From the IMG/VR virus record IMGVR_UViG_3300025383_000009: DNA of 64,000 nucleotides. The stretch is one strand, 5' to 3'. Below the pieces are notes generated by a model. The model saw only the letters and a list, made by a program, of their open reading frames with translations, had not been told where the DNA came from and searched no databases. The stretch comes from a virus. Taxonomy: Duplodnaviria > Caudoviricetes. Made by a program: the position numbers and the translations under genes. This document shows, piece after piece, positions 1 through 64,000 of the stretch; the first letter of the stretch is position 1; each line of letters opens with the position of its first letter.

Positions 1-1
1 A

Positions 2-643
2 ATATCTGCTGTTCAAACATATATTAGTAAATTACAAACAGAAATACAAGACCTAACATCTCATAAAGATAACCTTGAAGATGAGAATGCTAAATTAAAA
101 GAACTTAAAGAAGCTCTTGCTGAATTGATTGCAAAACAGGAAGAATTATCTGTTGAAAAACAATATCTAGAAATTGCTTCATCATTATTAAAAGATACAG
201 GTATCAAAACAAAGATTATTCGCCAATACTTACCTATCATGAATAAATTGATTAATAAGTATTTGGCTGCAATGGATTTCTTCGTGAATTTTAATATCAA
301 TGAGAATTTTGAAGAAACAATTAAATCTAGACACCGAGATGAATTTAGTTATGCTAATTTTTCAGAAGGCGAAAAGATGAGAATTGATTTGGCACTATTA
401 TTTACATGGCGCCAAATTGCTAAACTAAAGAATTCTACAAATACCAATCTATTAATATTAGACGAAGTGTTTGATTCTTCTTTAGACGGTGTAGGTACGG
501 AAGAGTTTTTAAAACTAATACACGATATGCGAACTGATACGAATGTATTTGTCATCTCTCACAAAGGTGACCAATTGTTTGATAAGTTCCGTTCAATAAT
601 CAAATTTGAGAAAATTAATAACTTTAGTCAGGTGGCAAAATGA
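2..643 (+). CDS. 46: Recombination endonuclease ATPase subunit (T4 gp46, Rad50/SbcC-like), 5'-truncated by window edge
   Basis: Frame open from base 2; ABC signature FSEGEKMRIDLAL, Walker B LILDEVFDSSLD, ISHK. Confidence 0.93.
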   Translation: MSAVQTYISKLQTEIQDLTSHKDNLEDENAKLKELKEALAELIAKQEELSVEKQYLEIASSLLKDTGIKTKIIRQYLPIMNKLINKYLAAMDFFVNFNINENFEETIKSRHRDEFSYANFSEGEKMRIDLALLFTWRQIAKLKNSTNTNLLILDEVFDSSLDGVGTEEFLKLIHDMRTDTNVFVISHKGDQLFDKFRSIIKFEKINNFSQVAK

Positions 644-1209
644 GTGATGAAATAAAATTTAATACGGAAGAATTAGCAAAACCAACCTTAACAAAGGTAC
701 CAGTTGAAACATTTCAATTGGTTCCTGAAACACATCCCTTACTTAAACAGGTTTTACCAGAGTTTGATTTCTCTAAACCTCCTGTTGATCCAAATAAATT
801 CGCTTCTACATTGGTAGAAACTTGTAAGGCAAATCACGGTATTGGTTTATCAGCCAATCAATGTGGATTTAATCATAGAGTTTTTGTTATGGGTGCTAAT
901 GATGATTATGTGGCATTTTATAATCCAAAGATTACCAAATTTGAAGGCGAAGCACATATGATTGAAGGATGCTTATCTTTTCCTTTCTTGGCATTACGAA
1001 TCACTAGACCTGAAACGATTGAGGTTGAATACCAAGATTTCAATGGTGAAAAGAAAACTGCCAAATTTAGTGGATTATCTGCTCGTTGTTTCCAACATGA
1101 ATTGGATCACATGAACGGCCTTGTATACACATCAAAAGCAAAACCACTAGCTTTGAAAATGGGTATGGATAAAAGAAATAAAATTTTGAAGAAAATAGGA
1201 TTAAAATAA
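640..1209 (+). CDS. def: Peptide deformylase
   Basis: All three PDF motifs: GIGLSANQ, EGCLS, QHELDH. Confidence 0.95.
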   Translation: MSDEIKFNTEELAKPTLTKVPVETFQLVPETHPLLKQVLPEFDFSKPPVDPNKFASTLVETCKANHGIGLSANQCGFNHRVFVMGANDDYVAFYNPKITKFEGEAHMIEGCLSFPFLALRITRPETIEVEYQDFNGEKKTAKFSGLSARCFQHELDHMNGLVYTSKAKPLALKMGMDKRNKILKKIGLK

Positions 1210-2474
1210 TGGCAACACCAATTGAATTTGTAGAGAAACAATGGTCAGAATGGCAAGAGGCCAATCCTCCATCATCTATTGAACATATTGACGAAGCAGA
1301 GCTCAAAGAAAAACTTATTTCTGATTTGACTTATGCATCTCAAATGGATGTTAAAGAATATACTCTCTATCAAAAATGGTGTGAAGTGAAAGAAAGATAT
1401 CCAACTCAAATGGTGTCTACACTATTTGGTGAAGAACTTCAAATGGTTAATCCAGAACAAGAAAAGATTATTAAAGATGTTAAAACAAACTTTTGGATGC
1501 CAGATAATCCAGATGATTATGAAAAGTTACAACCTATATTAGAATTATCTAATGGAGATTTGGCAGAAAGATGGAATGCTATTAGAACATTCTCATCAAC
1601 AATGAAAAATAATTCAAATATTGGCAGAAATCTATTCTATACAGTAAAAGATGAACCTACTGGCAAATATCTTGGTGTGATTTGTATCTCATCTGACTTT
1701 CTTGATTTGACACCAAGAGATAAAGCAATTGGTTGGTCTAGAGATGTTAAAACACAACAAGGCATGATTAATCATACAGCAATTGGTTCAACAATTGTTC
1801 CATTACAACCGCTTGGTTATAATTACATGGGTGGTAAGTTGCTTGCTTTATTATGTTTAGATGATAGAATTCAGAAAGATTGGAAAGAAAGATATGGTGA
1901 TACTCTTGTGGCAGTTACCACAACATCACTATATGGTAAAGCAAAAGCTGGTGGGTTATCTCAATATGATGGTCTAGAACATTGGAACGCTATGGGATTC
2001 TCATCTGGTTCTGTTGCCTTTGAACCTAAACGCACAACCTCAAAGATGATATATGATTGGATTAAAGAGAATTATCCACGCAAATACTTTGAATGGTGGG
2101 ATGCCAAAAATACTCAAGGTCTTCCACTTAAGCGTGACCATAAGAACCGTTCATTAAACTTTGCTTATCCAAAACTTGGTATACCTAAGCAACTTATTAG
2201 AACAGAGCATCAACGTGGTATTTACTTTGCACCACTCTATAACAATACAAACGAATATTTAAGAAAAGAAATTACTGACGACCAGTTGGTTAAATCATTT
2301 GATACTTCTACTAAAGCACTTACTGATATTTGGAAAACCAAATATGCTAAAGGTAGAATATCAATGCTCAAGAAGAAAGATAAGGTATCTAAAGAATCCT
2401 TATTCTATGATGACTTAATTTACCTCACTTGGGAAGAAACAAAAGAAAAATATCTTGTTCAAGTTGGTAGATAG
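1209..2474 (+). CDS. DUF4338 / Druantia DruA-like protein
   Basis: Motifs GRNLFYTV, YLGVICISSD, IVPLQPLGYNYMGGKLLALL, TTTSLYG resemble DUF4338/DruA as recalled. Confidence 0.6.
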   Translation: MATPIEFVEKQWSEWQEANPPSSIEHIDEAELKEKLISDLTYASQMDVKEYTLYQKWCEVKERYPTQMVSTLFGEELQMVNPEQEKIIKDVKTNFWMPDNPDDYEKLQPILELSNGDLAERWNAIRTFSSTMKNNSNIGRNLFYTVKDEPTGKYLGVICISSDFLDLTPRDKAIGWSRDVKTQQGMINHTAIGSTIVPLQPLGYNYMGGKLLALLCLDDRIQKDWKERYGDTLVAVTTTSLYGKAKAGGLSQYDGLEHWNAMGFSSGSVAFEPKRTTSKMIYDWIKENYPRKYFEWWDAKNTQGLPLKRDHKNRSLNFAYPKLGIPKQLIRTEHQRGIYFAPLYNNTNEYLRKEITDDQLVKSFDTSTKALTDIWKTKYAKGRISMLKKKDKVSKESLFYDDLIYLTWEETKEKYLVQVGR

Positions 2475-2552
2475 TAGTAAGGATATTAATTCAGTAGAAT
2501 TAGTATCTGGTAGTATTATTTTAGATGTTCTAATTTAATTAAGGAGAATTAT

Positions 2553-3605
2553 ATGAAAGCACTATTTGATGTGCAAAAATCTTTAGAAATGTGTCCTCCA
2601 AAATATCCAAAAGGAGTTAGCCACATTAAAAGAGTAGTTTTAAAAAGAGGCGTGGATGTTACTTATCCAAAAGATAAAAATCCAAGATTACTTAAAGTGG
2701 TAGTAGAAAGAATTCCAGAATTAAGAGATTCATTTCTTGTTAATGGATTTATTAATACTTGTTCGCCACCTACAGTAAAAGTTGATCCAAATAATAAAAA
2801 TAGATTTATTGGATTATCTGGTTACCATAGAGATGCAGCTGCAGAACAAGCTAAATGGGATACAATGATATATGATGTATTAGAATTTGATTCTCCAAAA
2901 GATGAAAGAATTCATAGAGTAACAACTAATCATCATTTAACGCCAGTTATACCAAATACACTGGATGATATTGTTAAGCAAGTTGTTGAATCTATATCTA
3001 GTAAAGAAATACCTAATGATGATAATGATGTAAAAGAACTTATATCAGTATTAGCAGCAGATAAAACTCCAAATAACCAAAAAACAATTTTTGAGAGAGT
3101 TAGAAGGCAAGTATCTTTTTCTGATACTTTGTTATGTTATCATGCCGGTACAGGTTCAAATTCAACCAAAACATTTGCTGAAAAAAATAATCTCCCATTT
3201 CAAGGAGAAGCAAGATATGGTAAAACAAATAGATTGGGTTATATCACAAGTCAAAAAACTCCAAAAACAACATTATATGAATCTAAAAATTTATATAAAG
3301 ATTATAATGGACAACAAATTGAATATTTTGCTTGGATCTCTAAACCAGAACCTGCTCCTAAATTATACAAACAAAGAAAACAATACAAACAAGCTTTTGA
3401 TAATTTTATCCGACTTGATTGTGAAGCAGAAGTTTTCCGTATGCAAAAACTAGGTTTAAAAGTAAAATTAGAAGATATTATTGCTAGCCATCCAATAAAA
3501 TTTATTGGATTTTTAGCACAAGATATTACACCTGATCCATTCAATAACGGCAAACCAAAAGAAAGTGGTGTTGTTGATATTAATGGAAAAGCGGTAGTAA
3601 TTTAA
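2553..3605 (+). CDS. Hypothetical protein, possible ParB/Srx-like N-terminal domain
   Basis: SD AAGGAG upstream; PPTV...FIGLSGYHRDAAA resembles the ParB GxxR motif. Confidence 0.4.
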   Translation: MKALFDVQKSLEMCPPKYPKGVSHIKRVVLKRGVDVTYPKDKNPRLLKVVVERIPELRDSFLVNGFINTCSPPTVKVDPNNKNRFIGLSGYHRDAAAEQAKWDTMIYDVLEFDSPKDERIHRVTTNHHLTPVIPNTLDDIVKQVVESISSKEIPNDDNDVKELISVLAADKTPNNQKTIFERVRRQVSFSDTLLCYHAGTGSNSTKTFAEKNNLPFQGEARYGKTNRLGYITSQKTPKTTLYESKNLYKDYNGQQIEYFAWISKPEPAPKLYKQRKQYKQAFDNFIRLDCEAEVFRMQKLGLKVKLEDIIASHPIKFIGFLAQDITPDPFNNGKPKESGVVDINGKAVVI

Positions 3606-3622
3606 ATATGCCACAAAATGTA

Positions 3623-3652
3623 TTGACTTATGTCATACATATATGATATGAT
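3623..3652 (+). promoter_or_regulatory. sigma70-type promoter
   Basis: TTGACT-N18-TATGAT with extended TG, upstream of the wHTH gene. Confidence 0.6.
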
Positions 3653-3705
3653 GTTATTTCTCGTTGTGATACGAGGTTTTTTATTAAATTATGAAGGAGT
3701 TATAT

Positions 3706-3972
3706 ATGAAGTTATCAGCAAAAGAAAAAATGTTAGCAGCCTTAAAACAAGAATCTGGCTACAACACATTCACAGTTAAGCAAGCACAACGCCGTTTTGG
3801 TATCAAAAATGTGTCTGCTCGTATTGACGAATTACGTCAAGAAGGTAATGTTATCTACACTAACACAAAGTTAGATGCTAATGGTAACAAAGTAAAATAC
3901 TATCGCTTAGGCACTCCATCTAAAGCACTTGTTCAAGCTGCTTTACGTGCTGGCTATTCTTTCACTGCTTAA
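3706..3972 (+). CDS. Small winged helix-turn-helix DNA-binding protein
   Basis: NVSARIDELRQEG helix followed by beta wing KYYRLG; SD AAGGAG at 3694 places the start at 3706. Confidence 0.6.
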   Translation: MKLSAKEKMLAALKQESGYNTFTVKQAQRRFGIKNVSARIDELRQEGNVIYTNTKLDANGNKVKYYRLGTPSKALVQAALRAGYSFTA

Positions 3973-3991
3973 TCAATAAGCAGATTCAAAG

Positions 3992-4025
3992 AGGAGTTAG
4001 CCGCAATGACTAACTCCTTTTTTTT
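3992..4025 (+). terminator. Rho-independent terminator
   Basis: AGGAGTTAG-loop-CTAACTCCT followed by a T-run. Confidence 0.8.
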
Positions 4026-4042
4026 ATTATTACGGAGAGCAT

Positions 4043-4861
4043 ATGGAAATTTCAATTAAAAAAGAACAGTTACAGACAAAAAGATTATTTGTAGCAACAC
4101 CAATGTATGGTGGCATGAACCATGGTTTATACATGAAGTCATGTTTAGATTTACAAGCTATTTGTATGCAATATGGCATTCAAAGTAAATTCTCATTCCT
4201 ATTCAATGAATCATTAATTACACGAGCAAGAAATTATCTTGTTGATGAGTTTATCCATCGTTCAGATGCTACTCATTTACTATTCATCGACTCTGACATC
4301 AATTTCAATCCACAAGATGTTATTGCTATGTTAGCATTAGATAAAGATGTTATTGGTGGTCCTTATCCTAAAAAGGCAATTAAGTGGCGTTCAGCAGCTA
4401 CAGCACTTAAAAAGAATCCAACTATGAACCCACAAGATTTAGAAAAAGTTGTTGGTGATTTCGTATTCAATCCAGTTAAAGGCACGGCTCAATTTAATGT
4501 ATCAGAACCATTAGATGTATTAGAAATTGGTACAGGTTTCATGATGGTAAAACGAGAAGTGTTTGCTAAAATGGAAAAACAATATCCAGAAATTAGATAT
4601 AAACCAGACCATGTTGGTCAAGCACACTTTGACGGTTCAAGATACATTCACGCTTTCTTTGATACCGTTATCGATACAAAAGATAGTATCACAGGTGGCG
4701 GCTCTGACAGATACCTTTCAGAAGACTATATGTTCTGTCAAATGTGGCGTAAAATGGGTGGACAAATCTACTTATGTCCATGGATGAGAACTGCACACAT
4801 TGGTACCTATCACTTCCACGGTGATATGCCTGCTGTTGCTAATTTTGTTGGAGAAATGTAA
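4043..4861 (+). CDS. GT-A fold glycosyltransferase-like protein
   Basis: FVATPMYGG, ESLITRARN, THLLFIDSDI (DxD), EIGTGFMMV, YLSEDYMFC. Confidence 0.55.
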   Translation: MEISIKKEQLQTKRLFVATPMYGGMNHGLYMKSCLDLQAICMQYGIQSKFSFLFNESLITRARNYLVDEFIHRSDATHLLFIDSDINFNPQDVIAMLALDKDVIGGPYPKKAIKWRSAATALKKNPTMNPQDLEKVVGDFVFNPVKGTAQFNVSEPLDVLEIGTGFMMVKREVFAKMEKQYPEIRYKPDHVGQAHFDGSRYIHAFFDTVIDTKDSITGGGSDRYLSEDYMFCQMWRKMGGQIYLCPWMRTAHIGTYHFHGDMPAVANFVGEM

Positions 4862-4974
4862 TGTCTAATATTGATAAAATTAGAGATTTGTTATCTAAAA
4901 TTGAATACAGACCAATTGAAGCTAACACCTCCAATATCCAACAAATTCAATCATTATACCAAAAACGTAAATGA
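4861..4974 (+). CDS. 37-aa small ORF (MSNIDKIRDLL...), not in ORF track
   Basis: Start shares a base with the upstream TAA; stop is ATGA-coupled to the dNMP kinase start. Confidence 0.5.
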   Translation: MSNIDKIRDLLSKIEYRPIEANTSNIQQIQSLYQKRK

Positions 4975-5639
4975 TTATCGGGTTTGTAGGCTTCATGGGG
5001 TCAGGTAAAGGGACTGCCGGTGAGATTCTAAAAGATATGAACTTTCATCAAGAGAGTTTCGCCAATGGCGTTAAAGATGTCGCCTCCGTCATGTTTGGAT
5101 GGCCTAGGCATCTTTTAGAAGGTGATACTGATGAATCCCGTCAGTTTAGAGAAACACCAGATAAATTTTGGTCTGATAAGATGAGCAGAGATTTTACCCC
5201 TCGTGAAGCACTACAAAAAGTTGGTACTGAAGCAGGTCGTGATACATTCCATAAAGATTTTTGGGTGTTGTCATTAGAGAATAGGATTAAATTTGCTACG
5301 GATTATGTTATTACTGATGTTCGTTTTCCAAATGAAATAGATTGGATACACGAAAAAGGTGGTATTGTAATCGAACTCAAAAGAGGACAAAATCCTATTT
5401 GGTATGAAGATATGGCCAACGATAATGACATGGAATTTAAAATAGAATTAATGAAAAAATTTGGTGTCCATGAATCAGAATGGGCATGGGTAGGAAGTCA
5501 TACCGATGCCACAGTTTGTAACAATGGCACAAAGGCAGAATTACAGGTCAATCTAATCAAAGTATTGACAAGTAAGTTAGGAAGCAGTATAATGAATAAA
5601 CTACTATATCATGGAGAAGAATTATATGAAGTTATCTAA
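4971..5639 (+). CDS. 1: Deoxynucleoside monophosphate kinase (T4 gp1-like)
   Basis: P-loop GFMGSGKGT, FANGVKD, TPREALQKVGTE, ITDVRFPNE. Confidence 0.85.
   Translation: MIIGFVGFMGSGKGTAGEILKDMNFHQESFANGVKDVASVMFGWPRHLLEGDTDESRQFRETPDKFWSDKMSRDFTPREALQKVGTEAGRDTFHKDFWVLSLENRIKFATDYVITDVRFPNEIDWIHEKGGIVIELKRGQNPIWYEDMANDNDMEFKIELMKKFGVHESEWAWVGSHTDATVCNNGTKAELQVNLIKVLTSKLGSSIMNKLLYHGEELYEVI
5565..5593 (+). promoter_or_regulatory. sigma70-type promoter for gp45, inside the 3' end of the kinase gene
   Basis: Perfect TTGACA-N17-TATAAT. Confidence 0.75.
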
Positions 5640-6300
5640 TGAAACATTAAGCGTATTGAAGAATTTCTCTTCAATCAACCAAGGCATTCAGTTTAAGAAA
5701 GGCACTAAACTAACAACAGTTTCAGCAAGTAAGACTGTGTTAGCACAAGCTATTCTTAAAGACGATTTCCCACAAGATTTTTGTATTTACGATTTGAATC
5801 AATTCTTATCAGTCCATTCTTTATTTAAAGATTCAGCTGAACTAGATTTTGACTCAACAAATATCGTATTCAAAAGCGGTAAACGTAAAACAAGTTATCG
5901 TATGACCGCTAAAGAAATGATTGTAACACCACCAGAAAAAGAATTAACTCTTCCATCTGTTGATTGTTCATTCACATTATCATCCGAAGATTTAGATTGG
6001 GCTTTAAAAACAGCATCTGTTTTATCATCACCTCATATCGGAATTAAATCTGACGGAGATAAAATCGAAGTAATTACTTTTGATGCCGCAGACAACTCAG
6101 CACACACAAACGCAATTGAAGTCGGCACAGGTAACGGTAAACAATACAACATTGTATTTAAAACCGAAAATATTAAACTAATACCAGGAAGTTATGATGT
6201 TCAAATTTCTTTCAAAGGTATTGGTCATTTTAAAAACACCAAAGATGATATTCAATATTGGATCGCATTTGAGGCTAAAGAATCTAAATTAGGAGCATAA
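5626..6300 (+). CDS. 45: DNA polymerase sliding clamp
   Basis: MKLSNETLSVLKNFSSIN N-terminus, IYDLNQFLS, QYWIAFE; synteny with 44/62/regA. Confidence 0.92.
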   Translation: MKLSNETLSVLKNFSSINQGIQFKKGTKLTTVSASKTVLAQAILKDDFPQDFCIYDLNQFLSVHSLFKDSAELDFDSTNIVFKSGKRKTSYRMTAKEMIVTPPEKELTLPSVDCSFTLSSEDLDWALKTASVLSSPHIGIKSDGDKIEVITFDAADNSAHTNAIEVGTGNGKQYNIVFKTENIKLIPGSYDVQISFKGIGHFKNTKDDIQYWIAFEAKESKLGA

Positions 6301-6301
6301 T

Positions 6302-6493
6302 ATGTTATTATCATTTACAGAAGCCGATTCAGGCAAACCAATCTCAATTAACCCAGCGCATGTTGTATTAGTATTTACAGCAAAACCTGAAGATAAAGAA
6401 GAACGCACACTTATCAATATGTTGAACGGTAATGTTGCAGTTGCTGAACCATATCTTGATGTTGTTGGCGCTATTCAAGCAGAAATTAAATAA
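6302..6493 (+). CDS. Hypothetical protein
   Basis: Tightly packed ORF between 45 and the DsbA-like gene. Confidence 0.65.
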   Translation: MLLSFTEADSGKPISINPAHVVLVFTAKPEDKEERTLINMLNGNVAVAEPYLDVVGAIQAEIK

Positions 6494-6768
6494 TGGCTAC
6501 AATTCAAACACTATTTGGCACCTTTAATGATGAGCAATTAAAGACACTTAAAGGTGCTGTTGATGAAATGGTTCTTGTCATGCACAAGGCCGACACACTT
6601 AAAGGTGATATGAAAGATATTGTGGATTCTACACATGACCTCTTAAAAGTTCCTAAAAAGATTATTAAGAAAATGGCTAAAGTGCAGTATAAACAATCCT
6701 TTCAAACCGAAGTTGCAGAGTCAAAAGAGTTTGAAGCATTATTTGAAGGCATTTCAGAAGTTAAATAA
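6493..6768 (+). CDS. dsbA: T4 DsbA-like double-stranded DNA-binding protein
   Basis: 91-aa helical pattern (DMKDIVD...LKVPKKIIKKMAK...EFEALFE) resembles T4 DsbA. Confidence 0.55.
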   Translation: MATIQTLFGTFNDEQLKTLKGAVDEMVLVMHKADTLKGDMKDIVDSTHDLLKVPKKIIKKMAKVQYKQSFQTEVAESKEFEALFEGISEVK

Positions 6769-7379
6769 TGCAACCAATTATAATAGACAATTTTATTCCT
6801 GAAGTATATCAGGATTCTATTCTTTATCTATTAACTGGTTCAGAATTTGGCTGGACATTAAATGACGATTCAGCTGGTTACGGTGACGAGCCAGCTGATA
6901 AGTATTTTCATGTAAATATTCCAACTAAAGACCATATCCAGTTTAGACACACTTTCGTCAAAGAGAATGAATTAAAAAGTGATTTTTTAAAATATATTGG
7001 CGTATTAGTTGCTGAATTTGAAAATACAATGAAAGCAAGAGTCAAATATACAAAAAGAATCAAATCTAATTTGTTGGTAAGTAATCAAGTTGGTCCATGG
7101 ATACAACCACCTCATGTTGATGGAATGAATTTAAAAGATGGCGTTGTTGATGCTATTGGTAAATATTCACTATTATATTATGTAAATAATTCAGATGGTG
7201 ATACTACACTATATAATGAATACTTTACTGGAGAGTCTGTTGGTGAATTAACCGTTCAACAAAAGATTTTGCCTGTAAAAGGTCGAGCAGTTATATTTGA
7301 TTCTAATCAGATACATTCTGCTAGTTGTCCTAAAGTTAATGATACTCGTATTGTCATTAATTGTATTTTTGAGATTTAA
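6768..7379 (+). CDS. 2OG-Fe(II) oxygenase
   Basis: PPHVD...YYVNNSDGDT...GRAVIFDSNQIHSASCP...RIVIN (HxD...H...R). Confidence 0.8.
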   Translation: MQPIIIDNFIPEVYQDSILYLLTGSEFGWTLNDDSAGYGDEPADKYFHVNIPTKDHIQFRHTFVKENELKSDFLKYIGVLVAEFENTMKARVKYTKRIKSNLLVSNQVGPWIQPPHVDGMNLKDGVVDAIGKYSLLYYVNNSDGDTTLYNEYFTGESVGELTVQQKILPVKGRAVIFDSNQIHSASCPKVNDTRIVINCIFEI

Positions 7380-7399
7380 TTTTATTATGGGAGTTTTGA

Positions 7400-8329
7400 A
7401 TGCAAGAATTATTATGGGTAGAGAAGTATCGTCCTAAAAAAGTAGAAGATTGTATTTTACCTGATACAATCAAAACTACATTCCAAGAGTTTGTAAATCG
7501 TAAAGAAATACCAAATCTATTACTATCTGGTTCAGCAGGCGTAGGCAAAACTACTATTGCTAAAGCATTGTGTGAAGAAGTTGGTTGTGATTATCTAGTT
7601 ATCAATGGTTCAGATGACAGAGGTATCGCAACGATGCAAACCACAGTCAAGAACTATGCTACTTCAATCAGTCTATCTGGTGGTAGAAAAGTTATCATCC
7701 TAGACGAAGCAGATAATATTACACCAGATGCACAAAAGGCATTAAGAGGCATGATGGAGGCAGTATCTATCAATTGCTCATTCATCTTTACTTGTAATTT
7801 CAAAAACAGAATTATTGATGCTATTCATTCAAGATGTTCAGTTATCGATTTCAAAATCAACGGCTCTAAAGCTAAAATGGCAGCATCTTTCTTTAAGAGA
7901 GTTGAATGGATTCTCGAACAAGAAAATATCACATATGATAAAGAAGTTGTTGCTTCAATTATCACAAAACACTTTCCAGACAATCGTAGAATATTAAATG
8001 AACTTCAAAGATATTCTGTAACAGGCACTATTGATAAAGGCATTCTATCAAACGTATCTGATATTCAAATTGAAGCCCTAGTCAAATCACTTAAAGATAA
8101 AGACTTTTCTGCTTGTCGTAAATGGGTTACAAACAATCTAGACAATGACCCAGCTAAACTGTTCCGTAAGTTATATGATGCATTATTTGAATCACTAAAA
8201 CCAAATGGTATTGCACAGTTGGTAATCATTCTTGCTAGGTATCAATATCAATCTGCTTTTGTTGCTGACCAAGAAATCAATACTATTGCTTGTTTAACAG
8301 AAATTATGGTAGATTGTGAATTTAAATAA
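7400..8329 (+). CDS. 44: Clamp loader large subunit
   Basis: WVEKYRP, GSAGVGKTT, IILDEAD, SRC. Confidence 0.95.
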   Translation: MQELLWVEKYRPKKVEDCILPDTIKTTFQEFVNRKEIPNLLLSGSAGVGKTTIAKALCEEVGCDYLVINGSDDRGIATMQTTVKNYATSISLSGGRKVIILDEADNITPDAQKALRGMMEAVSINCSFIFTCNFKNRIIDAIHSRCSVIDFKINGSKAKMAASFFKRVEWILEQENITYDKEVVASIITKHFPDNRRILNELQRYSVTGTIDKGILSNVSDIQIEALVKSLKDKDFSACRKWVTNNLDNDPAKLFRKLYDALFESLKPNGIAQLVIILARYQYQSAFVADQEINTIACLTEIMVDCEFK

Positions 8330-8718
8330 TGGCAGACTTATTTAAAGAAGTTATTCCGTCAATATTACAGACAAAAAAGTCAGTCTTACATGATGATGTG
8401 GATGTAAAAAAATACGATGCTTTTATTGTCAACCGAGCGTTGTCCTATCACATGGATTGTGTTCTCCACGCTAATGAGATAAATAAGAATCCTAGCTTAG
8501 ATAATGATATGCAATACCAATATTATCTAAATAATATAAGACCTATGAAACGGAAATTTCAACCGTGGCAGAAATCAGAGGTCATAAAAGACATAGATTC
8601 AATCAGGCGATATTTTGGTTACTCCAATGAGAAGGCCAAAGAAGCATTAAGAATTTTGACTGACGAACAAATCGCTGAAATAAAAATAAAAACCGATAAA
8701 GGCGGGATAAACAAATAA
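8329..8718 (+). CDS. 62: Clamp loader small subunit
   Basis: FIVNRALS, YFGYSNEKAKEAL; lies between 44 and regA. Confidence 0.9.
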   Translation: MADLFKEVIPSILQTKKSVLHDDVDVKKYDAFIVNRALSYHMDCVLHANEINKNPSLDNDMQYQYYLNNIRPMKRKFQPWQKSEVIKDIDSIRRYFGYSNEKAKEALRILTDEQIAEIKIKTDKGGINK

Positions 8719-9125
8719 TGATTTCAATTACAAGTTTAGTTGAAGTTACACTAGCAGAAAAAGACGACTTCTTAAAGGTTCGTGAAACCTTAACTCGCAT
8801 TGGTGTTGCTTCAAAGAAAGATAGAACATTGTATCAATCGTGCCATATATTACATAAACAAGGCAGATACTATATTGTTCACTTTAAAGAATTATTTGCA
8901 TTAGACGGTAAACCTACAGATATCACAGAGAATGATTTATCTCGTAGAAATGCTATTGCTAAACTATTACAAGATTGGGAATTAGTAAAAATTGTAGATA
9001 AAAAATCTATTGAAACACCAGAACCAATCTTTTTATCTCAAGTAAAAATCATCTCACATAAAGAAAGAGATGAGTGGAATTTAGTACCAAAATATAACAT
9101 TGGTAAAAAAGCACAAAGCTATTGA
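8718..9125 (+). CDS. regA: Translational repressor RegA
   Basis: DDFLKVRETLTRIGVAS, LYQSCHILHKQGRYYIVHFKELF. Confidence 0.95.
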   Translation: MISITSLVEVTLAEKDDFLKVRETLTRIGVASKKDRTLYQSCHILHKQGRYYIVHFKELFALDGKPTDITENDLSRRNAIAKLLQDWELVKIVDKKSIETPEPIFLSQVKIISHKERDEWNLVPKYNIGKKAQSY

Positions 9126-9152
9126 CATTGTAATTGAGGTGTGATATAAATA
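9122..9152 (+). promoter_or_regulatory. Overlapping sigma70 and T4 late promoter for hsp20
   Basis: TTGACA-N17-TATAAA; late consensus TATAAATA at 9145-9152. Confidence 0.7.
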
Positions 9153-9213
9153 TAAGTGTAAGGTGCCTTCGGGGTCTTACATTTTTTTAACTCGCTTAAT
9201 AGGAGATTTTAAC

Positions 9214-9627
9214 ATGACAGCTTTACAAGGCTATCGGCATTTATTGCCTCAAACAGTAGGATTTGACCATTTATTTTCAACACTTGATGAAATGGTGGAT
9301 TTAAAGACTACTTCATACCCACCCTACAATATCAAAAAAATTGACGAAACAAACTATAGTATAGATGTTGCGATTGCAGGCTTCAATAAAGATGAAGTCG
9401 AAATCCGTGTAGAAGGTGACAAACTTACCGTAATAGGTGAAACTATCAATGAAGACACTTCAACCTACTTACACAAGGGAATTGCTAATAGAAACTTTAC
9501 ACTAAACTTTACATTATCAGATACAGTTGTTGTTGGTGATGCAGAGTTTAATAATGGTATATTATCTATTGGTTTAGAGAACGTAATACCAGATTCTAAA
9601 AAACCAAGAACAATTACTATTAAATAA
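9214..9627 (+). CDS. hsp20: Small heat shock protein Hsp20/IbpA
   Basis: VGFD, YPPYNI, LHKGIANRNF, NGILSI; SD AGGAG. Confidence 0.92.
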   Translation: MTALQGYRHLLPQTVGFDHLFSTLDEMVDLKTTSYPPYNIKKIDETNYSIDVAIAGFNKDEVEIRVEGDKLTVIGETINEDTSTYLHKGIANRNFTLNFTLSDTVVVGDAEFNNGILSIGLENVIPDSKKPRTITIK

Positions 9628-9632
9628 GTTTT

Positions 9633-9706
9633 TACCCTGTAGTGTAACGGTAGCATAAGAGCCTCCAAATCTCTCGGTCGCAGTTCAAATCTGTGCAGGG
9701 TAGCCA
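9633..9706 (+). tRNA. trnW: tRNA-Trp(CCA) with encoded CCA end
   Basis: Acceptor TACCCTG/CAGGGTA, anticodon loop CTCCAAA, T arm CGCAG-TTCAAAT-CTGTG, ends GCCA. Confidence 0.9.
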
Positions 9707-9732
9707 ATTAACTAAAAGAAAGAAGGTAAAAA

Positions 9733-10089
9733 ATGGACTCTTGGGGTTATCACTTAATTTTGGATGTAAGAGGTTGTGATATTGAAAAAGCAACTAATCC
9801 AGATTATATTCGTGATTTTACTAAAGAATTAGTTAAACGAATAGATATGAAACCTTATGGAGAACCCCAAGTGGTTCATTTTGCTGATAATACTGATTTA
9901 GCAGGTTGGACAGTATTACAACTAATTCATACCTCTAATATTACTGCTCATTTCTGTGATATTAATGGTGACTTGTATTTAGATGTGTTTTCATGTAAGG
10001 AATTCGATGGAGATGTCGTGGTTCAGTTCCTAAACGATTCTTTTAAACCATTGAGAATAACCTCTAGATATCTTTACAGAACAGCGTAG
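9733..10089 (+). CDS. speD: Pyruvoyl-dependent SpeD/AdoMetDC-family decarboxylase proenzyme
   Basis: GYHLILD, QLIHT-SNITAHF, LYLDVFSCKEF. Confidence 0.8.
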   Translation: MDSWGYHLILDVRGCDIEKATNPDYIRDFTKELVKRIDMKPYGEPQVVHFADNTDLAGWTVLQLIHTSNITAHFCDINGDLYLDVFSCKEFDGDVVVQFLNDSFKPLRITSRYLYRTA

Positions 10090-10145
10090 ACCTAAATAAT
10101 GCTGTGTGGGATACCTAAAGATTATGCTATTAGTTGGAAATCTAA

Positions 10146-10676
10146 ATGCAAATCAGAATATCCAAATGTCCAGACAGTAAGAATTTCAGACCATATGTTA
10201 AAAGGGCTGTGGAATTCTATGGACAAGAGCTTATTAAAAATAAAAGACTATATAACAACATCTATGTTGATATTAAGTTTGACTCTAAAATAGATGCGTT
10301 TGGATATGCATCCATTGAAGGATACAATACTTTAGGTAAACCTAGAGAGTTTCTTATAGAGGTTCATCCTGGTATTAGTGCTAAAGACATATTGTCTACA
10401 TTAGCACATGAAATGGTTCATGTTCATCAGTATGCTACAGGGCTATTAACTGATGTAGAAAAAGACATAACTAGATGGTGTGGTAAAAAGATTGATCCAG
10501 ATAAACTAGACTATTATAGTCATCCATGGGAAATAGAAGCACATGGAAAAGAAATAGGTTTGCTTGCCAAATTTGTAGTAAAAGAACAGTTATGGAATAT
10601 ATTCGATAAAGTGAATGATCCATCTGCTCCAATCACAGATAAACCATTAGGTTGGAAAAATTTGGTAAACAAATAA
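10146..10676 (+). CDS. Zincin-like (HExxH) metallopeptidase
   Basis: TLAHEMVHVHQY and YSHPWEIEA. Confidence 0.6.
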   Translation: MQIRISKCPDSKNFRPYVKRAVEFYGQELIKNKRLYNNIYVDIKFDSKIDAFGYASIEGYNTLGKPREFLIEVHPGISAKDILSTLAHEMVHVHQYATGLLTDVEKDITRWCGKKIDPDKLDYYSHPWEIEAHGKEIGLLAKFVVKEQLWNIFDKVNDPSAPITDKPLGWKNLVNK

Positions 10677-10683
10677 CTTATGC

Positions 10684-10712
10684 TTGACATTATGTGTGAG
10701 TTATGAGATAAT
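10684..10712 (+). promoter_or_regulatory. sigma70-type promoter
   Basis: TTGACA-N17-GATAAT upstream of the tRNA-like element. Confidence 0.75.
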
Positions 10713-10739
10713 AATAAAACTGAAAGATTAAATGATTAT

Positions 10740-10807
10740 GCGGTGGGTTGTAGAACAAGCATTTCTTCCCGTTATGTTGCTTTGTGCAAGTCAAAGACAC
10801 CGCTCCA
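10740..10807 (+). ncRNA. Degenerate tRNA-like RNA
   Basis: Acceptor GCGGTG/CACCGC + T + CCA; T arm CTTTG-TGCAAGT-CAAAG; mini D arm TTGT-AGA-ACAA; weak anticodon stem. Confidence 0.55.
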
Positions 10808-10813
10808 AATTCG

Positions 10814-11017
10814 ATGGCAGCTAAAAACGATATCACCGGCGATTCAATCTCAACTAAAGTAAATTCAAAAGAATATACTGATAATTGGGATTTGATTTGG
10901 GGTAAAAAGAAAAAAGAAAGTCGTATGGATATTATAGGCCAAAACGGTAATGACGGTTCACATTATGAGGAGATAGAAAATGGCAACAGCAGCGAGAGTC
11001 CATCCGGGCAAACGTAA
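10814..11017 (+). CDS. Small hypothetical protein (MAAKNDITGD...)
   Basis: ATG 6 nt after the tRNA-like CCA; carries the IGQNGNDGxHY motif. Confidence 0.6.
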   Translation: MAAKNDITGDSISTKVNSKEYTDNWDLIWGKKKKESRMDIIGQNGNDGSHYEEIENGNSSESPSGQT

Positions 11018-11222
11018 AGCAGACCCAATGAAACATAAAACGGGCAAACCTAGATTAGGTCCACTAAATCTAAAACAATTAACAGACTTAATAGAAAAAA
11101 CTCAAGTCAAAAAAATCAAAGCAAAATTTCAAAGAGAATTGGAACGAAGAAATATTTTGGCAGTAAAGAAACAAGGTTTTAAAGTAAAGAAAAATCAAGT
11201 ATCAATTAATGAAAATCACTAG
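10980..11222 (+). CDS. Small basic protein (VHPGKR family), paralog of 48195-48383
   Basis: SD GAGGAG upstream; Lys/Arg-rich. Confidence 0.65.
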   Translation: MATAARVHPGKRKADPMKHKTGKPRLGPLNLKQLTDLIEKTQVKKIKAKFQRELERRNILAVKKQGFKVKKNQVSINENH

Positions 11223-11243
11223 TAACATTTAAGTAATAAATCC

Positions 11244-11272
11244 TTTACTTTTCGTTACATTCCTTATATAAT
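11244..11272 (+). promoter_or_regulatory. sigma70-type promoter of pqqA
   Basis: TTTACT-N17-TATAAT. Confidence 0.75.
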
Positions 11273-11277
11273 AATGG

Positions 11278-11299
11278 TGTTAGAGTAGAAATTCTAACA
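11278..11299 (+). promoter_or_regulatory. 5' leader hairpin (or palindromic operator) of the pqqA transcript
   Basis: TGTTAGA-N8-TCTAACA inverted repeat at the predicted +1. Confidence 0.55.
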
Positions 11300-11321
11300 T
11301 AACCTTTAAAGGAGATATACC

Positions 11322-11393
11322 ATGTGGACATCACCAGCTGCAACTGAAATGCGTTTTGGCTTCGAAGTTACTATGTATGTAATGAACAAGTAA
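11322..11393 (+). CDS. pqqA: PQQ precursor peptide PqqA (MWTSPAATEMRFGFEVTMYVMNK), not in ORF track
   Basis: 23 aa with the RxGFEVTMY core (E-x-x-x-Y); strong SD AAAGGAG; dedicated promoter and terminator. Confidence 0.93.
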   Translation: MWTSPAATEMRFGFEVTMYVMNK

Positions 11394-11415
11394 TTAACGA
11401 TTCAGTTTACTAAAT

Positions 11416-11446
11416 AAAACGAGAGCCTAAAAACTCTCGTTTTTTT
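11416..11446 (+). terminator. Rho-independent terminator after pqqA
   Basis: AAAACGAGAG-CCTAAAAA-CTCTCGTTTT plus T-run. Confidence 0.85.
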
Positions 11447-11467
11447 ATTTCCAAAAAGGACATCATC

Positions 11468-11764
11468 ATGAAATACCTTTTGATTGTTTTACTTTTAATA
11501 TTATCAACAGTAGCAATGTCAGAAGAATATTTGGTGATGTATTATAATCCTCATGTTAGGATTGTTTTATCAAAAGATACTTGTTTATTTAAAGAATTAG
11601 ATGGTAAGAGAGCGGCTGCTCAGAGGTCTGACGGACAGGTTCTTCAAGGTTGTTGGAATCCATCAAAAGACGGAAAACAAATCACAATTAAATGGCACAA
11701 TCCAGCAGTGCCTGATGATTCATCAACATTTGAAACAGAAAGATTTATTCCTACAACAGAATAA
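11468..11764 (+). CDS. Secreted/periplasmic small protein, paralog of 53529-53816
   Basis: Signal peptide; EYLV-YN-VRIVLS-C-GKRAAAQR-GCW. Confidence 0.7.
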   Translation: MKYLLIVLLLILSTVAMSEEYLVMYYNPHVRIVLSKDTCLFKELDGKRAAAQRSDGQVLQGCWNPSKDGKQITIKWHNPAVPDDSSTFETERFIPTTE

Positions 11765-13768
11765 TTATTTTGAGGTGGCACGATAAGTGCCGTCCCAATT
11801 TGCAGGTAATCCTTCTTCCATTCTTTCTATCATTTTAGAATAGTATTCTTTTATGGTAACATCATCATTGTTTAACATTTTTCTAGCCCAATCAATTGCT
11901 TTATCCCAATTACCACGATAATATTCTTTTAGATATTCATTGTGCATGTAAGCAATAGTTTTGCCTACTGTATAAATTTTGACACCTTCTGTTTTACCTT
12001 TAACTGCTATGTTGTCTAATTCAACAACGCTATAATTATCTTTAACTAATTCAGCAGTTAATGGACCAAGAATAATCTTAACGCCATAGGGTTTAGATTG
12101 TCCTTCAAGTCTACTTGATAGGTTGACTGCATCTCCGAGGCAAGTGTAATCAAAACGATAGCGGCTACCCATATTACCAACAACAACACTACCAGTATTG
12201 AGCCCAATCCCCATTCCGAACGGCGGTATGCCTTCTTTTTCAATTTCTTTATTAAATTCATCTAAATCTCCTAACATTTCTAAAGCTGTTTTTACGGCAT
12301 TGATGGCATGGTCTTTATCATCAAGAGGTGCATTCCAAAAAGCCATCTGAGCATCACCAATATACTTATCTAGCGTTCCATTATTATCTAAAATCTTTTG
12401 TGTCATAGCAGTCATATATCGGTTCATGATAGAAGTTAAACCTTGAACGTCTTTACCATAGTGTTCTGATATTGTGGTGAATCCACGAACATCAGTAAAC
12501 ATAATAGTTAAATCTTTTGTTTCACCACCGAGTTTTAATAATTCTGGATTCTTTTGTAATTTTTCAACAAGTGCTGGTGATAGGTACGTTCCAAATTGTT
12601 TTTTGATTTGTAATTTTTGATTTAACTCACTTATAAATTTAACAGTATACGCATGAGCATAAACAAGACAAAGAGTAAGAATAGGAAAGATACAGTCCAC
12701 CAAATAATTGTAATGATTAAAGGTATAATGAGAACCATAATATAAAGAAACAATAATAGTAACAATAAAGATAATAGCATATTTCCACCTCGATAATAAA
12801 ATTAATAATATAGACATCATAATTGTGAATAAAAGTTCGGCACCAGTAGCCCAATCAGGTCGTTCTATATTGACATTATTAGCTAAGGTGCCGATTACAG
12901 CAGCCTGCACATCTTGAGGCCATACTGAACCTATACTTGTAGGTAAAGGATTGCCTAATCCTGAAGCAGTTACTCCAACAATAACTATTCCTTTGTTAAA
13001 GTTTTTTGGTAGATTTACTGCTGAAACAGAATTTGATTTTTGTGACCAATCAACCCATATACGACCAAGTGAGTCTGTTGCAATTGGTCTAAAACTTGGT
13101 ATTCGCATCTTCTCAACTCCGTTCTCATTAAGTTTGACTTGAAATGTTGAGTCACCAGACATAACCCTTAACACTTCTAAAGATACACTTGGGTAAATAT
13201 TACCATTATATCCAACGAACAAAGGTATTCTACGATTAACACCGTCTATTTCAGGTAATGTGTTTGTTATTCCAACTCCAGCAGCCGAAGATTCTAATGA
13301 CGGAATGTTAGCAATAATACCTGGATAATTTAAAATAGTATTGATGTTTTCTGAACCAATAATAACAGAACCAGGTTTCTTTGCTGTATTTTTATTTGAT
13401 TGTGAAGGAGAGTTTACTAAAATTACAGGATGGTCTTTGATTGTATCTTCTAATGCTTTGTCACCACCTAATCGGTCGGCTTCAGGCATCATTATATTCC
13501 ATACAACTAAACCGGCATTATGAGCATACAACTGAGCAATTAAATTGGCATATTGGTCACGTTTAAATGGCCATTGACCATAACGGTCTAAAGTGTTTTC
13601 ATCAATATTAACCGTATAGATATTATTAACGGTTTGAGTTTTGCCTGAAATGAGAGTGTCAAAATATCGTAATCGGATTGATTCGATAAAGTTAGAATTG
13701 GAAACAGCAATCACTAACGCTAAGGTTAGTAATGCTGTCCATGGTGATAATAGATATTTCTTAAACAA
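11765..13768 (-). CDS. CHASE2-domain class III adenylate cyclase (membrane-bound)
   Basis: CHASE2 (LRYFD, IDENTLDRYGQWPF, D-DG-RR), 3 TM helices, cyclase motifs FTDVRGFT, DKYIGD, GNMGS-RFDYT-LGDAVNLSSRLE; probable TTG start at 13768. Confidence 0.93.
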   Translation of the reverse strand: MFKKYLLSPWTALLTLALVIAVSNSNFIESIRLRYFDTLISGKTQTVNNIYTVNIDENTLDRYGQWPFKRDQYANLIAQLYAHNAGLVVWNIMMPEADRLGGDKALEDTIKDHPVILVNSPSQSNKNTAKKPGSVIIGSENINTILNYPGIIANIPSLESSAAGVGITNTLPEIDGVNRRIPLFVGYNGNIYPSVSLEVLRVMSGDSTFQVKLNENGVEKMRIPSFRPIATDSLGRIWVDWSQKSNSVSAVNLPKNFNKGIVIVGVTASGLGNPLPTSIGSVWPQDVQAAVIGTLANNVNIERPDWATGAELLFTIMMSILLILLSRWKYAIIFIVTIIVSLYYGSHYTFNHYNYLVDCIFPILTLCLVYAHAYTVKFISELNQKLQIKKQFGTYLSPALVEKLQKNPELLKLGGETKDLTIMFTDVRGFTTISEHYGKDVQGLTSIMNRYMTAMTQKILDNNGTLDKYIGDAQMAFWNAPLDDKDHAINAVKTALEMLGDLDEFNKEIEKEGIPPFGMGIGLNTGSVVVGNMGSRYRFDYTCLGDAVNLSSRLEGQSKPYGVKIILGPLTAELVKDNYSVVELDNIAVKGKTEGVKIYTVGKTIAYMHNEYLKEYYRGNWDKAIDWARKMLNNDDVTIKEYYSKMIERMEEGLPANWDGTYRATSK

Positions 13769-13997
13769 GTGATAATAAAGTTTGTGTTGCTGTAACCAAC
13801 CATCTATAGGCAGTTTCATCATCTGCTAAAGCTTGTTGATTTTTTACATCTACGATTTCTTTAACAAGAAATGAATACTCTTCGTCAGATAAATCACCTG
13901 CTTGATGTTGCTCGGTAATTTTTACCAACTCAGCAGATAATTTACCAAGAACACCTGGATGTCCTGATTTTTCTCTTAATTCTTCTAATATTTTCAT
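13761..13997 (-). CDS. 78-aa helical protein, paralog of 41021-41257
   Basis: ATGA-coupled to the upstream lipoprotein; 36/78 ungapped identity to its paralog by manual count. Confidence 0.75.
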   Translation of the reverse strand: MKILEELREKSGHPGVLGKLSAELVKITEQHQAGDLSDEEYSFLVKEIVDVKNQQALADDETAYRWLVTATQTLLSLV

Positions 13998-14350
13998 CTT
14001 TGTCTCCATGATTCTGAAATAACTTCTACTCTAGATTGTGCAATTGTTAATGCTGATTGGCAAAATAACATACTCTTTGAATCTTTTGCTTTTGTCAGTT
14101 CTTCTTTTAACTTATCAAAGCTTGGTGATTGTGGGTCATTTCTAAGCGCTGAATAAACTTTGATATGTTGTATTTTTGAAGAGAGGTCTGGCCAAGTTGA
14201 TTTATTGGCACAATCTAAATTGTCTACTACGATTTTAATATCTACCAATTGGTCAAACATAACAGGGTCATGTTTAAGTGGCATTATTGATGTAATAGTT
14301 GAACAAGCGGTTAATGTAAGTAATGCAATAAGTGATATAATTTTTTTCAT
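13994..14350 (-). CDS. Lipoprotein, paralog of 41254-41610
   Basis: Lipobox LTAC; conserved Cys pair, RxDPQ. Confidence 0.75.
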   Translation of the reverse strand: MKKIISLIALLTLTACSTITSIMPLKHDPVMFDQLVDIKIVVDNLDCANKSTWPDLSSKIQHIKVYSALRNDPQSPSFDKLKEELTKAKDSKSMLFCQSALTIAQSRVEVISESWRQR

Positions 14351-14357
14351 GATTTAT

Positions 14358-15422
14358 TTAGTTGCTCTGTTGTTTAATAGTTATACTATTGGTTGTTTGG
14401 TCTTGATTTTTCAAATTTACTGTAACACCATTTTGTATGATATTTATATTATATCCTTTGTCTTTATCTATTAATACTGTAGCACTATCTTTAACCGTTC
14501 TTTGTATCATCCAATAAGTATTTTTATCAAAAATATACACTTGATTTAAAGAGTTATAACCTACCACAAAAGTTGCTAATATCATATTATCAAGAGCATT
14601 TGTTAAATAATTTGTGTCTAACGGATTTACATCTAATTCATTAAACCCAGCATAAGGGTCTTTAAAAACTTTTGCATCTAAAGCGTTTTGTTCTAATCCC
14701 GTAAATTCTAAAGCAGAACCTGATTTATTGATTATTTCAGCTTGTATTCTTTCAATGATTTGTTTTGGTGGTTTAACAATAAGCATATTATCAATAGATG
14801 ATTCAGATAATGCTAACAAAACAGGTTTTAATGGTTTAATTTCGGATGATTTTGTTACTGTAGCTTGAAACGCTTGGTTTAAAACTACTTTACCCATGGC
14901 TGTGCTAACTTCAATTGAACCAACTGAACCATCTGGATTTGGTAACAGAATAATAAGAGATTGTCCTATCTCATCTACAGTCATTGTGAATGCTGTACCA
15001 CGAACAGCAACTGAAGCGGTCGGAGTATTGATTGCTACATTTTTATTATTTTCGTGTGCGATATTACCAGATGCATAACGAACAGTTCCCATTGTTACAT
15101 TGAGAGCTAATTTACCTGCACCTTTTTTATTGGGGTCATAGACAAATTCGTCTATAAGAAGTTTTGAATGTTCTGTGACTTTTACTTGAGTTTTATCTTC
15201 AAATGTAATGCCTACTATTCCATTGCCTGTTTGAACAATATCATTACTATCTATATTTGATTTAGGTTTAGCCTCTATTACATCTTTATTTCTAGTAATA
15301 GAGGCTGGACCTTTTTGTTCAGTTATAGAACCAATTACCGCCCAACTAGTGTTGGATGACAGACACAGAAGCACCGCTACCAGTAAGGTTAACGATTGCA
15401 CTATTTGGGTTGGTCGTACCAT
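14358..15422 (-). CDS. FecR-domain periplasmic protein
   Basis: Signal peptide; DIVQTG, ITFEDKTQVKVTEHS, GTVRYASG, TPTASVAVRGTAF. Confidence 0.85.
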   Translation of the reverse strand: MVRPTQIVQSLTLLVAVLLCLSSNTSWAVIGSITEQKGPASITRNKDVIEAKPKSNIDSNDIVQTGNGIVGITFEDKTQVKVTEHSKLLIDEFVYDPNKKGAGKLALNVTMGTVRYASGNIAHENNKNVAINTPTASVAVRGTAFTMTVDEIGQSLIILLPNPDGSVGSIEVSTAMGKVVLNQAFQATVTKSSEIKPLKPVLLALSESSIDNMLIVKPPKQIIERIQAEIINKSGSALEFTGLEQNALDAKVFKDPYAGFNELDVNPLDTNYLTNALDNMILATFVVGYNSLNQVYIFDKNTYWMIQRTVKDSATVLIDKDKGYNINIIQNGVTVNLKNQDQTTNSITIKQQSN

Positions 15423-16053
15423 CTTGAGTCACACTTATATTATTTGAATTACCAATGTTGTTAATACTAATACTATGGCCTGCACCAGCACCAGTACCAT
15501 TTGCACCTGTTTGGCTTGTGGTGATACTGTTATTGTTACCTGCAATTGCTATAGTATCTGTAACATTTTTACTGTTTATGGTACTTGTTATCGAATTACT
15601 ATTTCCTACAGTAGTGATGCTATAGTTATAATTACTCGAATCTCTCATTGTTCCTATATTCAATACAGAATTATTGTTACTACCTGAAAACGATAAATTT
15701 AAATTACCGTTATCAGTACCAAAGTTTCCGTAATTCAATACGATACCGTTACTATTACCATCTTGAGATATTACTCCTGTAGAACCACCACCAACAAAAT
15801 TACCTGTGATAGAGTTGTTCATACCGTTTTGTGTGATACCTAAATTAATACTGTTACCATCAATCACAAATGATGGACTACCAACATTAGTAGGATCTCC
15901 TACCGTGTTGTTAGAACCTGTTTGTGTTATGGTGACTGTAGAATTATCAGCGTTAGTTTGGTCAATATAAACACTATTACCTCCACTATCGACTGCCAAA
16001 GCACTAAATGCTAATAACAAACCCATCACAAAAGTGATAAGCTTACTTTTCAT
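15346..16053 (-). CDS. Secreted curlin-like Asn/Gly/Ser-rich repeat protein
   Basis: Signal peptide; repeats QTGSNNTV, QNGMNNSI, QDGNSNGI, IAGNNNSI, NIGNSNNI; SD AAGGAG. Confidence 0.65.
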   Translation of the reverse strand: MKSKLITFVMGLLLAFSALAVDSGGNSVYIDQTNADNSTVTITQTGSNNTVGDPTNVGSPSFVIDGNSINLGITQNGMNNSITGNFVGGGSTGVISQDGNSNGIVLNYGNFGTDNGNLNLSFSGSNNNSVLNIGTMRDSSNYNYSITTVGNSNSITSTINSKNVTDTIAIAGNNNSITTSQTGANGTGAGAGHSISINNIGNSNNISVTQDGTTNPNSAIVNLTGSGASVSVIQH

Positions 16054-16825
16054 TCTTTTTCTCCTTAAATTGCCACATACCTTTTTTTTCACCTTGAATA
16101 ATCAATTGCTCTACCGCCAGGTCTGTAGCTGCTTTTATGGCGTGTATAGAAGCCTCTGTTTGAGATATTCCTATCTCTTGTTCAAAATTTTGTGTTCCAT
16201 TATCAAAAAACTTAAATATAGCTACACCTGCTGTATAACTCAATATGGTTTTTTGAGCGTTTACTGTTAATAGCACTTCACCTGTTTGTGTGCTAATTGC
16301 TCTTATGCTTACAGTTACAACATCTTCTTGATATTGTGTGTCTGGTCCAATTCCTAACCAACGAACACCAATACCACCTGTTCTTATGTTTGTATCGTAA
16401 CTTATAATACCTCCTTCAATAATCATACCTGCATATAACATAGGTCTGATACCAGAAGGATCTTTTGCTTCATCTCTTGCTGAACGAATTAATTGTCTTT
16501 CTTTTAATAAATTATCAATACCAACTCGTTCTACTATTCTAAACCATTTTCCGTCACCAGCATCTTCTAATGACTTTAACAATACTGTTTCACCACCTTG
16601 TGTTACAGCGGATGATAACTTAGCAATCGTAGCAGAATCTTTTCTTTGACCAGTTTTATCAGCAAAGCTATAAACAGCTACAACTACTTTACCATTAACA
16701 GGTTCAGGTAACGGAGTCTTAGCCCATTTCATTGGCATAAGCTCTGGTTCTTTTTTAATAACATTCATTGGCGGTGTGCAACCAATTACTGCTATACACA
16801 TAAGTGCTATTAATATTTTTTTCAT
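16043..16825 (-). CDS. csgG: Curli secretion channel CsgG-like lipoprotein
   Basis: Lipobox VIGC; VAVYSFADKTGQRK, SSAVTQGG, WFRIVER-LLKERQLIRS, EGGIISYD. Confidence 0.88.
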   Translation of the reverse strand: MKKILIALMCIAVIGCTPPMNVIKKEPELMPMKWAKTPLPEPVNGKVVVAVYSFADKTGQRKDSATIAKLSSAVTQGGETVLLKSLEDAGDGKWFRIVERVGIDNLLKERQLIRSARDEAKDPSGIRPMLYAGMIIEGGIISYDTNIRTGGIGVRWLGIGPDTQYQEDVVTVSIRAISTQTGEVLLTVNAQKTILSYTAGVAIFKFFDNGTQNFEQEIGISQTEASIHAIKAATDLAVEQLIIQGEKKGMWQFKEKKNEK

Positions 16826-16826
16826 A

Positions 16827-17264
16827 TTAGAAACTTAATGTTCCAATAGGAATACTAACTTGCGTCACATTACCATTTTGATCATTAACAGTCATGTTAA
16901 TCATGTCAGCTGTTTTGGTGTATGTAATAGTATTACCTTCAATGGTAACAGTTCCACTATTTTGTGGATTCTCACCAAACAGATTATTAATTAATTGTGT
17001 AGATAATTGAGCATAGACTCTGCTCTCAAAGTTAGTCAAGAACTTGGCTAATATAGTATTATTAGCGGCATTTGCTGCATCAATGGCTGCCTGTTTCTGT
17101 GCCGCTTCTATTGCTTGCTTGCGTGTGTATTCTGTGTTCTCGATAGTCTGTACATGAGAACTATATCCTATCCCAGAGAAGGAAGGAGATTTAAACTGAA
17201 ATACTTGTTCCGCATAAGCGTTACTGCTTATCAGTACTACTGCTAGGATCCTGGCGAGCTTCAT
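16827..17264 (-). CDS. csgF: Curli assembly protein CsgF-like
   Basis: Signal peptide; FKSPSFSG, FESRVYAQLSTQL, SGTVTIEGNTI; adjacent to csgG. Confidence 0.7.
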   Translation of the reverse strand: MKLARILAVVLISSNAYAEQVFQFKSPSFSGIGYSSHVQTIENTEYTRKQAIEAAQKQAAIDAANAANNTILAKFLTNFESRVYAQLSTQLINNLFGENPQNSGTVTIEGNTITYTKTADMINMTVNDQNGNVTQVSIPIGTLSF

Positions 17265-17502
17265 TCTTCTCTTTCTCTCTTAAAGACAGAATAACGTTCA
17301 CCTTTTGATTGAGCCTAATAAGATCGTTGTCTAACATACGAATACGATCTATCAGTTCAATCAATACCTTATTTGAATCACCTAAAACTGGTTTAATTTC
17401 TTCTGTTACCCACTTCCATACATAAAAGATTAGATAACCTAATCCTCCAGCAGCAATAATGGGAAACCCATATTTGTTAATTAAAAATGCTATATCACCC
17501 AT
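17221..17502 (-). CDS. Small single-TM + coiled-coil protein (GFPI motif, holin-like)
   Basis: KYGFPIIAAGGLGYLIFY; paralogous to the next gene. Confidence 0.6.
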   Translation of the reverse strand: MGDIAFLINKYGFPIIAAGGLGYLIFYVWKWVTEEIKPVLGDSNKVLIELIDRIRMLDNDLIRLNQKVNVILSLREKEKNEARQDPSSSTDKQ

Positions 17503-17503
17503 G

Positions 17504-17779
17504 TTAATCCCTTCGGGCGTCAGATTGTTCTGCTCTTGCTATTCTATCCAAATCAGGTGGGATACCTAAGGCATGACTTACTTTGGTATCTATACGAATG
17601 ACGTCATGATTCATAGCTGCGACTCTTTTGTCAAGGGCTATGATAATACCACTCATGCCTTTAACTCCAGATGTTACACCAGCTAAGATAAATTTGAGGG
17701 TTAAGAAAACGAAATATCCTCCAGCAAGAGCTGAGGCTATGGGAAATCCTACCTCTCCGACTAACTTAAGAAAATCCAT
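17504..17779 (-). CDS. Small single-TM + coiled-coil protein (GFPI motif, holin-like)
   Basis: EVGFPIASALAGGYFVF, NHDVIRIDTK. Confidence 0.6.
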   Translation of the reverse strand: MDFLKLVGEVGFPIASALAGGYFVFLTLKFILAGVTSGVKGMSGIIIALDKRVAAMNHDVIRIDTKVSHALGIPPDLDRIARAEQSDARRD

Positions 17780-17784
17780 ATAGC

Positions 17785-17792
17785 TATTTATA
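17785..17792 (-). promoter_or_regulatory. T4 late promoter heading the curli/FecR/cyclase operon
   Basis: TATAAATA 5 nt upstream of ATG 17779. Confidence 0.75.
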
Positions 17793-17796
17793 TAGA

Positions 17797-18885
17797 TTAT
17801 GTCTTAGTTTGGAGTTCGTCTATCTCTTGTTCTATAGTCTTATCAGGGTGTTCTGGGATATGATCTGCAGGCATCTTGGTTGGGTGCCAAGCTTCCTCAG
17901 TTGCTGGACTGATATACTCGTCAGGGTTAATACTATCCTCATAGTGCAAACCATGGTTGCCGTTCTGAGCTACAGTATCTATACGACTCTCATCCCAGTC
18001 TGCTTCTTCTGGGAGGGGTGTAGGATCTGGTTCAAGCCACTTACGTTTACGAGGCTTTTTCTTTTTAGGAGGATCAATAGGGTAATTGAGCCAAGGTTCT
18101 AGGTCCTCAGGTTCTACTTTAGGTTGACTTTTTTTTAGCGACCAGTTGACTGCTACTAACATTAGCACGGCAAGTGGATCGAACACTAACACGATCATGA
18201 TGATGACCCAACGGACAGCCTTTTCAAGCATGGTTTGGTCTAGAGTATCACCATAGATGAGTGCTGCGATGTACTTGATAGGACCAACCTCAGCCTCGAT
18301 CTTACGGGCTTGAGATGCCACGGGCGCACGTTCACCTTGTAGCTTAACTATAGCTGCCTGAGCTGATGAGATATCGTTCTGTAGTCTCTTACGTTCTGCA
18401 CCCTGTGATCGTCTAATCTGTACAGCTTTGTCTGCTCCTTGTTCGTCTGTAGATCTACTTAACTTCTGATCCACCTGAGCATCCATCTGAGCTAATGCTT
18501 TACGAGCTGCCTCGATGTTATCACGCTGTGTCTTGATCTTTTCATCAAAGATCTGTACTTGTGCTGATACGTCTCCAGCTGGGACAGCTTGGTCAAGGTG
18601 AGCTTTTGATAAGAAACCAAAAATACCCATAGATGTAATCATCATGAGGATAATTACTGCTGTAGTAAAGTAGATCCTAAATGTATTAGGAACATCTTGC
18701 CAGTTTCTGTATAACCATGAGGCTACGACTAACTTAGATACTTCAAGTATCCCACCCATGATGATGATTGGAACTACGGCTGCAGCAAATATAGCTGTTA
18801 AGCCTGCAATAGAGTAGAACGCAGCGATACAACTCAGCGATATTGCTGATACAAACATTATGCTCGTCATTACTTTATCGTTCAT
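17797..18885 (-). CDS. Membrane-anchored coiled-coil protein with acidic Pro-rich tail
   Basis: N-terminal TM helices, AEVGPIKYIA, VFDPLAVL; tail motif AQNGNHGLHY. Confidence 0.7.
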   Translation of the reverse strand: MNDKVMTSIMFVSAISLSCIAAFYSIAGLTAIFAAAVVPIIIMGGILEVSKLVVASWLYRNWQDVPNTFRIYFTTAVIILMMITSMGIFGFLSKAHLDQAVPAGDVSAQVQIFDEKIKTQRDNIEAARKALAQMDAQVDQKLSRSTDEQGADKAVQIRRSQGAERKRLQNDISSAQAAIVKLQGERAPVASQARKIEAEVGPIKYIAALIYGDTLDQTMLEKAVRWVIIMIVLVFDPLAVLMLVAVNWSLKKSQPKVEPEDLEPWLNYPIDPPKKKKPRKRKWLEPDPTPLPEEADWDESRIDTVAQNGNHGLHYEDSINPDEYISPATEEAWHPTKMPADHIPEHPDKTIEQEIDELQTKT

Positions 18886-19172
18886 TTTTTCTTTGTTCTA
18901 GCTCTTGTCTCTACAATAAGAGCATCTTGTATACGGATCTTATCGTCCTGTGCCTTAATTTGTTTCTTTAAATCTTCTATACGTTCGATCAATATTAGAT
19001 CTTCTGAGTTTAGGTTATTCCATCTACTCGTTGCTTCATCTATACGTTTATTTTGATAGACGATCTGCTCATGATAATCCACCATCTGGATATAACACAT
19101 GAATGATGTATATAAACATGCAGCGCATAATAACGTTAACATGAATCCAATTACTCTCAACTTAATTCTCAT
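18882..19172 (-). CDS. Hypothetical TM + coiled-coil protein
   Basis: ORF tiling; N-terminal hydrophobic helix. Confidence 0.6.
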   Translation of the reverse strand: MRIKLRVIGFMLTLLCAACLYTSFMCYIQMVDYHEQIVYQNKRIDEATSRWNNLNSEDLILIERIEDLKKQIKAQDDKIRIQDALIVETRARTKKK

Positions 19173-19593
19173 ACTTTATATGACTCCTATGTACACGACA
19201 GTTCACGATCCCATTATACCACTTATCTGGGTTTTCTAATACTTCATTTTGCATTTGTAATTTTGCTTCAAAATAACTTGCGGTACCTTTGGATAAGCAA
19301 AACATTAGGATTTCCCGTTTGAACTTATCTTCTCCTAATGCCTTGACATCATCTATTACTTCTTTTGATGAGGACCAATATGTCCTCCAATCTGATTCTA
19401 TCTTGCTGCGGATTTTCTTTTTCTTTTTGTTACCGTTTTTAAGCGTAACTGTTCTTGTAGCAGTCTTAGAAAATTTAGTGAGTTTCTTACCAATATACTT
19501 TTTATTGGTAATGCAGTTAGTAATGATATATACAAACCCAACATATTTATCGTCAATAGTCTCAACGGGCACATTGTTGTACATCCATGTCAT
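19162..19593 (-). CDS. GIY-YIG endonuclease (short)
   Basis: GFVYIITNCITNKKYIGKK, YWSSS, YNGIV. Confidence 0.8.
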   Translation of the reverse strand: MTWMYNNVPVETIDDKYVGFVYIITNCITNKKYIGKKLTKFSKTATRTVTLKNGNKKKKKIRSKIESDWRTYWSSSKEVIDDVKALGEDKFKREILMFCLSKGTASYFEAKLQMQNEVLENPDKWYNGIVNCRVHRSHIKYEN

Positions 19594-19733
19594 TCATCAT
19601 CCTCGTCTTCTTCAAATATATCTGCACCGCATACTGGACAATACACAATATCTTCAATCGTAACATCGTTAGTCTTAACGGTCACCTTGCCTGTTGACTC
19701 ACAGTTCTCGCAATGAAAATATTTTGTTGCCAT
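19590..19733 (-). CDS. 47-aa zinc-ribbon protein, not in ORF track
   Basis: MATKYFHCENC...YCPVCGADIFEEDEDDE; TAATG-coupled to nrdB and ATGA-coupled to the GIY-YIG gene. Confidence 0.75.
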   Translation of the reverse strand: MATKYFHCENCESTGKVTVKTNDVTIEDIVYCPVCGADIFEEDEDDE

Positions 19734-20713
19734 TATTGGGCTCCTCCCCATACATCTTCCCATGAACCTTTAAGTGCACCCTTCGCATAGTCGGTTACAC
19801 GGTTCTCAAAGAAGTTACCATGAACTGGAGCATTGATCATCTCCTCAACCCATGGTAGCGGGTTCTTTTTAACTTTAAAAATACCTTTTAATCCGAGTGA
19901 GATCAAACGCCTATCAGCGATGTAACGGATGTATTGTTTAACATCTACTGGCTCTAACTCTCTCATGTGTGTACCTGAGAATGATAAATCAATAAACTTA
20001 TCTTCGAGTTGAACCATCTTCTCAGCTATAGTATATATGCGACCCTTCAAGTCATCATTCCATATCTCGTTGTTCTCTTTGATAAATGTTTTAAATAGCT
20101 TAATCATGTTCTCAGCGTGCATAGTTTCATCAACGATTGACCATGTAACGATCTGACCCATACCTTTCATCAAACCATGACGAGGAAAATTAAGCAGCAT
20201 GATAAAAGAACTAAAAAGCTGCATACCCTCCGTGAAAGCAGAGAATACTGCGATGTGCGTTGCAGTTGAAGATAAGTCACCGTTTTTCGAACTGAGTTCC
20301 GTAACATAGTCGTGTTTGTCCTTCATTTCTTGGTATTCAAGGAATTCATTATATGTAGATTCTGGCATACCTAACGTCTCAATCAAGTGAGAGTATGCTG
20401 CGATATGTAATGCTTCGCGAGCCGCAAAGCCCATAAGCATCATTCGAACTTCTGGTTGAGGGAAGTATGGTAGGTAGTTCTTAACATAACCGCCGGCAAC
20501 GTCGATGTCACCTTGCGTAAAGAACCTAAATATATTAGTAAGGAACTGCTTCTCTTCCTTTGTTAACTTCTTCTTCCAGTCCTTAACATCTTCTGCCATA
20601 GGAACTTCTGTATGTAACCAATGTGCCTGTTCATGTTTCAACCATGCGTCATATGCCCATGGATAATTGAATGGCTTAAAGTATTCTCTCGTATCGGTTA
20701 ATTTGTCTGCCAT
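19733..20713 (-). CDS. nrdB: Ribonucleotide reductase class I beta subunit
   Basis: Diiron ligands in REALH and DETMH, EGMQLFSSF, NFFENRVTDY. Confidence 0.96.
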   Translation of the reverse strand: MADKLTDTREYFKPFNYPWAYDAWLKHEQAHWLHTEVPMAEDVKDWKKKLTKEEKQFLTNIFRFFTQGDIDVAGGYVKNYLPYFPQPEVRMMLMGFAAREALHIAAYSHLIETLGMPESTYNEFLEYQEMKDKHDYVTELSSKNGDLSSTATHIAVFSAFTEGMQLFSSFIMLLNFPRHGLMKGMGQIVTWSIVDETMHAENMIKLFKTFIKENNEIWNDDLKGRIYTIAEKMVQLEDKFIDLSFSGTHMRELEPVDVKQYIRYIADRRLISLGLKGIFKVKKNPLPWVEEMINAPVHGNFFENRVTDYAKGALKGSWEDVWGGAQ

Positions 20714-21255
20714 TAGATGTTCAACTCTTTCTTTAGTTCGTTAAATAAATTCATACAATGATCAAATCCTGCTATTGCTTCGTCTAATAGATCTATACTT
20801 AACTTAGAGTCTATGTATGCAATGCATGCAGGTCTATCTTCAAATGCATAAGCATGACTGGGTCCTGGTACTAACTTACCTATCATCTTACCACCGTATA
20901 AATCACCCATATGTCTTACATATACATGAGCCATGATCTGGTCTGGTCGACTATCAGCTAAAGATAATAGATGAAACATGTAATTCTTTGTACTTATATA
21001 AGGTGCCACGATAGTTCCACCTAACTCTGCAATATCAAGTGATATCTTATGAGTACGTCTAAGGTCTTCCATACCTTCAAACAGCCCATGAACTGTAGCG
21101 CATGCTTCTAGTGTAGAGTATATATGCCACATCTGTTGAAGGTATGTAAGATAGTGTTCCTTAGTTATCTTACCAGTGAACATATACTGGACAAAATCAG
21201 ATCCTTCGACCTCTTTGTGTTTTGCTCGAGTATGTTCTGTAAGTATCGTTGCCAT
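20713..21255 (-). CDS. Heme oxygenase
   Basis: TRAKHKEVE (proximal His), AHVYVRHMGDLYGG. Confidence 0.88.
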   Translation of the reverse strand: MATILTEHTRAKHKEVEGSDFVQYMFTGKITKEHYLTYLQQMWHIYSTLEACATVHGLFEGMEDLRRTHKISLDIAELGGTIVAPYISTKNYMFHLLSLADSRPDQIMAHVYVRHMGDLYGGKMIGKLVPGPSHAYAFEDRPACIAYIDSKLSIDLLDEAIAGFDHCMNLFNELKKELNI

Positions 21256-21971
21256 TACTTAGCGATTGGTAAGTTAAACTTAATACCAGTTGCTTGCTCG
21301 ATTGCTGGTACAGTTGTTTGATACTTAGGCAAGTCTTTAACGGGTAATGCAGCGTTTGGCATTAACCATGCAGTAACTTTCTTACTATTCTTTTCATAAA
21401 CGATCTTATATAAACGAGTAGGGATACCTAAACCACTACCGATCTTTTGATAACCTTGATCCCAAATACCACCAGAGATAACATAGAAGTCTGTGTTTGG
21501 TGTTGCAACCCATTGACGTTCATATGTTTCTGCTTGTTTCCAAATACCACGATTGTTGTTAGCTACTTGTGGAACCATGTTTGATAAGTTAAAACTCTCA
21601 CTCATGATCGCATCGCTCTGTGTGTTGTTACCTGCTGGTGCCATATGACCGCGGTCATGTGTTTTACCAACGATAGCATAGTCAGCTAGGGATGCTGAAC
21701 AGTTAGGTGTTACTAATGCATCAGGGTGAAAATTATCTTTACGTTTTGCTGGTCCACTGATTGCTGCTTTTGTTAAATGCTCAAACACTGCTTCTGGAGC
21801 TTTAACATCACAACGATGGATTACTGCATAGTTTAAATGACATAACTCTTGGTCACCTGCTTTTGCTGTATATGTTGGTAATGCTGCTTCAAACTGACTG
21901 CAGTCTTTTAAACCTGCAAATGCTGCTGTTGTTGCTGATGCAAAAAATAATGCTGCTATAATCTTTTTCAT
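21255..21971 (-). CDS. Secreted DNA/RNA non-specific endonuclease (NucA/EndA family)
   Basis: Signal peptide; DRGHMAP, ESFNLSNMVPQ, NNRGIW, GIPTRLYK. Confidence 0.92.
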   Translation of the reverse strand: MKKIIAALFFASATTAAFAGLKDCSQFEAALPTYTAKAGDQELCHLNYAVIHRCDVKAPEAVFEHLTKAAISGPAKRKDNFHPDALVTPNCSASLADYAIVGKTHDRGHMAPAGNNTQSDAIMSESFNLSNMVPQVANNNRGIWKQAETYERQWVATPNTDFYVISGGIWDQGYQKIGSGLGIPTRLYKIVYEKNSKKVTAWLMPNAALPVKDLPKYQTTVPAIEQATGIKFNLPIAK

Positions 21972-22165
21972 TTATTGTCCTCGGTTTCTAAATATATATT
22001 ACACTCACTTACTGTTATGTCTTTGATCTTCACTTTCTTACCATCAATCCTCACAAAGACATGAGGTTCAACGTACTTCTTCTTTAAAGATGCTGCATTG
22101 TTTGTTGCTAAAAAGATATTACGTCCAGCATCTTTTAATCTTTTAATCATTCCTTCGATATGCAT
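21968..22165 (-). CDS. Hypothetical protein
   Basis: Probable start 22165, directly after the hss stop. Confidence 0.55.
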   Translation of the reverse strand: MHIEGMIKRLKDAGRNIFLATNNAASLKKKYVEPHVFVRIDGKKVKIKDITVSECNIYLETEDNK

Positions 22166-22166
22166 G

Positions 22167-23606
22167 TTATGTCCAGACCCTATAGTTTTCGTAAGCACAT
22201 GGATTTTTTGGATCCAACTCTCTGTAGAATAAACTGTTGACATCTTTGAATGGTGTCCATTTTGTCTCGACGAATGGGACTTTACCTAGATATGGGTCAG
22301 CATACTTCAATACGAAGTCATATGGTATTGCTTCTGGCTCCACATAACCTTCATTAGGATTCTCTATTGCCCATATCATTGCACCTAACATTGATGCAAC
22401 AACCTGTAATGATGTAGCGTTCTCTCCTGGTATTAGTCTCCTTGCTTCCTCGATAGTTAACTGTGAACCGTGCCACATACCAAAGTCATCCCCCAATAAT
22501 AGCACACCTAATTCATCCATACCACCCACGATCTCATCCTTAGCGATGCGTAGTTTAGTATGTAGATCTAACTCTTTACCTCTCATCTCATGTACTGAAG
22601 CGATAGCTGCATCACATGGTTGATAGACGTAGTATACTGATGGCCTAAACGATTTATCTTTAGTTTCAAAGTATTCTGATATCGTTACAGCTTCTGAGTG
22701 TTGGATATGGAAGCCATTGTATTGACCACCTAATGGAACCCATGATCTTAGTAACACTGATACACCGGGTTGGAATAGGTATGCAGTGTTACCTTGTGCT
22801 TTACCATTCTCTGGGTTAGTATCTTCGTGTGTACCCCAACCCATCTCAGCGGGAGCTCTACCTTCTGCCCAAAAACCTTCACATGACCATGTATTTACAA
22901 ACTCATTCTTTTCTTTTGGTTCACCAAGGACTTGTGTGTCACGTTCTGCAACATGTACTACCTTAACACCAACCTTCTTCATCAACTGTGCCCAACCTTC
23001 TTTATCGGTTGGTACTACATACTTGATGCCTTTCTTTTCTGCTAACTTGAGTAACGCTCTCTTAGTAAGGTGTGTCACCAAACCAGGGTTTGCACCATGA
23101 GTTCCAACAACCGTTGCTGCACCTTTGTACTTCTCTGCCATAGCACGAACTTCTTTATGAGTATGGTATAGTGTACGTTCTGCTAGTTTAGGGATAGTCT
23201 CGTCTGGTTCATCTTCCCATCTTTCAAGAGATGTATTGATGTAATGAACACCATGTTTTAAACACCATTCAAGGATCTCAAGTGCACCGATGTTTAGTGA
23301 TACATCGATAACAAACCCACCTTCATCTACATACTTTGATAGTGTAGATTCTAAGTTATTCCTTAAGATCTCTTTCTTAATGTATGTGACTGCAGACTTA
23401 CCATTACGTTCTTTAAAAGTTTTTTCGTTCTCACCCTTCTCAAGCACTATAATGTTAGATGCTTCAGATGTGATGTGTCTAAGGATTATTGGTAAGATCG
23501 CTTGACCTACAGATCCATAACCTAAGATCAAGATCTTCCTACCATCAAACTTTACATACTTCTTATTTTTATAGTCTATGAACTTACTAAAATTTTCTAT
23601 TGCCAT
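22167..23606 (-). CDS. hss: Homospermidine synthase
   Basis: Rossmann LGYGSVG, HGANPGLV, HVAERDTQ, NTWSCEGF, NATSLQV. Confidence 0.92.
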   Translation of the reverse strand: MAIENFSKFIDYKNKKYVKFDGRKILILGYGSVGQAILPIILRHITSEASNIIVLEKGENEKTFKERNGKSAVTYIKKEILRNNLESTLSKYVDEGGFVIDVSLNIGALEILEWCLKHGVHYINTSLERWEDEPDETIPKLAERTLYHTHKEVRAMAEKYKGAATVVGTHGANPGLVTHLTKRALLKLAEKKGIKYVVPTDKEGWAQLMKKVGVKVVHVAERDTQVLGEPKEKNEFVNTWSCEGFWAEGRAPAEMGWGTHEDTNPENGKAQGNTAYLFQPGVSVLLRSWVPLGGQYNGFHIQHSEAVTISEYFETKDKSFRPSVYYVYQPCDAAIASVHEMRGKELDLHTKLRIAKDEIVGGMDELGVLLLGDDFGMWHGSQLTIEEARRLIPGENATSLQVVASMLGAMIWAIENPNEGYVEPEAIPYDFVLKYADPYLGKVPFVETKWTPFKDVNSLFYRELDPKNPCAYENYRVWT

Positions 23607-23639
23607 TTTAATCCCTATATTTTGTGAATAGTGTGAAGG

Positions 23640-25424
23640 TCATCCTTCACAGGCAAGACAAGTGTCTCCGTCTGTCATTGCTTTAAGGTTGATTTCCGCT
23701 ATCACTTCACGTTCAATACGTTTAGATACTTTGTCTGCCTTAGCAATCTTATCCGAACGACAATAATACATAGTCTTTAATTTTTGTTTCCATGCCATAA
23801 AGTGTACTGCATGGACGTATTTGATGTTACTATCTGGTCTAAAGAATACGTTTAAGCTTTGTGCTTGGTCGATAAACTCTTGACGGTCTGCTGCATGCTG
23901 CACCACCCATCGTTGGTCAATCTCCATAGAAGTCTTGAACACATCCTTGGTCCAATCGTCAAGTATATCCAAATGTTGAACTGAACCATCATTCGCAATA
24001 ATTGAAGACCAAACCTCATCATATTTATCACCAGCTTTCTCCTTTATAATCTTGTCAAGGTACTGGTTCTTGTGTAGATGGGATCCTGATAAGGTATCTT
24101 GTCTATACGCATTTGCTCTAAATGGTTCGATTGAGGGTGATGTATTTCCCATGAGGATCGAAGAACTAGCGTTAGGAGCAATAGCCATAAGATGACTAAA
24201 ACGGTTACCCGTACCCACTGCGTCGGGTGCTTCACCTCGTTCTTTACCCAATTGCTGATTCGCTTTGTCCAAGCTTGATCTAATGTGTGCGAAGATCTGT
24301 TTATTAAGTCCCGTTGCCATTGCACTTTCCCAGGGAGTATTTCTTCGCTGAAGGAGAGCATGCCAGCCAAGAGCACCAATGCCAATGCTCCGCTCACGAG
24401 AAGCAGAATACTTAGCACGCTTAATAGTGCTAGGAGCATTGTCAATAAAATATTGCAAGACATTATCCAGCATTTCTGCAACATCTTTAAGAAAAAGTTT
24501 GTCATCTTTCCAATCATCATAATACTCCAAGTTTAAACTAGATAAGCAGCATACAGCTGTTCTCTTTTCATTAGTAGGTAAAATAATCTCGGAGCATAGG
24601 TTAGATTGATGTACTTTTAAACCTTTGTCCTTTAACCATTGAGGCAACTTTCTATTAGACTCATCGATAAAGTGCAGGTATGGTTCACCTGTTTGCATAC
24701 GTAATTCTAATAGCTTTTGCCATAATTCTTTTGCTGATACCACTTCCCTTACTTCACCTGAGTGTGGATCTTTTAGTTCCCAATCATCGTTAGCTTCAGG
24801 ATCCTTCATACAATTTTCAATAATCTCCATGAATGCATCAGGAATATTAACACCATGATGTAAGTTCAAGCATCGCATGTTTTGGTCACCTGTTGGCTTA
24901 CGCATTTCCAAGAACATCATAATGTCCGGATGACTAATGTCAAGGTAAGCAGCGTAGCTACCCCTACGAGTACGACCTTGGCGGTATGCGAGAGAACTAG
25001 CGTCGTACATTTTAAGATGAGGCATAACACCAGTAGATTTGTCATCAGCACTACGAATACCAAAGCCGATGCCAACACCACCCCCAAGCATAGATAGCCA
25101 ATTTGTTTCAGATAAGTTTTCAACTAAACCCTCCGCGGTGTCTTCAATAAAGTTAAGGAAGCAGGAAATTGGAAGACCTCGTTTGCTGCGGCCAAATGAA
25201 AGGATAGGAGTAGCATAGGATAACCAGTGCTTGCTGCTATACTCATATAATCTTTGCGCATGGAATTTATCTGTTGCGAAGGCTGATGATACGAATGCAA
25301 ACCTCTCTTGAGGACTTACTTCATTATCTGCCATGTATGACTCTTTTAACCTAATCATTCCCAATTCATCGAACAATGAATCTCGTGAATAGTCTACCTT
25401 AATACCGTGGACTTCGTCAGTCAT
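23640..25424 (-). CDS. nrdA: Ribonucleotide reductase class I alpha subunit (short, no ATP cone)
   Basis: LPISCFL, SNLCSEI, AIAPNASSS, TMYYCR, CLACEG. Confidence 0.96.
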   Translation of the reverse strand: MTDEVHGIKVDYSRDSLFDELGMIRLKESYMADNEVSPQERFAFVSSAFATDKFHAQRLYEYSSKHWLSYATPILSFGRSKRGLPISCFLNFIEDTAEGLVENLSETNWLSMLGGGVGIGFGIRSADDKSTGVMPHLKMYDASSLAYRQGRTRRGSYAAYLDISHPDIMMFLEMRKPTGDQNMRCLNLHHGVNIPDAFMEIIENCMKDPEANDDWELKDPHSGEVREVVSAKELWQKLLELRMQTGEPYLHFIDESNRKLPQWLKDKGLKVHQSNLCSEIILPTNEKRTAVCCLSSLNLEYYDDWKDDKLFLKDVAEMLDNVLQYFIDNAPSTIKRAKYSASRERSIGIGALGWHALLQRRNTPWESAMATGLNKQIFAHIRSSLDKANQQLGKERGEAPDAVGTGNRFSHLMAIAPNASSSILMGNTSPSIEPFRANAYRQDTLSGSHLHKNQYLDKIIKEKAGDKYDEVWSSIIANDGSVQHLDILDDWTKDVFKTSMEIDQRWVVQHAADRQEFIDQAQSLNVFFRPDSNIKYVHAVHFMAWKQKLKTMYYCRSDKIAKADKVSKRIEREVIAEINLKAMTDGDTCLACEG

Positions 25425-25456
25425 TTTAACTCCAATAATTTAATTTAACTATTTTG

Positions 25457-25464
25457 TATTTATA
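25457..25464 (-). promoter_or_regulatory. T4 late-type promoter upstream of nrdA
   Basis: TATAAATA. Confidence 0.55.
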
Positions 25465-26341
25465 CTTGGGATTCTACTCGATAGGCTGATAGACACATAT
25501 CTTTCAAACTATACTGTGGGTGTAACAGGTTGAATTGATTAGTAATTGCTAGGGATGCTGGATCACCATCTCTTCGACCTGCCATTTTTACTTGAAAATC
25601 TATACCTGTGACCTCTTTCATGGTCTTAACGACTTCTTTGACTGAGTATCCATTTCCTGTTCCAATGCATTCATACGGCGTGTTAAAAGGACCATGCTTA
25701 ATAGTATCACGAATAGCGTTAACAAGATCCACAACATGAATATAGTCCCGCACGCAACTCCCATCACGTGTATCATAATCATCTCCATAAATTGACATAT
25801 AATCTCTTTTACCTGCAGCTGTCTCTGCTGCTATCCTAATTAGATGTGATGCTCGACCAACTTGTCTGTGTATACCATCAGAACCTGCAACGTTAAAGAA
25901 CCTGAATATGGTATATGACCTTGATTGTTCTTTGATGACGTCTTCTGCTGCCAACTTAGACCTTGCATAAGGTGACTGTGCATCAAATGCTCCAGCTGTA
26001 GACGCAAATATGAAGTGAGGTTCACCATTTATACGCTGCCTTAACATGTTTACAGTACCACCGAGGTTTGCTGAGTAGTACTTAGTTGGTCTTGCAACGC
26101 TTTCTTCTACTTGGATTAACCCTGCAAGGTGTACGATGACATCATAGTCTTCATCAACCACATGCTTTGTTACATCTTTGATAAGGATTCGTTGACAGTA
26201 TCTTGTAACATCATGATTATGTTTCTTCCATTCAATATCAAGACCGGTTATCTGGTGTCCAGCTTCAAATAAAACCTTTGCTAGATGAGATCCGATATAA
26301 CCTGTAACACCTGTGATTAATACTTTCAACATTTTCTCCAT
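25460..26341 (-). CDS. galE: UDP-glucose 4-epimerase-like SDR
   Basis: TGVTGYIGSH, YARSK, RFFNVAG, DGSCVRDYIHV. Confidence 0.88.
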   Translation of the reverse strand: MEKMLKVLITGVTGYIGSHLAKVLFEAGHQITGLDIEWKKHNHDVTRYCQRILIKDVTKHVVDEDYDVIVHLAGLIQVEESVARPTKYYSANLGGTVNMLRQRINGEPHFIFASTAGAFDAQSPYARSKLAAEDVIKEQSRSYTIFRFFNVAGSDGIHRQVGRASHLIRIAAETAAGKRDYMSIYGDDYDTRDGSCVRDYIHVVDLVNAIRDTIKHGPFNTPYECIGTGNGYSVKEVVKTMKEVTGIDFQVKMAGRRDGDPASLAITNQFNLLHPQYSLKDMCLSAYRVESQV

Positions 26342-27333
26342 TCAATAAACTTAAGCTTTGCTTCCATACCTTGGAATGTATTCGTATTTATCGTATCCAT
26401 GATAGACTCAATAGATTTACCATGTAACACCATCTCATTAATATCTTTATATTCTATGGTTTCTGGCCATAGGCATACTGCGTAGTCCTCATCAATTAAC
26501 TTCTCAATAAAGTTACAGATTTGTATGGATCTTGGTTCATTATCCATGATAAGAGTTGCATTATCTTTGATTGCTTGTATGAACTTAGTATCAAACCCTG
26601 CACCAGCCACAGCTATTGCATTAGGGATAAACATAGAATCTATTGGACCTTCTGTTACATAGATCCTCTTTATATGATCCATACGATCTATACCATAAAT
26701 CTTTTCTTTCTTTTCATCTAACTTAATTGTGATGTACTTGGGTTGTTCTTTACCAAGTGCTCTACCTTGAAAAGCAATGCATTTACCATCTTCATCATAG
26801 AACGGGATGATTAACCTTGGTGTATCATATGTTGTATCTGTAAAACTATATTTTAGTTTATTGACAAACTCTTTAAACTTGGGTACATAGTAGAGATCTT
26901 TCCAACGATCTTGCGGTATCTTACGAGATATAACATATTGTAAAGCTTCTTGGTTAGATTGTAAAGGTTGTGCACCTGCCAAGATAAGGTCTGTACATAT
27001 AGGCTGTGTGATCTCAGGTACGACTTCTTCGACCTTAGCATGAGGTGTGTGCTTAGAAGTATTTTCTTTATACCGTTCTAGTACATACTCGCTATAGACA
27101 GCTGGGTCAAGGTGTTTAATGAGGTTACCAATGCTCATGGATATGCCACAGTTATGGCACTTATACACTAACCTGTCTTTGTTCTTATAGACAAAGCCTC
27201 GAGCCTTTAACTCGTTCTTTTTGGAATCACCACATATCGGACAACTAAAGTTCCAATAGTAGTCATTTTTCTTTTTAAAGTTACGGAGTTTGTAGGAGAT
27301 TTGACCTACGAATCTTGCATCAATGTATAACAT
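26326..27333 (-). CDS. 61: DNA primase
   Basis: CPICGDS, YKCHNC zinc finger; VTEGPIDS; KDINEM. Confidence 0.94.
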   Translation of the reverse strand: MLYIDARFVGQISYKLRNFKKKNDYYWNFSCPICGDSKKNELKARGFVYKNKDRLVYKCHNCGISMSIGNLIKHLDPAVYSEYVLERYKENTSKHTPHAKVEEVVPEITQPICTDLILAGAQPLQSNQEALQYVISRKIPQDRWKDLYYVPKFKEFVNKLKYSFTDTTYDTPRLIIPFYDEDGKCIAFQGRALGKEQPKYITIKLDEKKEKIYGIDRMDHIKRIYVTEGPIDSMFIPNAIAVAGAGFDTKFIQAIKDNATLIMDNEPRSIQICNFIEKLIDEDYAVCLWPETIEYKDINEMVLHGKSIESIMDTINTNTFQGMEAKLKFIEWRKC

Positions 27334-27339
27334 AGAACC

Positions 27340-27368
27340 ATTATATAATATAACTCAATTAAAGTACA
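27340..27368 (-). promoter_or_regulatory. sigma70-type promoter, probably leaderless primase mRNA
   Basis: TGTACT-N17-TATAAT-N6-ATG. Confidence 0.75.
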
Positions 27369-27635
27369 TTAATTTTCTAATACTGCTACGATGTTCTCTT
27401 CCAAGATCATGACACGTTGGGCACCATCCACGGTTGCCAGCTGAGCTTTTGACCAGTCCAATAGGATCTTGTCACCCACCTGCACTTCTGTCACCTCTGG
27501 GCCGATAGCCAGCACTGTACCTGTCTTTGATTCCCCATGACGGTCTGAACCCTCGATTAATATGCCTGATGCAGTTTGGTTATCACGTTTGTTCTCTGCT
27601 ACTAATACTTTCTTGCCTAATGGTCTTACTGCCAT
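27369..27635 (-). CDS. groES: Co-chaperonin GroES
   Basis: RPLGKKVLV, TASGILI, GTVLAIGP, VQVGDKIL. Confidence 0.88.
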   Translation of the reverse strand: MAVRPLGKKVLVAENKRDNQTASGILIEGSDRHGESKTGTVLAIGPEVTEVQVGDKILLDWSKAQLATVDGAQRVMILEENIVAVLEN

Positions 27636-27639
27636 GATG

Positions 27640-27873
27640 TTATCCTTTAATGAGCCAGATGTAGCTGGCAAATATGTTTAAGAAAAAGAAGTAAACATTT
27701 TGAATCAAGAGGGGTTTGTTTGGGTGGACCTTATGGAAATGGTGCACAAGGATACCATGAGCTATGACAAAGCCTGGGAAAGCATACTTCATGAACGGCA
27801 GTTTTAATGCCACAGATGTACCGCATAGGATGAAAAGAGTCGTGGATAACCACTTAATATCAAAGTACTTCAT
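27640..27873 (-). CDS. Small membrane protein
   Basis: Three hydrophobic segments. Confidence 0.6.
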   Translation of the reverse strand: MKYFDIKWLSTTLFILCGTSVALKLPFMKYAFPGFVIAHGILVHHFHKVHPNKPLLIQNVYFFFLNIFASYIWLIKG

Positions 27874-27878
27874 AATGT

Positions 27879-27907
27879 ATTATAATATAAACGTCAATTA
27901 ATGTAAA
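27879..27907 (-). promoter_or_regulatory. sigma70-type promoter, probably leaderless
   Basis: TTTACA-N17-TATAAT-N5-ATG. Confidence 0.7.
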
Positions 27908-27912
27908 ATTAA

Positions 27913-28110
27913 TTAAGCGTAGTTAGGTGTTTCTGTGCCGTTAGCGATTGTAGTAACTAAGTTATTACTTTCATCATAGATCTTAATGTTATGATGAGTG
28001 TGTTTATGCTTATAAGCGTGCTCTTTAGCTTGATCTAATGTTTCAAAGTCCATTGAATAGACTCTTAACATAGGACCTTGCCATTTTGTTAATTTAACTT
28101 TATGTGCCAT
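27913..28110 (-). CDS. Hypothetical protein
   Basis: SD GGAG; ORF tiling. Confidence 0.6.
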   Translation of the reverse strand: MAHKVKLTKWQGPMLRVYSMDFETLDQAKEHAYKHKHTHHNIKIYDESNNLVTTIANGTETPNYA

Positions 28111-28113
28111 GTC

Positions 28114-29163
28114 TTACTCCTGAAAATAATTTAACCAGATTTCTCTACTATTTATACAATATTCATTTAGTAAAGCTTGATGAACTTTTACGTTATACTC
28201 TGGATACTGATGAGCCTGATCCAGTGTGTATGCAATATTGTTACTACTTGTTGGATCAGAGTGAAAGTCCTCATGCATCCATGGTATCTCGATACTTCCT
28301 ATAACTGGTACACCTTGACTAACAAAGTCAGCAGCCACAATATTAAATGTTTCAGAGAAGCTTACCTGCATACCTATATCCATTGTAGAACATAGTTGAA
28401 TGAACTCTTCCCTTGGTGTCCATTCATGATTAACCAATCTATGACCACGATCATAGAGGTGTTCAAATAGTCCAATAAGGTTACTTAACACTGGACCACC
28501 ATTCATTTCAAGTCTTGCCGTATTAATATGGAAGTTTAATAGTTTACCAGATTCCTCAGCAAATTTTAAAGCACCGTACGCCTGTACGAGATGACTCTTT
28601 AATGGTCTTACCGCACCAAAGCAACCAATATCTATCGTATCTTTATTTGATATGTATTCTTTTGTCTTATAGCCTGGTGGATAGTAGTTTGGTAGATATA
28701 CAACCTTTTCGTTTACCTCATCGTCTGATAAACCAAAAGCTGTTTGTATATAGAACTGTACCTCATCAAGCATTCTAGGAGCGTTGCAGGATAATATAAT
28801 GTTCTTATGCATGGCGTATTCAGCTATCCAATTCATAGCTGGTCCTTCACCCGCCATAAACGGCATCTCTGAATGGATTCTTATAATCCACTTAACGTTT
28901 GGATGAAGTTTTTGAAGGATTACAAATTTTTCTGGTACAACCCATAGTGCCTCAATGATAACATGGGTTGGTCTAAATAGGGTTACTTCTCGATCGATCT
29001 TATTATTATCCTCAACAACAACGAGCTTTGATTCAATACCAGCTGCCTGAAGCATGTCGTCCATGAATTTTGCGGAATTATAGAGACCAGTGGATACTCC
29101 TATATGGTCGTCTTGTTTTGCGTAGAAGTTTGTTTTACGCTTTAGGATGAATAATGTTTTCAT
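28114..29163 (-). CDS. GT-B (GT4-like) glycosyltransferase
   Basis: GCFGAVRPLK, DIGMQVSFSETFNIVAAD, GVPVIGS. Confidence 0.75.
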   Translation of the reverse strand: MKTLFILKRKTNFYAKQDDHIGVSTGLYNSAKFMDDMLQAAGIESKLVVVEDNNKIDREVTLFRPTHVIIEALWVVPEKFVILQKLHPNVKWIIRIHSEMPFMAGEGPAMNWIAEYAMHKNIILSCNAPRMLDEVQFYIQTAFGLSDDEVNEKVVYLPNYYPPGYKTKEYISNKDTIDIGCFGAVRPLKSHLVQAYGALKFAEESGKLLNFHINTARLEMNGGPVLSNLIGLFEHLYDRGHRLVNHEWTPREEFIQLCSTMDIGMQVSFSETFNIVAADFVSQGVPVIGSIEIPWMHEDFHSDPTSSNNIAYTLDQAHQYPEYNVKVHQALLNEYCINSREIWLNYFQE

Positions 29164-29197
29164 TGTTTAGTGTCAGTCAAGTCAGTTTTAATAATTG

Positions 29198-29205
29198 TAT
29201 TTATA
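29198..29205 (-). promoter_or_regulatory. T4 late promoter
   Basis: TATAAATA upstream of the GT gene. Confidence 0.7.
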
Positions 29206-29917
29206 ACGACAGGGCTTGATCCTGTACATCTTTTTTGTATCGAGCCATCTTGTCTAAGTAACCTTGATTACGTAGTTCCTTAAACACTAGGTTCTCGAAT
29301 GAGAATTCACCACCTTTTAGGATGGCAGCGCCTCTCATGTCTCTTAGTTTATCCTTGAGGTTATTGAATGCTTCTACATCCATCTTGTTCTTGATCATAT
29401 CATCGATCATATCCATATAGAACTTAATCTTCTTCTTAAGGTATGGGTTCTTTAGGAAATCATCACCAATGAATTCTGGCTTGGCGATCCATTCATCCTT
29501 TGTCAATGAATAGACACCTTGGTCTTTAGGGTATGCTACTGACTCATCTTGTGCATAAGGCTCAAGACCATATCCAAGGATGGTGATCTTATGGGCCATA
29601 GTCCACATGACTTTCTTATCTTGTAAGTAGTCGTCTAGTAATGGGTTATCTTTGGCAATCTCGGACTTATTAACAACCAAGTGAACATCAATATCAGATA
29701 GATCAGTATAGTTGTAGTTGGCGTTGCCGCCGAGCATGATAACTTCTTTAACTGCACTTTTAGGGATCTTAGCAAATTCTCTCCATGCTTCTGCAAACTG
29801 AAGTAGCTTGGCTCTTACTTCAGGCTTTAGTTGGTATTCGTTCCAGAGTTTTGGGTTTAGTTCGGTATGGTACTGTAGTTGAAGTTTTAACTCTGATATG
29901 TACTGAGCGTATTTCAT
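29201..29917 (-). CDS. Pol-beta-superfamily nucleotidyltransferase with CTS-like N-terminus
   Basis: GGNANYNYTDLSDIDVH; starts MKYAQYISE; GEFSFENLVFKELR. Confidence 0.75.
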   Translation of the reverse strand: MKYAQYISELKLQLQYHTELNPKLWNEYQLKPEVRAKLLQFAEAWREFAKIPKSAVKEVIMLGGNANYNYTDLSDIDVHLVVNKSEIAKDNPLLDDYLQDKKVMWTMAHKITILGYGLEPYAQDESVAYPKDQGVYSLTKDEWIAKPEFIGDDFLKNPYLKKKIKFYMDMIDDMIKNKMDVEAFNNLKDKLRDMRGAAILKGGEFSFENLVFKELRNQGYLDKMARYKKDVQDQALSL

Positions 29918-30297
29918 TTGAAAGTTTTATTAATCAACCAACCAATAACAACAGCTCCGCCGATGACTACCCAGCGCCATACTTCAAGGACTTTAACACG
30001 AGCATCGATGCCTTTAAGCTTCTCTTCTATAGCAGATTGGATCTTAGCATGACCTTCTATGCTGTTAGCCATAGACTGGTCTAGCTTCTTATTGATCTCT
30101 TTAGCTATGTTATCTATCTTTACGTGTATGTCTCTTATGTCGTCTTCGTTACGCACAGTATCTTTCTCTATGACATTTATTCTTGTATCATGTACAGCTA
30201 ATAGTTTACTAACATTATTACTAACTTCAGTAAGCTTATCTATCGATAAATCAAGCTTCTCAACTATACGTTCTAATTGTTCGAAATCATTTGCCAT
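29914..30297 (-). CDS. Coiled-coil protein with C-terminal TM (holin/hemolysin-like)
   Basis: Heptad pattern; WRWVVIGGAVVIGWL. Confidence 0.55.
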   Translation of the reverse strand: MANDFEQLERIVEKLDLSIDKLTEVSNNVSKLLAVHDTRINVIEKDTVRNEDDIRDIHVKIDNIAKEINKKLDQSMANSIEGHAKIQSAIEEKLKGIDARVKVLEVWRWVVIGGAVVIGWLINKTFK

Positions 30298-30886
30298 TAT
30301 AGATCTTTTCCTGTGATGTTACCCAGTCTTGTAGTGCTTTTAGTTGCTCTGATAACTGATGGTAGTTGTTATAGTTGATGCTTATTGTTTCTCCGACGGC
30401 AGAGAGATTAACTCCGGAGGCGGATCCATCAATTCCTTTGGAGGTGTCGGGAACTTCATTTTTTGCGGCAGAATCGTGGAGCAAGACAAAAGACTTAGGC
30501 ACACTGCACTTAGCATCAGACTCTTTAACATGTTGAGATAACTTCTTGATTTCATTACCCTTCTCCTTGATTACCTTTGTTTGTGTTACATATTTCGTTA
30601 CAATTTGTTTTGATCTCTTATCAGCTTCAGCAACCTTACGATCCATGTCAGCCTGAAGCTTCTCAGCTTCAGCTCTCCATAACATATCCTTAGAGTATGC
30701 ACCAGTAAAATAACAACCAACGCATAGTACTACTAATGATACCCATTTAAGTATGATGGCTGATAGCTTAACACCTGGGATATTACCGAGTATGGTGAAT
30801 ATTACAAATCCAATCCCACCTACACCCACTAACATCGTTGTTGCTTTTAATAACCATGCATCTGGAATAAATGATAATAAGAACAT
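30287..30886 (-). CDS. Spanin-like (Rz-type) membrane protein
   Basis: N-terminal TM helices, coiled coil, C-x-VP-x-FV-x-LHD, NYNNY..L..QL-ALQ-W. Confidence 0.55.
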   Translation of the reverse strand: MFLLSFIPDAWLLKATTMLVGVGGIGFVIFTILGNIPGVKLSAIILKWVSLVVLCVGCYFTGAYSKDMLWRAEAEKLQADMDRKVAEADKRSKQIVTKYVTQTKVIKEKGNEIKKLSQHVKESDAKCSVPKSFVLLHDSAAKNEVPDTSKGIDGSASGVNLSAVGETISINYNNYHQLSEQLKALQDWVTSQEKIYNGK

Positions 30887-30887
30887 A

Positions 30888-31475
30888 TTAAAATACCTTG
30901 TTGTTTCGGCGCGCCATACTTACTGCACCTTGATTTGTCTTCTTATACTTATCTATGTCTTTCTTCTTGAGTAATGGTGTAGTAGCTGCATCTGTAGATG
31001 TCATCACCCCTGTTGCATTAGCTGGAGCTGCACCTGCACCACCTCCACCTGAAACACCACCACCTCCAGCACCACCATCTTCTTCAATGCTCTTGATGAA
31101 CTTTTCAAGAAGGATAGTTTCCTCAGCAAAGTAAACACCCATACCCATCAAAGTATGGAATCTTTGTTCCATCATTGATGTCGTCCTATCATTCTTTTCA
31201 TAATACTCTTTGATTAGGAAGTATGCTGTAACTAAACTCTTTAGCTTATTTTCTCCACCTGGCAGTTTGTTGATTATCTTCTTCATGTTAAAGACCAATC
31301 GATGTAGGAACGTGTACGCATTTCTTTGTTCACTCGTCGTGAAAAAAGATGGCTTTATGAGATTTTTTCCTTTTTTATCGATGATGCCAAGCTTAAAGGC
31401 ATCAGTCTCACTGAAGGGCTTAACCAACATGGTAAGTACTCTTAACGCTATTAAATTATCTATTACTTGTGACAT
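30888..31475 (-). CDS. Conserved T4-like late hypothetical protein
   Basis: AFKLGIID, YTFLHRLVFNMK; Gly-rich tail. Confidence 0.65.
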   Translation of the reverse strand: MSQVIDNLIALRVLTMLVKPFSETDAFKLGIIDKKGKNLIKPSFFTTSEQRNAYTFLHRLVFNMKKIINKLPGGENKLKSLVTAYFLIKEYYEKNDRTTSMMEQRFHTLMGMGVYFAEETILLEKFIKSIEEDGGAGGGGVSGGGGAGAAPANATGVMTSTDAATTPLLKKKDIDKYKKTNQGAVSMARRNNKVF

Positions 31476-31852
31476 TAAATCTTCCTAAGTATTTTTATTA
31501 TGTGTTCATCTAGCTTGACATCAGACATCTTTAGCTTGTGTTCTGGTAACTCATCTGGCATCCTGTTAAGGAATATCAAAAACGTTACTAAGTAACTCCA
31601 ATACTCTTCATCTATCTTAAAGAATAACATGTTTGTTGTTTGATCACCAAATAAGTTATATAGTACTATCAAGTGGTTAAGTATTAGGTTCTCTTTAAGA
31701 TCCCCTTCGCTCTTATACCTATTGAATAGCTTCTTTAAGTATAGAAACCTCTTAAGATCATCATTAAACTCTTCCAACGAATAGCATTGGGTATTGTCAT
31801 AATGATGCATCGCATAGGTTAAAAAATTATCATCTGTCAACAATTGGTCCAT
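31475..31852 (-). CDS. Conserved T4-like late hypothetical protein
   Basis: LTDDNF-YAMHHYDN-C-EEF-DLKRF, LILNHLI. Confidence 0.65.
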   Translation of the reverse strand: MDQLLTDDNFLTYAMHHYDNTQCYSLEEFNDDLKRFLYLKKLFNRYKSEGDLKENLILNHLIVLYNLFGDQTTNMLFFKIDEEYWSYLVTFLIFLNRMPDELPEHKLKMSDVKLDEHIIKILRKI

Positions 31853-31855
31853 ATT

Positions 31856-31878
31856 AAAAGAGGGGAGTTAACCTCCCC
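31856..31878 (-). terminator. Rho-independent terminator
   Basis: GGGGAG-GTTAA-CTCCCC followed by TCTTTT on the minus strand. Confidence 0.7.
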
Positions 31879-31885
31879 CACTTAG

Positions 31886-32830
31886 TTAAGCTGTTACTGT
31901 TAATGTTACTGCGTTAGAGATAGCATTTGTATTAGCTGTATCAGTACCACAGATTACACGGATCTTCATACCAGTATCACCTACAGCTAGATGGCCAGAA
32001 TTAATACCTAATGTATTAGTATTATAGCCCTTCCATGCTGCACCGCTGATGTTAGTCCATGTAGTACCACCATCAGTACTTTGTTGCCATTGGTATGTTA
32101 AGCTATTATAAGCACCAGTTGCAGCAGAAGTTACTGTGAATAATGCATCAACTCCAGCATTTGCTGCAGCTGTAGCGTTAACCGGTTGTGCAGTAATGAT
32201 TGTAGTAGCATCAAGTAATACTGAATCGTCAGCTGTACCTGTTGCACCAGAAGCACCTTTAGCTGGGTTAGCATCACCTGTTACTGATTGTGTTTGTGCT
32301 GAGCCCATAGCTATTAAGATCTCTGATTTATGACGTACGTTACCGTTAGAGTCTGTATATGATACATACTCAACCCAACCTGGTGTCTTAAGACCACGAC
32401 CACGGTTTTCAGCGTTTGAAGCTTCGTCTACGTCTTCGAAGTATAAACCTCTACCGTTGTAGTTATGGTCATTAACGTTAGCTTCACCAGTACGTTGTAG
32501 TGTTTGAACGCCAACACCAGCACCTGTTAAGTTAACTTTACCTGTAGCACCACCCGCGATAGCATTAGCTTGTGTATCATAAAGACTGATAATACCTGAT
32601 GTAGCTGTAAGACCTACATAGTAAGTTTTACCGTCTGTTAAGCCACCGATGACTGTACCACCATTGATTGAATATACAACACCGTCGCCCTTAGCGAAGT
32701 CAGTGTTTGCACCCGTTAAATCTATTGTTTCTGCTGTAGTATTAACAGTCGTTGCACTGTTAAAGTACGCAATCCTTGCGACATACTTAGGCTTTGAAGC
32801 CTGATTGTCGTGATTTCCCCATAAAGCCAT
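31886..32830 (-). CDS. Virion structural protein with C-terminal Ig-like domain
   Basis: MALWG, PGWVEY-YTD-G-RHKSE; ITAQP...LTYQWQ...W...AVTLTV; late promoter upstream. Confidence 0.65.
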   Translation of the reverse strand: MALWGNHDNQASKPKYVARIAYFNSATTVNTTAETIDLTGANTDFAKGDGVVYSINGGTVIGGLTDGKTYYVGLTATSGIISLYDTQANAIAGGATGKVNLTGAGVGVQTLQRTGEANVNDHNYNGRGLYFEDVDEASNAENRGRGLKTPGWVEYVSYTDSNGNVRHKSEILIAMGSAQTQSVTGDANPAKGASGATGTADDSVLLDATTIITAQPVNATAAANAGVDALFTVTSAATGAYNSLTYQWQQSTDGGTTWTNISGAAWKGYNTNTLGINSGHLAVGDTGMKIRVICGTDTANTNAISNAVTLTVTA

Positions 32831-32855
32831 TTTATTACTCCTTAATTAGATTAGT

Positions 32856-32863
32856 TATTTATA
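32856..32863 (-). promoter_or_regulatory. T4 late promoter
   Basis: TATAAATA. Confidence 0.75.
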
Positions 32864-35441
32864 CTCTAGCACCTGACTTAGATCCCGCTGGTCTGCCACG
32901 TCCGCGTTTCTCTTTTGTTTCATCATCAGGTTTCTCATCAGTCTCATCATCTTTTTGATTAGCACCACCATACGCTGTACCTTTAACTAGATTGATATGC
33001 GGATGGCTTGTATCTGGTTTAAACTTAGGATCATACGCTGATTGACTAGCTTGTCTTAACTTCTGAGCGTCTCTTAAGTCATCGATCTTACCTTCATCCA
33101 TAACTGCTAAAGTACCTTTAACGTATGGAGACATTTCTTGTGAAACTTCTTCTTTAACACCAGAAGCTTTATGAATTTTCTCATGAGCTTTGCTTGATTG
33201 ACGTAATGCAGCATCATCAGATCGAGAAGCTTTTCCATCATCCATATTATCATAATGATATCTTTGTTTAAGATGATGAGCTACTGACTTTTCAACATCC
33301 TTACCAATGCCCTTATCACCTAGCTTTTTAGAAGCTCTTGCTAAACCTGTTAATCTATTTTGAAGTGGTTTATGACCATATTTTCCTTGATTATTTTTTC
33401 CACCTTGAATTTCAAGTTCATGTCTTGTAGGTGTTCCACTATCATATGCATCATGTGCTTTATCTTGAGCATCATCCGTAGCTTTATGAGCATATGAACC
33501 TAAAGTCTTTTTAGATAATTCATCAATCTGTGTTAACTTTTCTTCGATGCGTTCTACTTCTTCTTTAGATAATGATTGCATACCACGTTGAGCTAAAGCT
33601 TTAGCACGATCCATACCTTTACCAGGTTCTACTGGTTTCTTGAAGTGAGTATCTGCTTGTTGTGCAGTCTTATGACCGGCAACAATAGCAAGTTCTTTAC
33701 CTGAGATACCATGTTGTTTACCAACTGTCTCATAATCTGTAGGTGTAAACTGTTTATGACTTGAGTAACCCTTCTTGGTAGCATGATCCATCATGTCAGT
33801 ATAGATGTCTTTCATCTTGCCTTCATCGATCTTACCTTCATCCATAACTTGTAGTGTAGCTTTAAGGTATGGTGATATCTCTTGTGAAACTTCTTCTTTA
33901 ACAGGGTTACCAGTCTTAGGATCTAACTTAGTAACTTTACTAAAGTAATGTGAGTGTTGTTTCATTGCATCTGAAGATTTTACTGGTTTAGCCATTGAAT
34001 CATTTTTAGACCAACCGTCTTTAGGAAAACGCATTTCGTCCTCACACATTTCGCCTTCGTTAACACCAGCTGCTTTCATGAACTTAGCATGATCGAAGCG
34101 TGGGTTTTGTTTAGCGAAGATACCTGCATGATGTGTAGCAAGTTCTTTACGTTTCTCTGCAGATTCGTGACCTTTAATAAGATCAGCAACCATTTGGAAG
34201 TCTTTACGTGTAGTAGCTTCTTCTAATTCTACTTCTTCTTTAGCAATCTTCTTGCCAGCTCTTTCTAAACCTGACATCCTGTTAGAAGCACGACGACCAT
34301 GCTCTGATGCTTCTGGAGCATCATCATTTTCTTCTGCATCACGCTCATTATGGATAGACGATGCTAAATCTGATGAAGCTTTCTTAACGTAGTTACCTAA
34401 AGTCTTATTAGATAACTCATCGATCTGTGTTAACTTCTCTTCGATGCGTTCTACTTCTTCTTTGGATAATGATTGCATGCCGCGTTGAGCTAAAGCTTTA
34501 GCACGATCCATTTCATGGCCTTTTTCTACTGGCTTCTTGAAATTTGTAGGATCGTAATGATGTTTAGGATGACCATAGTGTTTATGGAACTCGTCATGAC
34601 CCATGTTTTGTAAGTCATAAGCAAGTTCTTTCATCTTACCTTCATCTAACTGAACGTCTTCTTTTAATTTGTCAACAGCTTTATCATGGCCTTTCTCACG
34701 CTTCCATGCTTGAGATTGGTATTTGCCAGCAAGACTATCCCATGTTTCTTTCTTTCTTGGGTTTCTTGCATGTGCAGCTTTACTCTTAAAGTCTGCAGCT
34801 ACATGTTGTTTGATACGTGCATCATGTGAAGCTTTCTTAGTATATGATGCTAATGTGTCTTTTGATAACTCATCGATCTGTTCTACTTCTTCTTTTTGTA
34901 CTTTAACAGGGTATGTTTTACCTTGGAACTCAAACTCTTTCTTACCCTCTTTATGAGCTGCATGAGCTGCCATACGGAGACCTGATTCGTCTACGTCTGC
35001 CTCTGACATCTTAGCTTTACCAGCTTGTGCAGACCAAGATTCTTTAACATGCTTTTTCTCTAATCTTTCAGCTTTTAATCTATGATACTCAGATGCTCTT
35101 TCATGACCAAAATATGAACCATGTTCTTCTTGATTAGCTGGACTTAAGTGATGTTCACCGGATTCTGATTCATGATGAAAAATTCGTGCTTCATCATGAT
35201 GAGTCTCCATGTGTTTATGATAAGCATGCATGTCACCTTTTTTCTTTGCAGCTTCAGCTTTTTCTTTATGCTTAGTGATCTCATGAGCCCATTTATTAAT
35301 GTCTTTAGCTTCACCATGTTCAGCACCGCTATCATAATCAGATCTCTTTGTAGATAAAGGTTCATGTTTCCAATGAGAATCTTTAATATTCTCCTCATTG
35401 AGCTGTACATTTTCCTTTAAAAAATCATTGAACTTTAACAT
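32859..35441 (-). CDS. 860-aa modular His-rich protein with CTS-like N-terminus (putative internal-head polyprotein)
   Basis: Starts MLKFNDFLKE; repeated (K)EEVE-x-IDE-LSKxTLxSY modules. Confidence 0.7.
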   Translation of the reverse strand: MLKFNDFLKENVQLNEENIKDSHWKHEPLSTKRSDYDSGAEHGEAKDINKWAHEITKHKEKAEAAKKKGDMHAYHKHMETHHDEARIFHHESESGEHHLSPANQEEHGSYFGHERASEYHRLKAERLEKKHVKESWSAQAGKAKMSEADVDESGLRMAAHAAHKEGKKEFEFQGKTYPVKVQKEEVEQIDELSKDTLASYTKKASHDARIKQHVAADFKSKAAHARNPRKKETWDSLAGKYQSQAWKREKGHDKAVDKLKEDVQLDEGKMKELAYDLQNMGHDEFHKHYGHPKHHYDPTNFKKPVEKGHEMDRAKALAQRGMQSLSKEEVERIEEKLTQIDELSNKTLGNYVKKASSDLASSIHNERDAEENDDAPEASEHGRRASNRMSGLERAGKKIAKEEVELEEATTRKDFQMVADLIKGHESAEKRKELATHHAGIFAKQNPRFDHAKFMKAAGVNEGEMCEDEMRFPKDGWSKNDSMAKPVKSSDAMKQHSHYFSKVTKLDPKTGNPVKEEVSQEISPYLKATLQVMDEGKIDEGKMKDIYTDMMDHATKKGYSSHKQFTPTDYETVGKQHGISGKELAIVAGHKTAQQADTHFKKPVEPGKGMDRAKALAQRGMQSLSKEEVERIEEKLTQIDELSKKTLGSYAHKATDDAQDKAHDAYDSGTPTRHELEIQGGKNNQGKYGHKPLQNRLTGLARASKKLGDKGIGKDVEKSVAHHLKQRYHYDNMDDGKASRSDDAALRQSSKAHEKIHKASGVKEEVSQEMSPYVKGTLAVMDEGKIDDLRDAQKLRQASQSAYDPKFKPDTSHPHINLVKGTAYGGANQKDDETDEKPDDETKEKRGRGRPAGSKSGARV
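33079..33902. repeat. ~80-bp imperfect direct repeat (33079-33158 and 33823-33902)
   Basis: Both copies encode KEEVSQE-SPY-K-TL-VMDEGKID. Confidence 0.85.
33499..34541. repeat. 146-bp near-identical direct repeat (33499-33644 and 34396-34541)
   Basis: Both copies encode KPVE...MDRAKALAQRGMQSLSKEEVERIEEKLTQIDELS-KTLG. Confidence 0.9.
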
Positions 35442-35442
35442 A

Positions 35443-38166
35443 TTAATATCCCTCTCTTCTTAGTTTTTTAGCGGCATCAATGATGCGTTGGTTATGTTTT
35501 GAAATCTTGCCTTTAATGCCAGCTTTTTCTGCAGGATGTTCTGCTGCTGCATGTTGTTTATGAAGCTCATGAGCATGTGTCAATGACTTACCCATATAGT
35601 CTGTCCACTTTTCATCAGTAGGCATGTTTGCTTCTGCGACTCTTTCTATGTCTGCAGTCCTGATACCAAACATCTTACGATGTTGAGATTTATGTTTACC
35701 ATACTTCTTAAAGTATTTGAGGCTATCTAAGTTTTTCATATCGTCCTCAACGTTCTTTGTTAAGAAGCCTTCTTTCATACCCATCATCTTTTTCTTTTGT
35801 TCTGCATCCTTCTTAGGAGTCTCTATGCCTTTATCAGCAGGGTTGTTTTGACCTGTAAAAGCTCTCTGTGCAACTTCTCTATTCTTAAAAAAGTTAGCAA
35901 GTACTTTATGACCTCTTGACTCTTCAACTTCTTCCTTCTTCATGACTTTAGATTGTGTCTTAACTTGCATGGTTTTAGGTTTAACTTGTGATCCTGGAAT
36001 ACCATCATGATGATGGGCTTCTGTTAATGATTTATGCGGTACAGATGTCTTTTGTGTACCATATGAACCACCATGGAAGTGTACTGTATCATTGTCACGT
36101 GTAGCTTTCCATTTACGACCTGTCTCATCTTTAAATGAATGAGATTCACCATGTTTTAACTTAGCGATTGGCTCATGGTGTTCAGGATGTAGTGGGATCG
36201 AGAATGATTTACCGTGGTTAACAGTCTTCATTGTACCCCAATCATACTTACGTGATGACACTGTTGCTTCTTCGATATGTTCTACCTCTTCTTTTTGTGT
36301 GCCAAGCTTCTTAGTAGCACGGTCAATACCAGCGATACGTTTGTTTGCTTTCTTAAAGTCTGCATAAGACTTCTTAGAGTGTTTCTCTGCAGCTTCCCAG
36401 TCACCAGCTCTTGTATAGTGTGATGCCCATTCTCCAGCTTCTTTACCTGCATAAGTATGGGAACCAACATCTCTTGATGCTTTAGGAATGTATCTCATAA
36501 GTGTTGACTTAGATACTTCATCGATCTGTACTGATTCACCAATAGTATGAGCTAACTTATGTCTTTTAGCAAATTTTTGTGCTTGTTCAACATGATCTGC
36601 ATGTCCATGAAATTTACCTGATTTATCAATATTATTTTTAATATGATTTAAATCGCGTGACATCACTTTAACATTAAAATTAGATTTGTTATGATCCAAT
36701 TCTTTATCTACAGCATCATGAAATTTAGCAGGTTCATGAAATGTAATAGATTTTGCTTCATCGATCTGCTCTTCTTTAAGTGATCTCTCTGCACGCTCAT
36801 CACCTTTAACTCTATTTGATAGCTTACGCATATCATCTTTAGCAGTCTTCTTATAAGGGCTTTGATGGATAGCATAAGCACGATTCACGTCCTTAGCAGC
36901 TTTATCTCTGTAAGATTGGTATGTGCTCTTCTTTAACTCGTCAAGGTTAACTACTTCTTCTTTAGTTAATTTTTGTTTAGGTGTAACTGTTTGTCCTGCA
37001 GTTGCAGCATCATAAGCTTGACGTATAGTCTTATACTTAGATGGGCCACCTTCAACTGGAACTCCATTTCGTGTTGCACCACCACCTGCTTGTACTTTAA
37101 TTGGTTTAGTAGCGACCATCTTCTTAGTGATAGGATCGTATACTTTAGATTCGTCTAACTCTACGTCTTCTTTAGCGAGTTTTTGTTTTGCTTTATAAAC
37201 ACCATCTGCACGATTAAGATACTTCTTATCAAGATGTTTCATTTCAGGTGTATCATCAGAGAATTTACCATGTGTTTTGTCTCTAATATCTCTGAGTTTA
37301 GAATAGTTTTGTTGATACTTATCTTCTTCCTTCTCAGCTTTCTTAACATAAGAACCTAAAGTCTTCTTTGAGATCTCGTCGATTTGTTCAACTTCTTCTT
37401 TTAATTTAGCTACTCTATGTTTGTGCATCTTAACTATATCACCGCTAGCAGTTTTAATATGCCACATATCACCAGTACGTTCTTTTGATGAACCAACAAC
37501 TGTGCCGTGTTTACCAGAATCAAGACCAGAACCAGCTAATACAGCAGCTTTATGACCAACTGCTACTTTAGCATCACGATCGATAGGGCCATGTTCATAT
37601 CCTTCTTTAAAATCTTTAACTTCTTTTTTCTTTTGTGTTAAAGGGATAGGAGGATTTAAAACCTTTTTCTTGTCAACTACATCTGTACCGATACCTTTAT
37701 ACTCAATAGCTTCTGAAAGGTGTGCATCACATGATTTATGTGGACACTTATTAACATGATGCATGAAGTTTTGTGCATGTTCTTTTGATGGGAATTTAAA
37801 GAATACACCTTTATCAGATCCACCTGCATGTTCACCACCATGTTGTTTAACACCAGCCATGACATGCTCTACATCTTTTTCATGTGGTTGTTCATCGTAC
37901 TTAGAACCATCAGATACATGTACTAAATGCTCTTCTTTAGCTTCTCTCATGTCAACTTCTGCTGTAGAATTTTGTGATACTGCAGCTGACTCTTCTCTTT
38001 GTTTAGAATAGTATGCTGCGAGTGCCATTTGTTTACGCTTTGCAGCAGACTTACCTGCAAACTTAGGATTATCTGAGTGTACAAAGTCATCTATCCACTT
38101 ACCAGCTGGTGTGGACTTGGTTAAGATCTCATCTAGTCTTTGTGTTAGGTCTTTGTACGACTTCAT
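35443..38166 (-). CDS. 907-aa modular His-rich protein with CTS-like N-terminus (putative internal-head polyprotein)
   Basis: Starts MKSYKDLTQRLDE; linkers EEVEQIDE, EDVELDE, EEVVNLDE, EEQIDE, ESVQIDE, EEVEHIEE. Confidence 0.7.
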   Translation of the reverse strand: MKSYKDLTQRLDEILTKSTPAGKWIDDFVHSDNPKFAGKSAAKRKQMALAAYYSKQREESAAVSQNSTAEVDMREAKEEHLVHVSDGSKYDEQPHEKDVEHVMAGVKQHGGEHAGGSDKGVFFKFPSKEHAQNFMHHVNKCPHKSCDAHLSEAIEYKGIGTDVVDKKKVLNPPIPLTQKKKEVKDFKEGYEHGPIDRDAKVAVGHKAAVLAGSGLDSGKHGTVVGSSKERTGDMWHIKTASGDIVKMHKHRVAKLKEEVEQIDEISKKTLGSYVKKAEKEEDKYQQNYSKLRDIRDKTHGKFSDDTPEMKHLDKKYLNRADGVYKAKQKLAKEDVELDESKVYDPITKKMVATKPIKVQAGGGATRNGVPVEGGPSKYKTIRQAYDAATAGQTVTPKQKLTKEEVVNLDELKKSTYQSYRDKAAKDVNRAYAIHQSPYKKTAKDDMRKLSNRVKGDERAERSLKEEQIDEAKSITFHEPAKFHDAVDKELDHNKSNFNVKVMSRDLNHIKNNIDKSGKFHGHADHVEQAQKFAKRHKLAHTIGESVQIDEVSKSTLMRYIPKASRDVGSHTYAGKEAGEWASHYTRAGDWEAAEKHSKKSYADFKKANKRIAGIDRATKKLGTQKEEVEHIEEATVSSRKYDWGTMKTVNHGKSFSIPLHPEHHEPIAKLKHGESHSFKDETGRKWKATRDNDTVHFHGGSYGTQKTSVPHKSLTEAHHHDGIPGSQVKPKTMQVKTQSKVMKKEEVEESRGHKVLANFFKNREVAQRAFTGQNNPADKGIETPKKDAEQKKKMMGMKEGFLTKNVEDDMKNLDSLKYFKKYGKHKSQHRKMFGIRTADIERVAEANMPTDEKWTDYMGKSLTHAHELHKQHAAAEHPAEKAGIKGKISKHNQRIIDAAKKLRREGY

Positions 38167-38168
38167 TC

Positions 38169-38627
38169 TTATTCTCCGGGTTTCTTAATTTGTTTTAATG
38201 ATGCGAGGATTTGCCATTCCCACATCTTATGTTTATCCATACGGTCTGCTACAAAGTTAGCAAGGCCTTGTTGTTTTTCTCTTGTAGCATCATCAAATAG
38301 CTCTGTCAATACGTGTAGTATCTCTGTGTTTGCATGTAGTAAGTTAACTAACATCTCACTGATGTTTTCAGGCTTAACTTTATCTTCCTCTATAGTCTTA
38401 TAGCTATGGATCTCTTCAAGGCTGATAGGTGCATACACATCAAGCTTACGCAAGTTCTCTGCAAATGGGTCTACAGCTCCATAGGTGTCTTCATAGATCT
38501 TTTGGAAGAACTTATGGTACTGACTAAAGAACATCCCTTCCACGTTCCAATGGTATGAATGACTCTTGAAGTACATACAAAACGTATTACCCAATGCAAC
38601 CTTCAACGTAGCGATTAGCTTTTCCAT
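38169..38627 (-). CDS. dps: Dps/ferritin-like protein
   Basis: HSYHWNVEG, YHKFF, DPFAE, HKMWEWQ. Confidence 0.85.
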   Translation of the reverse strand: MEKLIATLKVALGNTFCMYFKSHSYHWNVEGMFFSQYHKFFQKIYEDTYGAVDPFAENLRKLDVYAPISLEEIHSYKTIEEDKVKPENISEMLVNLLHANTEILHVLTELFDDATREKQQGLANFVADRMDKHKMWEWQILASLKQIKKPGE

Positions 38628-38629
38628 AT

Positions 38630-40402
38630 TTATTTTCTCTCGGTTTGCTGTCTCATCCATGAATCATAATCTAGGAGAGTATTAAGGTTTTCTTTTTTAA
38701 TCTTCTTTTCAAAGAAAGCACTAAAGCCTTTGCCTTTTTGTTTATTTGGTTCATCATCTGCTGGTGGTGCCATATTAGCTGGTAGTGGTACAACCTTAGT
38801 AACCTTTTGGCCTTCTACTTCACCGTCTGCCGACTCCTGTGTATACTCGCCGTCTTTTGTGATGTAGCATTCTTTACCGTACTTCTTACCAGCTGCTCCA
38901 GCTTCTCCTCTTGATTTATGAGGGCCAGATAAGATATCGTTTGACGCTGTACATCTTACGTAGTAACCAGCTTCGTGTTCAGGTTTGATCTGTACACCTG
39001 CTGTCTCGTTCTTTGTCATCACAGACTCAGTAGCATACATGACTTTACGTCTACGTAGGTGACGATCTGTCTCTAGTGTATGACCAACTTCGGTATGTTT
39101 ATGGAACGGGTACTTTTGTAAATCATCGATCTGCTGTGAGATGTTAGGGTCTAAGACTTGCTTGATCTCTTTGTCATCAGGTATGATGCCTTGGTTCATC
39201 TTATGTAGTTTCATGAAGTCAGAGTATCTTAATACGTCTTGAGCTATGTTATAGGTGTTAGATACGCCTTCCTTGATAGTCATCTTATCAAGCTCGGCTT
39301 TATGTTTTTCCCAATGTTCTTTGTGAGAATCAAAGCATCCTAGTTTCTCTAGTGATTCTCTTGACTTCTTATGAGCTTCTTGAGCATCCTTAACATGTTT
39401 AAAGCCATATAGTTCTGGCTTGGACGGGTCGAAGTCATAGATCTTAAGGTATGCATCAGTTGTCTTGATAGCATTTAACATAGCAACTGGATCTGTAGCT
39501 TTGTCCATAGTTAGTTTAAAGGCTTTTGAGCCTTGTGGACAATGATGCATATTAGTTGTCGTGTAGCCTTTGTAGGAGATCTCATGACCTTCGTTGACCT
39601 CTACTTGCTCAGGCACACAGTTAGGGACTGTCTTACCATTTTTCTTTTTAAGGCCGATAGCCTTGTAGCCTTTCCAACATGCTTTAGATAGGGACTTAGC
39701 TTCTACTAATGACACATCCTTCACCCATTTCCTATGTAAGGTGCCAGTGTTATCAACTACGACTAGGTAGTTTGATCCACGGTCCATGATCTCGTACTGA
39801 TGACCAGCAGACTCAACGATGTCACCCACATGGTAGATCTCACCTTTAAAGTACTTCTCTCTAAGTATGTCTACTGAGAACTTGATATCTTCTTTGATTA
39901 GTTCAAGACCTTGGACTTGTCTCATCTCGTTCATGATCCTACGAGCGTCAAGTTCACGTACCATTGATGGCAGTTGTTTCTTAAACGATGTAAAGTCACC
40001 CTTGGTGACCATTGATTTGATCTTTGAGAAGTCAACGTCATTGCCTGTGGTGACAACGTTCATTGACTCGTATAGCTTGGCTTTATCTTCTGAAGCAACT
40101 ACGATGACATCCTTGTACCTCTTCTTAAGAGCTGTTAGTTCAGAAGCAAAGTTTGACTCGTTCAATGCCTTAAAGTTCATTGAACCAAACATCATCTCAA
40201 GGAAGTGTAGCTTACGATCTACTGGTAGGCTATCCTTGTCTTCTGTAACATAGATTATGTGGTCGGCAGAGTTTGACTCAACTAGCTTATGGACTAGCTT
40301 AAGAGTCATCTCAGTGACCGAGGTAGGCGGGTTAAAGCTTCCGACTGTCATGATGACGGTCTTAGAAGGCAATTCCCGTATGAGTTGTCTATAGTTCTTC
40401 AT
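38630..40402 (-). CDS. CTS-bearing modular protein with degenerate cytidylyltransferase-like N-domain
   Basis: Starts MKNYRQLIRE; GSFNPPT without the catalytic His; SH3-like segment; CWKGY...VPNCVPE module. Confidence 0.65.
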   Translation of the reverse strand: MKNYRQLIRELPSKTVIMTVGSFNPPTSVTEMTLKLVHKLVESNSADHIIYVTEDKDSLPVDRKLHFLEMMFGSMNFKALNESNFASELTALKKRYKDVIVVASEDKAKLYESMNVVTTGNDVDFSKIKSMVTKGDFTSFKKQLPSMVRELDARRIMNEMRQVQGLELIKEDIKFSVDILREKYFKGEIYHVGDIVESAGHQYEIMDRGSNYLVVVDNTGTLHRKWVKDVSLVEAKSLSKACWKGYKAIGLKKKNGKTVPNCVPEQVEVNEGHEISYKGYTTTNMHHCPQGSKAFKLTMDKATDPVAMLNAIKTTDAYLKIYDFDPSKPELYGFKHVKDAQEAHKKSRESLEKLGCFDSHKEHWEKHKAELDKMTIKEGVSNTYNIAQDVLRYSDFMKLHKMNQGIIPDDKEIKQVLDPNISQQIDDLQKYPFHKHTEVGHTLETDRHLRRRKVMYATESVMTKNETAGVQIKPEHEAGYYVRCTASNDILSGPHKSRGEAGAAGKKYGKECYITKDGEYTQESADGEVEGQKVTKVVPLPANMAPPADDEPNKQKGKGFSAFFEKKIKKENLNTLLDYDSWMRQQTERK

Positions 40403-40988
40403 TTTTTGTCGCCAGTTTTTTGCTTAATATTGTTGCTGCTATTTTAGCTTTAGTTTCTTCAGACCTTGGCACTCCTTTAAATGCTGCAGATATTTTAGCT
40501 TTAGTTTCTGCGGAACGTGGAGATCCTTTTACCCAAGGGCATGATTTACCTCTTTTAGCTTCTGACATTTTCTGTTTTGTTTGTTCAGCAATAATTTTGC
40601 CTTTAGCTGAATTAGACATATTTGTTCTTTGTTTTTCAGTATAAATTTTACCTAATTTAGCTTTAGATTGTTTTTCTCTTGTTAACTTAGTAACTATTAT
40701 ACCGCTAGTACCTTCTCCACCATCTGTCATATTATATAATAACCCGGTTCCAAGATCTTTACGACCCCACCAACGGATCATACGACGTTCAAGAGCTAAA
40801 GCTCCAATCTCAGTAAGATTAGTTTCTAGTAGTATTATTTTATTCTTGTCTTTAGGCACTTTAATTCGGCCGTGTGTTTCATACGCACGATCGTTTTTAC
40901 CCTTACCAATATAGTAAGGAATGCCTTTTTTACTTAGATAGGCATATATGTAATATATAGTGCCTAATGGGCTGGGTTTATTCTTCAT
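40389..40988 (-). mobile_element. Free-standing GIY-YIG homing endonuclease with NUMOD3-like repeats
   Basis: YIYAY...YYIGKGK-RAY, YNMTDGGEG, repeated SEETKAKI; AT-rich relative to flanks. Confidence 0.88.
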
Positions 40989-41017
40989 TTAAATCCATCT
41001 ATATAAAAGTATATTAT

Positions 41018-41025
41018 TATTTATA
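41018..41025 (-). promoter_or_regulatory. T4 late promoter upstream of the homing endonuclease
   Basis: TATAAATA overlapping the upstream stop codon. Confidence 0.7.
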
Positions 41026-41257
41026 CTACAGAAAGTATCGTTTTTGTAATATTCACGACCCATCTTGCAGTTACCTCATCTTGTGCAAGCTCTGCGTTAG
41101 CTTGGACGTTACCAATCTCGGTAACTAGATCCTTATACTCTACGTCTGTAAGTATGCCATCATTGTATTGCTCTGTGATGTCATGTAACTGTTGAGCTAA
41201 TGCGCCTTTGATTCCCGGCTCTGCCATGGCAGATCTTAATTCGGTTAAAACACTCAT
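41021..41257 (-). CDS. 78-aa helical protein, paralog of 13761-13997
   Basis: ITEQ, L-D-EY--LV-EI, DE---RW; ATGA coupling. Confidence 0.75.
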   Translation of the reverse strand: MSVLTELRSAMAEPGIKGALAQQLHDITEQYNDGILTDVEYKDLVTEIGNVQANAELAQDEVTARWVVNITKTILSVV

Positions 41258-41610
41258 GATCTTCCTTTCCATGCTGACTCAATCACTTGAAGACGAGTCC
41301 TATTAAGTTTAATGGTGGCTTCACAGTATGCTGGGCTTCCGTCTCTAGCTTTTTGTGCTGCGATGTAGAACTCAGTTACTGCCTTCTGTTGAGGGTCATC
41401 CCTCCATGCTGTATATACATCCAACCAACGGGCATCCTCAATAAGCTTTGCCCAGTCAACTTCTTTCTTATCATTGCAAGATACCTTCTCAATATCTACT
41501 TTAAGGTCTGTAAGCTTGGCTGCTTCTGCAGTATCATGATGCTTGGGTAGTAGGTTAGTTATAGCACACCCATTCAATAGTAGTACACTTACTAATAGTA
41601 GTCTCTTCAT
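41254..41610 (-). CDS. Lipoprotein, paralog of 13994-14350
   Basis: Lipobox LNGC; RDDPQ. Confidence 0.75.
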   Translation of the reverse strand: MKRLLLVSVLLLNGCAITNLLPKHHDTAEAAKLTDLKVDIEKVSCNDKKEVDWAKLIEDARWLDVYTAWRDDPQQKAVTEFYIAAQKARDGSPAYCEATIKLNRTRLQVIESAWKGRS

Positions 41611-42221
41611 TACTTGCTCCCTTGTTGTACGTCATGCATTAGTTCTTTTGCATGTTTATCTGATACATGCTCTGGTACACCCTTACGAAACTCATGGAAG
41701 TTACCTGATTTTGCATGCTCTCTTTGTTTAGTGCCTGATACGCCTGATGTACCCTCAGAATCTGGATCTCTATGACCAGCAGAGTGTACTGTTATCTTCT
41801 TAAAGTTATAATGCCCGTGTCCGGCTTTCTTGTTATTATACCTATTTAACAGCGTCGTCATCTCCTTCTTACGATCTGATCCTACCACAACATGTAGGTG
41901 AGTTACACCTTTCTTATGTAGATCAGCTGCATGGTGTAATATGGTTGGATGCTCGGCAGATGATGCCTTAATGTTTGTCTTAGGTGAGAAGCGTTTAAGG
42001 TGTTTAAGCTTTTGCTCTGGTGATAGTGGGTTCTTTTTCTTATCATGGCTATGTGATGTCACCACTGTATGACCAGCTTCATGTTTATCAGCCACGTCAT
42101 GGACCTTCTTGATAAGTGAAAGATGACCAGTCGTAGGAGGGTTCATACGACCATAAGTCAATACATGATGCTTAGCACCAGTATCCTCTGTGATAAAATC
42201 TTTTAGACTTAGCAATTCCAT
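41610..42221 (-). CDS. Cytidylyltransferase/NMNAT-like (HxGH-class) nucleotidyltransferase with CTS-like N-terminus
   Basis: GRMNPPTTGH, VVGSDR, SAGHRDPD, VSGTKQR; starts MELLSLKDFITE. Confidence 0.78.
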   Translation of the reverse strand: MELLSLKDFITEDTGAKHHVLTYGRMNPPTTGHLSLIKKVHDVADKHEAGHTVVTSHSHDKKKNPLSPEQKLKHLKRFSPKTNIKASSAEHPTILHHAADLHKKGVTHLHVVVGSDRKKEMTTLLNRYNNKKAGHGHYNFKKITVHSAGHRDPDSEGTSGVSGTKQREHAKSGNFHEFRKGVPEHVSDKHAKELMHDVQQGSK

Positions 42222-42484
42222 TTTCTTAAAGCTAATGCCTTCCTTGTTGGTTTGCCATGTTCATCCTTCATAGGACCTTTAACTCCACCCATACGAGCGC
42301 AGAAAGACTTACGTCGTCCTGCAGCCTTACCACCTTTTTTAAGTTTGGATGGTGGTGTTGTTACAGCCATTTTTAAATGATGACCAGGATTCTCTCTGTT
42401 ATACTTATCTACACCAGCACGGGTTAAACCACCGGTCTCTGACTTGTACTTGTCTTCTTTAAGGTACTCTTTAAACGTTAGCAT
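42209..42484 (-). CDS. Small basic CTS-bearing protein (GGLT...RRKSFCARM family)
   Basis: Starts MLTFKEYLKE; RRKSFCARMGG, LALRKWNC. Confidence 0.7.
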   Translation of the reverse strand: MLTFKEYLKEDKYKSETGGLTRAGVDKYNRENPGHHLKMAVTTPPSKLKKGGKAAGRRKSFCARMGGVKGPMKDEHGKPTRKALALRKWNC

Positions 42485-43661
42485 TTGGTTTACGGTTCCT
42501 CATTAAGTTTGCACGACTAAACTCAGCTCTATCTACAAGCTTTGTTGGTTCGTTCTTATGGTTAACTACATAGCCTTCTGGATGTGTCTCCTTACCTTCA
42601 ATGTGATGGCTTAGAGTTCCAGGATGTTGGTTCAATGTCTTTACCAATACGTTCTTTGCTTTTTGGATATGCTGATGCATCTTCAATAAGTTCTCGTATG
42701 AGCTTGCATGCTTATTGATATGGTTAATTTCTTGCTGTGCACCGCGTTGCTTCTCTTCTGCAGCCTTTGTAGTCTTAAGCCTTGATTGGACGATCTGTGA
42801 TTTGTCCATGACATGTTGCTGTAAGCCTCTTACTGTTGGCTTTGCGTTGTTTCGTACTGTTTGGTTGATGTATGTAGCTAGATGACCAGATGCACCTTGA
42901 TGTGGCTCAGTAGCAGCATACATAGTCTTCTTATGTTCGTCATGGATCTTTTGTGCAGCATCCATATGTTTATGAAACTCTTGTTGAGCTTTGTCTCCAT
43001 AGTTTATGATACGTGTATCATGCTCAGCAGTCTTATGCCATACATCTGGATGCTGTCTGAACTTATGCTCGATCTCAGGGCTTGCCTTCATATCACCTAT
43101 ATCTCGACCATGATACTGCTGATGGACGACTACGCCAACCTTTGCTTTCTTAACTTTATTAGCTTCTTGTCCATGAGCTGAGTAGGTAATGGTATTTGGA
43201 GTAAACGAAGTTGATCCGTTTGGATTATGAACCACATCATGATGACTAAACATCATGTCGCCTTGATAGACACCTTTCTTAGGAGTTACCTTTGGTAGAT
43301 GTGTTAATGCATCTTTAAGTTTTTGCACAAGACCTGGAGCATGACCATGATTTCTTTCAATGTCTTCAGGCGTATGGTTAATCTTAGGGTTCTTATTGAA
43401 TGCAGACTTGGTAGCTACAAAGAACTTACCCGTCTTTGGATGATGACCGAATACGATCGCTGGTGAGCCATCATACTTCATCGTTAGGCTTTTATCCTTC
43501 TTACCAGACTTGATATGCTCAGACGCTTGGTTCAATGCACCCTTTGCATGCTCAAAACCTTTGGCTCCATTGATAAGAGGTCTATCCTCAGGATGGGCTA
43601 TATGTGATACTTTGCCCTCTGTAGATATAGCTTCTGTTAAGTATTGTGAAAATGATATCAT
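42471..43661 (-). CDS. RNA-ligase-like nucleotidyltransferase with CTS-like N-terminus
   Basis: Ligase motif I KYDG, FVATK, YQGD, motif IV EGYVV, motif V KLV; starts MISFSQYLTE. Confidence 0.6.
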   Translation of the reverse strand: MISFSQYLTEAISTEGKVSHIAHPEDRPLINGAKGFEHAKGALNQASEHIKSGKKDKSLTMKYDGSPAIVFGHHPKTGKFFVATKSAFNKNPKINHTPEDIERNHGHAPGLVQKLKDALTHLPKVTPKKGVYQGDMMFSHHDVVHNPNGSTSFTPNTITYSAHGQEANKVKKAKVGVVVHQQYHGRDIGDMKASPEIEHKFRQHPDVWHKTAEHDTRIINYGDKAQQEFHKHMDAAQKIHDEHKKTMYAATEPHQGASGHLATYINQTVRNNAKPTVRGLQQHVMDKSQIVQSRLKTTKAAEEKQRGAQQEINHINKHASSYENLLKMHQHIQKAKNVLVKTLNQHPGTLSHHIEGKETHPEGYVVNHKNEPTKLVDRAEFSRANLMRNRKPNANV

Positions 43662-43662
43662 A

Positions 43663-44754
43663 TTATCTTAATGTAAATGTTCCTGCAGTACCTTTATGCG
43701 GACCTGATGTTGATTTAAAAGTCTGTGTAGCTACAGCTTTAACTTTACCATGATCTTTATGACCAGGATTATGGTATGTACCATGGATCGTAGCGCTGAT
43801 GCCACCATGTTTAACATGTAAGTTCTTAAAGTGTTTAAGGTGTTCGTCAGCTATGTGCTCTGAATCATGGACATGTGATGTAGCGGATCCATCATCATGT
43901 ACATGGCTATGAGCTACAAGGTGCTTGAACTTAGTTGGAGGGGATACTTGATCTCTAATATGCTTCCTAAGTTCTGAATCAGACTTCTTAGATAATCCTT
44001 TTGCGTGCTCCTTAGCCATAGCCGTTCTTACAGCAATAGATGATTGTTCAGCTTCATGGGCGCGCTTAGCATCTTTAGACTTTGGTTTAAATTCACCCGT
44101 ACCTTTATGTGCTTTCTTTTCTGCTTCTAACTTAGCTTTATCCATCTTATAGTGTTCGTGTCTTTGCTGTGTAGTACCGTGATAGCCAATAATTTGCATA
44201 TTGTTTTCATGGGCTTTTTGGAGTTTAGTATAGATCCCATGTTTACCTGAATGCTTTTCAAGTGATGCTAGTCCAGCATTCTTAAAATTAGGTTGAGCGT
44301 TTGAACCATACTTTGCTGATATCGGATGGAAATGTTTCTTACCTTTCTTATCATGAGAAGTTACTATCACGTCTGCGTTTGAGTTAACATCCTTATGACC
44401 TGTGGTCTTTTCATGATCTCCAGCTTTTTTCTCTGTGTCTCTGTTGGAAGTCCAATGAACTGCATGGATAGTATGACCTTTTGGGATATGTTTCTTTATC
44501 TCACCTGCAGTTTGCTTAGCATGTTTGTCTATCTCTTTGTATGCTGCATCACCAATCTTTTTCTTTAGTTTAGTGTGTACTTGTTCAGGTGTTCCAGAGT
44601 GTTCAGGGTTATCTGACACAGCTCTATGGTGTTCAGGGAGTTTACCTTTTGGATGGAGATGCTTAGCTAATAATAATTCATGCATCTTACCTTTATCATC
44701 AGCGGCCACTGAAGAGGTTGCAGATTCTACTAAAAAGTCATTAAAGCTTAACAT
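43663..44754 (-). CDS. His-rich CTS-bearing protein, possible PD-(D/E)xK nuclease
   Basis: Starts MLSFNDFLVE; G-x-x-E...NADVIV...ISAKY. Confidence 0.5.
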   Translation of the reverse strand: MLSFNDFLVESATSSVAADDKGKMHELLLAKHLHPKGKLPEHHRAVSDNPEHSGTPEQVHTKLKKKIGDAAYKEIDKHAKQTAGEIKKHIPKGHTIHAVHWTSNRDTEKKAGDHEKTTGHKDVNSNADVIVTSHDKKGKKHFHPISAKYGSNAQPNFKNAGLASLEKHSGKHGIYTKLQKAHENNMQIIGYHGTTQQRHEHYKMDKAKLEAEKKAHKGTGEFKPKSKDAKRAHEAEQSSIAVRTAMAKEHAKGLSKKSDSELRKHIRDQVSPPTKFKHLVAHSHVHDDGSATSHVHDSEHIADEHLKHFKNLHVKHGGISATIHGTYHNPGHKDHGKVKAVATQTFKSTSGPHKGTAGTFTLR

Positions 44755-44763
44755 ACATCTTCC

Positions 44764-45363
44764 TTATTTTATCGTGGTAACAGAGCCATCTTCCTTGGCC
44801 ATGTATGCCTCAAAAGTTATAGATGGGAACTCTTTCTTTAGTTTTAAAAATTCTTTTAGGTTACTCATACTGTCATCAAATAGTCTTACCCTTGAGAACT
44901 GTCTTGTCTTAAGGTAGTTCCTAATGATAATAGCTTTCTTAAAAGCTGGGATCATTTGCCCTTCGATCCTACCGGCTCTCTCGATCCTAACCTTATTTAT
45001 TGGAAACCCATACTTACTAAAAGTAGCAAGTACTTTGTTCTTATCATCAAAGTTATTCCTAGCTGTGATGATGACTACTTTACTATTAGGTGTATTAGCT
45101 GCGTTCTTAGCGATGGCTCTAGCTTTGTTAAACATCTTAGAGATCGGTGTAGACTCTTTAAGAAACTTCTCGGAGCTAGCAAATTGGGTGAAGTCAAACT
45201 TCTCCCCTGGCTTCAACTTATAATCGTTGAACTGTTGGTTGGTGAGTGTCTTTACTACCTGCCCATTCTTGACCACTCCTACTTGTGCCGTAGTCTTGAA
45301 TAAGGTATCATCTATATCAAATATAGTAAGACCACCATTTAGGTTTTGTAATTCTTCAGCCAT
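44764..45363 (-). CDS. HAD-superfamily phosphatase
   Basis: FDIDDTLF, IITAR, LFDDSMSNL. Confidence 0.8.
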   Translation of the reverse strand: MAEELQNLNGGLTIFDIDDTLFKTTAQVGVVKNGQVVKTLTNQQFNDYKLKPGEKFDFTQFASSEKFLKESTPISKMFNKARAIAKNAANTPNSKVVIITARNNFDDKNKVLATFSKYGFPINKVRIERAGRIEGQMIPAFKKAIIIRNYLKTRQFSRVRLFDDSMSNLKEFLKLKKEFPSITFEAYMAKEDGSVTTIK

Positions 45364-45391
45364 GATCCATCGATAAAAGTAAATTATTAAT

Positions 45392-45399
45392 TATTTATA
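45392..45399 (-). promoter_or_regulatory. T4 late promoter heading the CTS cluster
   Basis: TATAAATA just downstream of the gp41 terminator. Confidence 0.78.
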
Positions 45400-45401
45400 A
45401 T

Positions 45402-45426
45402 AAAAAAAGGCTACCGAAGTAGCCCT
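45402..45426 (-). terminator. Rho-independent terminator after gene 41
   Basis: GGCTAC-TTCG-GTAGCC + T7 (UUCG tetraloop). Confidence 0.9.
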
Positions 45427-45429
45427 TTG

Positions 45430-46818
45430 TTAGAACTTGAATCCCGAGAATTCCTCGGTGGCCACCCGTTTGCCAAAGTCGGACTTATCAAAGACTGGTC
45501 TATCATCTTGACCAGAGTCTGCTATGCCTTTCTGAGCTGTGACCTCTACATCATATAGCTTCATCTTAGACCTATCCACACCAATCACAAAACGTTTATA
45601 ATATGATGGATCATTATATCGATTCTTAAGCTGCTTGACCATGATCTGACCAAGGCCCTCAAGATCCTCTGTGGATATAAGAGCTAACATGAGATCAACA
45701 GTTGCTGGCAAACCAAAGGATTCGGATGTGTCCTCAAGACCTGGGTCGGAGTTCGTAAAACCGGACCGAGTAGTCTGTGTGGCACTCACGATAGGTACAT
45801 TATACTCAACTGCCAAACCCCTTAGTTCCTCAGCAATCGTCTTGACATAGGTATAACTGTTTACGTTAGCCCCATATCGAAGTCGTTGTGAACTACAAAT
45901 ATTTAGATAGTCAATGTAGATAATGTCAGGTTGAAACTCTTGTTTAAGTTTTAACTCTTCAAGTAATGCCCTAAAATGACCAGCATGGGCACCGGCAGTT
46001 GGGTATTCCTTGATGATCAACTTACCTTGAGACTTCTTCCTGACCTTATCTAAACGACTATCAAAGATGGGCTTATCGACCACCTTCAACTCATCCATAG
46101 AGAGGTTAAGTAAGTTTGCATCGACACGTTCTGCGATACGTTCCTCTGCCATCTCCATGGTAATATACAACACGTTCTTATTATCAAGTAGGTTTGCTGC
46201 CGCACAATGACACATGAATAATGACTTACCCACGCCTGTACCTGCTAACACTACGTTCAACGTCTTCTTACTTAGACCACCCTTAGTGATCTTATTAAGC
46301 ATATCCAAGTCAAACTTAATCTTTTCTTCTACATGATGATAAAACTCATACCTTTGATCAGAATCAGCAAGATAGGAATGCCCAACATGACTATCGAAAC
46401 TAACGCCAAGAGCATCTGAAAGGAGGCTAGGGATAGCATCCTCTGACCTATTTTTGTCTTTGCCATCGATGATACCGATCGCGTCGAGGATTGCATTATA
46501 GACTGCTTTCTTTTGGCAAAAGTTTTCTGTTTCATTTAATAACCACTCCTCATTAGTGTCTTGTTGTTTCAGTTCAGAGATCAATTGCTGTTGATCTTTT
46601 AAATCGCTGTCAGAGATGTCCTTACGGTTGTTTACTTCTATCGCAAGGATCTCTGGTGTTATTGGTTTGTTATACGTTTCAAAGAACTTAGATATCTCTT
46701 CGAATACGATTGCTTCTTTACGTTCAGAAAAGTACCTACGTTTTAAGAATGGTATGACCTTACGGCTATACTCTTCATTGAATATAAGGTTACTTAGTAT
46801 GGTTGTTTCAATCCTCAT
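45430..46818 (-). CDS. 41: Replicative DNA helicase
   Basis: AGTGVGKS, ITMEMAEE, IDYLN, SATQTTRSG, SESFGLPATVD. Confidence 0.96.
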   Translation of the reverse strand: MRIETTILSNLIFNEEYSRKVIPFLKRRYFSERKEAIVFEEISKFFETYNKPITPEILAIEVNNRKDISDSDLKDQQQLISELKQQDTNEEWLLNETENFCQKKAVYNAILDAIGIIDGKDKNRSEDAIPSLLSDALGVSFDSHVGHSYLADSDQRYEFYHHVEEKIKFDLDMLNKITKGGLSKKTLNVVLAGTGVGKSLFMCHCAAANLLDNKNVLYITMEMAEERIAERVDANLLNLSMDELKVVDKPIFDSRLDKVRKKSQGKLIIKEYPTAGAHAGHFRALLEELKLKQEFQPDIIYIDYLNICSSQRLRYGANVNSYTYVKTIAEELRGLAVEYNVPIVSATQTTRSGFTNSDPGLEDTSESFGLPATVDLMLALISTEDLEGLGQIMVKQLKNRYNDPSYYKRFVIGVDRSKMKLYDVEVTAQKGIADSGQDDRPVFDKSDFGKRVATEEFSGFKF

Positions 46819-47113
46819 CGACACCGCCTGTATAAATTAAATCATTCTTCTTTACACCATCATCAAGCATCTGCATCAATAGATCTCCCACAAACCGTTC
46901 AAACTGGTTTATTTCAGCTTGTGTTTGGAACTCTACTGGATTCTCTATTATATCATAGTGGTACTTTAAAGTACAGTTATCTTGCTCAGGGTTTTCCTTA
47001 AGCTCAACTTTACCCATTAGGAACTTGATACCTTGATATTGGCCCTCAGTGATCTCGATCCCATACTTGTCTACTGAGTATGGGAACTCTTCATATTGGA
47101 TCTTATGCAACAA
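46808..47113 (-). CDS. Hypothetical protein (position of T4 gp40)
   Basis: Lies between uvsX and 41; assignment by synteny only. Confidence 0.5.
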   Translation of the reverse strand: MLHKIQYEEFPYSVDKYGIEITEGQYQGIKFLMGKVELKENPEQDNCTLKYHYDIIENPVEFQTQAEINQFERFVGDLLMQMLDDGVKKNDLIYTGGVDED

Positions 47114-48185
47114 GGTCTTCGTCCTCTATTGCTGCTAGAGATTCATCGATGTCTATATCCTCATCTCGAATGATAGCACCATGAGCGACTTGATACTTGT
47201 CTTTGACTGCATCTTGGAAAGTTTTATCAGTCAAGATGGGCAACCAAAACTCTTTAGAGTCTGTATCCTTGATTCGATACTTATCACCGATCTCACCAGT
47301 ATCTTTGTTTAAGCGAGCAAACCAACCAACAGATGGCTTAACCACATGACCAGTTTCGAGAGCAATATCAAGAAGGCCAGACCACTTGCTAATACCGCCA
47401 TCAAAACTAACAGTAACAGGTATCTTACTTTTTTCTCTGACATATCTAGATTTCTCCACATTAATAATAAAGTTCCAACCAGTTAACTCTGTACCATCCT
47501 TATCTTGTTGACGACCAAGGATGTAGATGTTATCTGCTGAATAGTATGAGCCTGTACCACCACCAACTACTGGTTTAGAGTACATCTCCATAGTCATGTA
47601 AGTATGGTTAACAACAACCATCGGGATATCTTTAAGTGTAAGGTGCGGTGTAACCATACGGAATAATGACTTGATTTGTTTTGCTCTTGACATATCTGCA
47701 ACAGATTTACCGTCAAGCGTATCTTCAACTTCCTTCTTAGAAGCAAGGTTACCGATTGAGTCGATGATAATCATGATCTTGTCATCACGCTCGATGCCTT
47801 GGATCTGCTTCATGATATCAAACTTAAGCTGCTCTACGTCTGTAACTGGAGTATGTAGCACCCTTGTTTGGTCGATACCAAACGATTCAAAGTACGATTG
47901 AGGTGTACCAAACTCTGAATCATAGAATAATAATACTGAATCTTTGTATTTGTCCATGTAAGACTTAGCCATCAGCAATGAGAAAGCTGTCTTAAAGTGT
48001 TTGGATGGACCTGCCCACATCGTTAGACCGGGTGTTAAACCACCGTCAAGTCTACCACTCAATGCAATGTTGATTGCTGGAATGGATGTAGGTATCATGT
48101 CCTTCTTTGTAAAGAACTTAGACTTGGATAATACTTCCGAGTCCTTGATCGTTGAGTTACTTCTGATCTTATCTAATAATCCCAT
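47103..48185 (-). CDS. uvsX: RecA-like recombinase UvsX
   Basis: GPSKHFKT, FYDSEFG, DSIGNLASKKE, DMSRAK. Confidence 0.95.
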   Translation of the reverse strand: MGLLDKIRSNSTIKDSEVLSKSKFFTKKDMIPTSIPAINIALSGRLDGGLTPGLTMWAGPSKHFKTAFSLLMAKSYMDKYKDSVLLFYDSEFGTPQSYFESFGIDQTRVLHTPVTDVEQLKFDIMKQIQGIERDDKIMIIIDSIGNLASKKEVEDTLDGKSVADMSRAKQIKSLFRMVTPHLTLKDIPMVVVNHTYMTMEMYSKPVVGGGTGSYYSADNIYILGRQQDKDGTELTGWNFIINVEKSRYVREKSKIPVTVSFDGGISKWSGLLDIALETGHVVKPSVGWFARLNKDTGEIGDKYRIKDTDSKEFWLPILTDKTFQDAVKDKYQVAHGAIIRDEDIDIDESLAAIEDEDLVA

Positions 48186-48194
48186 GATTTTTCC

Positions 48195-48383
48195 TTATTT
48201 TGTTTTTCTATCAATTTGATTCTGGATCTTACGTTTCTCTTTCTTTGCTGCAGTCTTTTCTAACAACGCTGTTAGTCTTGCTAGGTTATAACCTCTGATA
48301 CGAGGTTTACCGTTCTTATATGTATCAGGATTATTGTGTCTTTTTCCTGGATGAACTTTACCGCCTTTGCCTGGTTGCGCCAT
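48195..48383 (-). CDS. Small basic protein (VHPGKR family), paralog of 10980-11222
   Basis: VHPGKR, GKPR, NL-L-LLEKT, KK-K-KIQ; SD GAGGAG. Confidence 0.65.
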   Translation of the reverse strand: MAQPGKGGKVHPGKRHNNPDTYKNGKPRIRGYNLARLTALLEKTAAKKEKRKIQNQIDRKTK

Positions 48384-48385
48384 GA

Positions 48386-48841
48386 TTACTCCTCATTGAT
48401 TACAAATACTGCAACACCAGCTTCAGCAAACATTGCTATGGACTTTTTCCATGAATCGTTCCAATGTGGCCTAGCTTCGATGCACTGTTTTGATACTACT
48501 ACTTTCTTAATCCCTACTTGGATGATACCCTTTGCACACTCTGAGCATGCTGGTAAACCATGAATGAATATGGTTGAACCGTCTAATGATACGCCTGAGT
48601 ATGTAGCATTATATATTGCATTCATCTCAGCATGTACAATTAATGATAGCTTTAGTTCTCTATCACTTAATCTTTTATTTGAATCAGCTATACCTCTTGG
48701 AAAACCATTATAGCCTTGAGATAAGATCTGACCCTTTGATCCAACTACCACTGCACCAACTTGTGTGTTAGGGTCTTTTGACCATGTAGCTACTTCTTTT
48801 GCAAGCTTGAGGTATCGCTTATACCATTTATTGATCGCCAT
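48386..48841 (-). CDS. cd: dCMP deaminase
   Basis: SKDP-TQVGAV, GYNGFPRG, HAEMNA, PACSEC. Confidence 0.92.
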   Translation of the reverse strand: MAINKWYKRYLKLAKEVATWSKDPNTQVGAVVVGSKGQILSQGYNGFPRGIADSNKRLSDRELKLSLIVHAEMNAIYNATYSGVSLDGSTIFIHGLPACSECAKGIIQVGIKKVVVSKQCIEARPHWNDSWKKSIAMFAEAGVAVFVINEE

Positions 48842-49511
48842 CGATGAACTTAAAATGCCTTTCATAAACATGAAGAGATGCTACGTTCCAATAGATATCA
48901 CCAATTTCAAGTGTTTCTAACCATTCGTTTCTTAAGTCTATTACTAGCTGTTCCAATACATGTTTTTGCCATGCATAATCGTTCTTATAACCAAACACGG
49001 CATCATTTGATCTCATATAGACCAATGCGTTTACTTTATTGTTCCTGATAAGATACTGCACTGCATTAGTACACATAAAGTCTGACATACCACCTTTGTT
49101 ATAATCATCATGCATAGTAGGACGATTATAGATCATTGTAGCTCTACGAGATAGTGGGTTCTTTATGAGTTCATTAAGTACGTTCTCATATTGATCTCCA
49201 TTCTGTTGCGAATAGATGCACCACCCATAGTTTGAGTTGATATATCCATTAGGGTTTGCAACCATTTTCCAGATTTCTGGTGGTCCACCTGGGATGTCAT
49301 TAACGTTAAGTGACATTGACTTATACCATTCTAATTCTCTTTCTACATAGTCATGATTGACTGTACCAAAGATTGATGGTTCATTAGCAAAGAATGCTGC
49401 GTTTATGATCTCAACTGTCTTGACACCAGTCTTATCAGTAACGAAGTCGCCCATCTTTAACTTCTCTTTAAAGATGTTTCTGATATTACTTACACCATAG
49501 ACTGTACTCAT
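48828..49511 (-). CDS. 42: Thymidylate-synthase-family dCMP hydroxymethylase (T4 gp42-like)
   Basis: DFMCTNAVQYLIR, MRSNDAVFGYKNDYAWQ, WNVASLHVYERHF closely match T4 gp42 as recalled; Asp at the specificity position. Confidence 0.8.
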   Translation of the reverse strand: MSTVYGVSNIRNIFKEKLKMGDFVTDKTGVKTVEIINAAFFANEPSIFGTVNHDYVERELEWYKSMSLNVNDIPGGPPEIWKMVANPNGYINSNYGWCIYSQQNGDQYENVLNELIKNPLSRRATMIYNRPTMHDDYNKGGMSDFMCTNAVQYLIRNNKVNALVYMRSNDAVFGYKNDYAWQKHVLEQLVIDLRNEWLETLEIGDIYWNVASLHVYERHFKFIDGDQ

Positions 49512-49849
49512 TTTGTCACCTTCTTATTAAAGATGTCTCGATCTTTGGTTTGACCAGGAACTTGATGTCTAAGGTATGCTACCACAAAGGATGCATAGTT
49601 GATCATGTCAAGAGCAGAGTCTTCAACTGATTCATAGTTAGGTTTACCACCGGCTTCTTGTGCTTCTAATACAGATACCATTCGAAGGTATTTTGCTTTG
49701 ATGATGTCAAGCAATGTCCATACACCATGCTCATAGTAGTCGGCTTGTTGCACACGACTTGAGGCATTGTTATAGTCATTGCCTTTCTTTTCTTGGATAT
49801 CAGCAGCTTCTAATAAGATGTTTGCTGACGGTCTTGAATACTGTTTCAT
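49508..49849 (-). CDS. Nucleotide-modification-associated domain protein (DUF1599/Nmad1-like)
   Basis: KKGNDY, K-LRM, ESVEDSALDMINYASF. Confidence 0.65.
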   Translation of the reverse strand: MKQYSRPSANILLEAADIQEKKGNDYNNASSRVQQADYYEHGVWTLLDIIKAKYLRMVSVLEAQEAGGKPNYESVEDSALDMINYASFVVAYLRHQVPGQTKDRDIFNKKVTK

Positions 49850-49874
49850 AATATAACTCCCATGTTATAGATAC

Positions 49875-49903
49875 ATAATACCACAATTAATATATAAAGT
49901 AAA
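49875..49903 (-). promoter_or_regulatory. sigma70-type promoter
   Basis: TTTACT-N17-TATTAT. Confidence 0.6.
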
Positions 49904-49904
49904 A

Positions 49905-50312
49905 TTATTTTTTAACCCAACCTCTACCATTCCAATCATAGATCCCATTCAATTCATAGTCATCTGATTCTTTGTCATTGATCCATATATAGACACGAGT
50001 AGGATGCGTCCTCCATGACTCTTGTATACGTTCTGCACACCTATCTAATATGTATGGTACATTGCCTATATGTTGTGTAACTTTAACCTCAATAGGCGTA
50101 TCATCGGGTTCAAATAGATCTTTATATGGTCTAGTATCATCGATGTATCCTATCGATAGTAGGTATACCTCTGCTGCTTGACCGTATAAGCATGCTTCAA
50201 GGATCTGTTGGTAGTTTCTACCAGTCTTGTCTTTAACAACTATCTTACTAGCCTCTGCCTCAGCTCGAGCTAATAATAATTGCTGGTCTAGTTTTGATCT
50301 ATTAAATTTCAA
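49905..50312 (-). CDS. Hypothetical protein, possible small PD-(D/E)xK fold
   Basis: GQAAE...YKDL...IEVK. Confidence 0.45.
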   Translation of the reverse strand: MKFNRSKLDQQLLLARAEAEASKIVVKDKTGRNYQQILEACLYGQAAEVYLLSIGYIDDTRPYKDLFEPDDTPIEVKVTQHIGNVPYILDRCAERIQESWRTHPTRVYIWINDKESDDYELNGIYDWNGRGWVKK

Positions 50313-50710
50313 TCGTAGATCTTTTCAAATAATCCGATGTTACCAACATGAGTAGGTGCAACCCAGCCTTCAGGCTTAATAAGATCCGGTAAACCTAGTG
50401 GGTTTGGTCTTGATGCTTTAATACCGACCTCCTTAGTAATATTTGCTGTATACACTTTATCCCATGCCATATTAGCATGTACATCAAATAAATCCAATGT
50501 GCCTATAGCAAACACAGATAAGTCGATCAATGCATCCACCGCATCATCACCGTTCTTTGCTGCTTTAAGTTCATCAAGTTCTTCTTGTAAACACTTGATG
50601 CGGAACTCAAGGAACTCTGCTAACTTATTAGCATCCATCTTTTGCACTACTTCTTTTACACCAAACTTATGGTGCATCTCACTCATATCTTTTGCCCAGT
50701 TGTAACTCAT
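50309..50710 (-). CDS. MazG-like NTP pyrophosphohydrolase
   Basis: LQEELDEL, VDALIDL, AWDKV--AN, IKPEGW. Confidence 0.8.
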   Translation of the reverse strand: MSYNWAKDMSEMHHKFGVKEVVQKMDANKLAEFLEFRIKCLQEELDELKAAKNGDDAVDALIDLSVFAIGTLDLFDVHANMAWDKVYTANITKEVGIKASRPNPLGLPDLIKPEGWVAPTHVGNIGLFEKIYD

Positions 50711-51049
50711 TTACTTGCCTTTCTTTTCTTTAAGTGAATTAATAATTTGCACGGCTTCCACTGACAATTCTTGTCTACTTCTTTTTTGCATATTTCGCAC
50801 TTCATATTTTACCTTTACTCTACAAAAATTCTTATGTTGAAACATGTGAAACGTACTACAATCTTTATCTACTATCTTACTTATTGCATGGTCAGTCAAT
50901 GTCTTACCTGTAGACACTGATGATAATCCATCACCCACTGTCTTTACTTCAGATGCTACCTTAATAGCTTCAATTGTACCAGGATTTAAAGCTATACATC
51001 CATTGATACTAACCAAAGAAAGACTCAAGAGAAGCTTTCTCTTCAGCAT
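50711..51049 (-). CDS. Small lipoprotein
   Basis: Lipobox INGC; TGKTLTDHAIS---KDC. Confidence 0.55.
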   Translation of the reverse strand: MLKRKLLLSLSLVSINGCIALNPGTIEAIKVASEVKTVGDGLSSVSTGKTLTDHAISKIVDKDCSTFHMFQHKNFCRVKVKYEVRNMQKRSRQELSVEAVQIINSLKEKKGK

Positions 51050-53492
51050 GCCATCCTAACGGATCAATAACAATGTTTAGTGCATCGAGGAATACCTTCT
51101 CGAACTGTAGATCATAATCTATATAGTCATCAAGACCAAACTCAGATGGTAATACACTATTAAACGAGATGACGTTCTCATTGATAGGGTTTGGTGTACG
51201 TAGGTACACAAACTTGATCTTGTTTCCATTAGTGATAGGCTCATACTTACGTGTTAAGCCTTTCATCTTGAGGTAGTGGTTAAACAGTAGTGCACCCCGA
51301 ACTTGGATAGGTGTACCTTTCTTGTATATCGGTGTGCCGCTGTATTCTTTTAAGGAAGATACCGATCTAGGAAAAGACACATCAGGGATAGAGAGTTTCT
51401 GGAAATCCTTCTTGAATTCTTTGACGAACGTCTGAAGTGCACTTTGGTCCTTATGCAAGATGACCTCAAGTGCATCCTTGAGTTTCTTGCGTACGACAGC
51501 AGGTGTCGACGATTTGACCATTTCAAGGCCCATAACTTTAATCTTAGGTTTCGCATATTGTACTCCTTCGGAATTATGTACGTTTAACACATATCGTTTC
51601 TTGGCAACCCATATTGCCTTATCAGCCAACACTTCGCGTTTCATCGACATCTTTTGTGCATAGGCATTCATGTACTCTGCGAGTTCTTGATACCCACCAT
51701 CAATGAATGGTTGGATAACCTGTTCACATGTCTTATCCATAAACTTAATCTTATCTTCAGGTGTTTTACCTGCACACACCTTCTCAACTAGATCTTCGAG
51801 TGATAGATAGATCGAATCGGTGTCGATAGCGATCACATAGTCTTTGTCATCAGTCTTGAGTGTCTTGTTCATAAACTGATTAAGCTTGTTAGCCATCCAT
51901 CGAATACTTAGTTGACCTGACAGTGTGATGCCTTCTGCGATACGTAGATCATAGTATCTAAAGTACTTATTACCGATCGCACCGTAAGCTGAGTTCAATG
52001 CGATCTTCATGGCCATCTGTAGGTTCTTGAGACGTGAGATGTCTTTGACCAACTGTGGATCTTTGTTATGTTCGTACTCTTGTTCAGCTTTTAACATCTG
52101 CTTCTTAAACTTAGAACGGTTGTTGTACATCTCTTCCATCAGTGCTGGTAAGAAACCTTTCTTATCTTTTGTGTAGCACCAACCATTACCTGATGTTGAT
52201 AGACCGACTGGTACATTCATCGGCGTTTTAGCTAATAGTTTATCCACGTTTATATCGATACGAGTATCAGTTAATGTTTCAGGTGACATGTTATACTGCA
52301 TGATAAGGTGTGGATACAGTGAGTTCAAGTCGAATGATGCAACCCATTTATGAGGACCAACGAGTGGATCCTTAACATAAGCACCTTCAAATACCTCTGA
52401 CTTGCCATTATCCTCTTTGAGAGGGATCGTGATGTTACGTTCATACAGGTAATTGAATATGATGCAGTCCCACATCCGTACAGGAGAGAATACATCCTCA
52501 TAGTTGATCTTAGAGCTATAAGCTAGAGTATAGACAAGTTCAATGAGCTTCATCTTATCTTCGAGTTCATCTACGAGTTCAGTATCGTGGATGTTATAAT
52601 CTACGAATGTTTTCCAATGATCAGTGTAGAAGTCTTTGAAGTTATCCTCAGGATTCTCAAGCTTCTTCTTGCCGAGTTCTACGCTTGCGATATAGTCAAG
52701 CTTATATGATTCTTGGTTTGTATAGGTAAACTTCTTATATAGGTCGAGGTAATCTAAGACTGATATACCTACAAAGTTATATGATTGGATCGATGTACCA
52801 CCACCCACATAAGCTTTCTTATCGTTAACTATACCCCATGGAGACATACGTTTGACATATTCATCACCTAGTACAAGACGGATCCGGTTGACAAGGTATG
52901 GTATATCGAATGCATTGATGTTCCAACCAGTGACCACATCAGGATAGTTGTTAGACCAAAATACGACGAACATCTTGAGTAAGTCTGATTCATCTTTACA
53001 GTGCATATACTTTACATCCTTACGATCAGTCATGTATGGACGAGAACCAAAAGTTACGATCTGTTTGTGATGGTTATCTTTAATAGTGATAAGCAATACT
53101 TCTTCGTTTGCTTCAGATACGTTTGGAAAACCATTCTCAGTTGCAGTCTCGATGTCGATTGAGAATAGCTTGATCATATCCTTATCCCAGTTTATGGTCT
53201 TAGGATAAGTCTCTGTGATGTATTGGTATTGGAATTGCGTTTGACCATGGAATGTAAAGCCTTCCACGTCTTTATAGCGTTCTACATATTCCATGCCTTC
53301 TTTGATGGATTCGAACTTAACAGGAGACACTGGTGTGCCTTCCAATGTATGCCAATCAGAATCACCATCTTTTTTAGGTACGAATAATGTGGGACGGTAA
53401 GGCACTTTACTCTTGAATGCTTGACCGTTATTGACATAACGGAGCAATAGAGAATTACCGTACTTGACTACGTTTGTATAGAATCTACTCAT
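51009..53492 (-). CDS. 43: B-family DNA polymerase
   Basis: Exo DIET, YNIHD; FDLNSLYP, KIALNSAYG, IDTDS. Confidence 0.97.
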   Translation of the reverse strand: MSRFYTNVVKYGNSLLLRYVNNGQAFKSKVPYRPTLFVPKKDGDSDWHTLEGTPVSPVKFESIKEGMEYVERYKDVEGFTFHGQTQFQYQYITETYPKTINWDKDMIKLFSIDIETATENGFPNVSEANEEVLLITIKDNHHKQIVTFGSRPYMTDRKDVKYMHCKDESDLLKMFVVFWSNNYPDVVTGWNINAFDIPYLVNRIRLVLGDEYVKRMSPWGIVNDKKAYVGGGTSIQSYNFVGISVLDYLDLYKKFTYTNQESYKLDYIASVELGKKKLENPEDNFKDFYTDHWKTFVDYNIHDTELVDELEDKMKLIELVYTLAYSSKINYEDVFSPVRMWDCIIFNYLYERNITIPLKEDNGKSEVFEGAYVKDPLVGPHKWVASFDLNSLYPHLIMQYNMSPETLTDTRIDINVDKLLAKTPMNVPVGLSTSGNGWCYTKDKKGFLPALMEEMYNNRSKFKKQMLKAEQEYEHNKDPQLVKDISRLKNLQMAMKIALNSAYGAIGNKYFRYYDLRIAEGITLSGQLSIRWMANKLNQFMNKTLKTDDKDYVIAIDTDSIYLSLEDLVEKVCAGKTPEDKIKFMDKTCEQVIQPFIDGGYQELAEYMNAYAQKMSMKREVLADKAIWVAKKRYVLNVHNSEGVQYAKPKIKVMGLEMVKSSTPAVVRKKLKDALEVILHKDQSALQTFVKEFKKDFQKLSIPDVSFPRSVSSLKEYSGTPIYKKGTPIQVRGALLFNHYLKMKGLTRKYEPITNGNKIKFVYLRTPNPINENVISFNSVLPSEFGLDDYIDYDLQFEKVFLDALNIVIDPLGWHAEEKASLESFFG

Positions 53493-53498
53493 GATATA

Positions 53499-53527
53499 AT
53501 TATACCACCAAAGTTATTTAATGTACA
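53499..53527 (-). promoter_or_regulatory. sigma70-type promoter, probably leaderless gp43 mRNA
   Basis: TGTACA-N17-TATAAT-N6-ATG. Confidence 0.78.
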
Positions 53528-53528
53528 C

Positions 53529-53816
53529 TTATTCCTTGACGGGATAGAAGTTTGTGGCAGGGAATGTAGATGAATCTCCACCAATCCATTGGATCTTGAT
53601 GTTACCCTTGATGGTTTGGTCATTAATCCAGCATCCTTTAAGATAATGCTTGTCAATCCTTTGTGCTGCAGCTCTCTTACCACCATATTGTTTAGGACAC
53701 TCATTATTTGATAAGACGATTCGTACATTCTCATTGTATTGATAGACCAAATATTCATCAGGCGCCTCAGCTGCATATACAACCAAAGGCAATAGTAAAA
53801 GCGTCAGATATTTCAT
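53529..53816 (-). CDS. Secreted/periplasmic small protein, paralog of 11468-11764
   Basis: Signal peptide; EYLV-YN-VRIVLS-C-GKRAAAQR-GCW; CATAAATA late-like promoter upstream. Confidence 0.7.
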   Translation of the reverse strand: MKYLTLLLLPLVVYAAEAPDEYLVYQYNENVRIVLSNNECPKQYGGKRAAAQRIDKHYLKGCWINDQTIKGNIKIQWIGGDSSTFPATNFYPVKE

Positions 53817-53851
53817 GATCGCTCCTTATTGAAGTAGGTTTTATATTTATG

Positions 53852-54049
53852 CTACCAATGCCTCAATATACCTGCTATGATGAATATACATGTGATAAGA
53901 TTAATGACTGCTATGATAGTCCTAAATAACGCCACACTATCTGCTTCATCATCACACTCAGATGCTTTCTCACCTAATGCTTTTGCCCATAACCTCCAAA
54001 GTGTTTTATGTTTTGGTGGTTGGTCTAAAAAATCATGTTCTAAAATCAT
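53852..54049 (-). CDS. Small membrane protein
   Basis: WRLWAKALGEKA; C-terminal TM helix. Confidence 0.6.
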   Translation of the reverse strand: MILEHDFLDQPPKHKTLWRLWAKALGEKASECDDEADSVALFRTIIAVINLITCIFIIAGILRHW

Positions 54050-55332
54050 TTTATACCCCCAGACGAATCTGCTTTATCTTTGTCCTCACGGATCTCCACA
54101 AAGATTGGGAGGAATAAACTCTCATCTTCGTGTTTACTCCTAATACGAGCGTTGTACTTGATAGCCACCACCTTACCGAGGACATCTTGCTTTTTAATCT
54201 TCTTGCGATCTTCATCGTTAAATCCACTCCCTACTTTAACTTTAATAATGCCATCCTCTGATTCACAGACGAGGGCTCCTAACATACCTTCATACTTTCC
54301 TGTGCCGTCTTCAACATCGACGATCTTTAAATCACATTCTAATTCACCTTTGAACTTAATCAAAGACTTAGATCTTTTATTTTCCCAAAATGCTTTTGGA
54401 TCCTTGAGGATAATACCTTCCTCACCGATATCGTAGTACTCTTTAAACTTAGCTTGTGCTTCCTCAATGTTATTGACTATGAAGTTAGGCACTATTGATA
54501 TCTTTTCAGATGGTGGATATAACTCATCCATCCTATATTCATATTCTACAGGACATTCACCATCTATGAAGTATGCATAAGGAATATAATCCCACACCGT
54601 GGCTCTAACCATAGCTGCTTCAGCTGCTGATATCGTACCCTTTAACGCTTTGTTAAGGATACCATTTCCTGTTTGTCTGTTTAATGGAAAGCCACTATCG
54701 TCGTATACGAGTAACTCACCATCAAATACACAATCACGTCCATTTGACTTATCTATAAACTCTTGTTCAAGGTTACCTAACAAGTCGATCGTCTTACCGT
54801 TGCGAGACTTGAATTCACATTGACCATCGCGAACGACGGCATTAAACCTCATGCCGTCGAGTTTTAACTGTACGTATGCTGGCCATTTCATCTTATCAAC
54901 CAGCTTCTGTTCATATTGGGATGCTAACATACATGGATAGTCAACGACTAATCCAAGCCAAACATCATTGGCTGTAGCAGTAGATACACCGCATCGCAGG
55001 TCCTTAGCTATGATACGTTCAAGTACCATGGCATTTTTCGGAGAGAGTGAAGTAAGGACCTGTGTGAGGTGTTCTATTGCAGCATGACCAGTTACGGCCC
55101 TACTGCTTAACTCAAACAGTTGATCCATTGCTTGCATAAGGCATCCACTCCCAGTCGCCTCATACTTTGGAATCTTTCTAATGTAGAACTGTGTAAACGG
55201 ATCTAATGCTAATCGAACCACTTCGCGTAGGACTTGATTGTCCTTATGCTCTTCAAGCTTTGCGATCTTATAGTTACGCGAAGCGTTAGCAGCAAGATCC
55301 TCTAATATATCAAATACTTCCATTAAATCCAC
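54046..55332 (-). CDS. 30: ATP-dependent DNA ligase
   Basis: QLKLDGMR, FDGEL, EGIILK, KFK, C-terminal OB fold SLFLPIF. Confidence 0.94.
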   Translation of the reverse strand: MDLMEVFDILEDLAANASRNYKIAKLEEHKDNQVLREVVRLALDPFTQFYIRKIPKYEATGSGCLMQAMDQLFELSSRAVTGHAAIEHLTQVLTSLSPKNAMVLERIIAKDLRCGVSTATANDVWLGLVVDYPCMLASQYEQKLVDKMKWPAYVQLKLDGMRFNAVVRDGQCEFKSRNGKTIDLLGNLEQEFIDKSNGRDCVFDGELLVYDDSGFPLNRQTGNGILNKALKGTISAAEAAMVRATVWDYIPYAYFIDGECPVEYEYRMDELYPPSEKISIVPNFIVNNIEEAQAKFKEYYDIGEEGIILKDPKAFWENKRSKSLIKFKGELECDLKIVDVEDGTGKYEGMLGALVCESEDGIIKVKVGSGFNDEDRKKIKKQDVLGKVVAIKYNARIRSKHEDESLFLPIFVEIREDKDKADSSGGIK

Positions 55333-55544
55333 TCTTCAGGTGTAAGTTGTAAATTTTGACCAATACGTTTCATAAGTGCATCGGCTATCTCTACTTGAAC
55401 GTCATAGTCACTGATGCCTTCATCGTTGAATATTTCAGTGAGTCTTTCGTTTATCATATCTATGACATCATCAGTGAAAAAGCCTGAGTGATCGTCTACG
55501 AATTCTGTGATTACTTTTGCGTTGTTTACTTGTGTGACTGACAT
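55323..55544 (-). CDS. Early hypothetical protein
   Basis: SD GGAG; ORF tiling. Confidence 0.6.
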   Translation of the reverse strand: MSVTQVNNAKVITEFVDDHSGFFTDDVIDMINERLTEIFNDEGISDYDVQVEIADALMKRIGQNLQLTPEEWI

Positions 55545-55545
55545 G

Positions 55546-55827
55546 TTATCTCCTATAGATGTAGACATCAAGTTTAGTTGCGTTCTTGATACCGCCCACG
55601 ATGTTACCAGCCCAATCGTATGAAACTGGATTGAATGAACCGCGATGGTAATAACCAGATGGTGTAGGCATCTTAACTAGTGGTTTACGACCACGAAGCA
55701 CAACGCGTTTCTTATTAGTACGATTTTCGTTTGTGATTGCTACAGCTTGCTTGATGATGTTTAGCTTTTCCATATCAGCAACTGAATTGACATCGACTGT
55801 CATTACATAGCTTTTAGATGTTCTCAT
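55546..55827 (-). CDS. Early hypothetical protein
   Basis: ATGA-coupled; SD GGAGG. Confidence 0.65.
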   Translation of the reverse strand: MRTSKSYVMTVDVNSVADMEKLNIIKQAVAITNENRTNKKRVVLRGRKPLVKMPTPSGYYHRGSFNPVSYDWAGNIVGGIKNATKLDVYIYRR

Positions 55828-56054
55828 CTTAACACCTCCGCACAACCAGCAGGGATCCTACGATTAAGACGACGGATTTGTTCCATCGTTTCTCTTAGGA
55901 CTTTTTTGAGGTTTGAAGGTTCTTGAACTGAAGCGATGGCCTTTTCGATATCCATTGCAAAGATTACAAGTTCTGTTCTACGGTTGAACTTAGCAGCATG
56001 TTCTGCTGGGACTAAGTACTTTTCACCAAATTGACTTACTATTACTTTTTGCAT
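55824..56054 (-). CDS. Early hypothetical protein
   Basis: First gene after a strong promoter; SD AAGGAG. Confidence 0.65.
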   Translation of the reverse strand: MQKVIVSQFGEKYLVPAEHAAKFNRRTELVIFAMDIEKAIASVQEPSNLKKVLRETMEQIRRLNRRIPAGCAEVLR

Positions 56055-56082
56055 TAATCTCTCTCCTTATTAATATAGAACC

Positions 56083-56153
56083 ATTATACCAAACTGATGA
56101 ATTAATGTACATAGGCCAGCTAAAATTAAATTGTCTATATGGATCAATAACTT
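56083..56153 (-). promoter_or_regulatory. Early promoter with upstream AAGTTATTGAT element
   Basis: TGTACA-N17-TATAAT (56111-56083); AAGTTATTGAT at 56143-56153. Confidence 0.75.
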
Positions 56154-56246
56154 GCATAATATATAAGTCTTTGATTACATTGGGCTTTTATTTGGGTGTG
56201 CCCGGGAGCGCCCAGGACAGCGATTACTATAGGTTATATCGTACTA

Positions 56247-56453
56247 TTAAGCGCAGTCTGAAAGTGATTCCAGCCAGCGTTTGCTACATACTGCGTCTTT
56301 GGGACCACATGGATAGTCATTCACTGTTTCAGTCTTGACTTGTTTTGCCTCAAATACTGTGGTGATCTTTTCATCGACGACGATCACTTCGTCTTTTTGT
56401 TTGAATTCCATTGCTTTTCCTTGTGGGAGTTTATTGAGTTGGATTTTGTCCAT
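56247..56453 (-). CDS. Hypothetical protein
   Basis: Ends CGPKDAVCSKRWLESLSDCA. Confidence 0.6.
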   Translation of the reverse strand: MDKIQLNKLPQGKAMEFKQKDEVIVVDEKITTVFEAKQVKTETVNDYPCGPKDAVCSKRWLESLSDCA

Positions 56454-56583
56454 TATTATTTATCTTTTTTACGTGTTTAAAAATCTTAAGCTGCCAAGCA
56501 AATCTGCGTGGCTCTACATCAGGGTGTGCTAGTCGTTCTCCATAGAATTCATAGAGTTGACTCCATAATTCTTCTAATCCCAT
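56431..56583 (-). CDS. Hypothetical protein
   Basis: MGLEELW...LAHPDVEPRRF. Confidence 0.6.
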   Translation of the reverse strand: MGLEELWSQLYEFYGERLAHPDVEPRRFAWQLKIFKHVKKINNNGQNPTQ

Positions 56584-57206
56584 AATGCGGTATAGTATTT
56601 TCCAAAAAGGTTTAATCCATTTTGAATACGAGCCCAATGTTTATCATGAGCCTTCTTATCGAACTTCAATGTGTGCTTAGGACCCTTTTTTATTTCAACG
56701 TTACCGTTAGGTAATTTAACCCATTTTTGATCTACTTTACCTGTCCAGAATGGTGCAGCCCAATCTTCTTTACTTAACTCTGTAAATGACCATATCATCT
56801 GATCCATCACATAGTCCCAGCGTTTAAAATAATTCTTGTCCGTCTCACCATTCTTTGATTGTACTTTACGTTTATCTCTTAAGTTTGTAGGAACATCTTT
56901 GTTATCAACATGTGGTGCACCATGCTTGTCCTTCTTAAGTTGCTTAAGCATAGGCAAGATAATAGGTGTAAGAGTGCTATCCATCGACCATGTATCCCAT
57001 TTGTCTATTTTAATATACTGAATATCTCGTTCAAAGATACGTCTAATATCAAATAAGACTGAGCAGAACCAACCAAGTTTTGTGTACTTGATTATGTTTT
57101 CAACTAATGGTTCGTCATAGTCAATCTCACGCCAAAAGATTACCTTCTCAACAATTTCATATGGAGAGATCCAACTATCTTTTGGTTTATTCATATAAAT
57201 TTTCAT
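56574..57206 (-). CDS. Hypothetical protein
   Basis: IDKWDTWSMDSTL, LKKDKHGAP, GLNLFGKYY-LWD. Confidence 0.7.
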   Translation of the reverse strand: MKIYMNKPKDSWISPYEIVEKVIFWREIDYDEPLVENIIKYTKLGWFCSVLFDIRRIFERDIQYIKIDKWDTWSMDSTLTPIILPMLKQLKKDKHGAPHVDNKDVPTNLRDKRKVQSKNGETDKNYFKRWDYVMDQMIWSFTELSKEDWAAPFWTGKVDQKWVKLPNGNVEIKKGPKHTLKFDKKAHDKHWARIQNGLNLFGKYYTALWD

Positions 57207-57439
57207 AGCATGCTCCTTACCTTTTTAAATACTTCTCGTCTATCACTAAATTTAACTTTGCCCTGTATTTCAACAGGACTAAAAAATGCAGTCCAGCCAT
57301 GATCAGCATGAAATGTTCCTGTAACTTTTTTACCATTAATTGTATCAAAATAAATCCAAGGGTAATTGGCCGCAAAGGTTACATCTATACCTAATTTATT
57401 AAGTCTCGACTTAAATGTTTTTATTCGATATTCATTCAT
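57203..57439 (-). CDS. Hypothetical protein
   Basis: ATGA coupling at both ends. Confidence 0.6.
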   Translation of the reverse strand: MNEYRIKTFKSRLNKLGIDVTFAANYPWIYFDTINGKKVTGTFHADHGWTAFFSPVEIQGKVKFSDRREVFKKVRSML

Positions 57440-57630
57440 TTGCTTCTCCTAAAATAATGTCTCCACAGCGCAGACCTAATGATGCTGACCGCTGTGAATA
57501 TCAACGTGATGCCCATACTGTCCCAAATAGTTGGGTGTAATCCGAACCATGGGAATATGATTATCTGTATGAGCAGTGACAAAAGGAAACCACTACCAAC
57601 ATCTATGAAGCTTTCAATGAAGTGGTTCAT
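57436..57630 (-). CDS. Small two-TM membrane protein
   Basis: Hydrophobic hairpin with basic C-terminus. Confidence 0.6.
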   Translation of the reverse strand: MNHFIESFIDVGSGFLLSLLIQIIIFPWFGLHPTIWDSMGITLIFTAVSIIRSALWRHYFRRSK

Positions 57631-57803
57631 TTCATCTCACGTCTACATTCGATGATAACATTATATATGCCTTTGGATCCGTAATCATGCTCGATCTCAT
57701 CAGCTCTTACATTACAAGCATGTAGATCGTAACATGGCTCTCTACCTATCTCTTTCGGTGTTCCATGAACCAGCATACTTATGACTAAGATGTAGGAATA
57801 CAT
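57627..57803 (-). CDS. Small secreted protein with Cys pair
   Basis: Probable start MYSYILVISML, TAATG-coupled. Confidence 0.5.
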   Translation of the reverse strand: MYSYILVISMLVHGTPKEIGREPCYDLHACNVRADEIEHDYGSKGIYNVIIECRREMK

Positions 57804-57967
57804 TAATGCACCGTTGGAATTAATAATTCCGCAGTTAAATTCCAATCCTCGACCTTAGCTCCTCGCGGTACATCAATACCTTCAATGATTGCCTTCTTAA
57901 CAAACTCCATAAGAAGAGCGTTATAAACTTCGTCAGGTATCTCTTTAATATCTAATTTAATCTTCAC
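57803..57967 (-). CDS. 54-aa hypothetical protein (GTG start), not in ORF track
   Basis: MKIKLDIKEIPDEVYNALLMEF...; fills the gap between coupled genes. Confidence 0.55.
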   Translation of the reverse strand: MKIKLDIKEIPDEVYNALLMEFVKKAIIEGIDVPRGAKVEDWNLTAELLIPTVH

Positions 57968-58738
57968 TTATACCTCCACATATTTTAATTTAAAAGAACC
58001 GTGCTGATTTTCTCGTGGATATCCACGAGGGTTACACACAACACGGGTTATTCCAATTGTATAATCAAACTCATCATGTGTATGACCATGTACCCATAGT
58101 TTAATATTATCGCTAAGCTCCATCATGTAATCAAGCTTATTATGAAATGCGCCATTCATAAGAGTTTCATGCTTATACTTAGGATGACAACTATTTTCAG
58201 ATGGACTATGATGCGTTATCACTACACAATCTTTAGAGTTGCTCAATGCGTGTTTAATATACTCGAGACTCTTTTTGTTTTCTTTTGTGGATTGCTCAGG
58301 TGTATACTTATAATAGTTTACACCATCAAAGTACTTGACAATCCTAAAATCAGGCATTGAAAATAAAGCAGCGTTCATCGTCATAGGATCTTCATTATTC
58401 ATGTCTGTCCATAGAGTAGAGCCAATAAATGTCTTGTCTTCTAACTCAAACGTTTCATTATCTAATACATGGATGTTCTCCCATGTTGATAATGTTTCCT
58501 TTAGATCGTTTACTGTATCATTAAACATATAGTTATAATGCTCATGGTTACCCACCACATACAGCACATGTTTAAACTGCTCAGAGCAATTCTTAAAAAA
58601 ATCTAAGTATTGATATTTTTGAAGATGCTTAACTACGCATATATCACCTGCAAGGATAAGCACATCAGCGTTCTCAGTATTATTTAATGTAATAGCTTCA
58701 AACTCCAAGTGTAGATCTGATGCGATTGCTAGTTTCAT
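57968..58738 (-). CDS. Calcineurin-like metallophosphoesterase
   Basis: SDLHLE, AGD, VGNHE, THH, VHGHTH, NPRGY. Confidence 0.92.
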   Translation of the reverse strand: MKLAIASDLHLEFEAITLNNTENADVLILAGDICVVKHLQKYQYLDFFKNCSEQFKHVLYVVGNHEHYNYMFNDTVNDLKETLSTWENIHVLDNETFELEDKTFIGSTLWTDMNNEDPMTMNAALFSMPDFRIVKYFDGVNYYKYTPEQSTKENKKSLEYIKHALSNSKDCVVITHHSPSENSCHPKYKHETLMNGAFHNKLDYMMELSDNIKLWVHGHTHDEFDYTIGITRVVCNPRGYPRENQHGSFKLKYVEV

Positions 58739-58757
58739 TCTTTGCTCTTTTTACCTA

Positions 58758-58979
58758 TTATAAAATTCCAATGTTATGTAGTAGTAAGAATAGTAGCACA
58801 AAGAAACCTATAATCCACCAATTAATCTTTTCGCTTGGACTTTTGATACCTTTGAACTGAGATTGATATTCACCCCATCCGATTTCCTTAGTGCTGTGCG
58901 GGAAATGATACTGTCTTGGATCACGGTTGTAATCCCAGTACCCACCCCAATTATCTGTGCGTCTATCTTTTTCAGGCAT
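58758..58979 (-). CDS. Small protein with C-terminal TM helix
   Basis: ORF tiling. Confidence 0.55.
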   Translation of the reverse strand: MPEKDRRTDNWGGYWDYNRDPRQYHFPHSTKEIGWGEYQSQFKGIKSPSEKINWWIIGFFVLLFLLLHNIGIL

Positions 58980-59338
58980 TACCCTCTCCTCATCTTTGAA
59001 ATATCGACTGCGTCTTCTGCTTTAAAAATTGGCACTGCGTTTGATTTGTGCAACTGACCGATACCTAACATAGCATCACCAGTATACTGCATCACGGCTT
59101 TTTTACCAGTCCCACCTGCTCCAGTGTCCAGACTAGGGATATGGCTAGTGCTACGACTAGGATCCACGATAACACGAGGATGATCCAAGCTAATAATACG
59201 GGATGGTTTTTGTACCACTTTTTTAGTAGGTTTAACATCGTACTTCTCCAATAGTTTTTGCCATGAAGCCCTTTGTGCACGTTGCTTGGCGTTTGGCTTA
59301 CGAGGTTTACGTTTAGGTATGTGTGTATGAATAATCAT
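58979..59338 (-). CDS. Basic hypothetical protein
   Basis: YTGD-MLGIGQLHKSNAVPIF, DISKMRR. Confidence 0.65.
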   Translation of the reverse strand: MIIHTHIPKRKPRKPNAKQRAQRASWQKLLEKYDVKPTKKVVQKPSRIISLDHPRVIVDPSRSTSHIPSLDTGAGGTGKKAVMQYTGDAMLGIGQLHKSNAVPIFKAEDAVDISKMRRG

Positions 59339-59673
59339 TAAGCAGATTCCAATTCGTTTTGTTTTTCACGGTAATACTCGAGAAGATCATAAACACGAGT
59401 TGACTCGCTTGAATAGATAACCCAGTTACCATACTCTTGACGAGAAAAGTCGTTGACATACTCGAATCCACCATAATACTTAACACTACGATCGTCAACT
59501 TTGTTGATGATGATATAATCAAAGCCATCAGTGTAAGCGTAGCCAAAAGATCTACGGTCCATACCAAAAGCTTCGGGTTCTACTTTAGTATAGTCTGATC
59601 CATTGAGCATTATCTCAAAGTCTTGATCAAATTTATTTAATAAGTTATACATAATTAATCTCTTCGTTATCAA
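59338..59673 (-). CDS. Early hypothetical protein
   Basis: First gene after a strong promoter. Confidence 0.6.
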   Translation of the reverse strand: MITKRLIMYNLLNKFDQDFEIMLNGSDYTKVEPEAFGMDRRSFGYAYTDGFDYIIINKVDDRSVKYYGGFEYVNDFSRQEYGNWVIYSSESTRVYDLLEYYREKQNELESA

Positions 59674-59684
59674 TTTATATAACT

Positions 59685-59743
59685 ATTATACCAAATTAGC
59701 TAATTAATGTACATAATTAAATATGTATATAAATCAATAACTT
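59685..59743 (-). promoter_or_regulatory. Early promoter with upstream AAGTTATTGAT element
   Basis: TGTACA-N17-TATAAT (59713-59685); AAGTTATTGAT at 59733-59743. Confidence 0.75.
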
Positions 59744-60797
59744 ATGAAAAGAATGATTCTAGGCCTCCGGGGGCGGACTTGGGTGTGTTCCAATACGAAC
59801 CAGTCCAATATGGGTATGATGCCCGTGATAGATGGACTGACTTTGGCTTCTCCATGTATTCGAAGTCAAGCTCACCCTTAGAGTTAATCATGTTGTCTAC
59901 CCATAAGTATACCGGGAACTTGTCTTGAGACATGATCTCTTCTTTGAATATCTGACGAAGGTTGTCACGTTCCTTCTGTGTTCCGGTAAATGGTACACCT
60001 TTATAGTAACCAGTCTTTGGTAATACTCGTGACTCGTTCTCAATAGGTAATAGTTCCCACATAGTCACCTCCGCATCATACATATCTGAGATACGTTGAC
60101 ACTCTTGGATATACTTTGCTGCGAGTTCTTTAGTTGACTGAACCGGATCCGGAAACCTCATGAGATGGTGGCGGATATCGATGTTACCAAAGTAAACTTC
60201 TATTTCGTTATATTTTCCTTCTGGTATGAATGTGTCAAAGCCTTGCTTGATTGCACCATGTAGTGTCTTAAATGGTGTAGACACGTTCATCCATTCTGGT
60301 CGATACATACAAATAGCATGAGAATCCCCAATAGCAATCTTTGGATATCTCTTAGCAAGGTTAGGATCATAAGTGATAGCACGATCTTGTAGATCTTTGA
60401 GGTTGCCCCAATTTACATCATGCCATAAACGATTTATCTTCTTACCATCTTTGATTGCTTTCTCTACACGCGGATACAACATACCATAGTAATCAGGCAT
60501 ATCGATCACTAATGACCATACTGCACCTCTAAAGTTTGATAGCGCGATGATGTACTCGATGTTCGAATAGTTCTCCAACCCACCGAATAAGTTGAGTGAT
60601 CCACCCCAGTCGTTACCATGATAGAGAGCAACCGTATCATATGCATTGTAATCATGTATCTGGTTACCTGTCATGTGTACAGTTACATCCATACCTGCAG
60701 TCATTAGTTGATCTGCATAGATGATACCTTGCGCAGCTTTGTGTGAATGGATCTTGTTAGAAACCGGCGAGAGTGGCTGTGTTAGTAGTAACTTCAT
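59742..60797 (-). CDS. Putative fusion: beta-glucosyltransferase-like N-domain + SGNH/GDSL-like C-domain
   Basis: N-terminal YD-V...LNLFGG...LVID resembles T4 BGT (DYDRLIV...INFFGG...LFTD); C-terminal IAIGDSHA, YFGNIDIRHH. Confidence 0.5.
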   Translation of the reverse strand: MKLLLTQPLSPVSNKIHSHKAAQGIIYADQLMTAGMDVTVHMTGNQIHDYNAYDTVALYHGNDWGGSLNLFGGLENYSNIEYIIALSNFRGAVWSLVIDMPDYYGMLYPRVEKAIKDGKKINRLWHDVNWGNLKDLQDRAITYDPNLAKRYPKIAIGDSHAICMYRPEWMNVSTPFKTLHGAIKQGFDTFIPEGKYNEIEVYFGNIDIRHHLMRFPDPVQSTKELAAKYIQECQRISDMYDAEVTMWELLPIENESRVLPKTGYYKGVPFTGTQKERDNLRQIFKEEIMSQDKFPVYLWVDNMINSKGELDFEYMEKPKSVHLSRASYPYWTGSYWNTPKSAPGGLESFFS

Positions 60798-61656
60798 CTT
60801 TTTTCCATTTTCTATATGAATTTGTTGTGTCAATAATACTATGATCTTTTAATATTGGGTCTGTGCCAACGTTCCACATCAATATATCTCTACCCGTATT
60901 TTTAGGTATGTACTTCCAAACCTTTGCATCGTATGTACGTACTGTTGGGAATGGTGGTAAGTTCTCGTATTTTTCTGGTGTTGCAAACTCTGCAGGTTCT
61001 GATATAAACTCTGCGCGACCTAACTCACCTTCTTGTAAGTTACGGGCTACTGCAACTGAATGGAACTTGGCATTTGGCCATGCTATCTGTAATGCTCGTG
61101 ATAGTACACCAGTACTTATAGCTACATAAACTTCTTCAGGTTCTTTGATCTTACTTGCAGCGTATACGATACCTGCTGTTGCTAGTTCATGCTTCAAACC
61201 AAGTGGGATGAATGCATAACCGTTTTCTTCCGCGTATTTTTTAGCAGCGAGGTTTAGGTTAGGCATCGCTGCTATCCGTTCAAAGTGTACCTCTGCTCCA
61301 CGTTCAATACAACATGCCTGATGATGTGATATCTGCTTGGATGATGGCATGAATAGTACAATCTTTTTACCATGTATCTTTGCTACATCACATAGAGACA
61401 CACCAGCAAGCCCGACTCTTGGCTGTACATAAACTAATGTATCGTTTGGGATCTTGGCTGCAAGCAGATCACCAGCTCTTGTCTTTGTACCAACGATGAG
61501 ATCATCTCGAACAACTCGTACACCTTCATGCATCACTGTAACAGGATCCGGATTGTACGGTGTCCATCCTTCACATAGAGATAGGTAATACTCTTTGGCT
61601 TGTGGCCATGTCATCATACCTACTTCTTTGTTTATACCCTCAACGAACGTTCTCAT
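60757..61656 (-). CDS. PLP-dependent (fold type II, PALP) enzyme
   Basis: VRDDL-GTK (Schiff-base Lys), VAISTGVL, YDAKVW, LMWNV. Confidence 0.75.
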   Translation of the reverse strand: MRTFVEGINKEVGMMTWPQAKEYYLSLCEGWTPYNPDPVTVMHEGVRVVRDDLIVGTKTRAGDLLAAKIPNDTLVYVQPRVGLAGVSLCDVAKIHGKKIVLFMPSSKQISHHQACCIERGAEVHFERIAAMPNLNLAAKKYAEENGYAFIPLGLKHELATAGIVYAASKIKEPEEVYVAISTGVLSRALQIAWPNAKFHSVAVARNLQEGELGRAEFISEPAEFATPEKYENLPPFPTVRTYDAKVWKYIPKNTGRDILMWNVGTDPILKDHSIIDTTNSYRKWKKDEVTTNTATLAGF

Positions 61657-61763
61657 ACTTTCCTCAATTTACAATTATCAAAATGCCATCTTTTCATAGC
61701 AGGTAAACTACCATTTAAACCACAATGGGGGCATACTATGGTTTGTTGAGCTCCTGTAGGCAT
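61653..61763 (-). pseudogene. 36-aa CPHC...RWHFDNC zinc-finger mini-ORF (homing endonuclease C-terminal remnant)
   Basis: MPTGAQQTIVCPHCGLNGSLPAMKRWHFDNCKLRKV, ATGA-coupled to the PLP gene. Confidence 0.55.
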
Positions 61764-61767
61764 CCAT

Positions 61768-62784
61768 TCATGCTGGGAAGACTTTTTTTCCGTCTGGTCG
61801 TTTGGCCAAATCAAAACTATTAGGAAATATCCAATTATATGGTATACGCTTGGTAGGAGATTTTACTCCATGATTGATAGCAATGTGTTTCCAAAATAGA
61901 CATGACTTGTCTTCTATGTTCAACCATTTTTGCTCTCTCATAGGATTGCGAGGATCATTTACTAATATATTCATTTGCTCAAGCCACATGTGTGCATGCT
62001 TGTTCTTAGGTACGAACTGACCATCTGGATCTATCTCATATTGTACCTTACCATTGAGGTTTACACCAAAGATCTGATGCATGCCATCAAAGTGTCCTGT
62101 ACCACCAAACAATACTGACTCAGGATCTACGATATCAGGATATGCCATAGCCATGTATCGTGCAGTGTTCTTGCATGGATACAGTGGACTTCTAAAGTTT
62201 TGTTTCTCTTTGAAATACTTCTCAAGTAGTTTAGCATACTCCATCATGGTGAATGGTCGTCCTAACCTATTACGATGTTTATCTAAAAACTCCCACATCT
62301 CCTCAGCTGCCTTCTTAGGACCATCGATCAGCCAATCTTTAACTAACGTGTTCTTAGGATAGTAGATTTGGAATAGATCATTACGTGCATGTCGGTGTTC
62401 TTTAAAGTGTTCTCTTAGATTCTCTGGACCTTGATACATCAACCGTGTTAGTGTACCCCAATGTTCGTTACTAAATGAGAACGTTAGTGTATACCACAAT
62501 CTTAACTTAGGATCTGTGACCTTCTTCATGATATCACAGAACGGATGTTCATGCCAATGGAGTCTATGCGAAAAGATCTGGTAATCTTCTGCTAACAACT
62601 GATCTCGACGTAGATCAAACTCTTGGCAAAACTCAAAAAACTTATCAAGACGTTTTTCAAGTGGCCAATCTTTCATCCATGATTCAGTAGGTTTGCCATC
62701 TTTTAATACTACAGGACTTGTACCCTTATAGGTAATATTCTTATACTCGATACCAGATATGAATTGAGCTAGAGTGTTTTGCAT
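61768..62784 (-). CDS. Amino acid/amine:DNA transferase-like protein (aGPT-Pplase1-like), paralog B
   Basis: D-LL---Y-F-HR, LTFSFSN, AMAYPDIVDPES-LFGGTG, NIEDKSCLFWKH. Confidence 0.55.
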   Translation of the reverse strand: MQNTLAQFISGIEYKNITYKGTSPVVLKDGKPTESWMKDWPLEKRLDKFFEFCQEFDLRRDQLLAEDYQIFSHRLHWHEHPFCDIMKKVTDPKLRLWYTLTFSFSNEHWGTLTRLMYQGPENLREHFKEHRHARNDLFQIYYPKNTLVKDWLIDGPKKAAEEMWEFLDKHRNRLGRPFTMMEYAKLLEKYFKEKQNFRSPLYPCKNTARYMAMAYPDIVDPESVLFGGTGHFDGMHQIFGVNLNGKVQYEIDPDGQFVPKNKHAHMWLEQMNILVNDPRNPMREQKWLNIEDKSCLFWKHIAINHGVKSPTKRIPYNWIFPNSFDLAKRPDGKKVFPA

Positions 62785-63935
62785 AGTTCCTTATATTGAT
62801 CCACTGTCATATTATGTATCTTCAAGACATAATCGTCTGAAGGATGAGATGTTAATCTATTGAATGAATCTATTAGTTTAAGATCAAGCATTGCTTTCTG
62901 TCTACCGAATGGATGATCTAAGATCTTACATGATGAGAATATAACATCACGATCTATATGGTTATAGTCTGATCCAGGTCGTACATAGTTTTCTACCCAA
63001 CGGATGAAGTCACAGCACACGTCTTCTGCATTATATGGGTATGCACCAGTCTCTACATAGATCCGTTCCATAACTTGATCGAGGAACTCTTCTTGCTTCA
63101 TCTTAGTTAATGGTTTTGCAAGATATGAGATACACTCTACTGCATTTGTACCGTAGTAGAACGGTGATGTCTTATCAACGTACTGTGGGTACCAATCAGC
63201 CACGTCTGCAACTACTGCAGCATACTGGAAGTGGTACTGTCTTAAGTTATTCTTAACGTTCCAATCTAACATGAACGAACCGATCTCTCTTAGTGATCTC
63301 TGTCCACCAGATTCTAAAAACTCTGCTAGTTCTCTTGCTAATCGTGGTGCATACTCTGATAGGTAATAATCTCCACCACGTTTATATCTTGATCCTGCAG
63401 GTGGTTTAGGAAATGCTGGGAATTGGTATCCAACAGAAGTGTAGAAGGAGTATGGATAGTTGTTCACCATCTCGACCATGTCCTCAATAGTCTTACAGTT
63501 ATGTAGCGAGAACAATAAGGTATTGTGGTATCCACTAGGTTTCGTACTGTAATTAATTGCAGAACCACATACACGATGGAGGATGAATATGTACAGCCAT
63601 TCGGGCAGTTTAAAGTCGGAATGTTTTCCTGTCCAGTTATGTGCTACAGTATCTCGTTGATGTGTGATCTTACCTGCTTCCATCTTTTTCCAATATGGAT
63701 GCTGATCCGTCCAACCATAAAAGCAATCATTAACGATCTGAGAGAAACCTGCATACTTACGTTCGACCACATCATACAATTCTACATGATGCAGTAGATC
63801 ATCATTCATGTTTGACTCTACATGTGATATCATGCCATAAGGTGGTGTAAGAGATACATTACACTTCTCTTGCTGATCCTTTGCAAGGTTAAAGTATCTT
63901 ATGTACTCATCATAGTATTGTGTTGTTTCAATCAA
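62769..63935 (-). CDS. Amino acid/amine:DNA transferase-like protein (aGPT-Pplase1-like), paralog A
   Basis: DDLL---ELYDVVER, LHRVCGS, VADVADWYPQYVD-S-FYYGTNA, NAEDVCCDFIRW; TTG start overlapping the upstream TGA. Confidence 0.6.
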   Translation of the reverse strand: MIETTQYYDEYIRYFNLAKDQQEKCNVSLTPPYGMISHVESNMNDDLLHHVELYDVVERKYAGFSQIVNDCFYGWTDQHPYWKKMEAGKITHQRDTVAHNWTGKHSDFKLPEWLYIFILHRVCGSAINYSTKPSGYHNTLLFSLHNCKTIEDMVEMVNNYPYSFYTSVGYQFPAFPKPPAGSRYKRGGDYYLSEYAPRLARELAEFLESGGQRSLREIGSFMLDWNVKNNLRQYHFQYAAVVADVADWYPQYVDKTSPFYYGTNAVECISYLAKPLTKMKQEEFLDQVMERIYVETGAYPYNAEDVCCDFIRWVENYVRPGSDYNHIDRDVIFSSCKILDHPFGRQKAMLDLKLIDSFNRLTSHPSDDYVLKIHNMTVDQYKELCKTL

Positions 63936-64000
63936 TATAAACCAACCTCAGTTAAAAATGTTTGTAGTCTAAGCAGCATACCAACTTCATAGGCTTTACT
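63932..64000 (-). CDS. C-terminal fragment of an upstream gene (SKAYEVGMLLRLQTFLTEVGLY*)
   Basis: Open frame to the window end; stop overlaps the next start (TTGA). Confidence 0.55.
   Translation of the reverse strand, partial: SKAYEVGMLLRLQTFLTEVGLY

Follow-up and report, generated by a model that had tools for sequence, protein, structure and literature searches.

A stand-alone pqqA gene in an uncultured T4-like freshwater phage and its counterparts in methylophages

In the synthesis of the cofactor PQQ, PqqD binds the leader of the precursor peptide PqqA, the radical-SAM enzyme PqqE links a glutamate of the peptide to a tyrosine, and peptidases, PqqB and PqqC complete the molecule, one PqqA being consumed per PQQ. 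The cyanophage gene psbA, which encodes the D1 protein and for which expression and benefit have both been demonstrated, may offer a parallel to a phage-borne pqqA, in that the phage would in each case carry only the fast-turnover, consumable part of an energy system of its host, the other parts of which are stable. The two cases involve unrelated proteins and pathways, and the expression and benefit demonstrated for psbA are presumed for phage pqqA.

PqqA has previously been reported in T4-like phages of Lake Baikal with predicted Methylophilaceae hosts (VP_266/VP_139; Coutinho et al., 2020, Microbiome 8:163, PMC7678222). These phages also encode peptide deformylase, ribonucleotide reductase, cytidylyltransferase and methanol dehydrogenase. 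The function considered below for PqqA is the one that the authors put forward; the paper further states that phage P19250A has none of these genes. A 2026 paper (PMC13188868) lists viral pqqA among phosphate-solubilisation genes, and the Melnitz paper does not mention the pqqA of that phage. The preliminary description of the DNA analysed here had implied that a phage pqqA was new, which cannot be upheld given the publication of viral PqqA in freshwater T4-like Methylophilaceae phages in 2020; with the concept in print since then, the value of the present locus is confirmatory.

The phage genome around pqqA

The window, by which we mean the whole 64-kb stretch of DNA that was analysed, resembles the Baikal phages in its freshwater source, T4-like character, GC content of about 35% and predicted Methylophilaceae host, and PqqA is accompanied in both by peptide deformylase, ribonucleotide reductase and a cytidylyltransferase-like protein. 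It differs in that the Baikal phages encode methanol dehydrogenase, whereas none is present in the 64-kb window. The window thus represents the same kind of phage, a likening that refers to gene content and not to sequence identity with VP_266.

The phage context given in the preliminary description was borne out by T4-type gp44, gp62 and RegA genes upstream of pqqA and by PHROG families downstream of it (Table 1), followed farther downstream by ribonucleotide reductase, UvsX, gp41 helicase, DNA ligase and gp43 DNA polymerase. The gp43 polymerase has no more than 54% identity to that of any cultured phage, its best matches being cyanomyophages. A megablast search with positions 8700-14400 against the phage collection gave no match, which points to a phage without a close cultured relative. 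Judged from its genes, the window is from an uncultured T4-like phage. No integrase was found among the window ORFs scanned, and GC content (0.32-0.40) shows no step at the pqqA cassette, which has the same GC as its flanks.

Table 1. Features of the window, in order of position.
Feature	Position	Strand	Details
Peptide deformylase	640-1209		
DruA-family protein (Druantia defence), 421 aa	1209-2474	+	PF14236, 75 bits, E 7.6e-21
gp45-type sliding clamp	5611-6300	+	5' of pqqA
gp44, T4-type clamp loader	7400-8329	+	phrog_168, E 1e-124
gp62-position ORF	8329-8718	+	
Translational repressor RegA	8718-9125	+	PF01818, 160.6 bits
Hsp20	9163-9627	+	5' of pqqA
tRNA-Trp	9633-9706	+	5' of pqqA
SAM decarboxylase	9733-10089	+	PF02675
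Candidate promoter, sigma-70-like -35/-10	11244-11272	+	TTTACT 11244-11249, 17-nt spacer, TATAAT 11267-11272; 10/12 matches
5' leader hairpin	11279-11298	+	8-bp stem, 4-nt loop, at predicted transcript start; MFE and centroid structures concur
Shine-Dalgarno AAAGGAG	11308-11314	+	7 nt 5' of ATG
pqqA CDS, 23 codons + TAA	11322-11393	+	encodes MWTSPAATEMRFGFEVTMYVMNK; cross-link pair Glu15/Tyr19
Intrinsic terminator	11416-11446	+	10-bp stem (11416-11443), 8-nt loop, T-run
CHASE2 + adenylate/guanylate cyclase membrane protein, 685 aa	11765-13822	-	phrog_35576 full-length, E 3.5e-249
FecR-like protein	14358-15422	-	phrog_37870 full-length, E 4e-76
Curli module, Curlin-repeat protein, 248 aa	15346-16092	-	PF07012, 27.8 bits
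Curli module, CsgG	16043-16825	-	
Curli module, CsgF	16827-17264	-	
Heme oxygenase	20713-21255		
Saccharopine-dehydrogenase-family protein	22167-23606	-	PF03435 and PF16653

The genes for the CHASE2/cyclase and FecR-like proteins are convergent with pqqA, and both are kept in the nearest related IMG/VR record (here G001). Synteny with this record stops precisely where the cyclase gene ends, at window position 11765, and nothing to the left of that position is held in common: positions 1-7230 of G001 and 1-11764 of the window had no similarity, tblastx included. The pqqA side of the junction is therefore a variable region, and G001 provides no counterpart against which the cassette could be compared. 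Because pqqA is also absent from the 40.7 kb of the G001 fragment, the gene can be regarded as accessory.

Several neighbouring genes were recorded in passing. The DruA-family match sits in a lytic T4-like phage. The CHASE2/cyclase protein, with 68% amino acid identity to its homolog in G001, may be a phage second-messenger sensor, and the SAM decarboxylase and saccharopine-dehydrogenase-family protein could take part in polyamine synthesis. CsgF, CsgG, the Curlin-repeat protein and the FecR-like protein make up a curli-type module on the minus strand (14358-17264). The curli modules of Melnitz and pelagimyophages are reportedly without the fibre subunits CsgA/B (PMC9004378), and a Curlin-repeat gene beside csgG is noteworthy for that reason. 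Directly 3' of the pqqA terminator lies a 98-aa ORF (11468-11764, plus strand) with a hydrophobic N-terminus resembling a signal peptide; it had no Pfam or PHROG match.

The pqqA cassette and its linkage to the phage genome

The short reading frame was identified as PqqA by both curated models, in agreement with the preliminary description. It scored 37.9 bits against PF08042 (cut-off 21.1; E 1.7e-9), with the whole 19-position model covered, and 34.4 bits against the NCBIfam equivalog TIGR02107 (cut-off 20), so that by profile comparison the match is clearly above chance. Membership of PqqA was taken to mean a Glu-X3-Tyr pair in a peptide of about 20-40 residues, and the 23-residue window peptide keeps the cross-link pair as E15-V-T-M-Y19. 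Glu15 and Tyr19 were invariant in every phage and host PqqA copy aligned.

Promoter hexamers, leader hairpin, Shine-Dalgarno sequence, 23-codon frame and terminator were each found where the preliminary description had placed them. Folding of the predicted transcript (11279-11446) gave a 5' hairpin and the terminator, and was more stable than that of shuffled sequences (z = -3.4; 1 of 200 shuffles was equally good). The promoter is the weakest element of the cassette. The window contains two occurrences of the pattern TTTAC-N17-19-TATAAT where 0.37 would be expected, but generic sigma-70-like sites in the AT-rich region between 9 and 14 kb are at chance frequency (23 found, 23.4 in shuffles), and the hexamer match is statistically undistinctive.

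The claim that no other pqq gene is in the window was upheld by tblastn of the 64 kb with PqqB, PqqC, PqqD and PqqE queries from two Methylophilaceae genomes, which returned nothing; a host XoxF query likewise gave nothing significant (best E 0.81). PqqB-E and XoxF were also absent, by tblastn, from the flanks of 80 viral pqqA loci fetched from IMG/VR. PqqC, PqqE and methanol dehydrogenase were absent from the complete genomes of Melnitz, Venkman, P19250A and MEP402 and from complete IMG/VR genomes, with a PqqC model that did detect its gene in host genomes as a positive control. Across the window, the flanks of the 80 viral loci and the complete methylophage genomes, the phages carry pqqA alone of the PQQ pathway.

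Linkage of the cassette to its phage flanks, which the preliminary description had named as a check, was examined with metagenomes. The stretch 10200-12700 is present in many freshwater metagenome runs, and contigs of four runs (X5, X10, X12 and X15) were aligned to positions 8700-14400. An 11.6-kb contig of run X5 covers the whole stretch with zero differences, although X5 is possibly the source sample and so not independent. Run X12, from another study (2023), yielded a 335-nt contig over 11208-11542 with one difference, which reaches from the end of the upstream ORF through the entire cassette into the beginning of the downstream one and is overlapped by neighbouring contigs on both sides. 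In run X10, a 160-nt contig (11258-11417) overlaps one of 1142 nt (11388-12529). Run X15 contains a strain that is about 93% identical and has pqqA at the same site; one side of its locus is covered from 10890 to the first codons of pqqA, and the other from the second half of the gene as far as 12256. The cassette is thus joined to both flanks by contigs of independent freshwater metagenomes, and host contamination or a chimeric join was rejected on these grounds.

Some features of the same data would be expected if a host pqqA fragment had been mis-joined into a phage contig during assembly. The k-mers of pqqA are common to many genomes of these metagenomes, summed contig depth over 11183-11564 is 30-148x compared with about 6-12x in the flanks (2-25 times, in four metagenomes), and several assemblies break at the cassette. 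The excess depth points to many genomes in the same samples with near-identical pqqA sequence, and since such copies behave like a repeat during assembly, contigs built from short reads are prone to end at this point. Against a mis-join stand the spanning X12 contig from a separate study, the X5 contig with the reservation already made, the X10 and X15 contigs that connect the ends of pqqA to each flank, the equal GC of cassette and flanks, and the occurrence of the same gene in cultured, plaque-purified methylophages. The chance of such an artefact is practically negligible, and both the identity of the frame as a pqqA gene and its linkage to the phage are near-certain.

pqqA in other phages and in Methylophilaceae genomes

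A comparison with phage contigs by tBLASTn had also been proposed at the outset. The gene is present in cultured methylophages, and at least 587 IMG/VR contigs have PqqA of the window's type. Searched by tblastn with the window peptide, 50,697 phage records yielded Melnitz (four isolates), Venkman, P19250A, MEP301, MEP401, MEP402 and the uncultured podovirus ctXG6705 from a freshwater spring. The frame is intact and preceded by a Shine-Dalgarno sequence in Melnitz, Venkman, P19250A, MEP301, MEP401/402 and ctXG6705, and the PqqA of the cultured methylophages is 74-96% identical to the window peptide. The remaining matches were two records named "Acinetobacter phage" and one Escherichia phage match. 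The latter (E = 10) is noise, and the one Acinetobacter record examined, MD-2021a contig 10 (CAKLQF020000010), carries ppk and pqqABCDE and is bacterial, not phage, DNA.

The carriers span at least four unrelated groups, one represented by a Kyanoviridae myophage, one by siphophages, one by Zobellviridae podophages and one by a further podovirus. Like the window, the cultured methylophages (Melnitz, Venkman, P19250A, MEP301 and MEP401/402) have an orphan, intact pqqA; they differ from it in phage lineage and insertion site, the gene being antisense to all of its neighbours in Venkman; the flanks in Melnitz have no homology to the window. In the records of P19250A, Venkman, MEP301 and MEP401/402 pqqA is unannotated, and in two others its place is taken by a hypothetical ORF annotated on the other strand, as seen for ctXG6705 and for Melnitz (MZ577097, positions 4961-5069 of the extracted locus). 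An intact pqqA is present in P19250A (KX815270, positions 3001-3072 of the extracted locus), and the published statement on this phage (PMC7678222) needs correcting. Every cultured methylophage returned by the search thus carries pqqA, as do hundreds of uncultured ones, almost always unannotated. PHROGs contain no pqqA family.

Among the 80 IMG/VR loci that were fetched, 44-56 had flanking genes of cultured methylophages, compared with 2-4 of 80 host loci, and these common genes indicate that the fetched contigs are viral. One pqqA each was found in two IMG/VR genomes of 63.2 kb and 37.3 kb that are complete and have terminal repeats. At the DNA level, the fetched loci all resemble the window only over about 11308-11396, which comprises the Shine-Dalgarno sequence and the CDS, with similarity occasionally extending through the terminator.

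Host copies were sought in species-representative genomes, where a scan with the aligned phage peptides gave at least 570 loci. The best 80 of these were nearly all from Methylophilaceae (Methylotenera, Methylophilus and MAGs) and had 22/23 identity, and the near-identity to Methylophilaceae PqqA given in the preliminary description was confirmed at 22 of 23 residues in many Methylotenera, Methylophilus and other Methylophilaceae genomes. The 19-position PF08042 model was insensitive in genome scans (controls were silent too), and the core EMRFGFEVTMY was therefore sought with a degenerate DNA pattern, which matched 359 of 361 Methylophilaceae genomes, with about 1,500 matches in total. Host genomes contain 3-12 copies of pqqA, mostly orphan. 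In streamlined hosts (1.2-1.4 Mb) there are typically three, of which two form a tandem pair with a spacing of about 200 bp and the third lies far away, and larger genomes have up to 11-12; in Methylotenera mobilis 13, with 11 copies, one adjoins pqqBCDE and ten are orphans. In a 1.33-Mb host genome (GC 0.35-0.37) none of the three copies is linked to pqqBCDE, which lies elsewhere and encodes PqqB (304 aa), PqqC (245 aa), PqqD (105 aa) and PqqE (394 aa). Candidate hosts therefore possess the pqqBCDE that the window lacks, and their pqqA copies are likewise unlinked to it.

The window gene resembles the chromosomal orphan copies of Methylophilaceae in peptide length and residues, in its separation from pqqBCDE, and in its layout of leader hairpin, Shine-Dalgarno sequence, CDS and terminator. 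Of 88 host cassettes, 85 have a Shine-Dalgarno sequence at -16 to -4, and an SD-like motif was found in 80 of 85 viral ones. Leader structure with z < -1.5 was seen in 56% of the viral cassettes and 35% of those from hosts (17-19% of control segments), and terminator-like downstream structure at the same threshold in 77% and 93%, respectively (15-17% of controls). The differences are that the window copy sits in a phage genome and that its exact Ser4-Ala6 peptide was not among the 361 host genomes (TCN codons searched). This type of PqqA retrieved almost only Methylophilaceae, and the window is of freshwater metagenome origin; the earlier suggestion of a methylotrophic host is reasonable, with Methylophilaceae as the predicted family.

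In 65 unique viral CDS, pS was 0.47 and pN 0.023 (pN/pS 0.049), and in 76 unique host CDS pN/pS was 0.029, values for which the sets were picked by peptide similarity so that pN is biased downward. Cultured phages were not picked in this way, yet all have an intact frame with W2, T3, P5, A7 and the E9-Y19 block invariant, as these are over seven phage PqqA copies. Synonymous divergence in the viral set is near saturation while the peptide is kept. These substitution patterns indicate that pqqA is under purifying selection in phages.

The best DNA match between the window pqqA and a host copy, among those compared, has 6 mismatches in 69 nt. The exact window peptide (Ser4, Ala6) was encoded by 14 of the 80 best IMG/VR loci and by 0 of the 80 best host loci, and the Ser4 allele (codon 4, 11331-11333) by 21 of those 80 IMG/VR loci. 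Among the 361 Methylophilaceae genomes, 8 had Ser4 and none the exact peptide, the search covering TCN serine codons. Ser4-type alleles may circulate mainly among phages, a hint that comes from a biased sampling of the best matches listed. A prophage origin of the eight host Ser4 copies was considered and rejected, no phage homology being found within 1.5 kb of them.

Possible function of phage pqqA

We consider it probable that the cassette is a functional, stand-alone, host-derived pqqA unit of a lytic T4-like freshwater Methylophilaceae phage that supplies the PqqBCDE of its host. In the proposed sequence of events, a short mRNA would be made from the sigma-70-type promoter, capped by the 5' hairpin and ended at the intrinsic terminator, and would be translated into the 23-residue peptide. 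Host PqqD and PqqE would cross-link Glu15 to Tyr19, and host peptidases, PqqB and PqqC would finish PQQ. With one peptide destroyed per PQQ and the enzymes catalytic, PqqA alone would depend on continued transcription; takeover of transcription by the phage would cut off the precursor first, and a pqqA under an early-type promoter would prevent the shortage. The phage gene would thereby add to or replace host pqqA expression during infection, and the periplasmic PQQ-dependent methanol dehydrogenase would stay loaded, providing energy for phage production.

The peptide is practically a host PqqA and should for that reason enter the host pathway, and we infer binding by PqqD, cross-linking by PqqE and conversion to PQQ from this near-identity. 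That the gene is transcribed, when this happens, that host enzymes process the peptide and that the phage gains in fitness are likewise put forward as inferred steps. The host dosage of 3-12 pqqA copies is consistent with a dosage-limited supply, and in a methylotroph the expression of pqqA copies tracks the rate of PQQ synthesis (PMC9851590). Metatranscriptome runs contained only 12-16% of the words sampled from the cassette, a share that other copies of pqqA could account for and that cannot be assigned to this phage, and a study of Methylophilaceae transcriptomes (PMC3728764) makes no mention of pqq. The need for new PQQ synthesis within one infection is an assumption, PQQ being a recycled cofactor. 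PQQ is also present at 1 nM in published media for OM43, where it could hide an effect of the phage gene.

Capture of a host unit by illegitimate recombination could also have left pqqA as a neutral or nearly neutral passenger with no role in infection. The dispersed host copies would provide many chances of capture, the related 40.7-kb fragment lacks the gene, and the insertion site varies between phage lineages. A passenger would, however, hardly be expected to be intact in every cultured methylophage found, in at least four lineages, or to have a pN/pS of about 0.05 with synonymous change near saturation and with Shine-Dalgarno sequence and terminator kept. Complete small genomes (37-63 kb) retain pqqA, moreover, and so does the roughly 93% identical strain, at the same site; we regard a passenger as unlikely.

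It is conceivable, too, that the peptide is made but is no substrate, acting instead as a decoy that would occupy PqqD/PqqE and thereby stop the making of PQQ, or as a signalling or regulatory peptide. Phage-specific alleles, hinted at by Ser4 in 21 of 80 viral loci against 8 of 361 host genomes, would fit such a role, but a decoy would be expected to lose Glu15, Tyr19 and the E9-Y19 core, which are invariant and the same as in host PqqA, and variation is confined to N-terminal positions 4 and 6, which are variable among host paralogues too. This makes a non-substrate peptide quite unlikely. A role at the level of DNA, with the 72 bp serving not as a gene but as a patch of homology at which the phage could recombine with host pqqA copies (integration or transduction), would draw on the multiple host copies and on the recombinases that some small methylophages encode within a few kb of pqqA. 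It is very improbable for the window, a T4-like lytic phage with no integrase among the ORFs scanned, in view of selection on protein and not on DNA (pS 0.47 against pN 0.02) and of the 6 mismatches that separate even the best host match. No rival accounts together for the invariant catalytic residues, the protein-level selection and the recurrence in lytic phages.

A function in supplying the host pathway with PqqA would add a RiPP precursor to the metabolic genes known from viruses. Gene callers miss pqqA, which is unannotated or overlain by a wrong-strand call in nearly all cultured methylophage records. Somewhat short of an even chance, in our estimation, is the broader reading that pqqA is a near-universal, lineage-independent hallmark of Methylophilaceae phages, comparable to psbA in cyanophages and kept as phage-circulating alleles such as Ser4. 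If this reading is true, PQQ and methanol oxidation in infected cells are limited by how much precursor peptide is supplied and not by the capacity of the enzymes, and the 72-nt gene could mark the hosts of uncultured methylophages. Methylophilaceae (OM43, LD28/Methylopumilus and Methylotenera) are main methanol consumers of lakes and coastal seas, with an energy metabolism that relies on PQQ-dependent methanol dehydrogenase, and a phage gene that feeds the sole consumable step of PQQ synthesis would reveal which step is limiting in these bacteria during infection.

Follow-up and report, generated by a model that had tools for sequence, protein, structure and literature searches.

Coupling of csg genes with genes for a FecR-domain protein and an adenylate cyclase in phages was published in 2022 by Wittmers et al. 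(PMC9599517), and the module was estimated to make up ∼0.1% of the viral proteins assembled from ocean viromes (PMC9599517). In pelagiphages (PMC9599517; HTVC008M, KC465899; Methylophilales phage Melnitz, PMC9004378; pelagimyophage MAGs, PMC7029224), the module lies in a T4-like backbone in the order small membrane gene(s), csgF, csgG, curlin, FecR, variable slot, cyclase, with a second curlin or a PA14 protein in the slot. The curli and FecR/cyclase halves occur across myo- and podophages (PMC9599517), and their carriers are tailed phages of the pelagimyophage or HTVC023P type. A freshwater myophage group described in PMC7029224 is reported to have no curli genes. The published pelagiphage papers make no mention of CHASE2 or promoters, and the small genes are termed histidine kinases.

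Pairs of FecR-domain and CHASE2 proteins have been described in bacteria. The Burkholderia "BiofilmReg" operon encodes a LysM-FecR protein and a CHASE2 kinase and has a counterpart in Pseudomonas aeruginosa PAO1 (PMC5192318). In Sinorhizobium meliloti, the FecR-domain protein SMc02177 belongs to the cAMP pathway of the CHASE2 cyclase gene cyaD1, and the FecR-domain gene is dispensable for perception of the plant signal (PMC5498481). The CHASE2 cyclases of S. meliloti sense their signal via the outer-membrane protein NsrA (PMC13001267).

The DNA analyzed here is a 64,000-nucleotide stretch of a tailed-phage genome (IMG/VR record IMGVR_UViG_3300025383_000009), referred to as the window. Its gene order matches that of the pelagiphage module, T4-like replication genes flank the cluster, and the sequence was recovered from freshwater metagenomes. 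Among deposited phages, HTVC008M is the closest, with proteins 29 to 46% identical to those encoded here; the carrier belongs with the tailed phages named above. The locus adds a freshwater copy to the known pelagiphage module of T8SS/curli, FecR, and cyclase genes. A preliminary description of the sequence had missed the 2022 publication of the csg-FecR-cyclase link. What is new, in addition to the freshwater copy, is that the cyclase is a CHASE2 receptor; that the FecR-domain and CHASE2 proteins form a pair already existing in bacteria rather than an iron regulator; that the "kinases" are small membrane proteins; and that the slot has lineage-specific fillers. The features are as follows.

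17785-17792 (-): T4-type late promoter element, TATAAATA, 5 nt before the first ATG (g1)
17504..17779 (-): g1, 91-aa small membrane protein with a coiled-coil tail, phrog_18771, paralog of g2
17221..17502 (-): g2, 93-aa paralog of g1, GFPI-type hydrophobic segment at the N terminus
16827..17264 (-): CsgF homolog (PF10614, 9e-18), signal peptide, N-terminal motif FQFKSPSF
16043..16825 (-): CsgG outer-membrane lipoprotein pore (PF03783, 1e-48, full-length), lipobox VIGC
15346..16053 (-): secreted curlin-repeat protein (CsgA/B-like), 235 aa from M14 (PF07012), signal peptide
14358..15422 (-): periplasmic FecR-domain protein (PF04773, 5.7e-8, residues 63-155; phrog_37870), cleavable signal peptide
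13994..14350 (-): 118-aa lipoprotein, LTAC lipobox, lineage-specific insert in the variable slot
13761..14009 (-): 82-aa helical protein with no signal peptide, lineage-specific insert
11765..13822 (-): receptor adenylate cyclase, 685 aa (PF05226, CHASE2, 2.8e-36; PF00211, Guanylate_cyc, 1.3e-20)

A late promoter followed by nine tightly packed genes

The positions of ORFs and motifs confirmed, in coordinates and strand, the earlier observation that nine genes follow a late promoter. Downstream of TATAAATA, the minus-strand ORFs abut or overlap in the order listed, the gaps being at most 7 nt and the overlaps at most 77 nt, and no terminator-like sites were found on the minus strand from 17792 to 11765. 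One late-type promoter and then a tightly packed unit fits the single late operon that had been proposed, and this layout fits a module read from one late promoter of a T4-like myophage.

The promoter position is shared by related phages. In 30 of 57 distinct relatives, TATAAATA was present ≤60 nt ahead of the first gene (background, 0.3%), and NATAAATA was present upstream of the same gene in 42 of the 57 (background, 0.7%). The exact 5-nt spacer between promoter and start was kept in 14 distinct sequences. In the survey of these relatives, the late-promoter motif did not precede any of the six conserved downstream genes (0/6). Across the whole window, TATAAATA was not enriched (9 found versus 7.9 expected). 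Within the unit, another TATAAATA, at 14441-14448, falls in Asn/Ile codons of the fecR gene and is 91 nt away from the next start.

The first gene, g1, was found in nearly all related loci. Searches of Pfam and PHROG detected no kinase domain in g1 or g2, which are only 91 and 93 aa long. The nearest Atlas clusters of g2 were a viral "Holin family protein" (0.97) and YvrJ (0.88), both of which are leads only. Judged by sequence, the genes published as histidine kinases encode small membrane proteins that are possibly holin-like or YvrJ-like.

The curli half

The curli system of Escherichia coli (CsgBAC/CsgDEFG) and the phage module have in common a CsgG lipoprotein pore, a CsgF cap, and a Sec-dependent curlin-repeat substrate; Pfam matches bore out the identities of all three phage proteins as initially named. 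The phage CsgG aligned over its full length with E. coli CsgG (E value, 6.5e-45), but the constriction residues Y51, N55, and F56 of the E. coli protein are S, K, and L here, and the constriction set is not kept. The N terminus of the phage CsgF has the pattern F-x-F-x-x-P-x-F, with E. coli CsgF as the comparison; a search of PDB sequences with the phage protein returned no match at an E value of ≤1. The curlin-repeat protein matched PF07012 in three stretches (2.5e-6; 27.8 bits versus a cutoff of 20.7), consists of 60% N/S/G/T, and contains repeated N-x-x-T/V-I-x-Q-x-G motifs. Although the identity of this gene stood, its start is most likely M14 (16053) rather than the GTG at 16092 that had first been assigned.

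None of the nine proteins matched the CsgE, CsgC(H), or CsgD families in Pfam or PHROG searches, and these are likewise reported to be missing from alphaproteobacterial and phage modules (PMC9599517). The phage module differs from E. coli curli in the absence of CsgE, CsgC, and CsgD, in the S/K/L constriction, in its degenerate curlin repeats, and in its apparent placement under a phage late promoter.

The FecR-domain protein is not an anti-sigma factor

The PF04773 match substantiated the naming of the FecR gene, and 2351 metagenome homologs of its product were found. AF2 modelled the N-terminal beta-sandwich with moderate confidence and residues 185 to 354 with a pLDDT of <50; the C-terminal half has no assigned fold. 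The best Foldseek matches were PupR (6ovk, signalling domain), which was the top match, and BDI_1681. A periplasmic FecR beta-sandwich domain, detected by both Pfam and Foldseek, is the feature shared with FecIRA-type signalling. However, FecR and PupR have an anti-sigma domain, a membrane anchor, and sigma factor and transducer partners, and the phage protein has none of these: PF04773 is its sole Pfam domain, its only hydrophobic stretch spans residues 4 to 31, and neither an ECF sigma factor nor a TonB-dependent transducer was found among the nine genes and their immediate neighbors. On this domain content, the phage protein is not a member of the FecR/PupR anti-sigma family.

These features bear on the interpretation put forward in PMC9599517, in which FecR is a regulator for iron or ferric citrate and T8SS expression is controlled by the cyclase and "histidine kinases", as modelled on CRP-cAMP and CsgD in Enterobacteria. 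The FecR Pfam domain is consistent with that proposal. The missing anti-sigma part, anchor, and partners, the small size of the supposed kinases, the absence of CsgD, and the position of the supposed regulators under the same late promoter as their would-be targets all argue against it, and we consider it the least probable of the explanations discussed here.

A CHASE2 receptor cyclase with intact catalytic residues

The cyclase carries both domains in one protein, as the preliminary description had indicated. It is predicted to consist of a transmembrane segment, a periplasmic CHASE2 domain (about residues 34 to 339), three transmembrane segments, and a class III catalytic domain (residues 435 to 618). 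D444, K486, D490, and R571 were invariant in 44 relatives, and T560 and N567 were present in the cyclase of the window; the two metal-binding Asp residues, the adenine-selecting Lys, and the transition-state Asn/Arg are complete. The Lys-Thr specificity pair is the same as in P. aeruginosa CyaB, which, together with Cya2-derived cyclases, is among the closest solved relatives. By sequence comparison, the layout and full catalytic set are those of CHASE2 class III cyclases of the CyaD1/CyaK type.

In bacteria, a FecR-domain gene was found beside a CHASE2 sensor gene in the 12 loci checked. It adjoins the closest bacterial homologs of the cyclase in Ensifer, Paracoccus, and Ruegeria, and lies beside the cyclase in seven Rhizobium chromids (by coordinates) and two other loci. 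The phage cyclase is 25 to 34% identical to alphaproteobacterial cyclases over 80 to 93% of its length. Phage and bacteria alike have the gene for a secreted FecR-domain protein next to that for a TM-CHASE2-3TM sensor, but bacterial FecR partners carry other extras (LysM, TPR neighbors, RTX repeats), unlike the phage protein. These neighborhoods and the published operons (PMC5192318; PMC5498481) back the earlier suggestion that FecR-domain and CHASE2 proteins are a signalling pair. When FecR and CHASE2 were modelled as a complex, the score was 0.00, a value that gives no evidence either way about contact.

Genes with a cNMP-binding domain (PF00027) were not found in five related phage records, one of which is complete. 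Because these related phages encode no such domain, cAMP made by the phage enzyme would act on host receptors.

Co-conservation of the two halves

Linkage was counted in related viral loci with ≥7 kb of sequence downstream of csgG (n = 46). The csgG and cyclase genes occurred together in all 46, on the same strand in 42 and on opposite strands in 4, and the two halves were adjacent in 46/46 loci, down to 47% CsgG identity. Hence csgF, csgG, and curlin are co-conserved with FecR and the CHASE2 cyclase, as had been suggested, and unlinking of the cyclase in relatives, which the preliminary description had named as counting against its proposal, was not found. Genes around and inside the module turn over heavily, yet the halves stay adjacent, and so selection seems to act on the whole set.

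The junction between FecR and the cyclase is variable. In 14 related loci, the end of the FecR gene and the beginning of the cyclase gene share 4 nt, and relatives often have 0.36 to 3.5 kb of unrelated genes at this position, including genes for URO-D, RimK, a phosphoesterase, and a glycosyltransferase. In one relative, a weak GTA-holin-like gene lies in this slot. In the window, two small genes, those for the lipoprotein and the 82-aa helical protein, separate FecR from the cyclase, in contrast to the second curlin or PA14 protein of published modules. Neither belongs to a Pfam or PHROG family, and among 80 related loci both genes occurred in L004 only. All nine genes of the unit originally outlined are present, but the lipoprotein and "helical partner" are not conserved parts of it (1/80 loci); from this distribution, they are lineage-specific genes that fill a hypervariable slot and lie outside the conserved core. 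Another locus, L002, is nearly identical to the present one (96% at the nucleotide level) and diverges exactly at the FecR stop codon, with unrelated inserts beyond; its cyclase and the one described here share only 65% protein identity. Since L002 breaks at the FecR stop and the cyclases have diverged to this extent, FecR alleles are not tied to one CHASE2 allele.

It is possible that linkage does not reflect joint function, and that the curli half and the FecR/cyclase half are independent and stay linked only through being acquired and exchanged as one cassette. The curli half would then provide fibers for aggregation or for protection against superinfection, or else an open pore; the other half would rewire host metabolism through cAMP. 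No csg genes were found near the closest bacterial FecR/CHASE2 pairs (Ensifer, Paracoccus, Ruegeria, and the two other loci), the FecR-cyclase junction is a hot spot of recombination and insertion, and the cyclase is inverted in 4/46 loci, all of which are consistent with independence. Constant adjacency across such divergent CsgG proteins, in myo- and podophages, speaks against it, and we regard independence as unlikely.

Possible function of the module

The explanation that we favor, with a probability of about 0.6, is that of a freshwater pelagiphage-type module with one late promoter and two co-inherited halves, one for curli export and one in which FecR and CHASE2 convert a cue to cAMP. 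In the first half, which the two membrane paralogs precede, CsgG and CsgF would form a channel in the outer membrane through which the curlin-repeat protein is exported. In the second, the periplasmic FecR-domain protein and the CHASE2 receptor cyclase would most likely respond to a cue in the periplasm or envelope by producing cAMP inside the infected cell. FecR may modulate CHASE2, the cue may relate to the curli half, cAMP would probably be produced late in infection, and host receptors would respond to it. The inverted cyclases (4/46), the separation of FecR and cyclase by 0.36 to 3.5 kb, and the L002 break at the FecR stop weigh against this explanation.

A more specific circuit had been proposed in the preliminary description, in which a superinfecting phage or cell density is sensed at the CsgG/CsgF pore or curlin fiber and the signal passes through FecR and CHASE2 to cAMP, which times lysis. 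The parts are predicted to be in the right compartments and are co-inherited under one late promoter, g1 and g2 have holin-like Atlas neighbors, the slot of one relative has the weak GTA-holin-like gene, and NsrA provides a precedent for outer-membrane sensing by CHASE2 cyclases (PMC13001267). Pairwise distances of curlin, FecR, and CHASE2 co-vary most strongly (Spearman, 0.85 to 0.91), but these correlations are confounded by shared phylogeny. Against the circuit, the curlin-repeat HMM found no match in FecR C termini, no lysis enzyme was identified beside the cluster in the window, the five related records hold no phage cAMP effector, and Melnitz cultures did not clump (PMC9004378). We consider this circuit improbable; the present data speak neither for nor against a relay across the envelope that would time lysis.

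Even more doubtful is a variant in which FecR and CHASE2 monitor the curli-type export or pore of the phage itself, so that an envelope event triggers a cAMP pulse that, with the holin-like paralogs, times lysis. That the monitored event is the attack of a second phage or contact with a neighboring cell is equally doubtful. If true, this would be a cyclic-nucleotide analogue of the lysis inhibition of T4.

The module is among the most widespread accessory cassettes in phages of abundant aquatic bacteria. Reading the cyclase as a CHASE2 receptor that has a conserved FecR-domain partner in the periplasm, and the small genes as membrane proteins, shifts the focus from iron to the timing of lysis and to how envelope cues affect cAMP output.

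Gene content and phage backbone of the cluster

Nine open reading frames (ORFs) occupy positions 11765 to 17779 on the minus strand; the widest gap between neighbors is 7 nt and the longest overlap is 77 nt. Two small membrane paralogs, designated g1 and g2, head the cluster and are followed by genes for CsgF, CsgG, a curlin-like protein, a FecR-domain protein, a 118-aa lipoprotein, a helical protein of 82 aa, and a cyclase. Five of the nine could be named with Pfam, and the translations revealed cleavable signal peptides in CsgF, curlin (from M14), and FecR, as well as lipoboxes in CsgG and the 118-aa protein. ORF calls, Pfam matches, and translations thus confirmed the gene content given in the preliminary description, nine minus-strand ORFs that include CsgF, CsgG, curlin, FecR, and a CHASE2 cyclase.

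Pfam assignments within the cluster (11765-17779, minus strand)
CsgF: PF10614, E 9e-18
CsgG: PF03783, E 1e-48
Curlin-repeat protein: PF07012, E 2.5e-6, above cut-off
FecR-domain protein: PF04773, E 5.7e-8
Cyclase, 685 aa: PF05226 (CHASE2), E 2.8e-36, and PF00211 (class III cyclase), E 1.3e-20

The source of the window is a T4-like myophage. Among deposited phages, Pelagibacter phage HTVC008M alone showed nucleotide similarity to the cluster (67% over csgG/curlin), and all 24 of the public runs that contained the stretch were freshwater DNA metagenomes. Several accessory genes lie near the cluster, among them a speH-type decarboxylase gene, which is typical of freshwater SAR11 myophages (PMC7029224).

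Features surrounding the cluster
4-9 kb, plus strand: sliding clamp, clamp loader, RegA, dNMP kinase, endonuclease V
9733-10089, plus strand: S-adenosylmethionine decarboxylase (speH type)
11244-11446, plus strand: tiny stand-alone unit with a promoter-like TTTACT-17-TATAAT (11244-11272), a 23-codon ORF (11322-11393), and a hairpin terminator (11416-11443)
17785-17792, minus strand: late promoter element TATAAATA, 5 nt ahead of the g1 ATG
17797-18885, minus strand: 362-aa protein with four hydrophobic segments, a long coiled coil, and a weak DUF4407 match, ending just before the late promoter
19162-19593, minus strand: SegE-type GIY-YIG homing endonuclease
20713-21255, minus strand: heme oxygenase
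22167-23606, minus strand: saccharopine-dehydrogenase-like protein
Upstream of the cluster, minus strand: NrdA/NrdB, primase, SegE-like endonuclease, heme oxygenase, and others

The product of the 23-codon ORF has what we take to be a PqqA-like pattern (MW..PA....R.G.EVT.Y..N) with a Glu-x-x-x-Tyr pair. The 362-aa protein is present upstream of g1 in many of the closer relatives, not in distant ones.

Late promoter ahead of g1

Over the whole window, TATAAATA occurred no more often than expected by chance (9 observed, 7.9 expected). In related viral contigs, it was found within 60 nt of g1 in 30 of 57 distinct upstream sequences (background, 0.3% per 60-nt window), and NATAAATA was found there in 42 of the 57 (background, 0.7%). 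None of the approximately 40 to 60 distinct upstream sequences available for each of g2, csgF, csgG, curlin, fecR, and cyclase contained TATAAATA. These comparisons provide strong evidence for a late promoter ahead of g1. No minus-strand terminator-like site was detected inside the unit, and a scan of the cluster for sigma-70 promoters and terminators returned nothing above chance. Conservation of TATAAATA only before g1, together with the lack of an internal terminator, fits a single late transcription unit that starts at g1. Gene packing and promoter position fit the single late operon proposed previously.

The spacing between promoter and gene fell into more than one class. The motif lay exactly 5 nt from the g1 ATG (17779-17792 in the window) in 14 distinct sequences in which g1 identities ranged from 36% to 100% and the spacer letters differed. 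In other lineages, 20 to 49 nt separated the motif from the g1 start, with Shine-Dalgarno-like GGAG/GGGG. The late promoter motif of T4 spans positions -13 to -6. With T4-like initiation, a 5-nt spacer would make the A of the ATG the first nucleotide transcribed, and mRNAs of the short-spacer class may therefore be leaderless.

Conservation of the cluster in related loci

A CsgG-based scan of IMG/VR yielded 80 related loci, with CsgG identity down to 47%, in which the recurring gene order was g1, g2, CsgF, CsgG, curlin-like protein, FecR, and cyclase. Of these loci, 46 extend 7 kb or more downstream of csgG, and every one of the 46 has the cyclase, on the same strand in 42 and inverted in 4. 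This bears out the linkage of csg genes, FecR, and CHASE2 cyclase that had been proposed. The FecR stop and the cyclase start overlap by 4 nt in 14 loci; in the remaining loci the two genes are 0.36 to 3.5 kb apart, and the space is filled with variable genes. In relatives, these include a second curlin-repeat family (with a PA14 domain in HTVC008M), URO-D, metallophosphoesterase, RimK, glycosyltransferase, DUF4337, and a weak GTA-holin-like protein. The lipoprotein and the 82-aa protein that fill this slot in the window recur only in L004, one of the related loci, and thus are not core parts.

Nucleotide comparison with L004 and a second related locus, L002, indicated modular exchange at gene borders. 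L002 and a further relative, L003, share 96% identity with the window as far as the FecR stop (14358) and carry DUF4337, HAD, and RimK in the slot. Beyond the stop, the genes of L002 are unrelated, and the two cyclase proteins share 65% identity. In L004, g1 is different, but identity to the window is 90% over the stretch that begins at the g2 start and includes the cyclase. Pairwise protein distances co-varied most for curlin, FecR, and CHASE2 (Spearman, 0.85 to 0.91) and least for the catalytic domain, a result given little weight because it is confounded by shared ancestry. Although genes around and between them turn over heavily, both halves were retained in all relatives of sufficient length, which argues for joint selection on the curli genes and the FecR/cyclase genes.

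Three loci filed under bacterial metagenome-assembled genomes (MAGs; Luteolibacter, Sphingobacteriales, and unclassified) contain the full phage module; two of them (103 and 142 kb) have the appearance of phage genomes that were binned with bacteria. A profile scan of genome contigs for FecR, based on a single narrow peptide pattern, recovered these three MAG-binned phage contigs and three distant Desulfobacterota FecR proteins, and no cyclase was found near the latter.

A FecR/CHASE2 pair shared with bacteria

Among plasmids and chromids, the cyclases most similar to that of the phage are in Ensifer, Paracoccus, and Ruegeria, and each has a gene annotated as "FecR domain-containing protein" next to it. 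The best FecR match was within ∼1 kb of the best cyclase match in seven Rhizobium records, and FecR and TPR genes adjoin a CHASE2 cyclase on one MAG contig. At another locus (L094), FecR is fused to giant RTX-type repeat proteins beside a type I secretion system and near a CHASE2 cyclase. Published work is consistent with this pairing: Burkholderia and P. aeruginosa have an operon of LysM-FecR and a CHASE2 kinase (PMC5192318), the FecR-domain protein SMc02177 belongs to the cAMP-regulated (Clr) targets that lie downstream of the CHASE2 cyclases in S. meliloti (PMC5498481), and the signal for those cyclases is perceived via the outer-membrane protein NsrA (PMC13001267). Gene neighborhoods and literature thus uphold the proposed pairing of FecR with CHASE2 and indicate that it is an existing bacterial gene pair; the phage cyclase is a CHASE2 receptor. 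No csg genes were present at the bacterial FecR/CHASE2 loci examined, whereas the phage module includes csgF, csgG, and curlin.

CHASE2 adenylate cyclases were repeatedly located beside envelope export machinery in bacterial and metagenomic loci (L089, L094, L097, and L098). An NHLP-type bacteriocin ABC exporter adjoins the Ensifer cyclase, with a cNMP-binding protein nearby, and genes for a TolC-like OEP and an AprE-like adaptor overlap the cyclase start in L097/L098.

The phage FecR protein consists of a signal peptide and a PF04773 sandwich, for which the best structural matches were PupR (6ovk) and BDI_1681. Pfam and translations revealed neither a cytoplasmic domain nor a membrane anchor in this protein, and neither a sigma factor nor a TonB-dependent transducer in the cluster. 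Judged by this domain content, it is not a FecR-type anti-sigma factor, and for the same reasons its reading as an iron regulator is poorly founded. The C-terminal half (185-354) had a pLDDT of <50 in the AF2 model and no usable match in an Atlas search. An N-x-I-x-I-x-Q motif is conserved at the C terminus (I349 and Q351 in ≥90% of sequences). The idea that it is a curlin repeat was dropped because Pfam Curlin_rpt matched none of six C termini, even at E ≤10.

The cyclase has a transmembrane segment, CHASE2, three further transmembrane segments, and the catalytic domain, which aligns with solved class III cyclases. Metal-binding D444 and D490, adenine-selecting K486, and transition-state Asn567 and Arg571 are in place, and the second specificity position is T560, as in P. 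aeruginosa CyaB (3r5g). D444, K486, D490, and R571 did not vary among 44 phage and bacterial relatives. With these residues intact, the 685-aa protein is predicted to be an active adenylate cyclase. None of five related phage records, including one complete record, contained the cNMP-binding domain PF00027, and any cAMP would thus need host proteins or an unrecognized receptor.

The alignment of CsgG with its E. coli counterpart was full length (E 6.5e-45). At the constriction, Y51, N55, and F56 of the E. coli protein correspond to S, K, and L, so that the channel is lined differently than in the model system.

Relation to published clusters and proposed function

Studies that treated csgF/csgG never mentioned the cyclase and FecR (Zaragoza-Solas et al. 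2020, PMC7029224; Buchholz et al. 2022, PMC9004378). The whole cluster was described in podo- and myophages by Wittmers et al. (2022, PMC9599517), who listed one or two "histidine kinases," CsgF, CsgG, CsgA/B, FecR, often a second CsgA/B, and adenylate cyclase; reported conserved order, metatranscriptome expression, and an alphaproteobacterial origin; and concluded that the whole set is under selection. The central observation is therefore not new, and the module in the window is a new freshwater copy of a published one, with some corrected annotations. The "histidine kinases" label was rejected for g1 (91 aa) and g2 (93 aa), paralogs (phrog_18771) with an N-terminal hydrophobic segment and a charged coiled-coil tail, in which Pfam and PHROG detected no kinase domain. 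Their closest Atlas cluster was a viral "Holin family protein" (0.97), and the closest Pfam-named Atlas family was YvrJ (0.88); both identities are leads only. Comparative analysis adds four points to the published description: the cyclase is a CHASE2 receptor and FecR with CHASE2 an existing bacterial pair, the FecR protein is not a FecR-type anti-sigma factor, g1 and g2 lack a kinase domain, and five related phage records lack a cNMP-binding domain.

The preliminary description had proposed a relay in which the pore or fiber signals through FecR to CHASE2 and thereby possibly times lysis. Operon structure, late promoter, co-conservation, and FecR/CHASE2 pairing support part of that interpretation, and the relay itself is possible, at low probability. 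A complex of mature FecR (29-354) and the periplasmic CHASE2 domain (46-323), predicted from custom alignments, scored 0.00, a value that speaks neither for such a contact nor against it. The best-supported interpretation is that of an envelope module expressed late and made of two halves, one for curli-type export and the other a FecR/CHASE2 cyclase sensor that would convert a periplasmic cue into cAMP.

Follow-up and report, generated by a model that had tools for sequence, protein, structure and literature searches.

A total of eight minus-strand genes in the window (the whole 64,000-nt stretch of DNA analysed) encode proteins starting with a leader of about 10 residues that resembles the capsid-targeting sequence (CTS) of T4, MKTYQEFIAE (PMC8442874). 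The best explanation overall, with a probability of roughly three in four, is a late cassette of genes with CTS-like leaders, which delivers pre-made cargo together with the DNA. The source of the window is an uncultured T4-like phage. Among isolates, it is closest to marine T4-like phages (Kyanoviridae), represented by Methylophilales phage Melnitz, Pelagibacter phage HTVC008M, and cyanomyoviruses.

Organization of the leader-gene block

All eight leader genes are located in the interval flanked by the gp41 helicase gene (phrog_19, E 1.5e-127) and the primase/nrd genes (Table 1); head genes and gp21 are not within the 64,000-nt window. A terminator-like hairpin directly follows the gp41 stop codon and sets this replication gene apart from the block. 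Just past this hairpin, a T4-type late-promoter box, TATAAATA, is present on the minus strand at position 45392, where the first-pass annotation had placed a late promoter. Four such boxes are located inside the block or at its ends, 25–34 nt upstream of gene starts. Overall, TATAAATA occurs in the window no more often than chance would give (nine vs. 7.9 expected), and only the placement of the sites is non-random, six of the nine being located 25–38 nt upstream of an ATG start.

The first gene of the block, for a HAD-type phosphatase, carries no leader here, but its orthologues in relatives start with MLKFKEYITE. The block also encodes lipoprotein-like or membrane-like ORFs (41254–41610 and 30287–30886) and a protein (31886–32830) with an N-terminus resembling that of S-SM1 T4-GC425 (S-layer-domain virion protein), a likeness confined to the N-terminus that BLAST did not confirm. 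Six of the eight leader proteins are basic (pI 8.7–10.2; at least 9.4 in five), and their summed length is 3,648 aa.

Table 1. Features of the leader-gene block and its borders
Position	Strand	Feature	Leader	Evidence or remarks
45402..45427	-	Intrinsic-terminator-like hairpin GGCTAC-TTCG-GTAGCC + T run		Read from sequence
45392..45399	-	T4-type late-promoter box TATAAATA		28 nt upstream of ATG 45363
44764..45363	-	HAD-type phosphatase, first gene of block		DIDDTL motif; weak polynucleotide-kinase PHROG match (phrog_415, E 9e-4)
43663..44754	-	HinP1I/MspI-type restriction-endonuclease-fold protein, 363 aa, basic	MLSFNDFLVE	AF2 pLDDT 92
42471..43661	-	DUF6267 protein, 396 aa	MISFSQYLTE	Pfam PF19782, E 6e-96
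42209..42484	-	DUF6321 protein, 91 aa, pI 10.2	MLTFKEYLKE	Pfam PF19846, E 7e-24
41610..42221	-	Cytidylyl/adenylyltransferase-like enzyme, 203 aa	MELLSLKDFITE	PPTTGH motif; Pfam PF01467, E 1e-6
41018..41025	-	Second TATAAATA box		29 nt upstream of ORF 40389–40988
40389..40988	-	Homing-endonuclease-like ORF		phrog_314
38630..40402	-	590-aa protein	MKNYRQLIRE	phrog_395, phrog_3041
35443..38166	-	Basic His/Lys-rich repeat protein, 907 aa	MKSYKDLTQRLDE (13 aa, ends LDE)	Six internal EEV-x-[LI]-[DE]-E linkers
32859..35441	-	Repeat protein, 860 aa	MLKFNDFLKE	Five internal EEV-x-[LI]-[DE]-E linkers
32856..32863	-	Third TATAAATA box		25 nt upstream of 31886–32830
31886..32830	-	Head-protein PHROG match		phrog_613, E 5e-27
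29201..29917	-	Nucleotidyltransferase (NTase)-like protein, 238 aa	MKYAQYISE (9 aa)	Weak NTP_transf_2 (Pfam E 0.005); phrog_36119, E 6e-78
29198..29205	-	Fourth TATAAATA box		34 nt upstream of 28114–29163; overlaps stop of 29201–29917

Occurrence of the leader motif

The eight T4-CTS-like N-termini listed in the first-pass annotation were all found at the minus-strand genes given in Table 1. The start codons of these genes are secure, since an in-frame stop is located only 2–13 codons upstream and a purine-rich ribosome-binding stretch precedes most of them; the MELLSLKDFITE leader falls in the canonical register when counted from TTG at codon 3. Motif enrichment, proposed earlier as a check, was run on the 95 window ORFs with the expectation taken from the internal-position frequency. 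The strict pattern (^M..[FY]..[FYL][LI].E) was found in five ORFs against 0.02 expected (P about 3e-11) and a relaxed pattern in seven against 0.15, the pattern having been refined post hoc from these sequences, yet departing little from the T4 CTS. The leader motif is thus confirmed as real and far beyond chance. Every match falls within 29201–44754 and none was found in the remaining 87 window ORFs, and therefore no replication gene or other gene of the window starts in this way, as had been claimed for early and replication genes. The eighth leader, of the 907-aa protein, fits neither pattern, and its orthologues have MKSYKDMINE or MKSLKEFISQINE. As a control, the strict pattern picked up only ipII, ipIII, and gp61.1 among 267 T4 ORFs.

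Conservation of the leader in related phages

Among hundreds of orthologues, residues 4, 7, 8, and 10 alone are held. In DUF6267 orthologues (n = 120), F4, [FY]7, [LI]8, and E10 are nearly invariant while positions 2, 3, 5, 6, and 9 vary freely, and the 29 aligned sequences all have F4 and E10; the nuclease-like protein carries a strict leader in 84 of 120 orthologues. The conserved positions coincide with those that are functional in the T4 CTS, for which mutagenesis of IPIII linked residues 4 and 7 to targeting and residues 8 and 10 to processing (PMC9026906). Position 8 (L/I) is encoded by eight different codons and position 7 (F/Y) by four, and this variation of codons at conserved positions indicates selection on the peptide. 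Within 80 related loci, 137 strict leaders were found, all on the coding strand and on at least nine unrelated protein families, and none among 651 opposite-strand ORFs of these loci. The leader is also modular, NTase-like orthologues having a 10-aa, 6–7-aa, or zero leader ahead of an identical domain start, and the leader family is conserved over thousands of environmental T4-like phage sequences.

That the shared N-terminus lacks a targeting role, and reflects a constraint on translation initiation or mRNA, or a recombination junction copied among neighbours, is very improbable. The genes are indeed adjacent and often overlapping, and A/T-rich phage gene starts favour K, F, L, I, and N codons, but what is conserved is the amino acid, positions 4, 7, 8, and 10 being encoded by many synonymous or conservative codons and the other positions being free. 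The absence of the motif from both the 87 window ORFs and the 651 opposite-strand ORFs, its agreement with the positions defined by experiment in the T4 CTS, and the occurrence of tagged orthologues in virions also argue against such an origin.

Predicted properties of the leader proteins

The 363-aa protein gave VIA-align Z scores of 9.9 with MspI and 9.2 with HinP1I (next match, 5.2) and a Foldseek E value of 2e-4 (probability 1.0), and E26, D128, S146, and K148 are invariant. This modelling points to a HinP1I/MspI-type nuclease fold and a putative enzymatic role. Avoidance of 4-bp palindromes was not found in the window, which counts against the packaged-nuclease reading as far as protection of the phage's own DNA is concerned. 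In the DUF6267 protein (AF2 pLDDT 84), K62-x-D64-G65, E362-G363, and K374 are invariant, and RNA/DNA ligase domains take all of the top 21 places among the structural matches (Z up to 8.6); the model thus suggests a ligase-type covalent nucleotidyltransferase fold without OB domain, presumably enzymatic. The DUF6321 protein is the most internal protein (IP)-like of the eight.

The 203-aa cytidylyltransferase-like protein scored above the cut-off for TIGR00125 (35 bits) and is 35–39% identical to S-CREM2 gp154 and S-SM1 T4-GC190. The N-terminal domain of the 590-aa protein is a paralogue of this enzyme (BLASTP E 1e-6), and orthologues of the 590-aa protein start with MKNYRQLIKE or MKSFLEIIKE. 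S-CREM2 gp156 aligns with the entire 238-aa NTase-like protein at 49% identity.

Detection of orthologues in virions

In published virion mass spectrometry (MS), orthologues of two of the eight proteins (cytidylyltransferase-like and NTase-like) were detected in purified cyanophage virions. S-SM1 T4-GC190 (N-terminus MKKFSAFLNE) gave 25 peptide counts and five more products from the gp41–gp61 block were found, while the adjacent, leaderless DUF6267 orthologue of S-SM1 was not detected in the same virion MS (PMC3037559 Table S8). Several of the MS-positive S-SM1 block proteins are without a canonical leader, and the leader is therefore not the sole route into the virion. In S-CREM2 virions, gp154 (MKNFSSFLTE) and gp156 (MKKLISE) were both present (PMC10665884 Table 3), co-purification of highly expressed proteins with virions being considered possible by the authors (PMC10665884). 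The Syn9 cytidyltransferase, starting with MKKFSAFLSE, was not found in the Syn9 virion proteome, which is of low coverage.

Virion MS is silent on position within the particle, and the leader might instead be an address elsewhere (tail or baseplate, cell membrane, or export), with detection in virions reflecting a location outside the head. This is improbable, even though the block includes the lipoprotein- or membrane-like ORFs and the S-layer-domain-like virion protein. A signal peptide would be more hydrophobic than this leader, which has the prohead-protease motif [LI]-x-E at its end; in T4, this class of sequence is both required and enough for packaging into the head, and T4 CTS fusions up to the size of beta-galactosidase are packaged and delivered (PMC9026906). 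Furthermore, gp21 (PF03420), found in Melnitz and S-SM1, itself starts with the related motif M-[RK]-L-I-A-E.

The leaders are thus well supported, though only indirectly, as T4-type capsid-targeting sequences marking virion-packaged proteins. This part of the earlier reading agrees with the motif positions, the modularity, the late-promoter boxes, and the MS of two of the eight orthologues, whereas injection of the whole payload is what we infer beyond them. Core docking, cleavage, head location, ejection, and enzymatic roles are likewise predictions. The gp41-to-primase/nrd interval would be a late-transcribed cassette, and the leader of about 10 residues would act like the T4 CTS, with residues 4 (aromatic) and 7 (hydrophobic) docking the protein onto the scaffolding core in prohead assembly. 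A gp21-type prohead protease would then cut at [LI]8-x-E10; since the mature protein would be left inside the head after cleavage, the cargo would be pre-made and leave with the DNA upon infection. The predicted cargo set includes the HinP1I/MspI-fold nuclease, the ligase-fold enzyme, two HxGH-type nucleotidyltransferases, the NTase-like protein, the small basic IP-like protein, and two probably cut polyproteins. The phage thus probably delivers ready-made enzymes to its host alongside the DNA.

Two giant repeat proteins

The 907-aa and 860-aa proteins share repeat modules (BLASTP E 2e-12), and are both of low complexity and poorly modelled. The EEV-x-[LI]-[DE]-E linkers, spaced about 70–100 aa in the 907-aa protein, number three to six in the orthologues of that protein and were not found in the other 17 block proteins. 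The giants are probably polyproteins from which cuts at the repeated [LI]-[DE]-E linkers release small basic modules.

These two proteins best fit the alternative that prohead-core targeting is true but some or all of the proteins serve in assembly or as scaffold, being cut by the protease and expelled before packaging like T4 gp22, gp67, and gp68. Their six and five linkers resemble prohead-protease sites, their low complexity and poor models are in line with this, and most T4 core proteins are degraded and exit the head (PMC5694885; PMC8442874). On the whole this alternative is unlikely: the enzyme-like members have just one or two [LI]-x-E sites, two of them have been found in the mature virions of related phages (PMC3037559; PMC10665884), and the nuclease, the ligase-like enzyme, and the nucleotidyltransferases are without an obvious scaffolding role. 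The earlier statement that more than 3,600 aa are delivered at time zero holds for the summed length, but delivery of all is an upper bound and not a finding, because the five to six protease-type linkers of the giants may mean cutting or scaffold-like expulsion.

Comparison with known systems

The leader proteins resemble T4 internal proteins in the 10-residue leader (aromatic at 4, hydrophobic at 7, L/I at 8, Glu at 10), the mostly basic character, the predicted cut after Glu at [LI]-x-E, and the IP size of the DUF6321 protein. They differ in that sequence likeness ends with the leader, most cargo is 200–900 aa and enzyme-like, the genes are in the gp41–gp61 interval instead of the T4 ip loci, and the family is conserved across environmental sequences, unlike the hypervariable T-even IP loci. 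T4 Alt (ADP-ribosyltransferase; about 40 packaged copies, cut at ITE-6 and LTE-619) is likewise a large head enzyme with a short N-terminal propeptide ending in [LI]-x-E and ejected with DNA, as predicted here, and the 6–7-aa leaders of some NTase-like orthologues (MKTLNE, MKKLISE) are comparable; the enzyme classes here are, however, nuclease fold, ligase fold, and nucleotidyltransferases.

The virion cytidylyltransferases of cyanomyoviruses (S-SM1 T4-GC190 and S-CREM2 gp154) are orthologous to the 203-aa protein, located in an equivalent block, and carry the leaders cited above. Their virion presence was recorded and an NMNAT-like role was speculated (PMC3037559; PMC10665884); the literature search found no paper tying a virion-associated cytidylyltransferase to a CTS. 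Unlike in these published cases, the leader here is common to seven further proteins. The ejection proteins and virion RNA polymerase of phiKZ and SPN3US also make up a large head-internal mass with several enzymes, as would be the case here, and a T4-gp21-like protease cuts off their propeptides on the C-terminal side of Glu, as predicted here; those propeptides are long and varied with S/A/G-x-E, in contrast to the uniform T4-type 10-mer with [LI]-x-E. In T4 itself, gp61.1, a hypothetical protein of 54 aa encoded between genes 61 and 41 and without a Pfam match, resembles the DUF6321 protein only in the first 19 residues, but its start, MKTFKEFIKE, is a strict match within the gp41–gp61 interval.

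Leaders of the capsid-targeting type

In T4, capsid targeting sequences (CTS) and injected internal proteins are textbook knowledge, but the cases described are a few small proteins of the T-even coliphages. A total of eight minus-strand genes, all located in the block between the gp41 helicase gene and the primase and nrd genes, start with a leader of this type. The N-termini quoted for them in the first-pass annotation were all present as given, and its statement that no early or replication gene begins in this way also held, since every pattern match among the 95 ORFs scanned was located inside 29201-44754. The enrichment that it proposed to check was then estimated with a strict pattern, ^M..[FY]..[FYL][LI].E, a rewrite of the T4 CTS MKTYQEFIAE (PMC8442874), the expected counts being derived from the frequency of the core motif at internal positions. 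Among the 95 non-overlapping ORFs, five strict matches were found against 0.02 expected, and seven matches of a relaxed, register-free pattern against 0.15.

The eight leaders consist of five exact forms, two in shifted register, and one 13-residue variant on the 907-aa protein (Y4, L7, then L11-D12-E13), the orthologues of which start with MKSYKDMINE or MKSLKEFISQINE. The set is thus characterized by a leader of about 10 residues with an aromatic residue at position 4, a hydrophobic residue at 7, Leu or Ile at 8 and Glu at 10, as in the CTS family. Longer N-termini are impossible because in-frame stops are located 2-13 codons upstream of the tagged starts. The summed length of the eight proteins is 3,648 aa.

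Applied to T4 as a positive control, the strict pattern picked up three of 267 ORFs, ipII, ipIII and the hypothetical gp61.1. A single match was found among 214 ORFs of S-SM1, and one strict and three relaxed matches among 209 ORFs of Melnitz. The T4 gp61.1 (NC_000866 18966-19130; 54 aa), which begins MKTFKEFIKE and is the only T4 ORF besides ipII and ipIII to fit the strict leader, is located between genes 61 and 41, as is the block here. It was considered as a homologue of the tagged DUF6321 protein and rejected, the likeness ending after 19 residues with no Pfam match.

Features of the tagged block and of other regions discussed in the text
Feature	Coordinates	Strand	Remarks
Peptide deformylase	640-1209	+	E 4e-36
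DruA/DUF4338 protein	1209-2474	+	421 aa; Pfam E 8e-21; PADLOC E 2e-16
S-adenosylmethionine decarboxylase	9733-10089	+	E 5e-18
CHASE2-cyclase protein	11765-13822	-	685 aa; CHASE2 E 3e-36; cyclase E 1e-20
nrdA	23640-25424		Ribonucleotide reductase large subunit
TATAAATA box ahead of nrdA	25457-25464	-	32 nt upstream of nrdA
NTase-like protein	29201-29917	-	Tagged; weak NTP_transf_2 match
860-aa giant	32859-35441	-	Tagged
907-aa giant	35443-38166	-	Tagged
Dps/ferritin-like protein	38169-38660	-	NCBIfam DpsA models, E 2e-10
590-aa protein	38630-40402	-	Tagged; HxGH-type adenylyl/cytidylyltransferase in N-terminal third
Homing-endonuclease-like ORF	40389-40988	-	phrog_314
Lipoprotein-like (MKRLLLVSVLLLNGC) and membrane/signal-motif ORFs	41254-41610 and 30287-30886	-	Among tagged genes
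Cytidylyltransferase-like protein	41610-42221	-	Tagged; HxGH-type adenylyl/cytidylyltransferase
DUF6321 protein	42209-42484	-	Tagged; 91 aa, pI 10.2; most IP-like of tagged set
DUF6267 protein	42471-43661	-	Tagged
363-aa nuclease-like protein	43663-44754	-	Tagged
HAD phosphatase	44764-45363	-	Head of block
gp41 helicase	45430-46824		Family search
UvsX	47103-48185		Family search
gp30 DNA ligase	54046-55332		Family search; canonical, with OB domain

Genomic setting and transcription signals

The window has a G+C content of about 38%, with plus-strand genes up to about 11.7 kb and minus-strand genes thereafter. Besides gp41, UvsX and gp30, family searches identified a sliding clamp, a dNMP kinase, thymidylate synthase and dCMP deaminase as T4-type replication genes. 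The thymidylate-synthase-family gene, the deaminase and the kinase fit ordinary dTMP synthesis equally well as the idea of hydroxymethyl-cytosine. DNA and protein searches of phage records found distant relatives only, at about 30% protein identity, including Methylophilales phage Melnitz, Pelagibacter phage HTVC008M, Prochlorococcus and Synechococcus myoviruses, and a few others. The tagged block occupies the whole interval from gp41 to the primase and ribonucleotide-reductase genes, and its layout is the same in Melnitz, P-RSM6, S-SM1 and S-CREM2.

Late promoters of the form TATAAATA, dependent on gp55, are used in cyanomyoviruses. Nine such sites are present in the window against 7.9 expected, a count no higher than chance; in six of the nine cases a same-strand ATG follows at a distance of 25-38 nt. 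The boxes at 45392, 41018, 32856 and 29198 precede gene starts by 25-34 nt. Immediately after the gp41 stop, a G+C-rich hairpin with a T run is followed by the box at 45392, 28 nt before the first block gene, and the other three split the block into sections. As judged from consensus matches, these boxes and the putative terminator fit T4-type late transcription. A further box is located ahead of nrdA, indicating that late-type boxes are not limited to virion genes in this phage.

Selection on the leader and its modularity

In the leaders of 120 DUF6267 orthologues at 58-99% identity, positions 4 (F), 7 (F/Y), 8 (L/I) and 10 (E) are nearly invariant, and positions 2, 3, 5, 6 and 9 vary freely. 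For the 363-aa protein, 120 orthologues were likewise compared; 84 of them conserve these positions, and the majority of the remainder are near-matches. These four positions coincide with those picked out by amber-suppressor mutagenesis of T4 IPIII, which associated residues 4 and 7 with capsid targeting and residues 8 and 10 with processing (review PMC9026906). Since the 93 distinct leader DNA sequences use eight different codons at position 8, and TTT, TTC, TAC, TAT and others at position 7, the constraint is on the peptide and not on an RNA element.

The modularity of the leader was examined in the surroundings of DUF6267 in 80 related loci from IMG/VR. The strict leader was present on 137 ORFs, all on the coding strand, and on none of 651 ORFs of the opposite strand. 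With their first 15 residues trimmed off, the leader-bearing ORFs formed at least nine unrelated families. Constraints on gene starts might also have produced the motif, but the codon diversity, the specificity for strand and position, and the virion data described below speak against this explanation. The leader may also address a different compartment; against this, it is non-hydrophobic and ends in a protease motif.

The leader is gained or lost on a given protein, as exemplified by the HAD phosphatase and the NTase-like protein. The HAD phosphatase is leaderless here and starts directly at its DIDDTL motif, while in relatives (loci L023-L102) it begins MLKFKEYITE or MLNFKEYIKE. Orthologues of the NTase-like protein carry a canonical 10-mer leader (MKSFRRYLTE ahead of MKLSLQ, for example), a 6-7-mer leader (such as MKTLNE) resembling ITE-6 of T4 Alt, or no leader, in which case they start exactly at the conserved K-L-x-L-Q-Y. 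This series indicates a domain boundary right after the Glu.

T4 gp21, the prohead protease, cuts C-terminal to Glu, for instance in Alt at ITE-6 and LTE-619 (PMC5694885). The gp21 family (PF03420) was found in Melnitz, S-SM1 and T4, and gp21 of the relatives begins M-[RK]-L-I-A-E, an I-x-E motif near its own N-terminus. Head genes are absent from the window, and no gp21 was found in the nearest record (G001, a 40.7-kb fragment).

Predicted cargo proteins

The 363-aa protein (pI 9.7) gave an AlphaFold model with pLDDT of 92, which aligned by VIA-align with MspI and HinP1I at Z scores of 9.9 and 9.2 over 200-204 residues, the next being 5.2; Foldseek gave E 2e-4 with a probability of 1.0. On this model, the protein is predicted to have the fold of HinP1I/MspI-type PD-(D/E)xK restriction endonucleases, which are its sole clear structural relatives. 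Its orthologues share invariant E26, D128, S146 and K148, with the spacing D-X17-S-X-K. The active site of MspI and HinP1I is D-X17/18-(N/Q)-X-K with an upstream Glu; the spacing in the 363-aa protein resembles it, with Ser at the Asn/Gln position. No avoidance of 4-bp palindromes was detected in the window (observed/expected 0.84 for GCGC and 0.90 for CCGG), and there is thus no site avoidance hinting at how the phage DNA escapes the predicted nuclease. As for whole genomes of relatives, CCGG is absent from S-SM1 (GU071094; 140 expected), in which GGCC is also scarce, and in Melnitz (MZ577097) GATC (23 sites, 498 expected) and CGCG (1 site, 61 expected) are both strongly avoided.

In the DUF6267 protein, K62, D64, G65, E362, G363 and K374 do not vary across 29-32 aligned sequences, including those of Melnitz, S-SM1 and P-RSM6. 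These correspond to motif I (K-Y-D-G), motif IV (E-G) and the motif V lysine of the ATP-dependent ligase / covalent nucleotidyltransferase superfamily, in which the motif I lysine is the one adenylylated. The top 21 VIA-align matches of its model (pLDDT 84) were all nucleotidyltransferase domains of RNA or DNA ligases, with Z scores of 6.0-8.6, borderline if taken alone, over 150-210 aligned residues; the best were Naegleria RNA ligase (8.6), REL1 (8.3) and T4 Rnl2 (7.9). Foldseek matches were weak but coherent. The modelled fold is therefore that of the nucleotidyltransferase domain of the ligase superfamily. Neither an OB-fold nor an Rnl-type C-terminal domain was found, the model having a helical insertion (residues 223-343) in place of the OB-fold domain.

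The cytidylyltransferase-like protein exceeded the cut-offs of PF01467 (29.5 bits against 21) and TIGR00125 (35.1 against 27.7), and its PPTTGH motif aligns with gp154 of S-CREM2. From these matches it is classified as a putative cytidylyl/adenylyltransferase of the HxGH family, the substrate of which may be NMN, pantetheine phosphate or another compound. Sequence searches against solved structures gave nothing useful for this protein, the DUF6267 protein and the 590-aa protein, and PADLOC and NCBIfam gave no match for most cargo proteins.

The two giants are basic, His/Lys-rich repeat proteins with modules common to both. The linker EEV-x-[LI]-[DE]-E is present in six copies in the 907-aa protein and five in the 860-aa protein at a spacing of roughly 70-100 residues, recurs in their orthologues, and is found in none of 17 other block proteins. 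By sequence, the giants look like polyproteins built for cutting by the same protease. ESM Atlas look-ups of both were uninformative.

Other ORFs are interspersed among the tagged genes. The Dps/ferritin-like protein is leaderless, and its orthologues begin MDKLIASLKV. The homing-endonuclease-like ORF, located between two tagged genes with its own box at 41018, is probably a recent mobile insertion, because no counterpart was found in the 80 related loci. Lipoprotein-like and membrane/signal-motif ORFs are also present.

Virion proteomes of relatives

Purified virions of S-SM1 contain T4-GC190, a 'cytitidyltransferase', at 25 peptide counts, together with T4-GCs 1453, 1454, 1455, 425 and 426 (Sullivan et al. 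2010, PMC3037559, Table S8). The genes for all six are located in the gp41-gp61 block of S-SM1, and some of these proteins are without a canonical leader. T4-GC190 starts MKKFSAFLNE and is 39% identical to the cytidylyltransferase-like protein. The adjacent T4-GC71, the S-SM1 orthologue of DUF6267, is leaderless and was not among the detected virion proteins while its tagged neighbour was, which fits leader-dependent packaging. T4-GC15, an MS-positive cyanophage structural protein, was rejected as a DUF6267 orthologue because its coordinates are those of a baseplate-region gene.

The virion proteome of S-CREM2 includes the cytidylyltransferase gp154 and gp156 (PMC10665884, Table 3). The former, with the N-terminus MKNFSSFLTE, shares 35% identity with the cytidylyltransferase-like protein; the latter, with the N-terminus MKKLISE, shares 49% identity with the NTase-like protein over its full length. 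Its authors noted that cytidyltransferases are often detected in cyanophage virions and suggested that virions carry them (PMC10665884). Two observations count against leader-dependent packaging: the Syn9 orthologue, which also starts MKKFSAFLSE, is missing from the virion proteome of Syn9, a smaller data set, and some of the S-SM1 virion proteins are without a canonical leader, as noted above. No paper linking CTS with cyanophages or marine T4-like phages, or with these virion cytidylyltransferases, was found in the non-subscription literature searched.

The virion MS support comes from relatives (S-SM1 and S-CREM2) and covers only the orthologues of the cytidylyltransferase-like and NTase-like proteins. 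The tagged proteins, the giants above all, may instead serve in assembly and then be degraded and leave the head, and not be injected.

Proposed delivery of the block proteins

If the tagged proteins are injected, the cassette would be transcribed late in infection and the products would dock on the scaffolding core by means of their leaders. Next, the prohead protease would take off the leader after the Glu, and would probably dice the two giant polyproteins. By analogy with T4 internal proteins, Alt and CTS fusions, the mature proteins would remain with the DNA and leave with it at the next infection (PMC9026906). Cargo size should be no obstacle, because CTS fusions as large as beta-galactosidase are packaged and delivered in T4 (PMC9026906).

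The nuclease, the ligase-like protein and the nucleotidyltransferases, together with the tagged HAD phosphatase of relatives, suggest with modest confidence an attack on nucleic acids and/or their repair at time zero. To the full reading we assign a probability of about three in ten: that a widespread environmental T4-like lineage uses the CTS as a general loading dock for ready-made proteins of the first minute of infection, namely a restriction-type endonuclease acting on unmodified host or competitor DNA, an RNA-ligase-like protein with nucleotidyltransferases (and a HAD phosphatase in relatives) for RNA repair against the host's tRNA- or RNA-cleaving abortive infection before phage expression, and polyproteins diced by the prohead protease into many small basic peptides. 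If true, this would be the first case of a restriction enzyme and an RNA-repair kit being delivered by a virion.

The likeness to the CTS/internal-protein and Alt system of T4 lies in the leader, the one CTS feature testable from sequence. The two systems differ in cargo, which here comprises polyproteins and large enzymes with several different folds, and in genomic location; here the genes also form a cassette that is conserved and core-like in a distant environmental lineage. The 10-residue address of T4 has apparently been kept in a very distant, environmentally abundant T4-like branch, on large enzymes of unrelated folds; metagenomic orthologues of the leader-bearing proteins number in the thousands. 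Confirmation would explain mechanistically why 'cytidylyltransferase' and other non-structural proteins have, puzzlingly, turned up again and again in virions of cyanophages. It would also allow the ejected proteome of T4-like phages from marine and fresh waters to be predicted by a simple sequence rule with only a genome to hand, and would draw attention to new activities against host defence at time zero (nuclease, ligase-like and nucleotidyltransferase). The natural leaders and cargo sizes might also be usable in T4-style engineering of protein delivery.

Other genes in the window

Outside the block, a CHASE2 sensor domain is fused to an adenylate/guanylate cyclase catalytic domain in a single ORF; T4-like phages do not usually encode a membrane sensor-cyclase. 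The DruA/DUF4338 protein is a phage-encoded homologue of a bacterial anti-phage defence component, that of Druantia. Auxiliary genes include those for peptide deformylase and S-adenosylmethionine decarboxylase.
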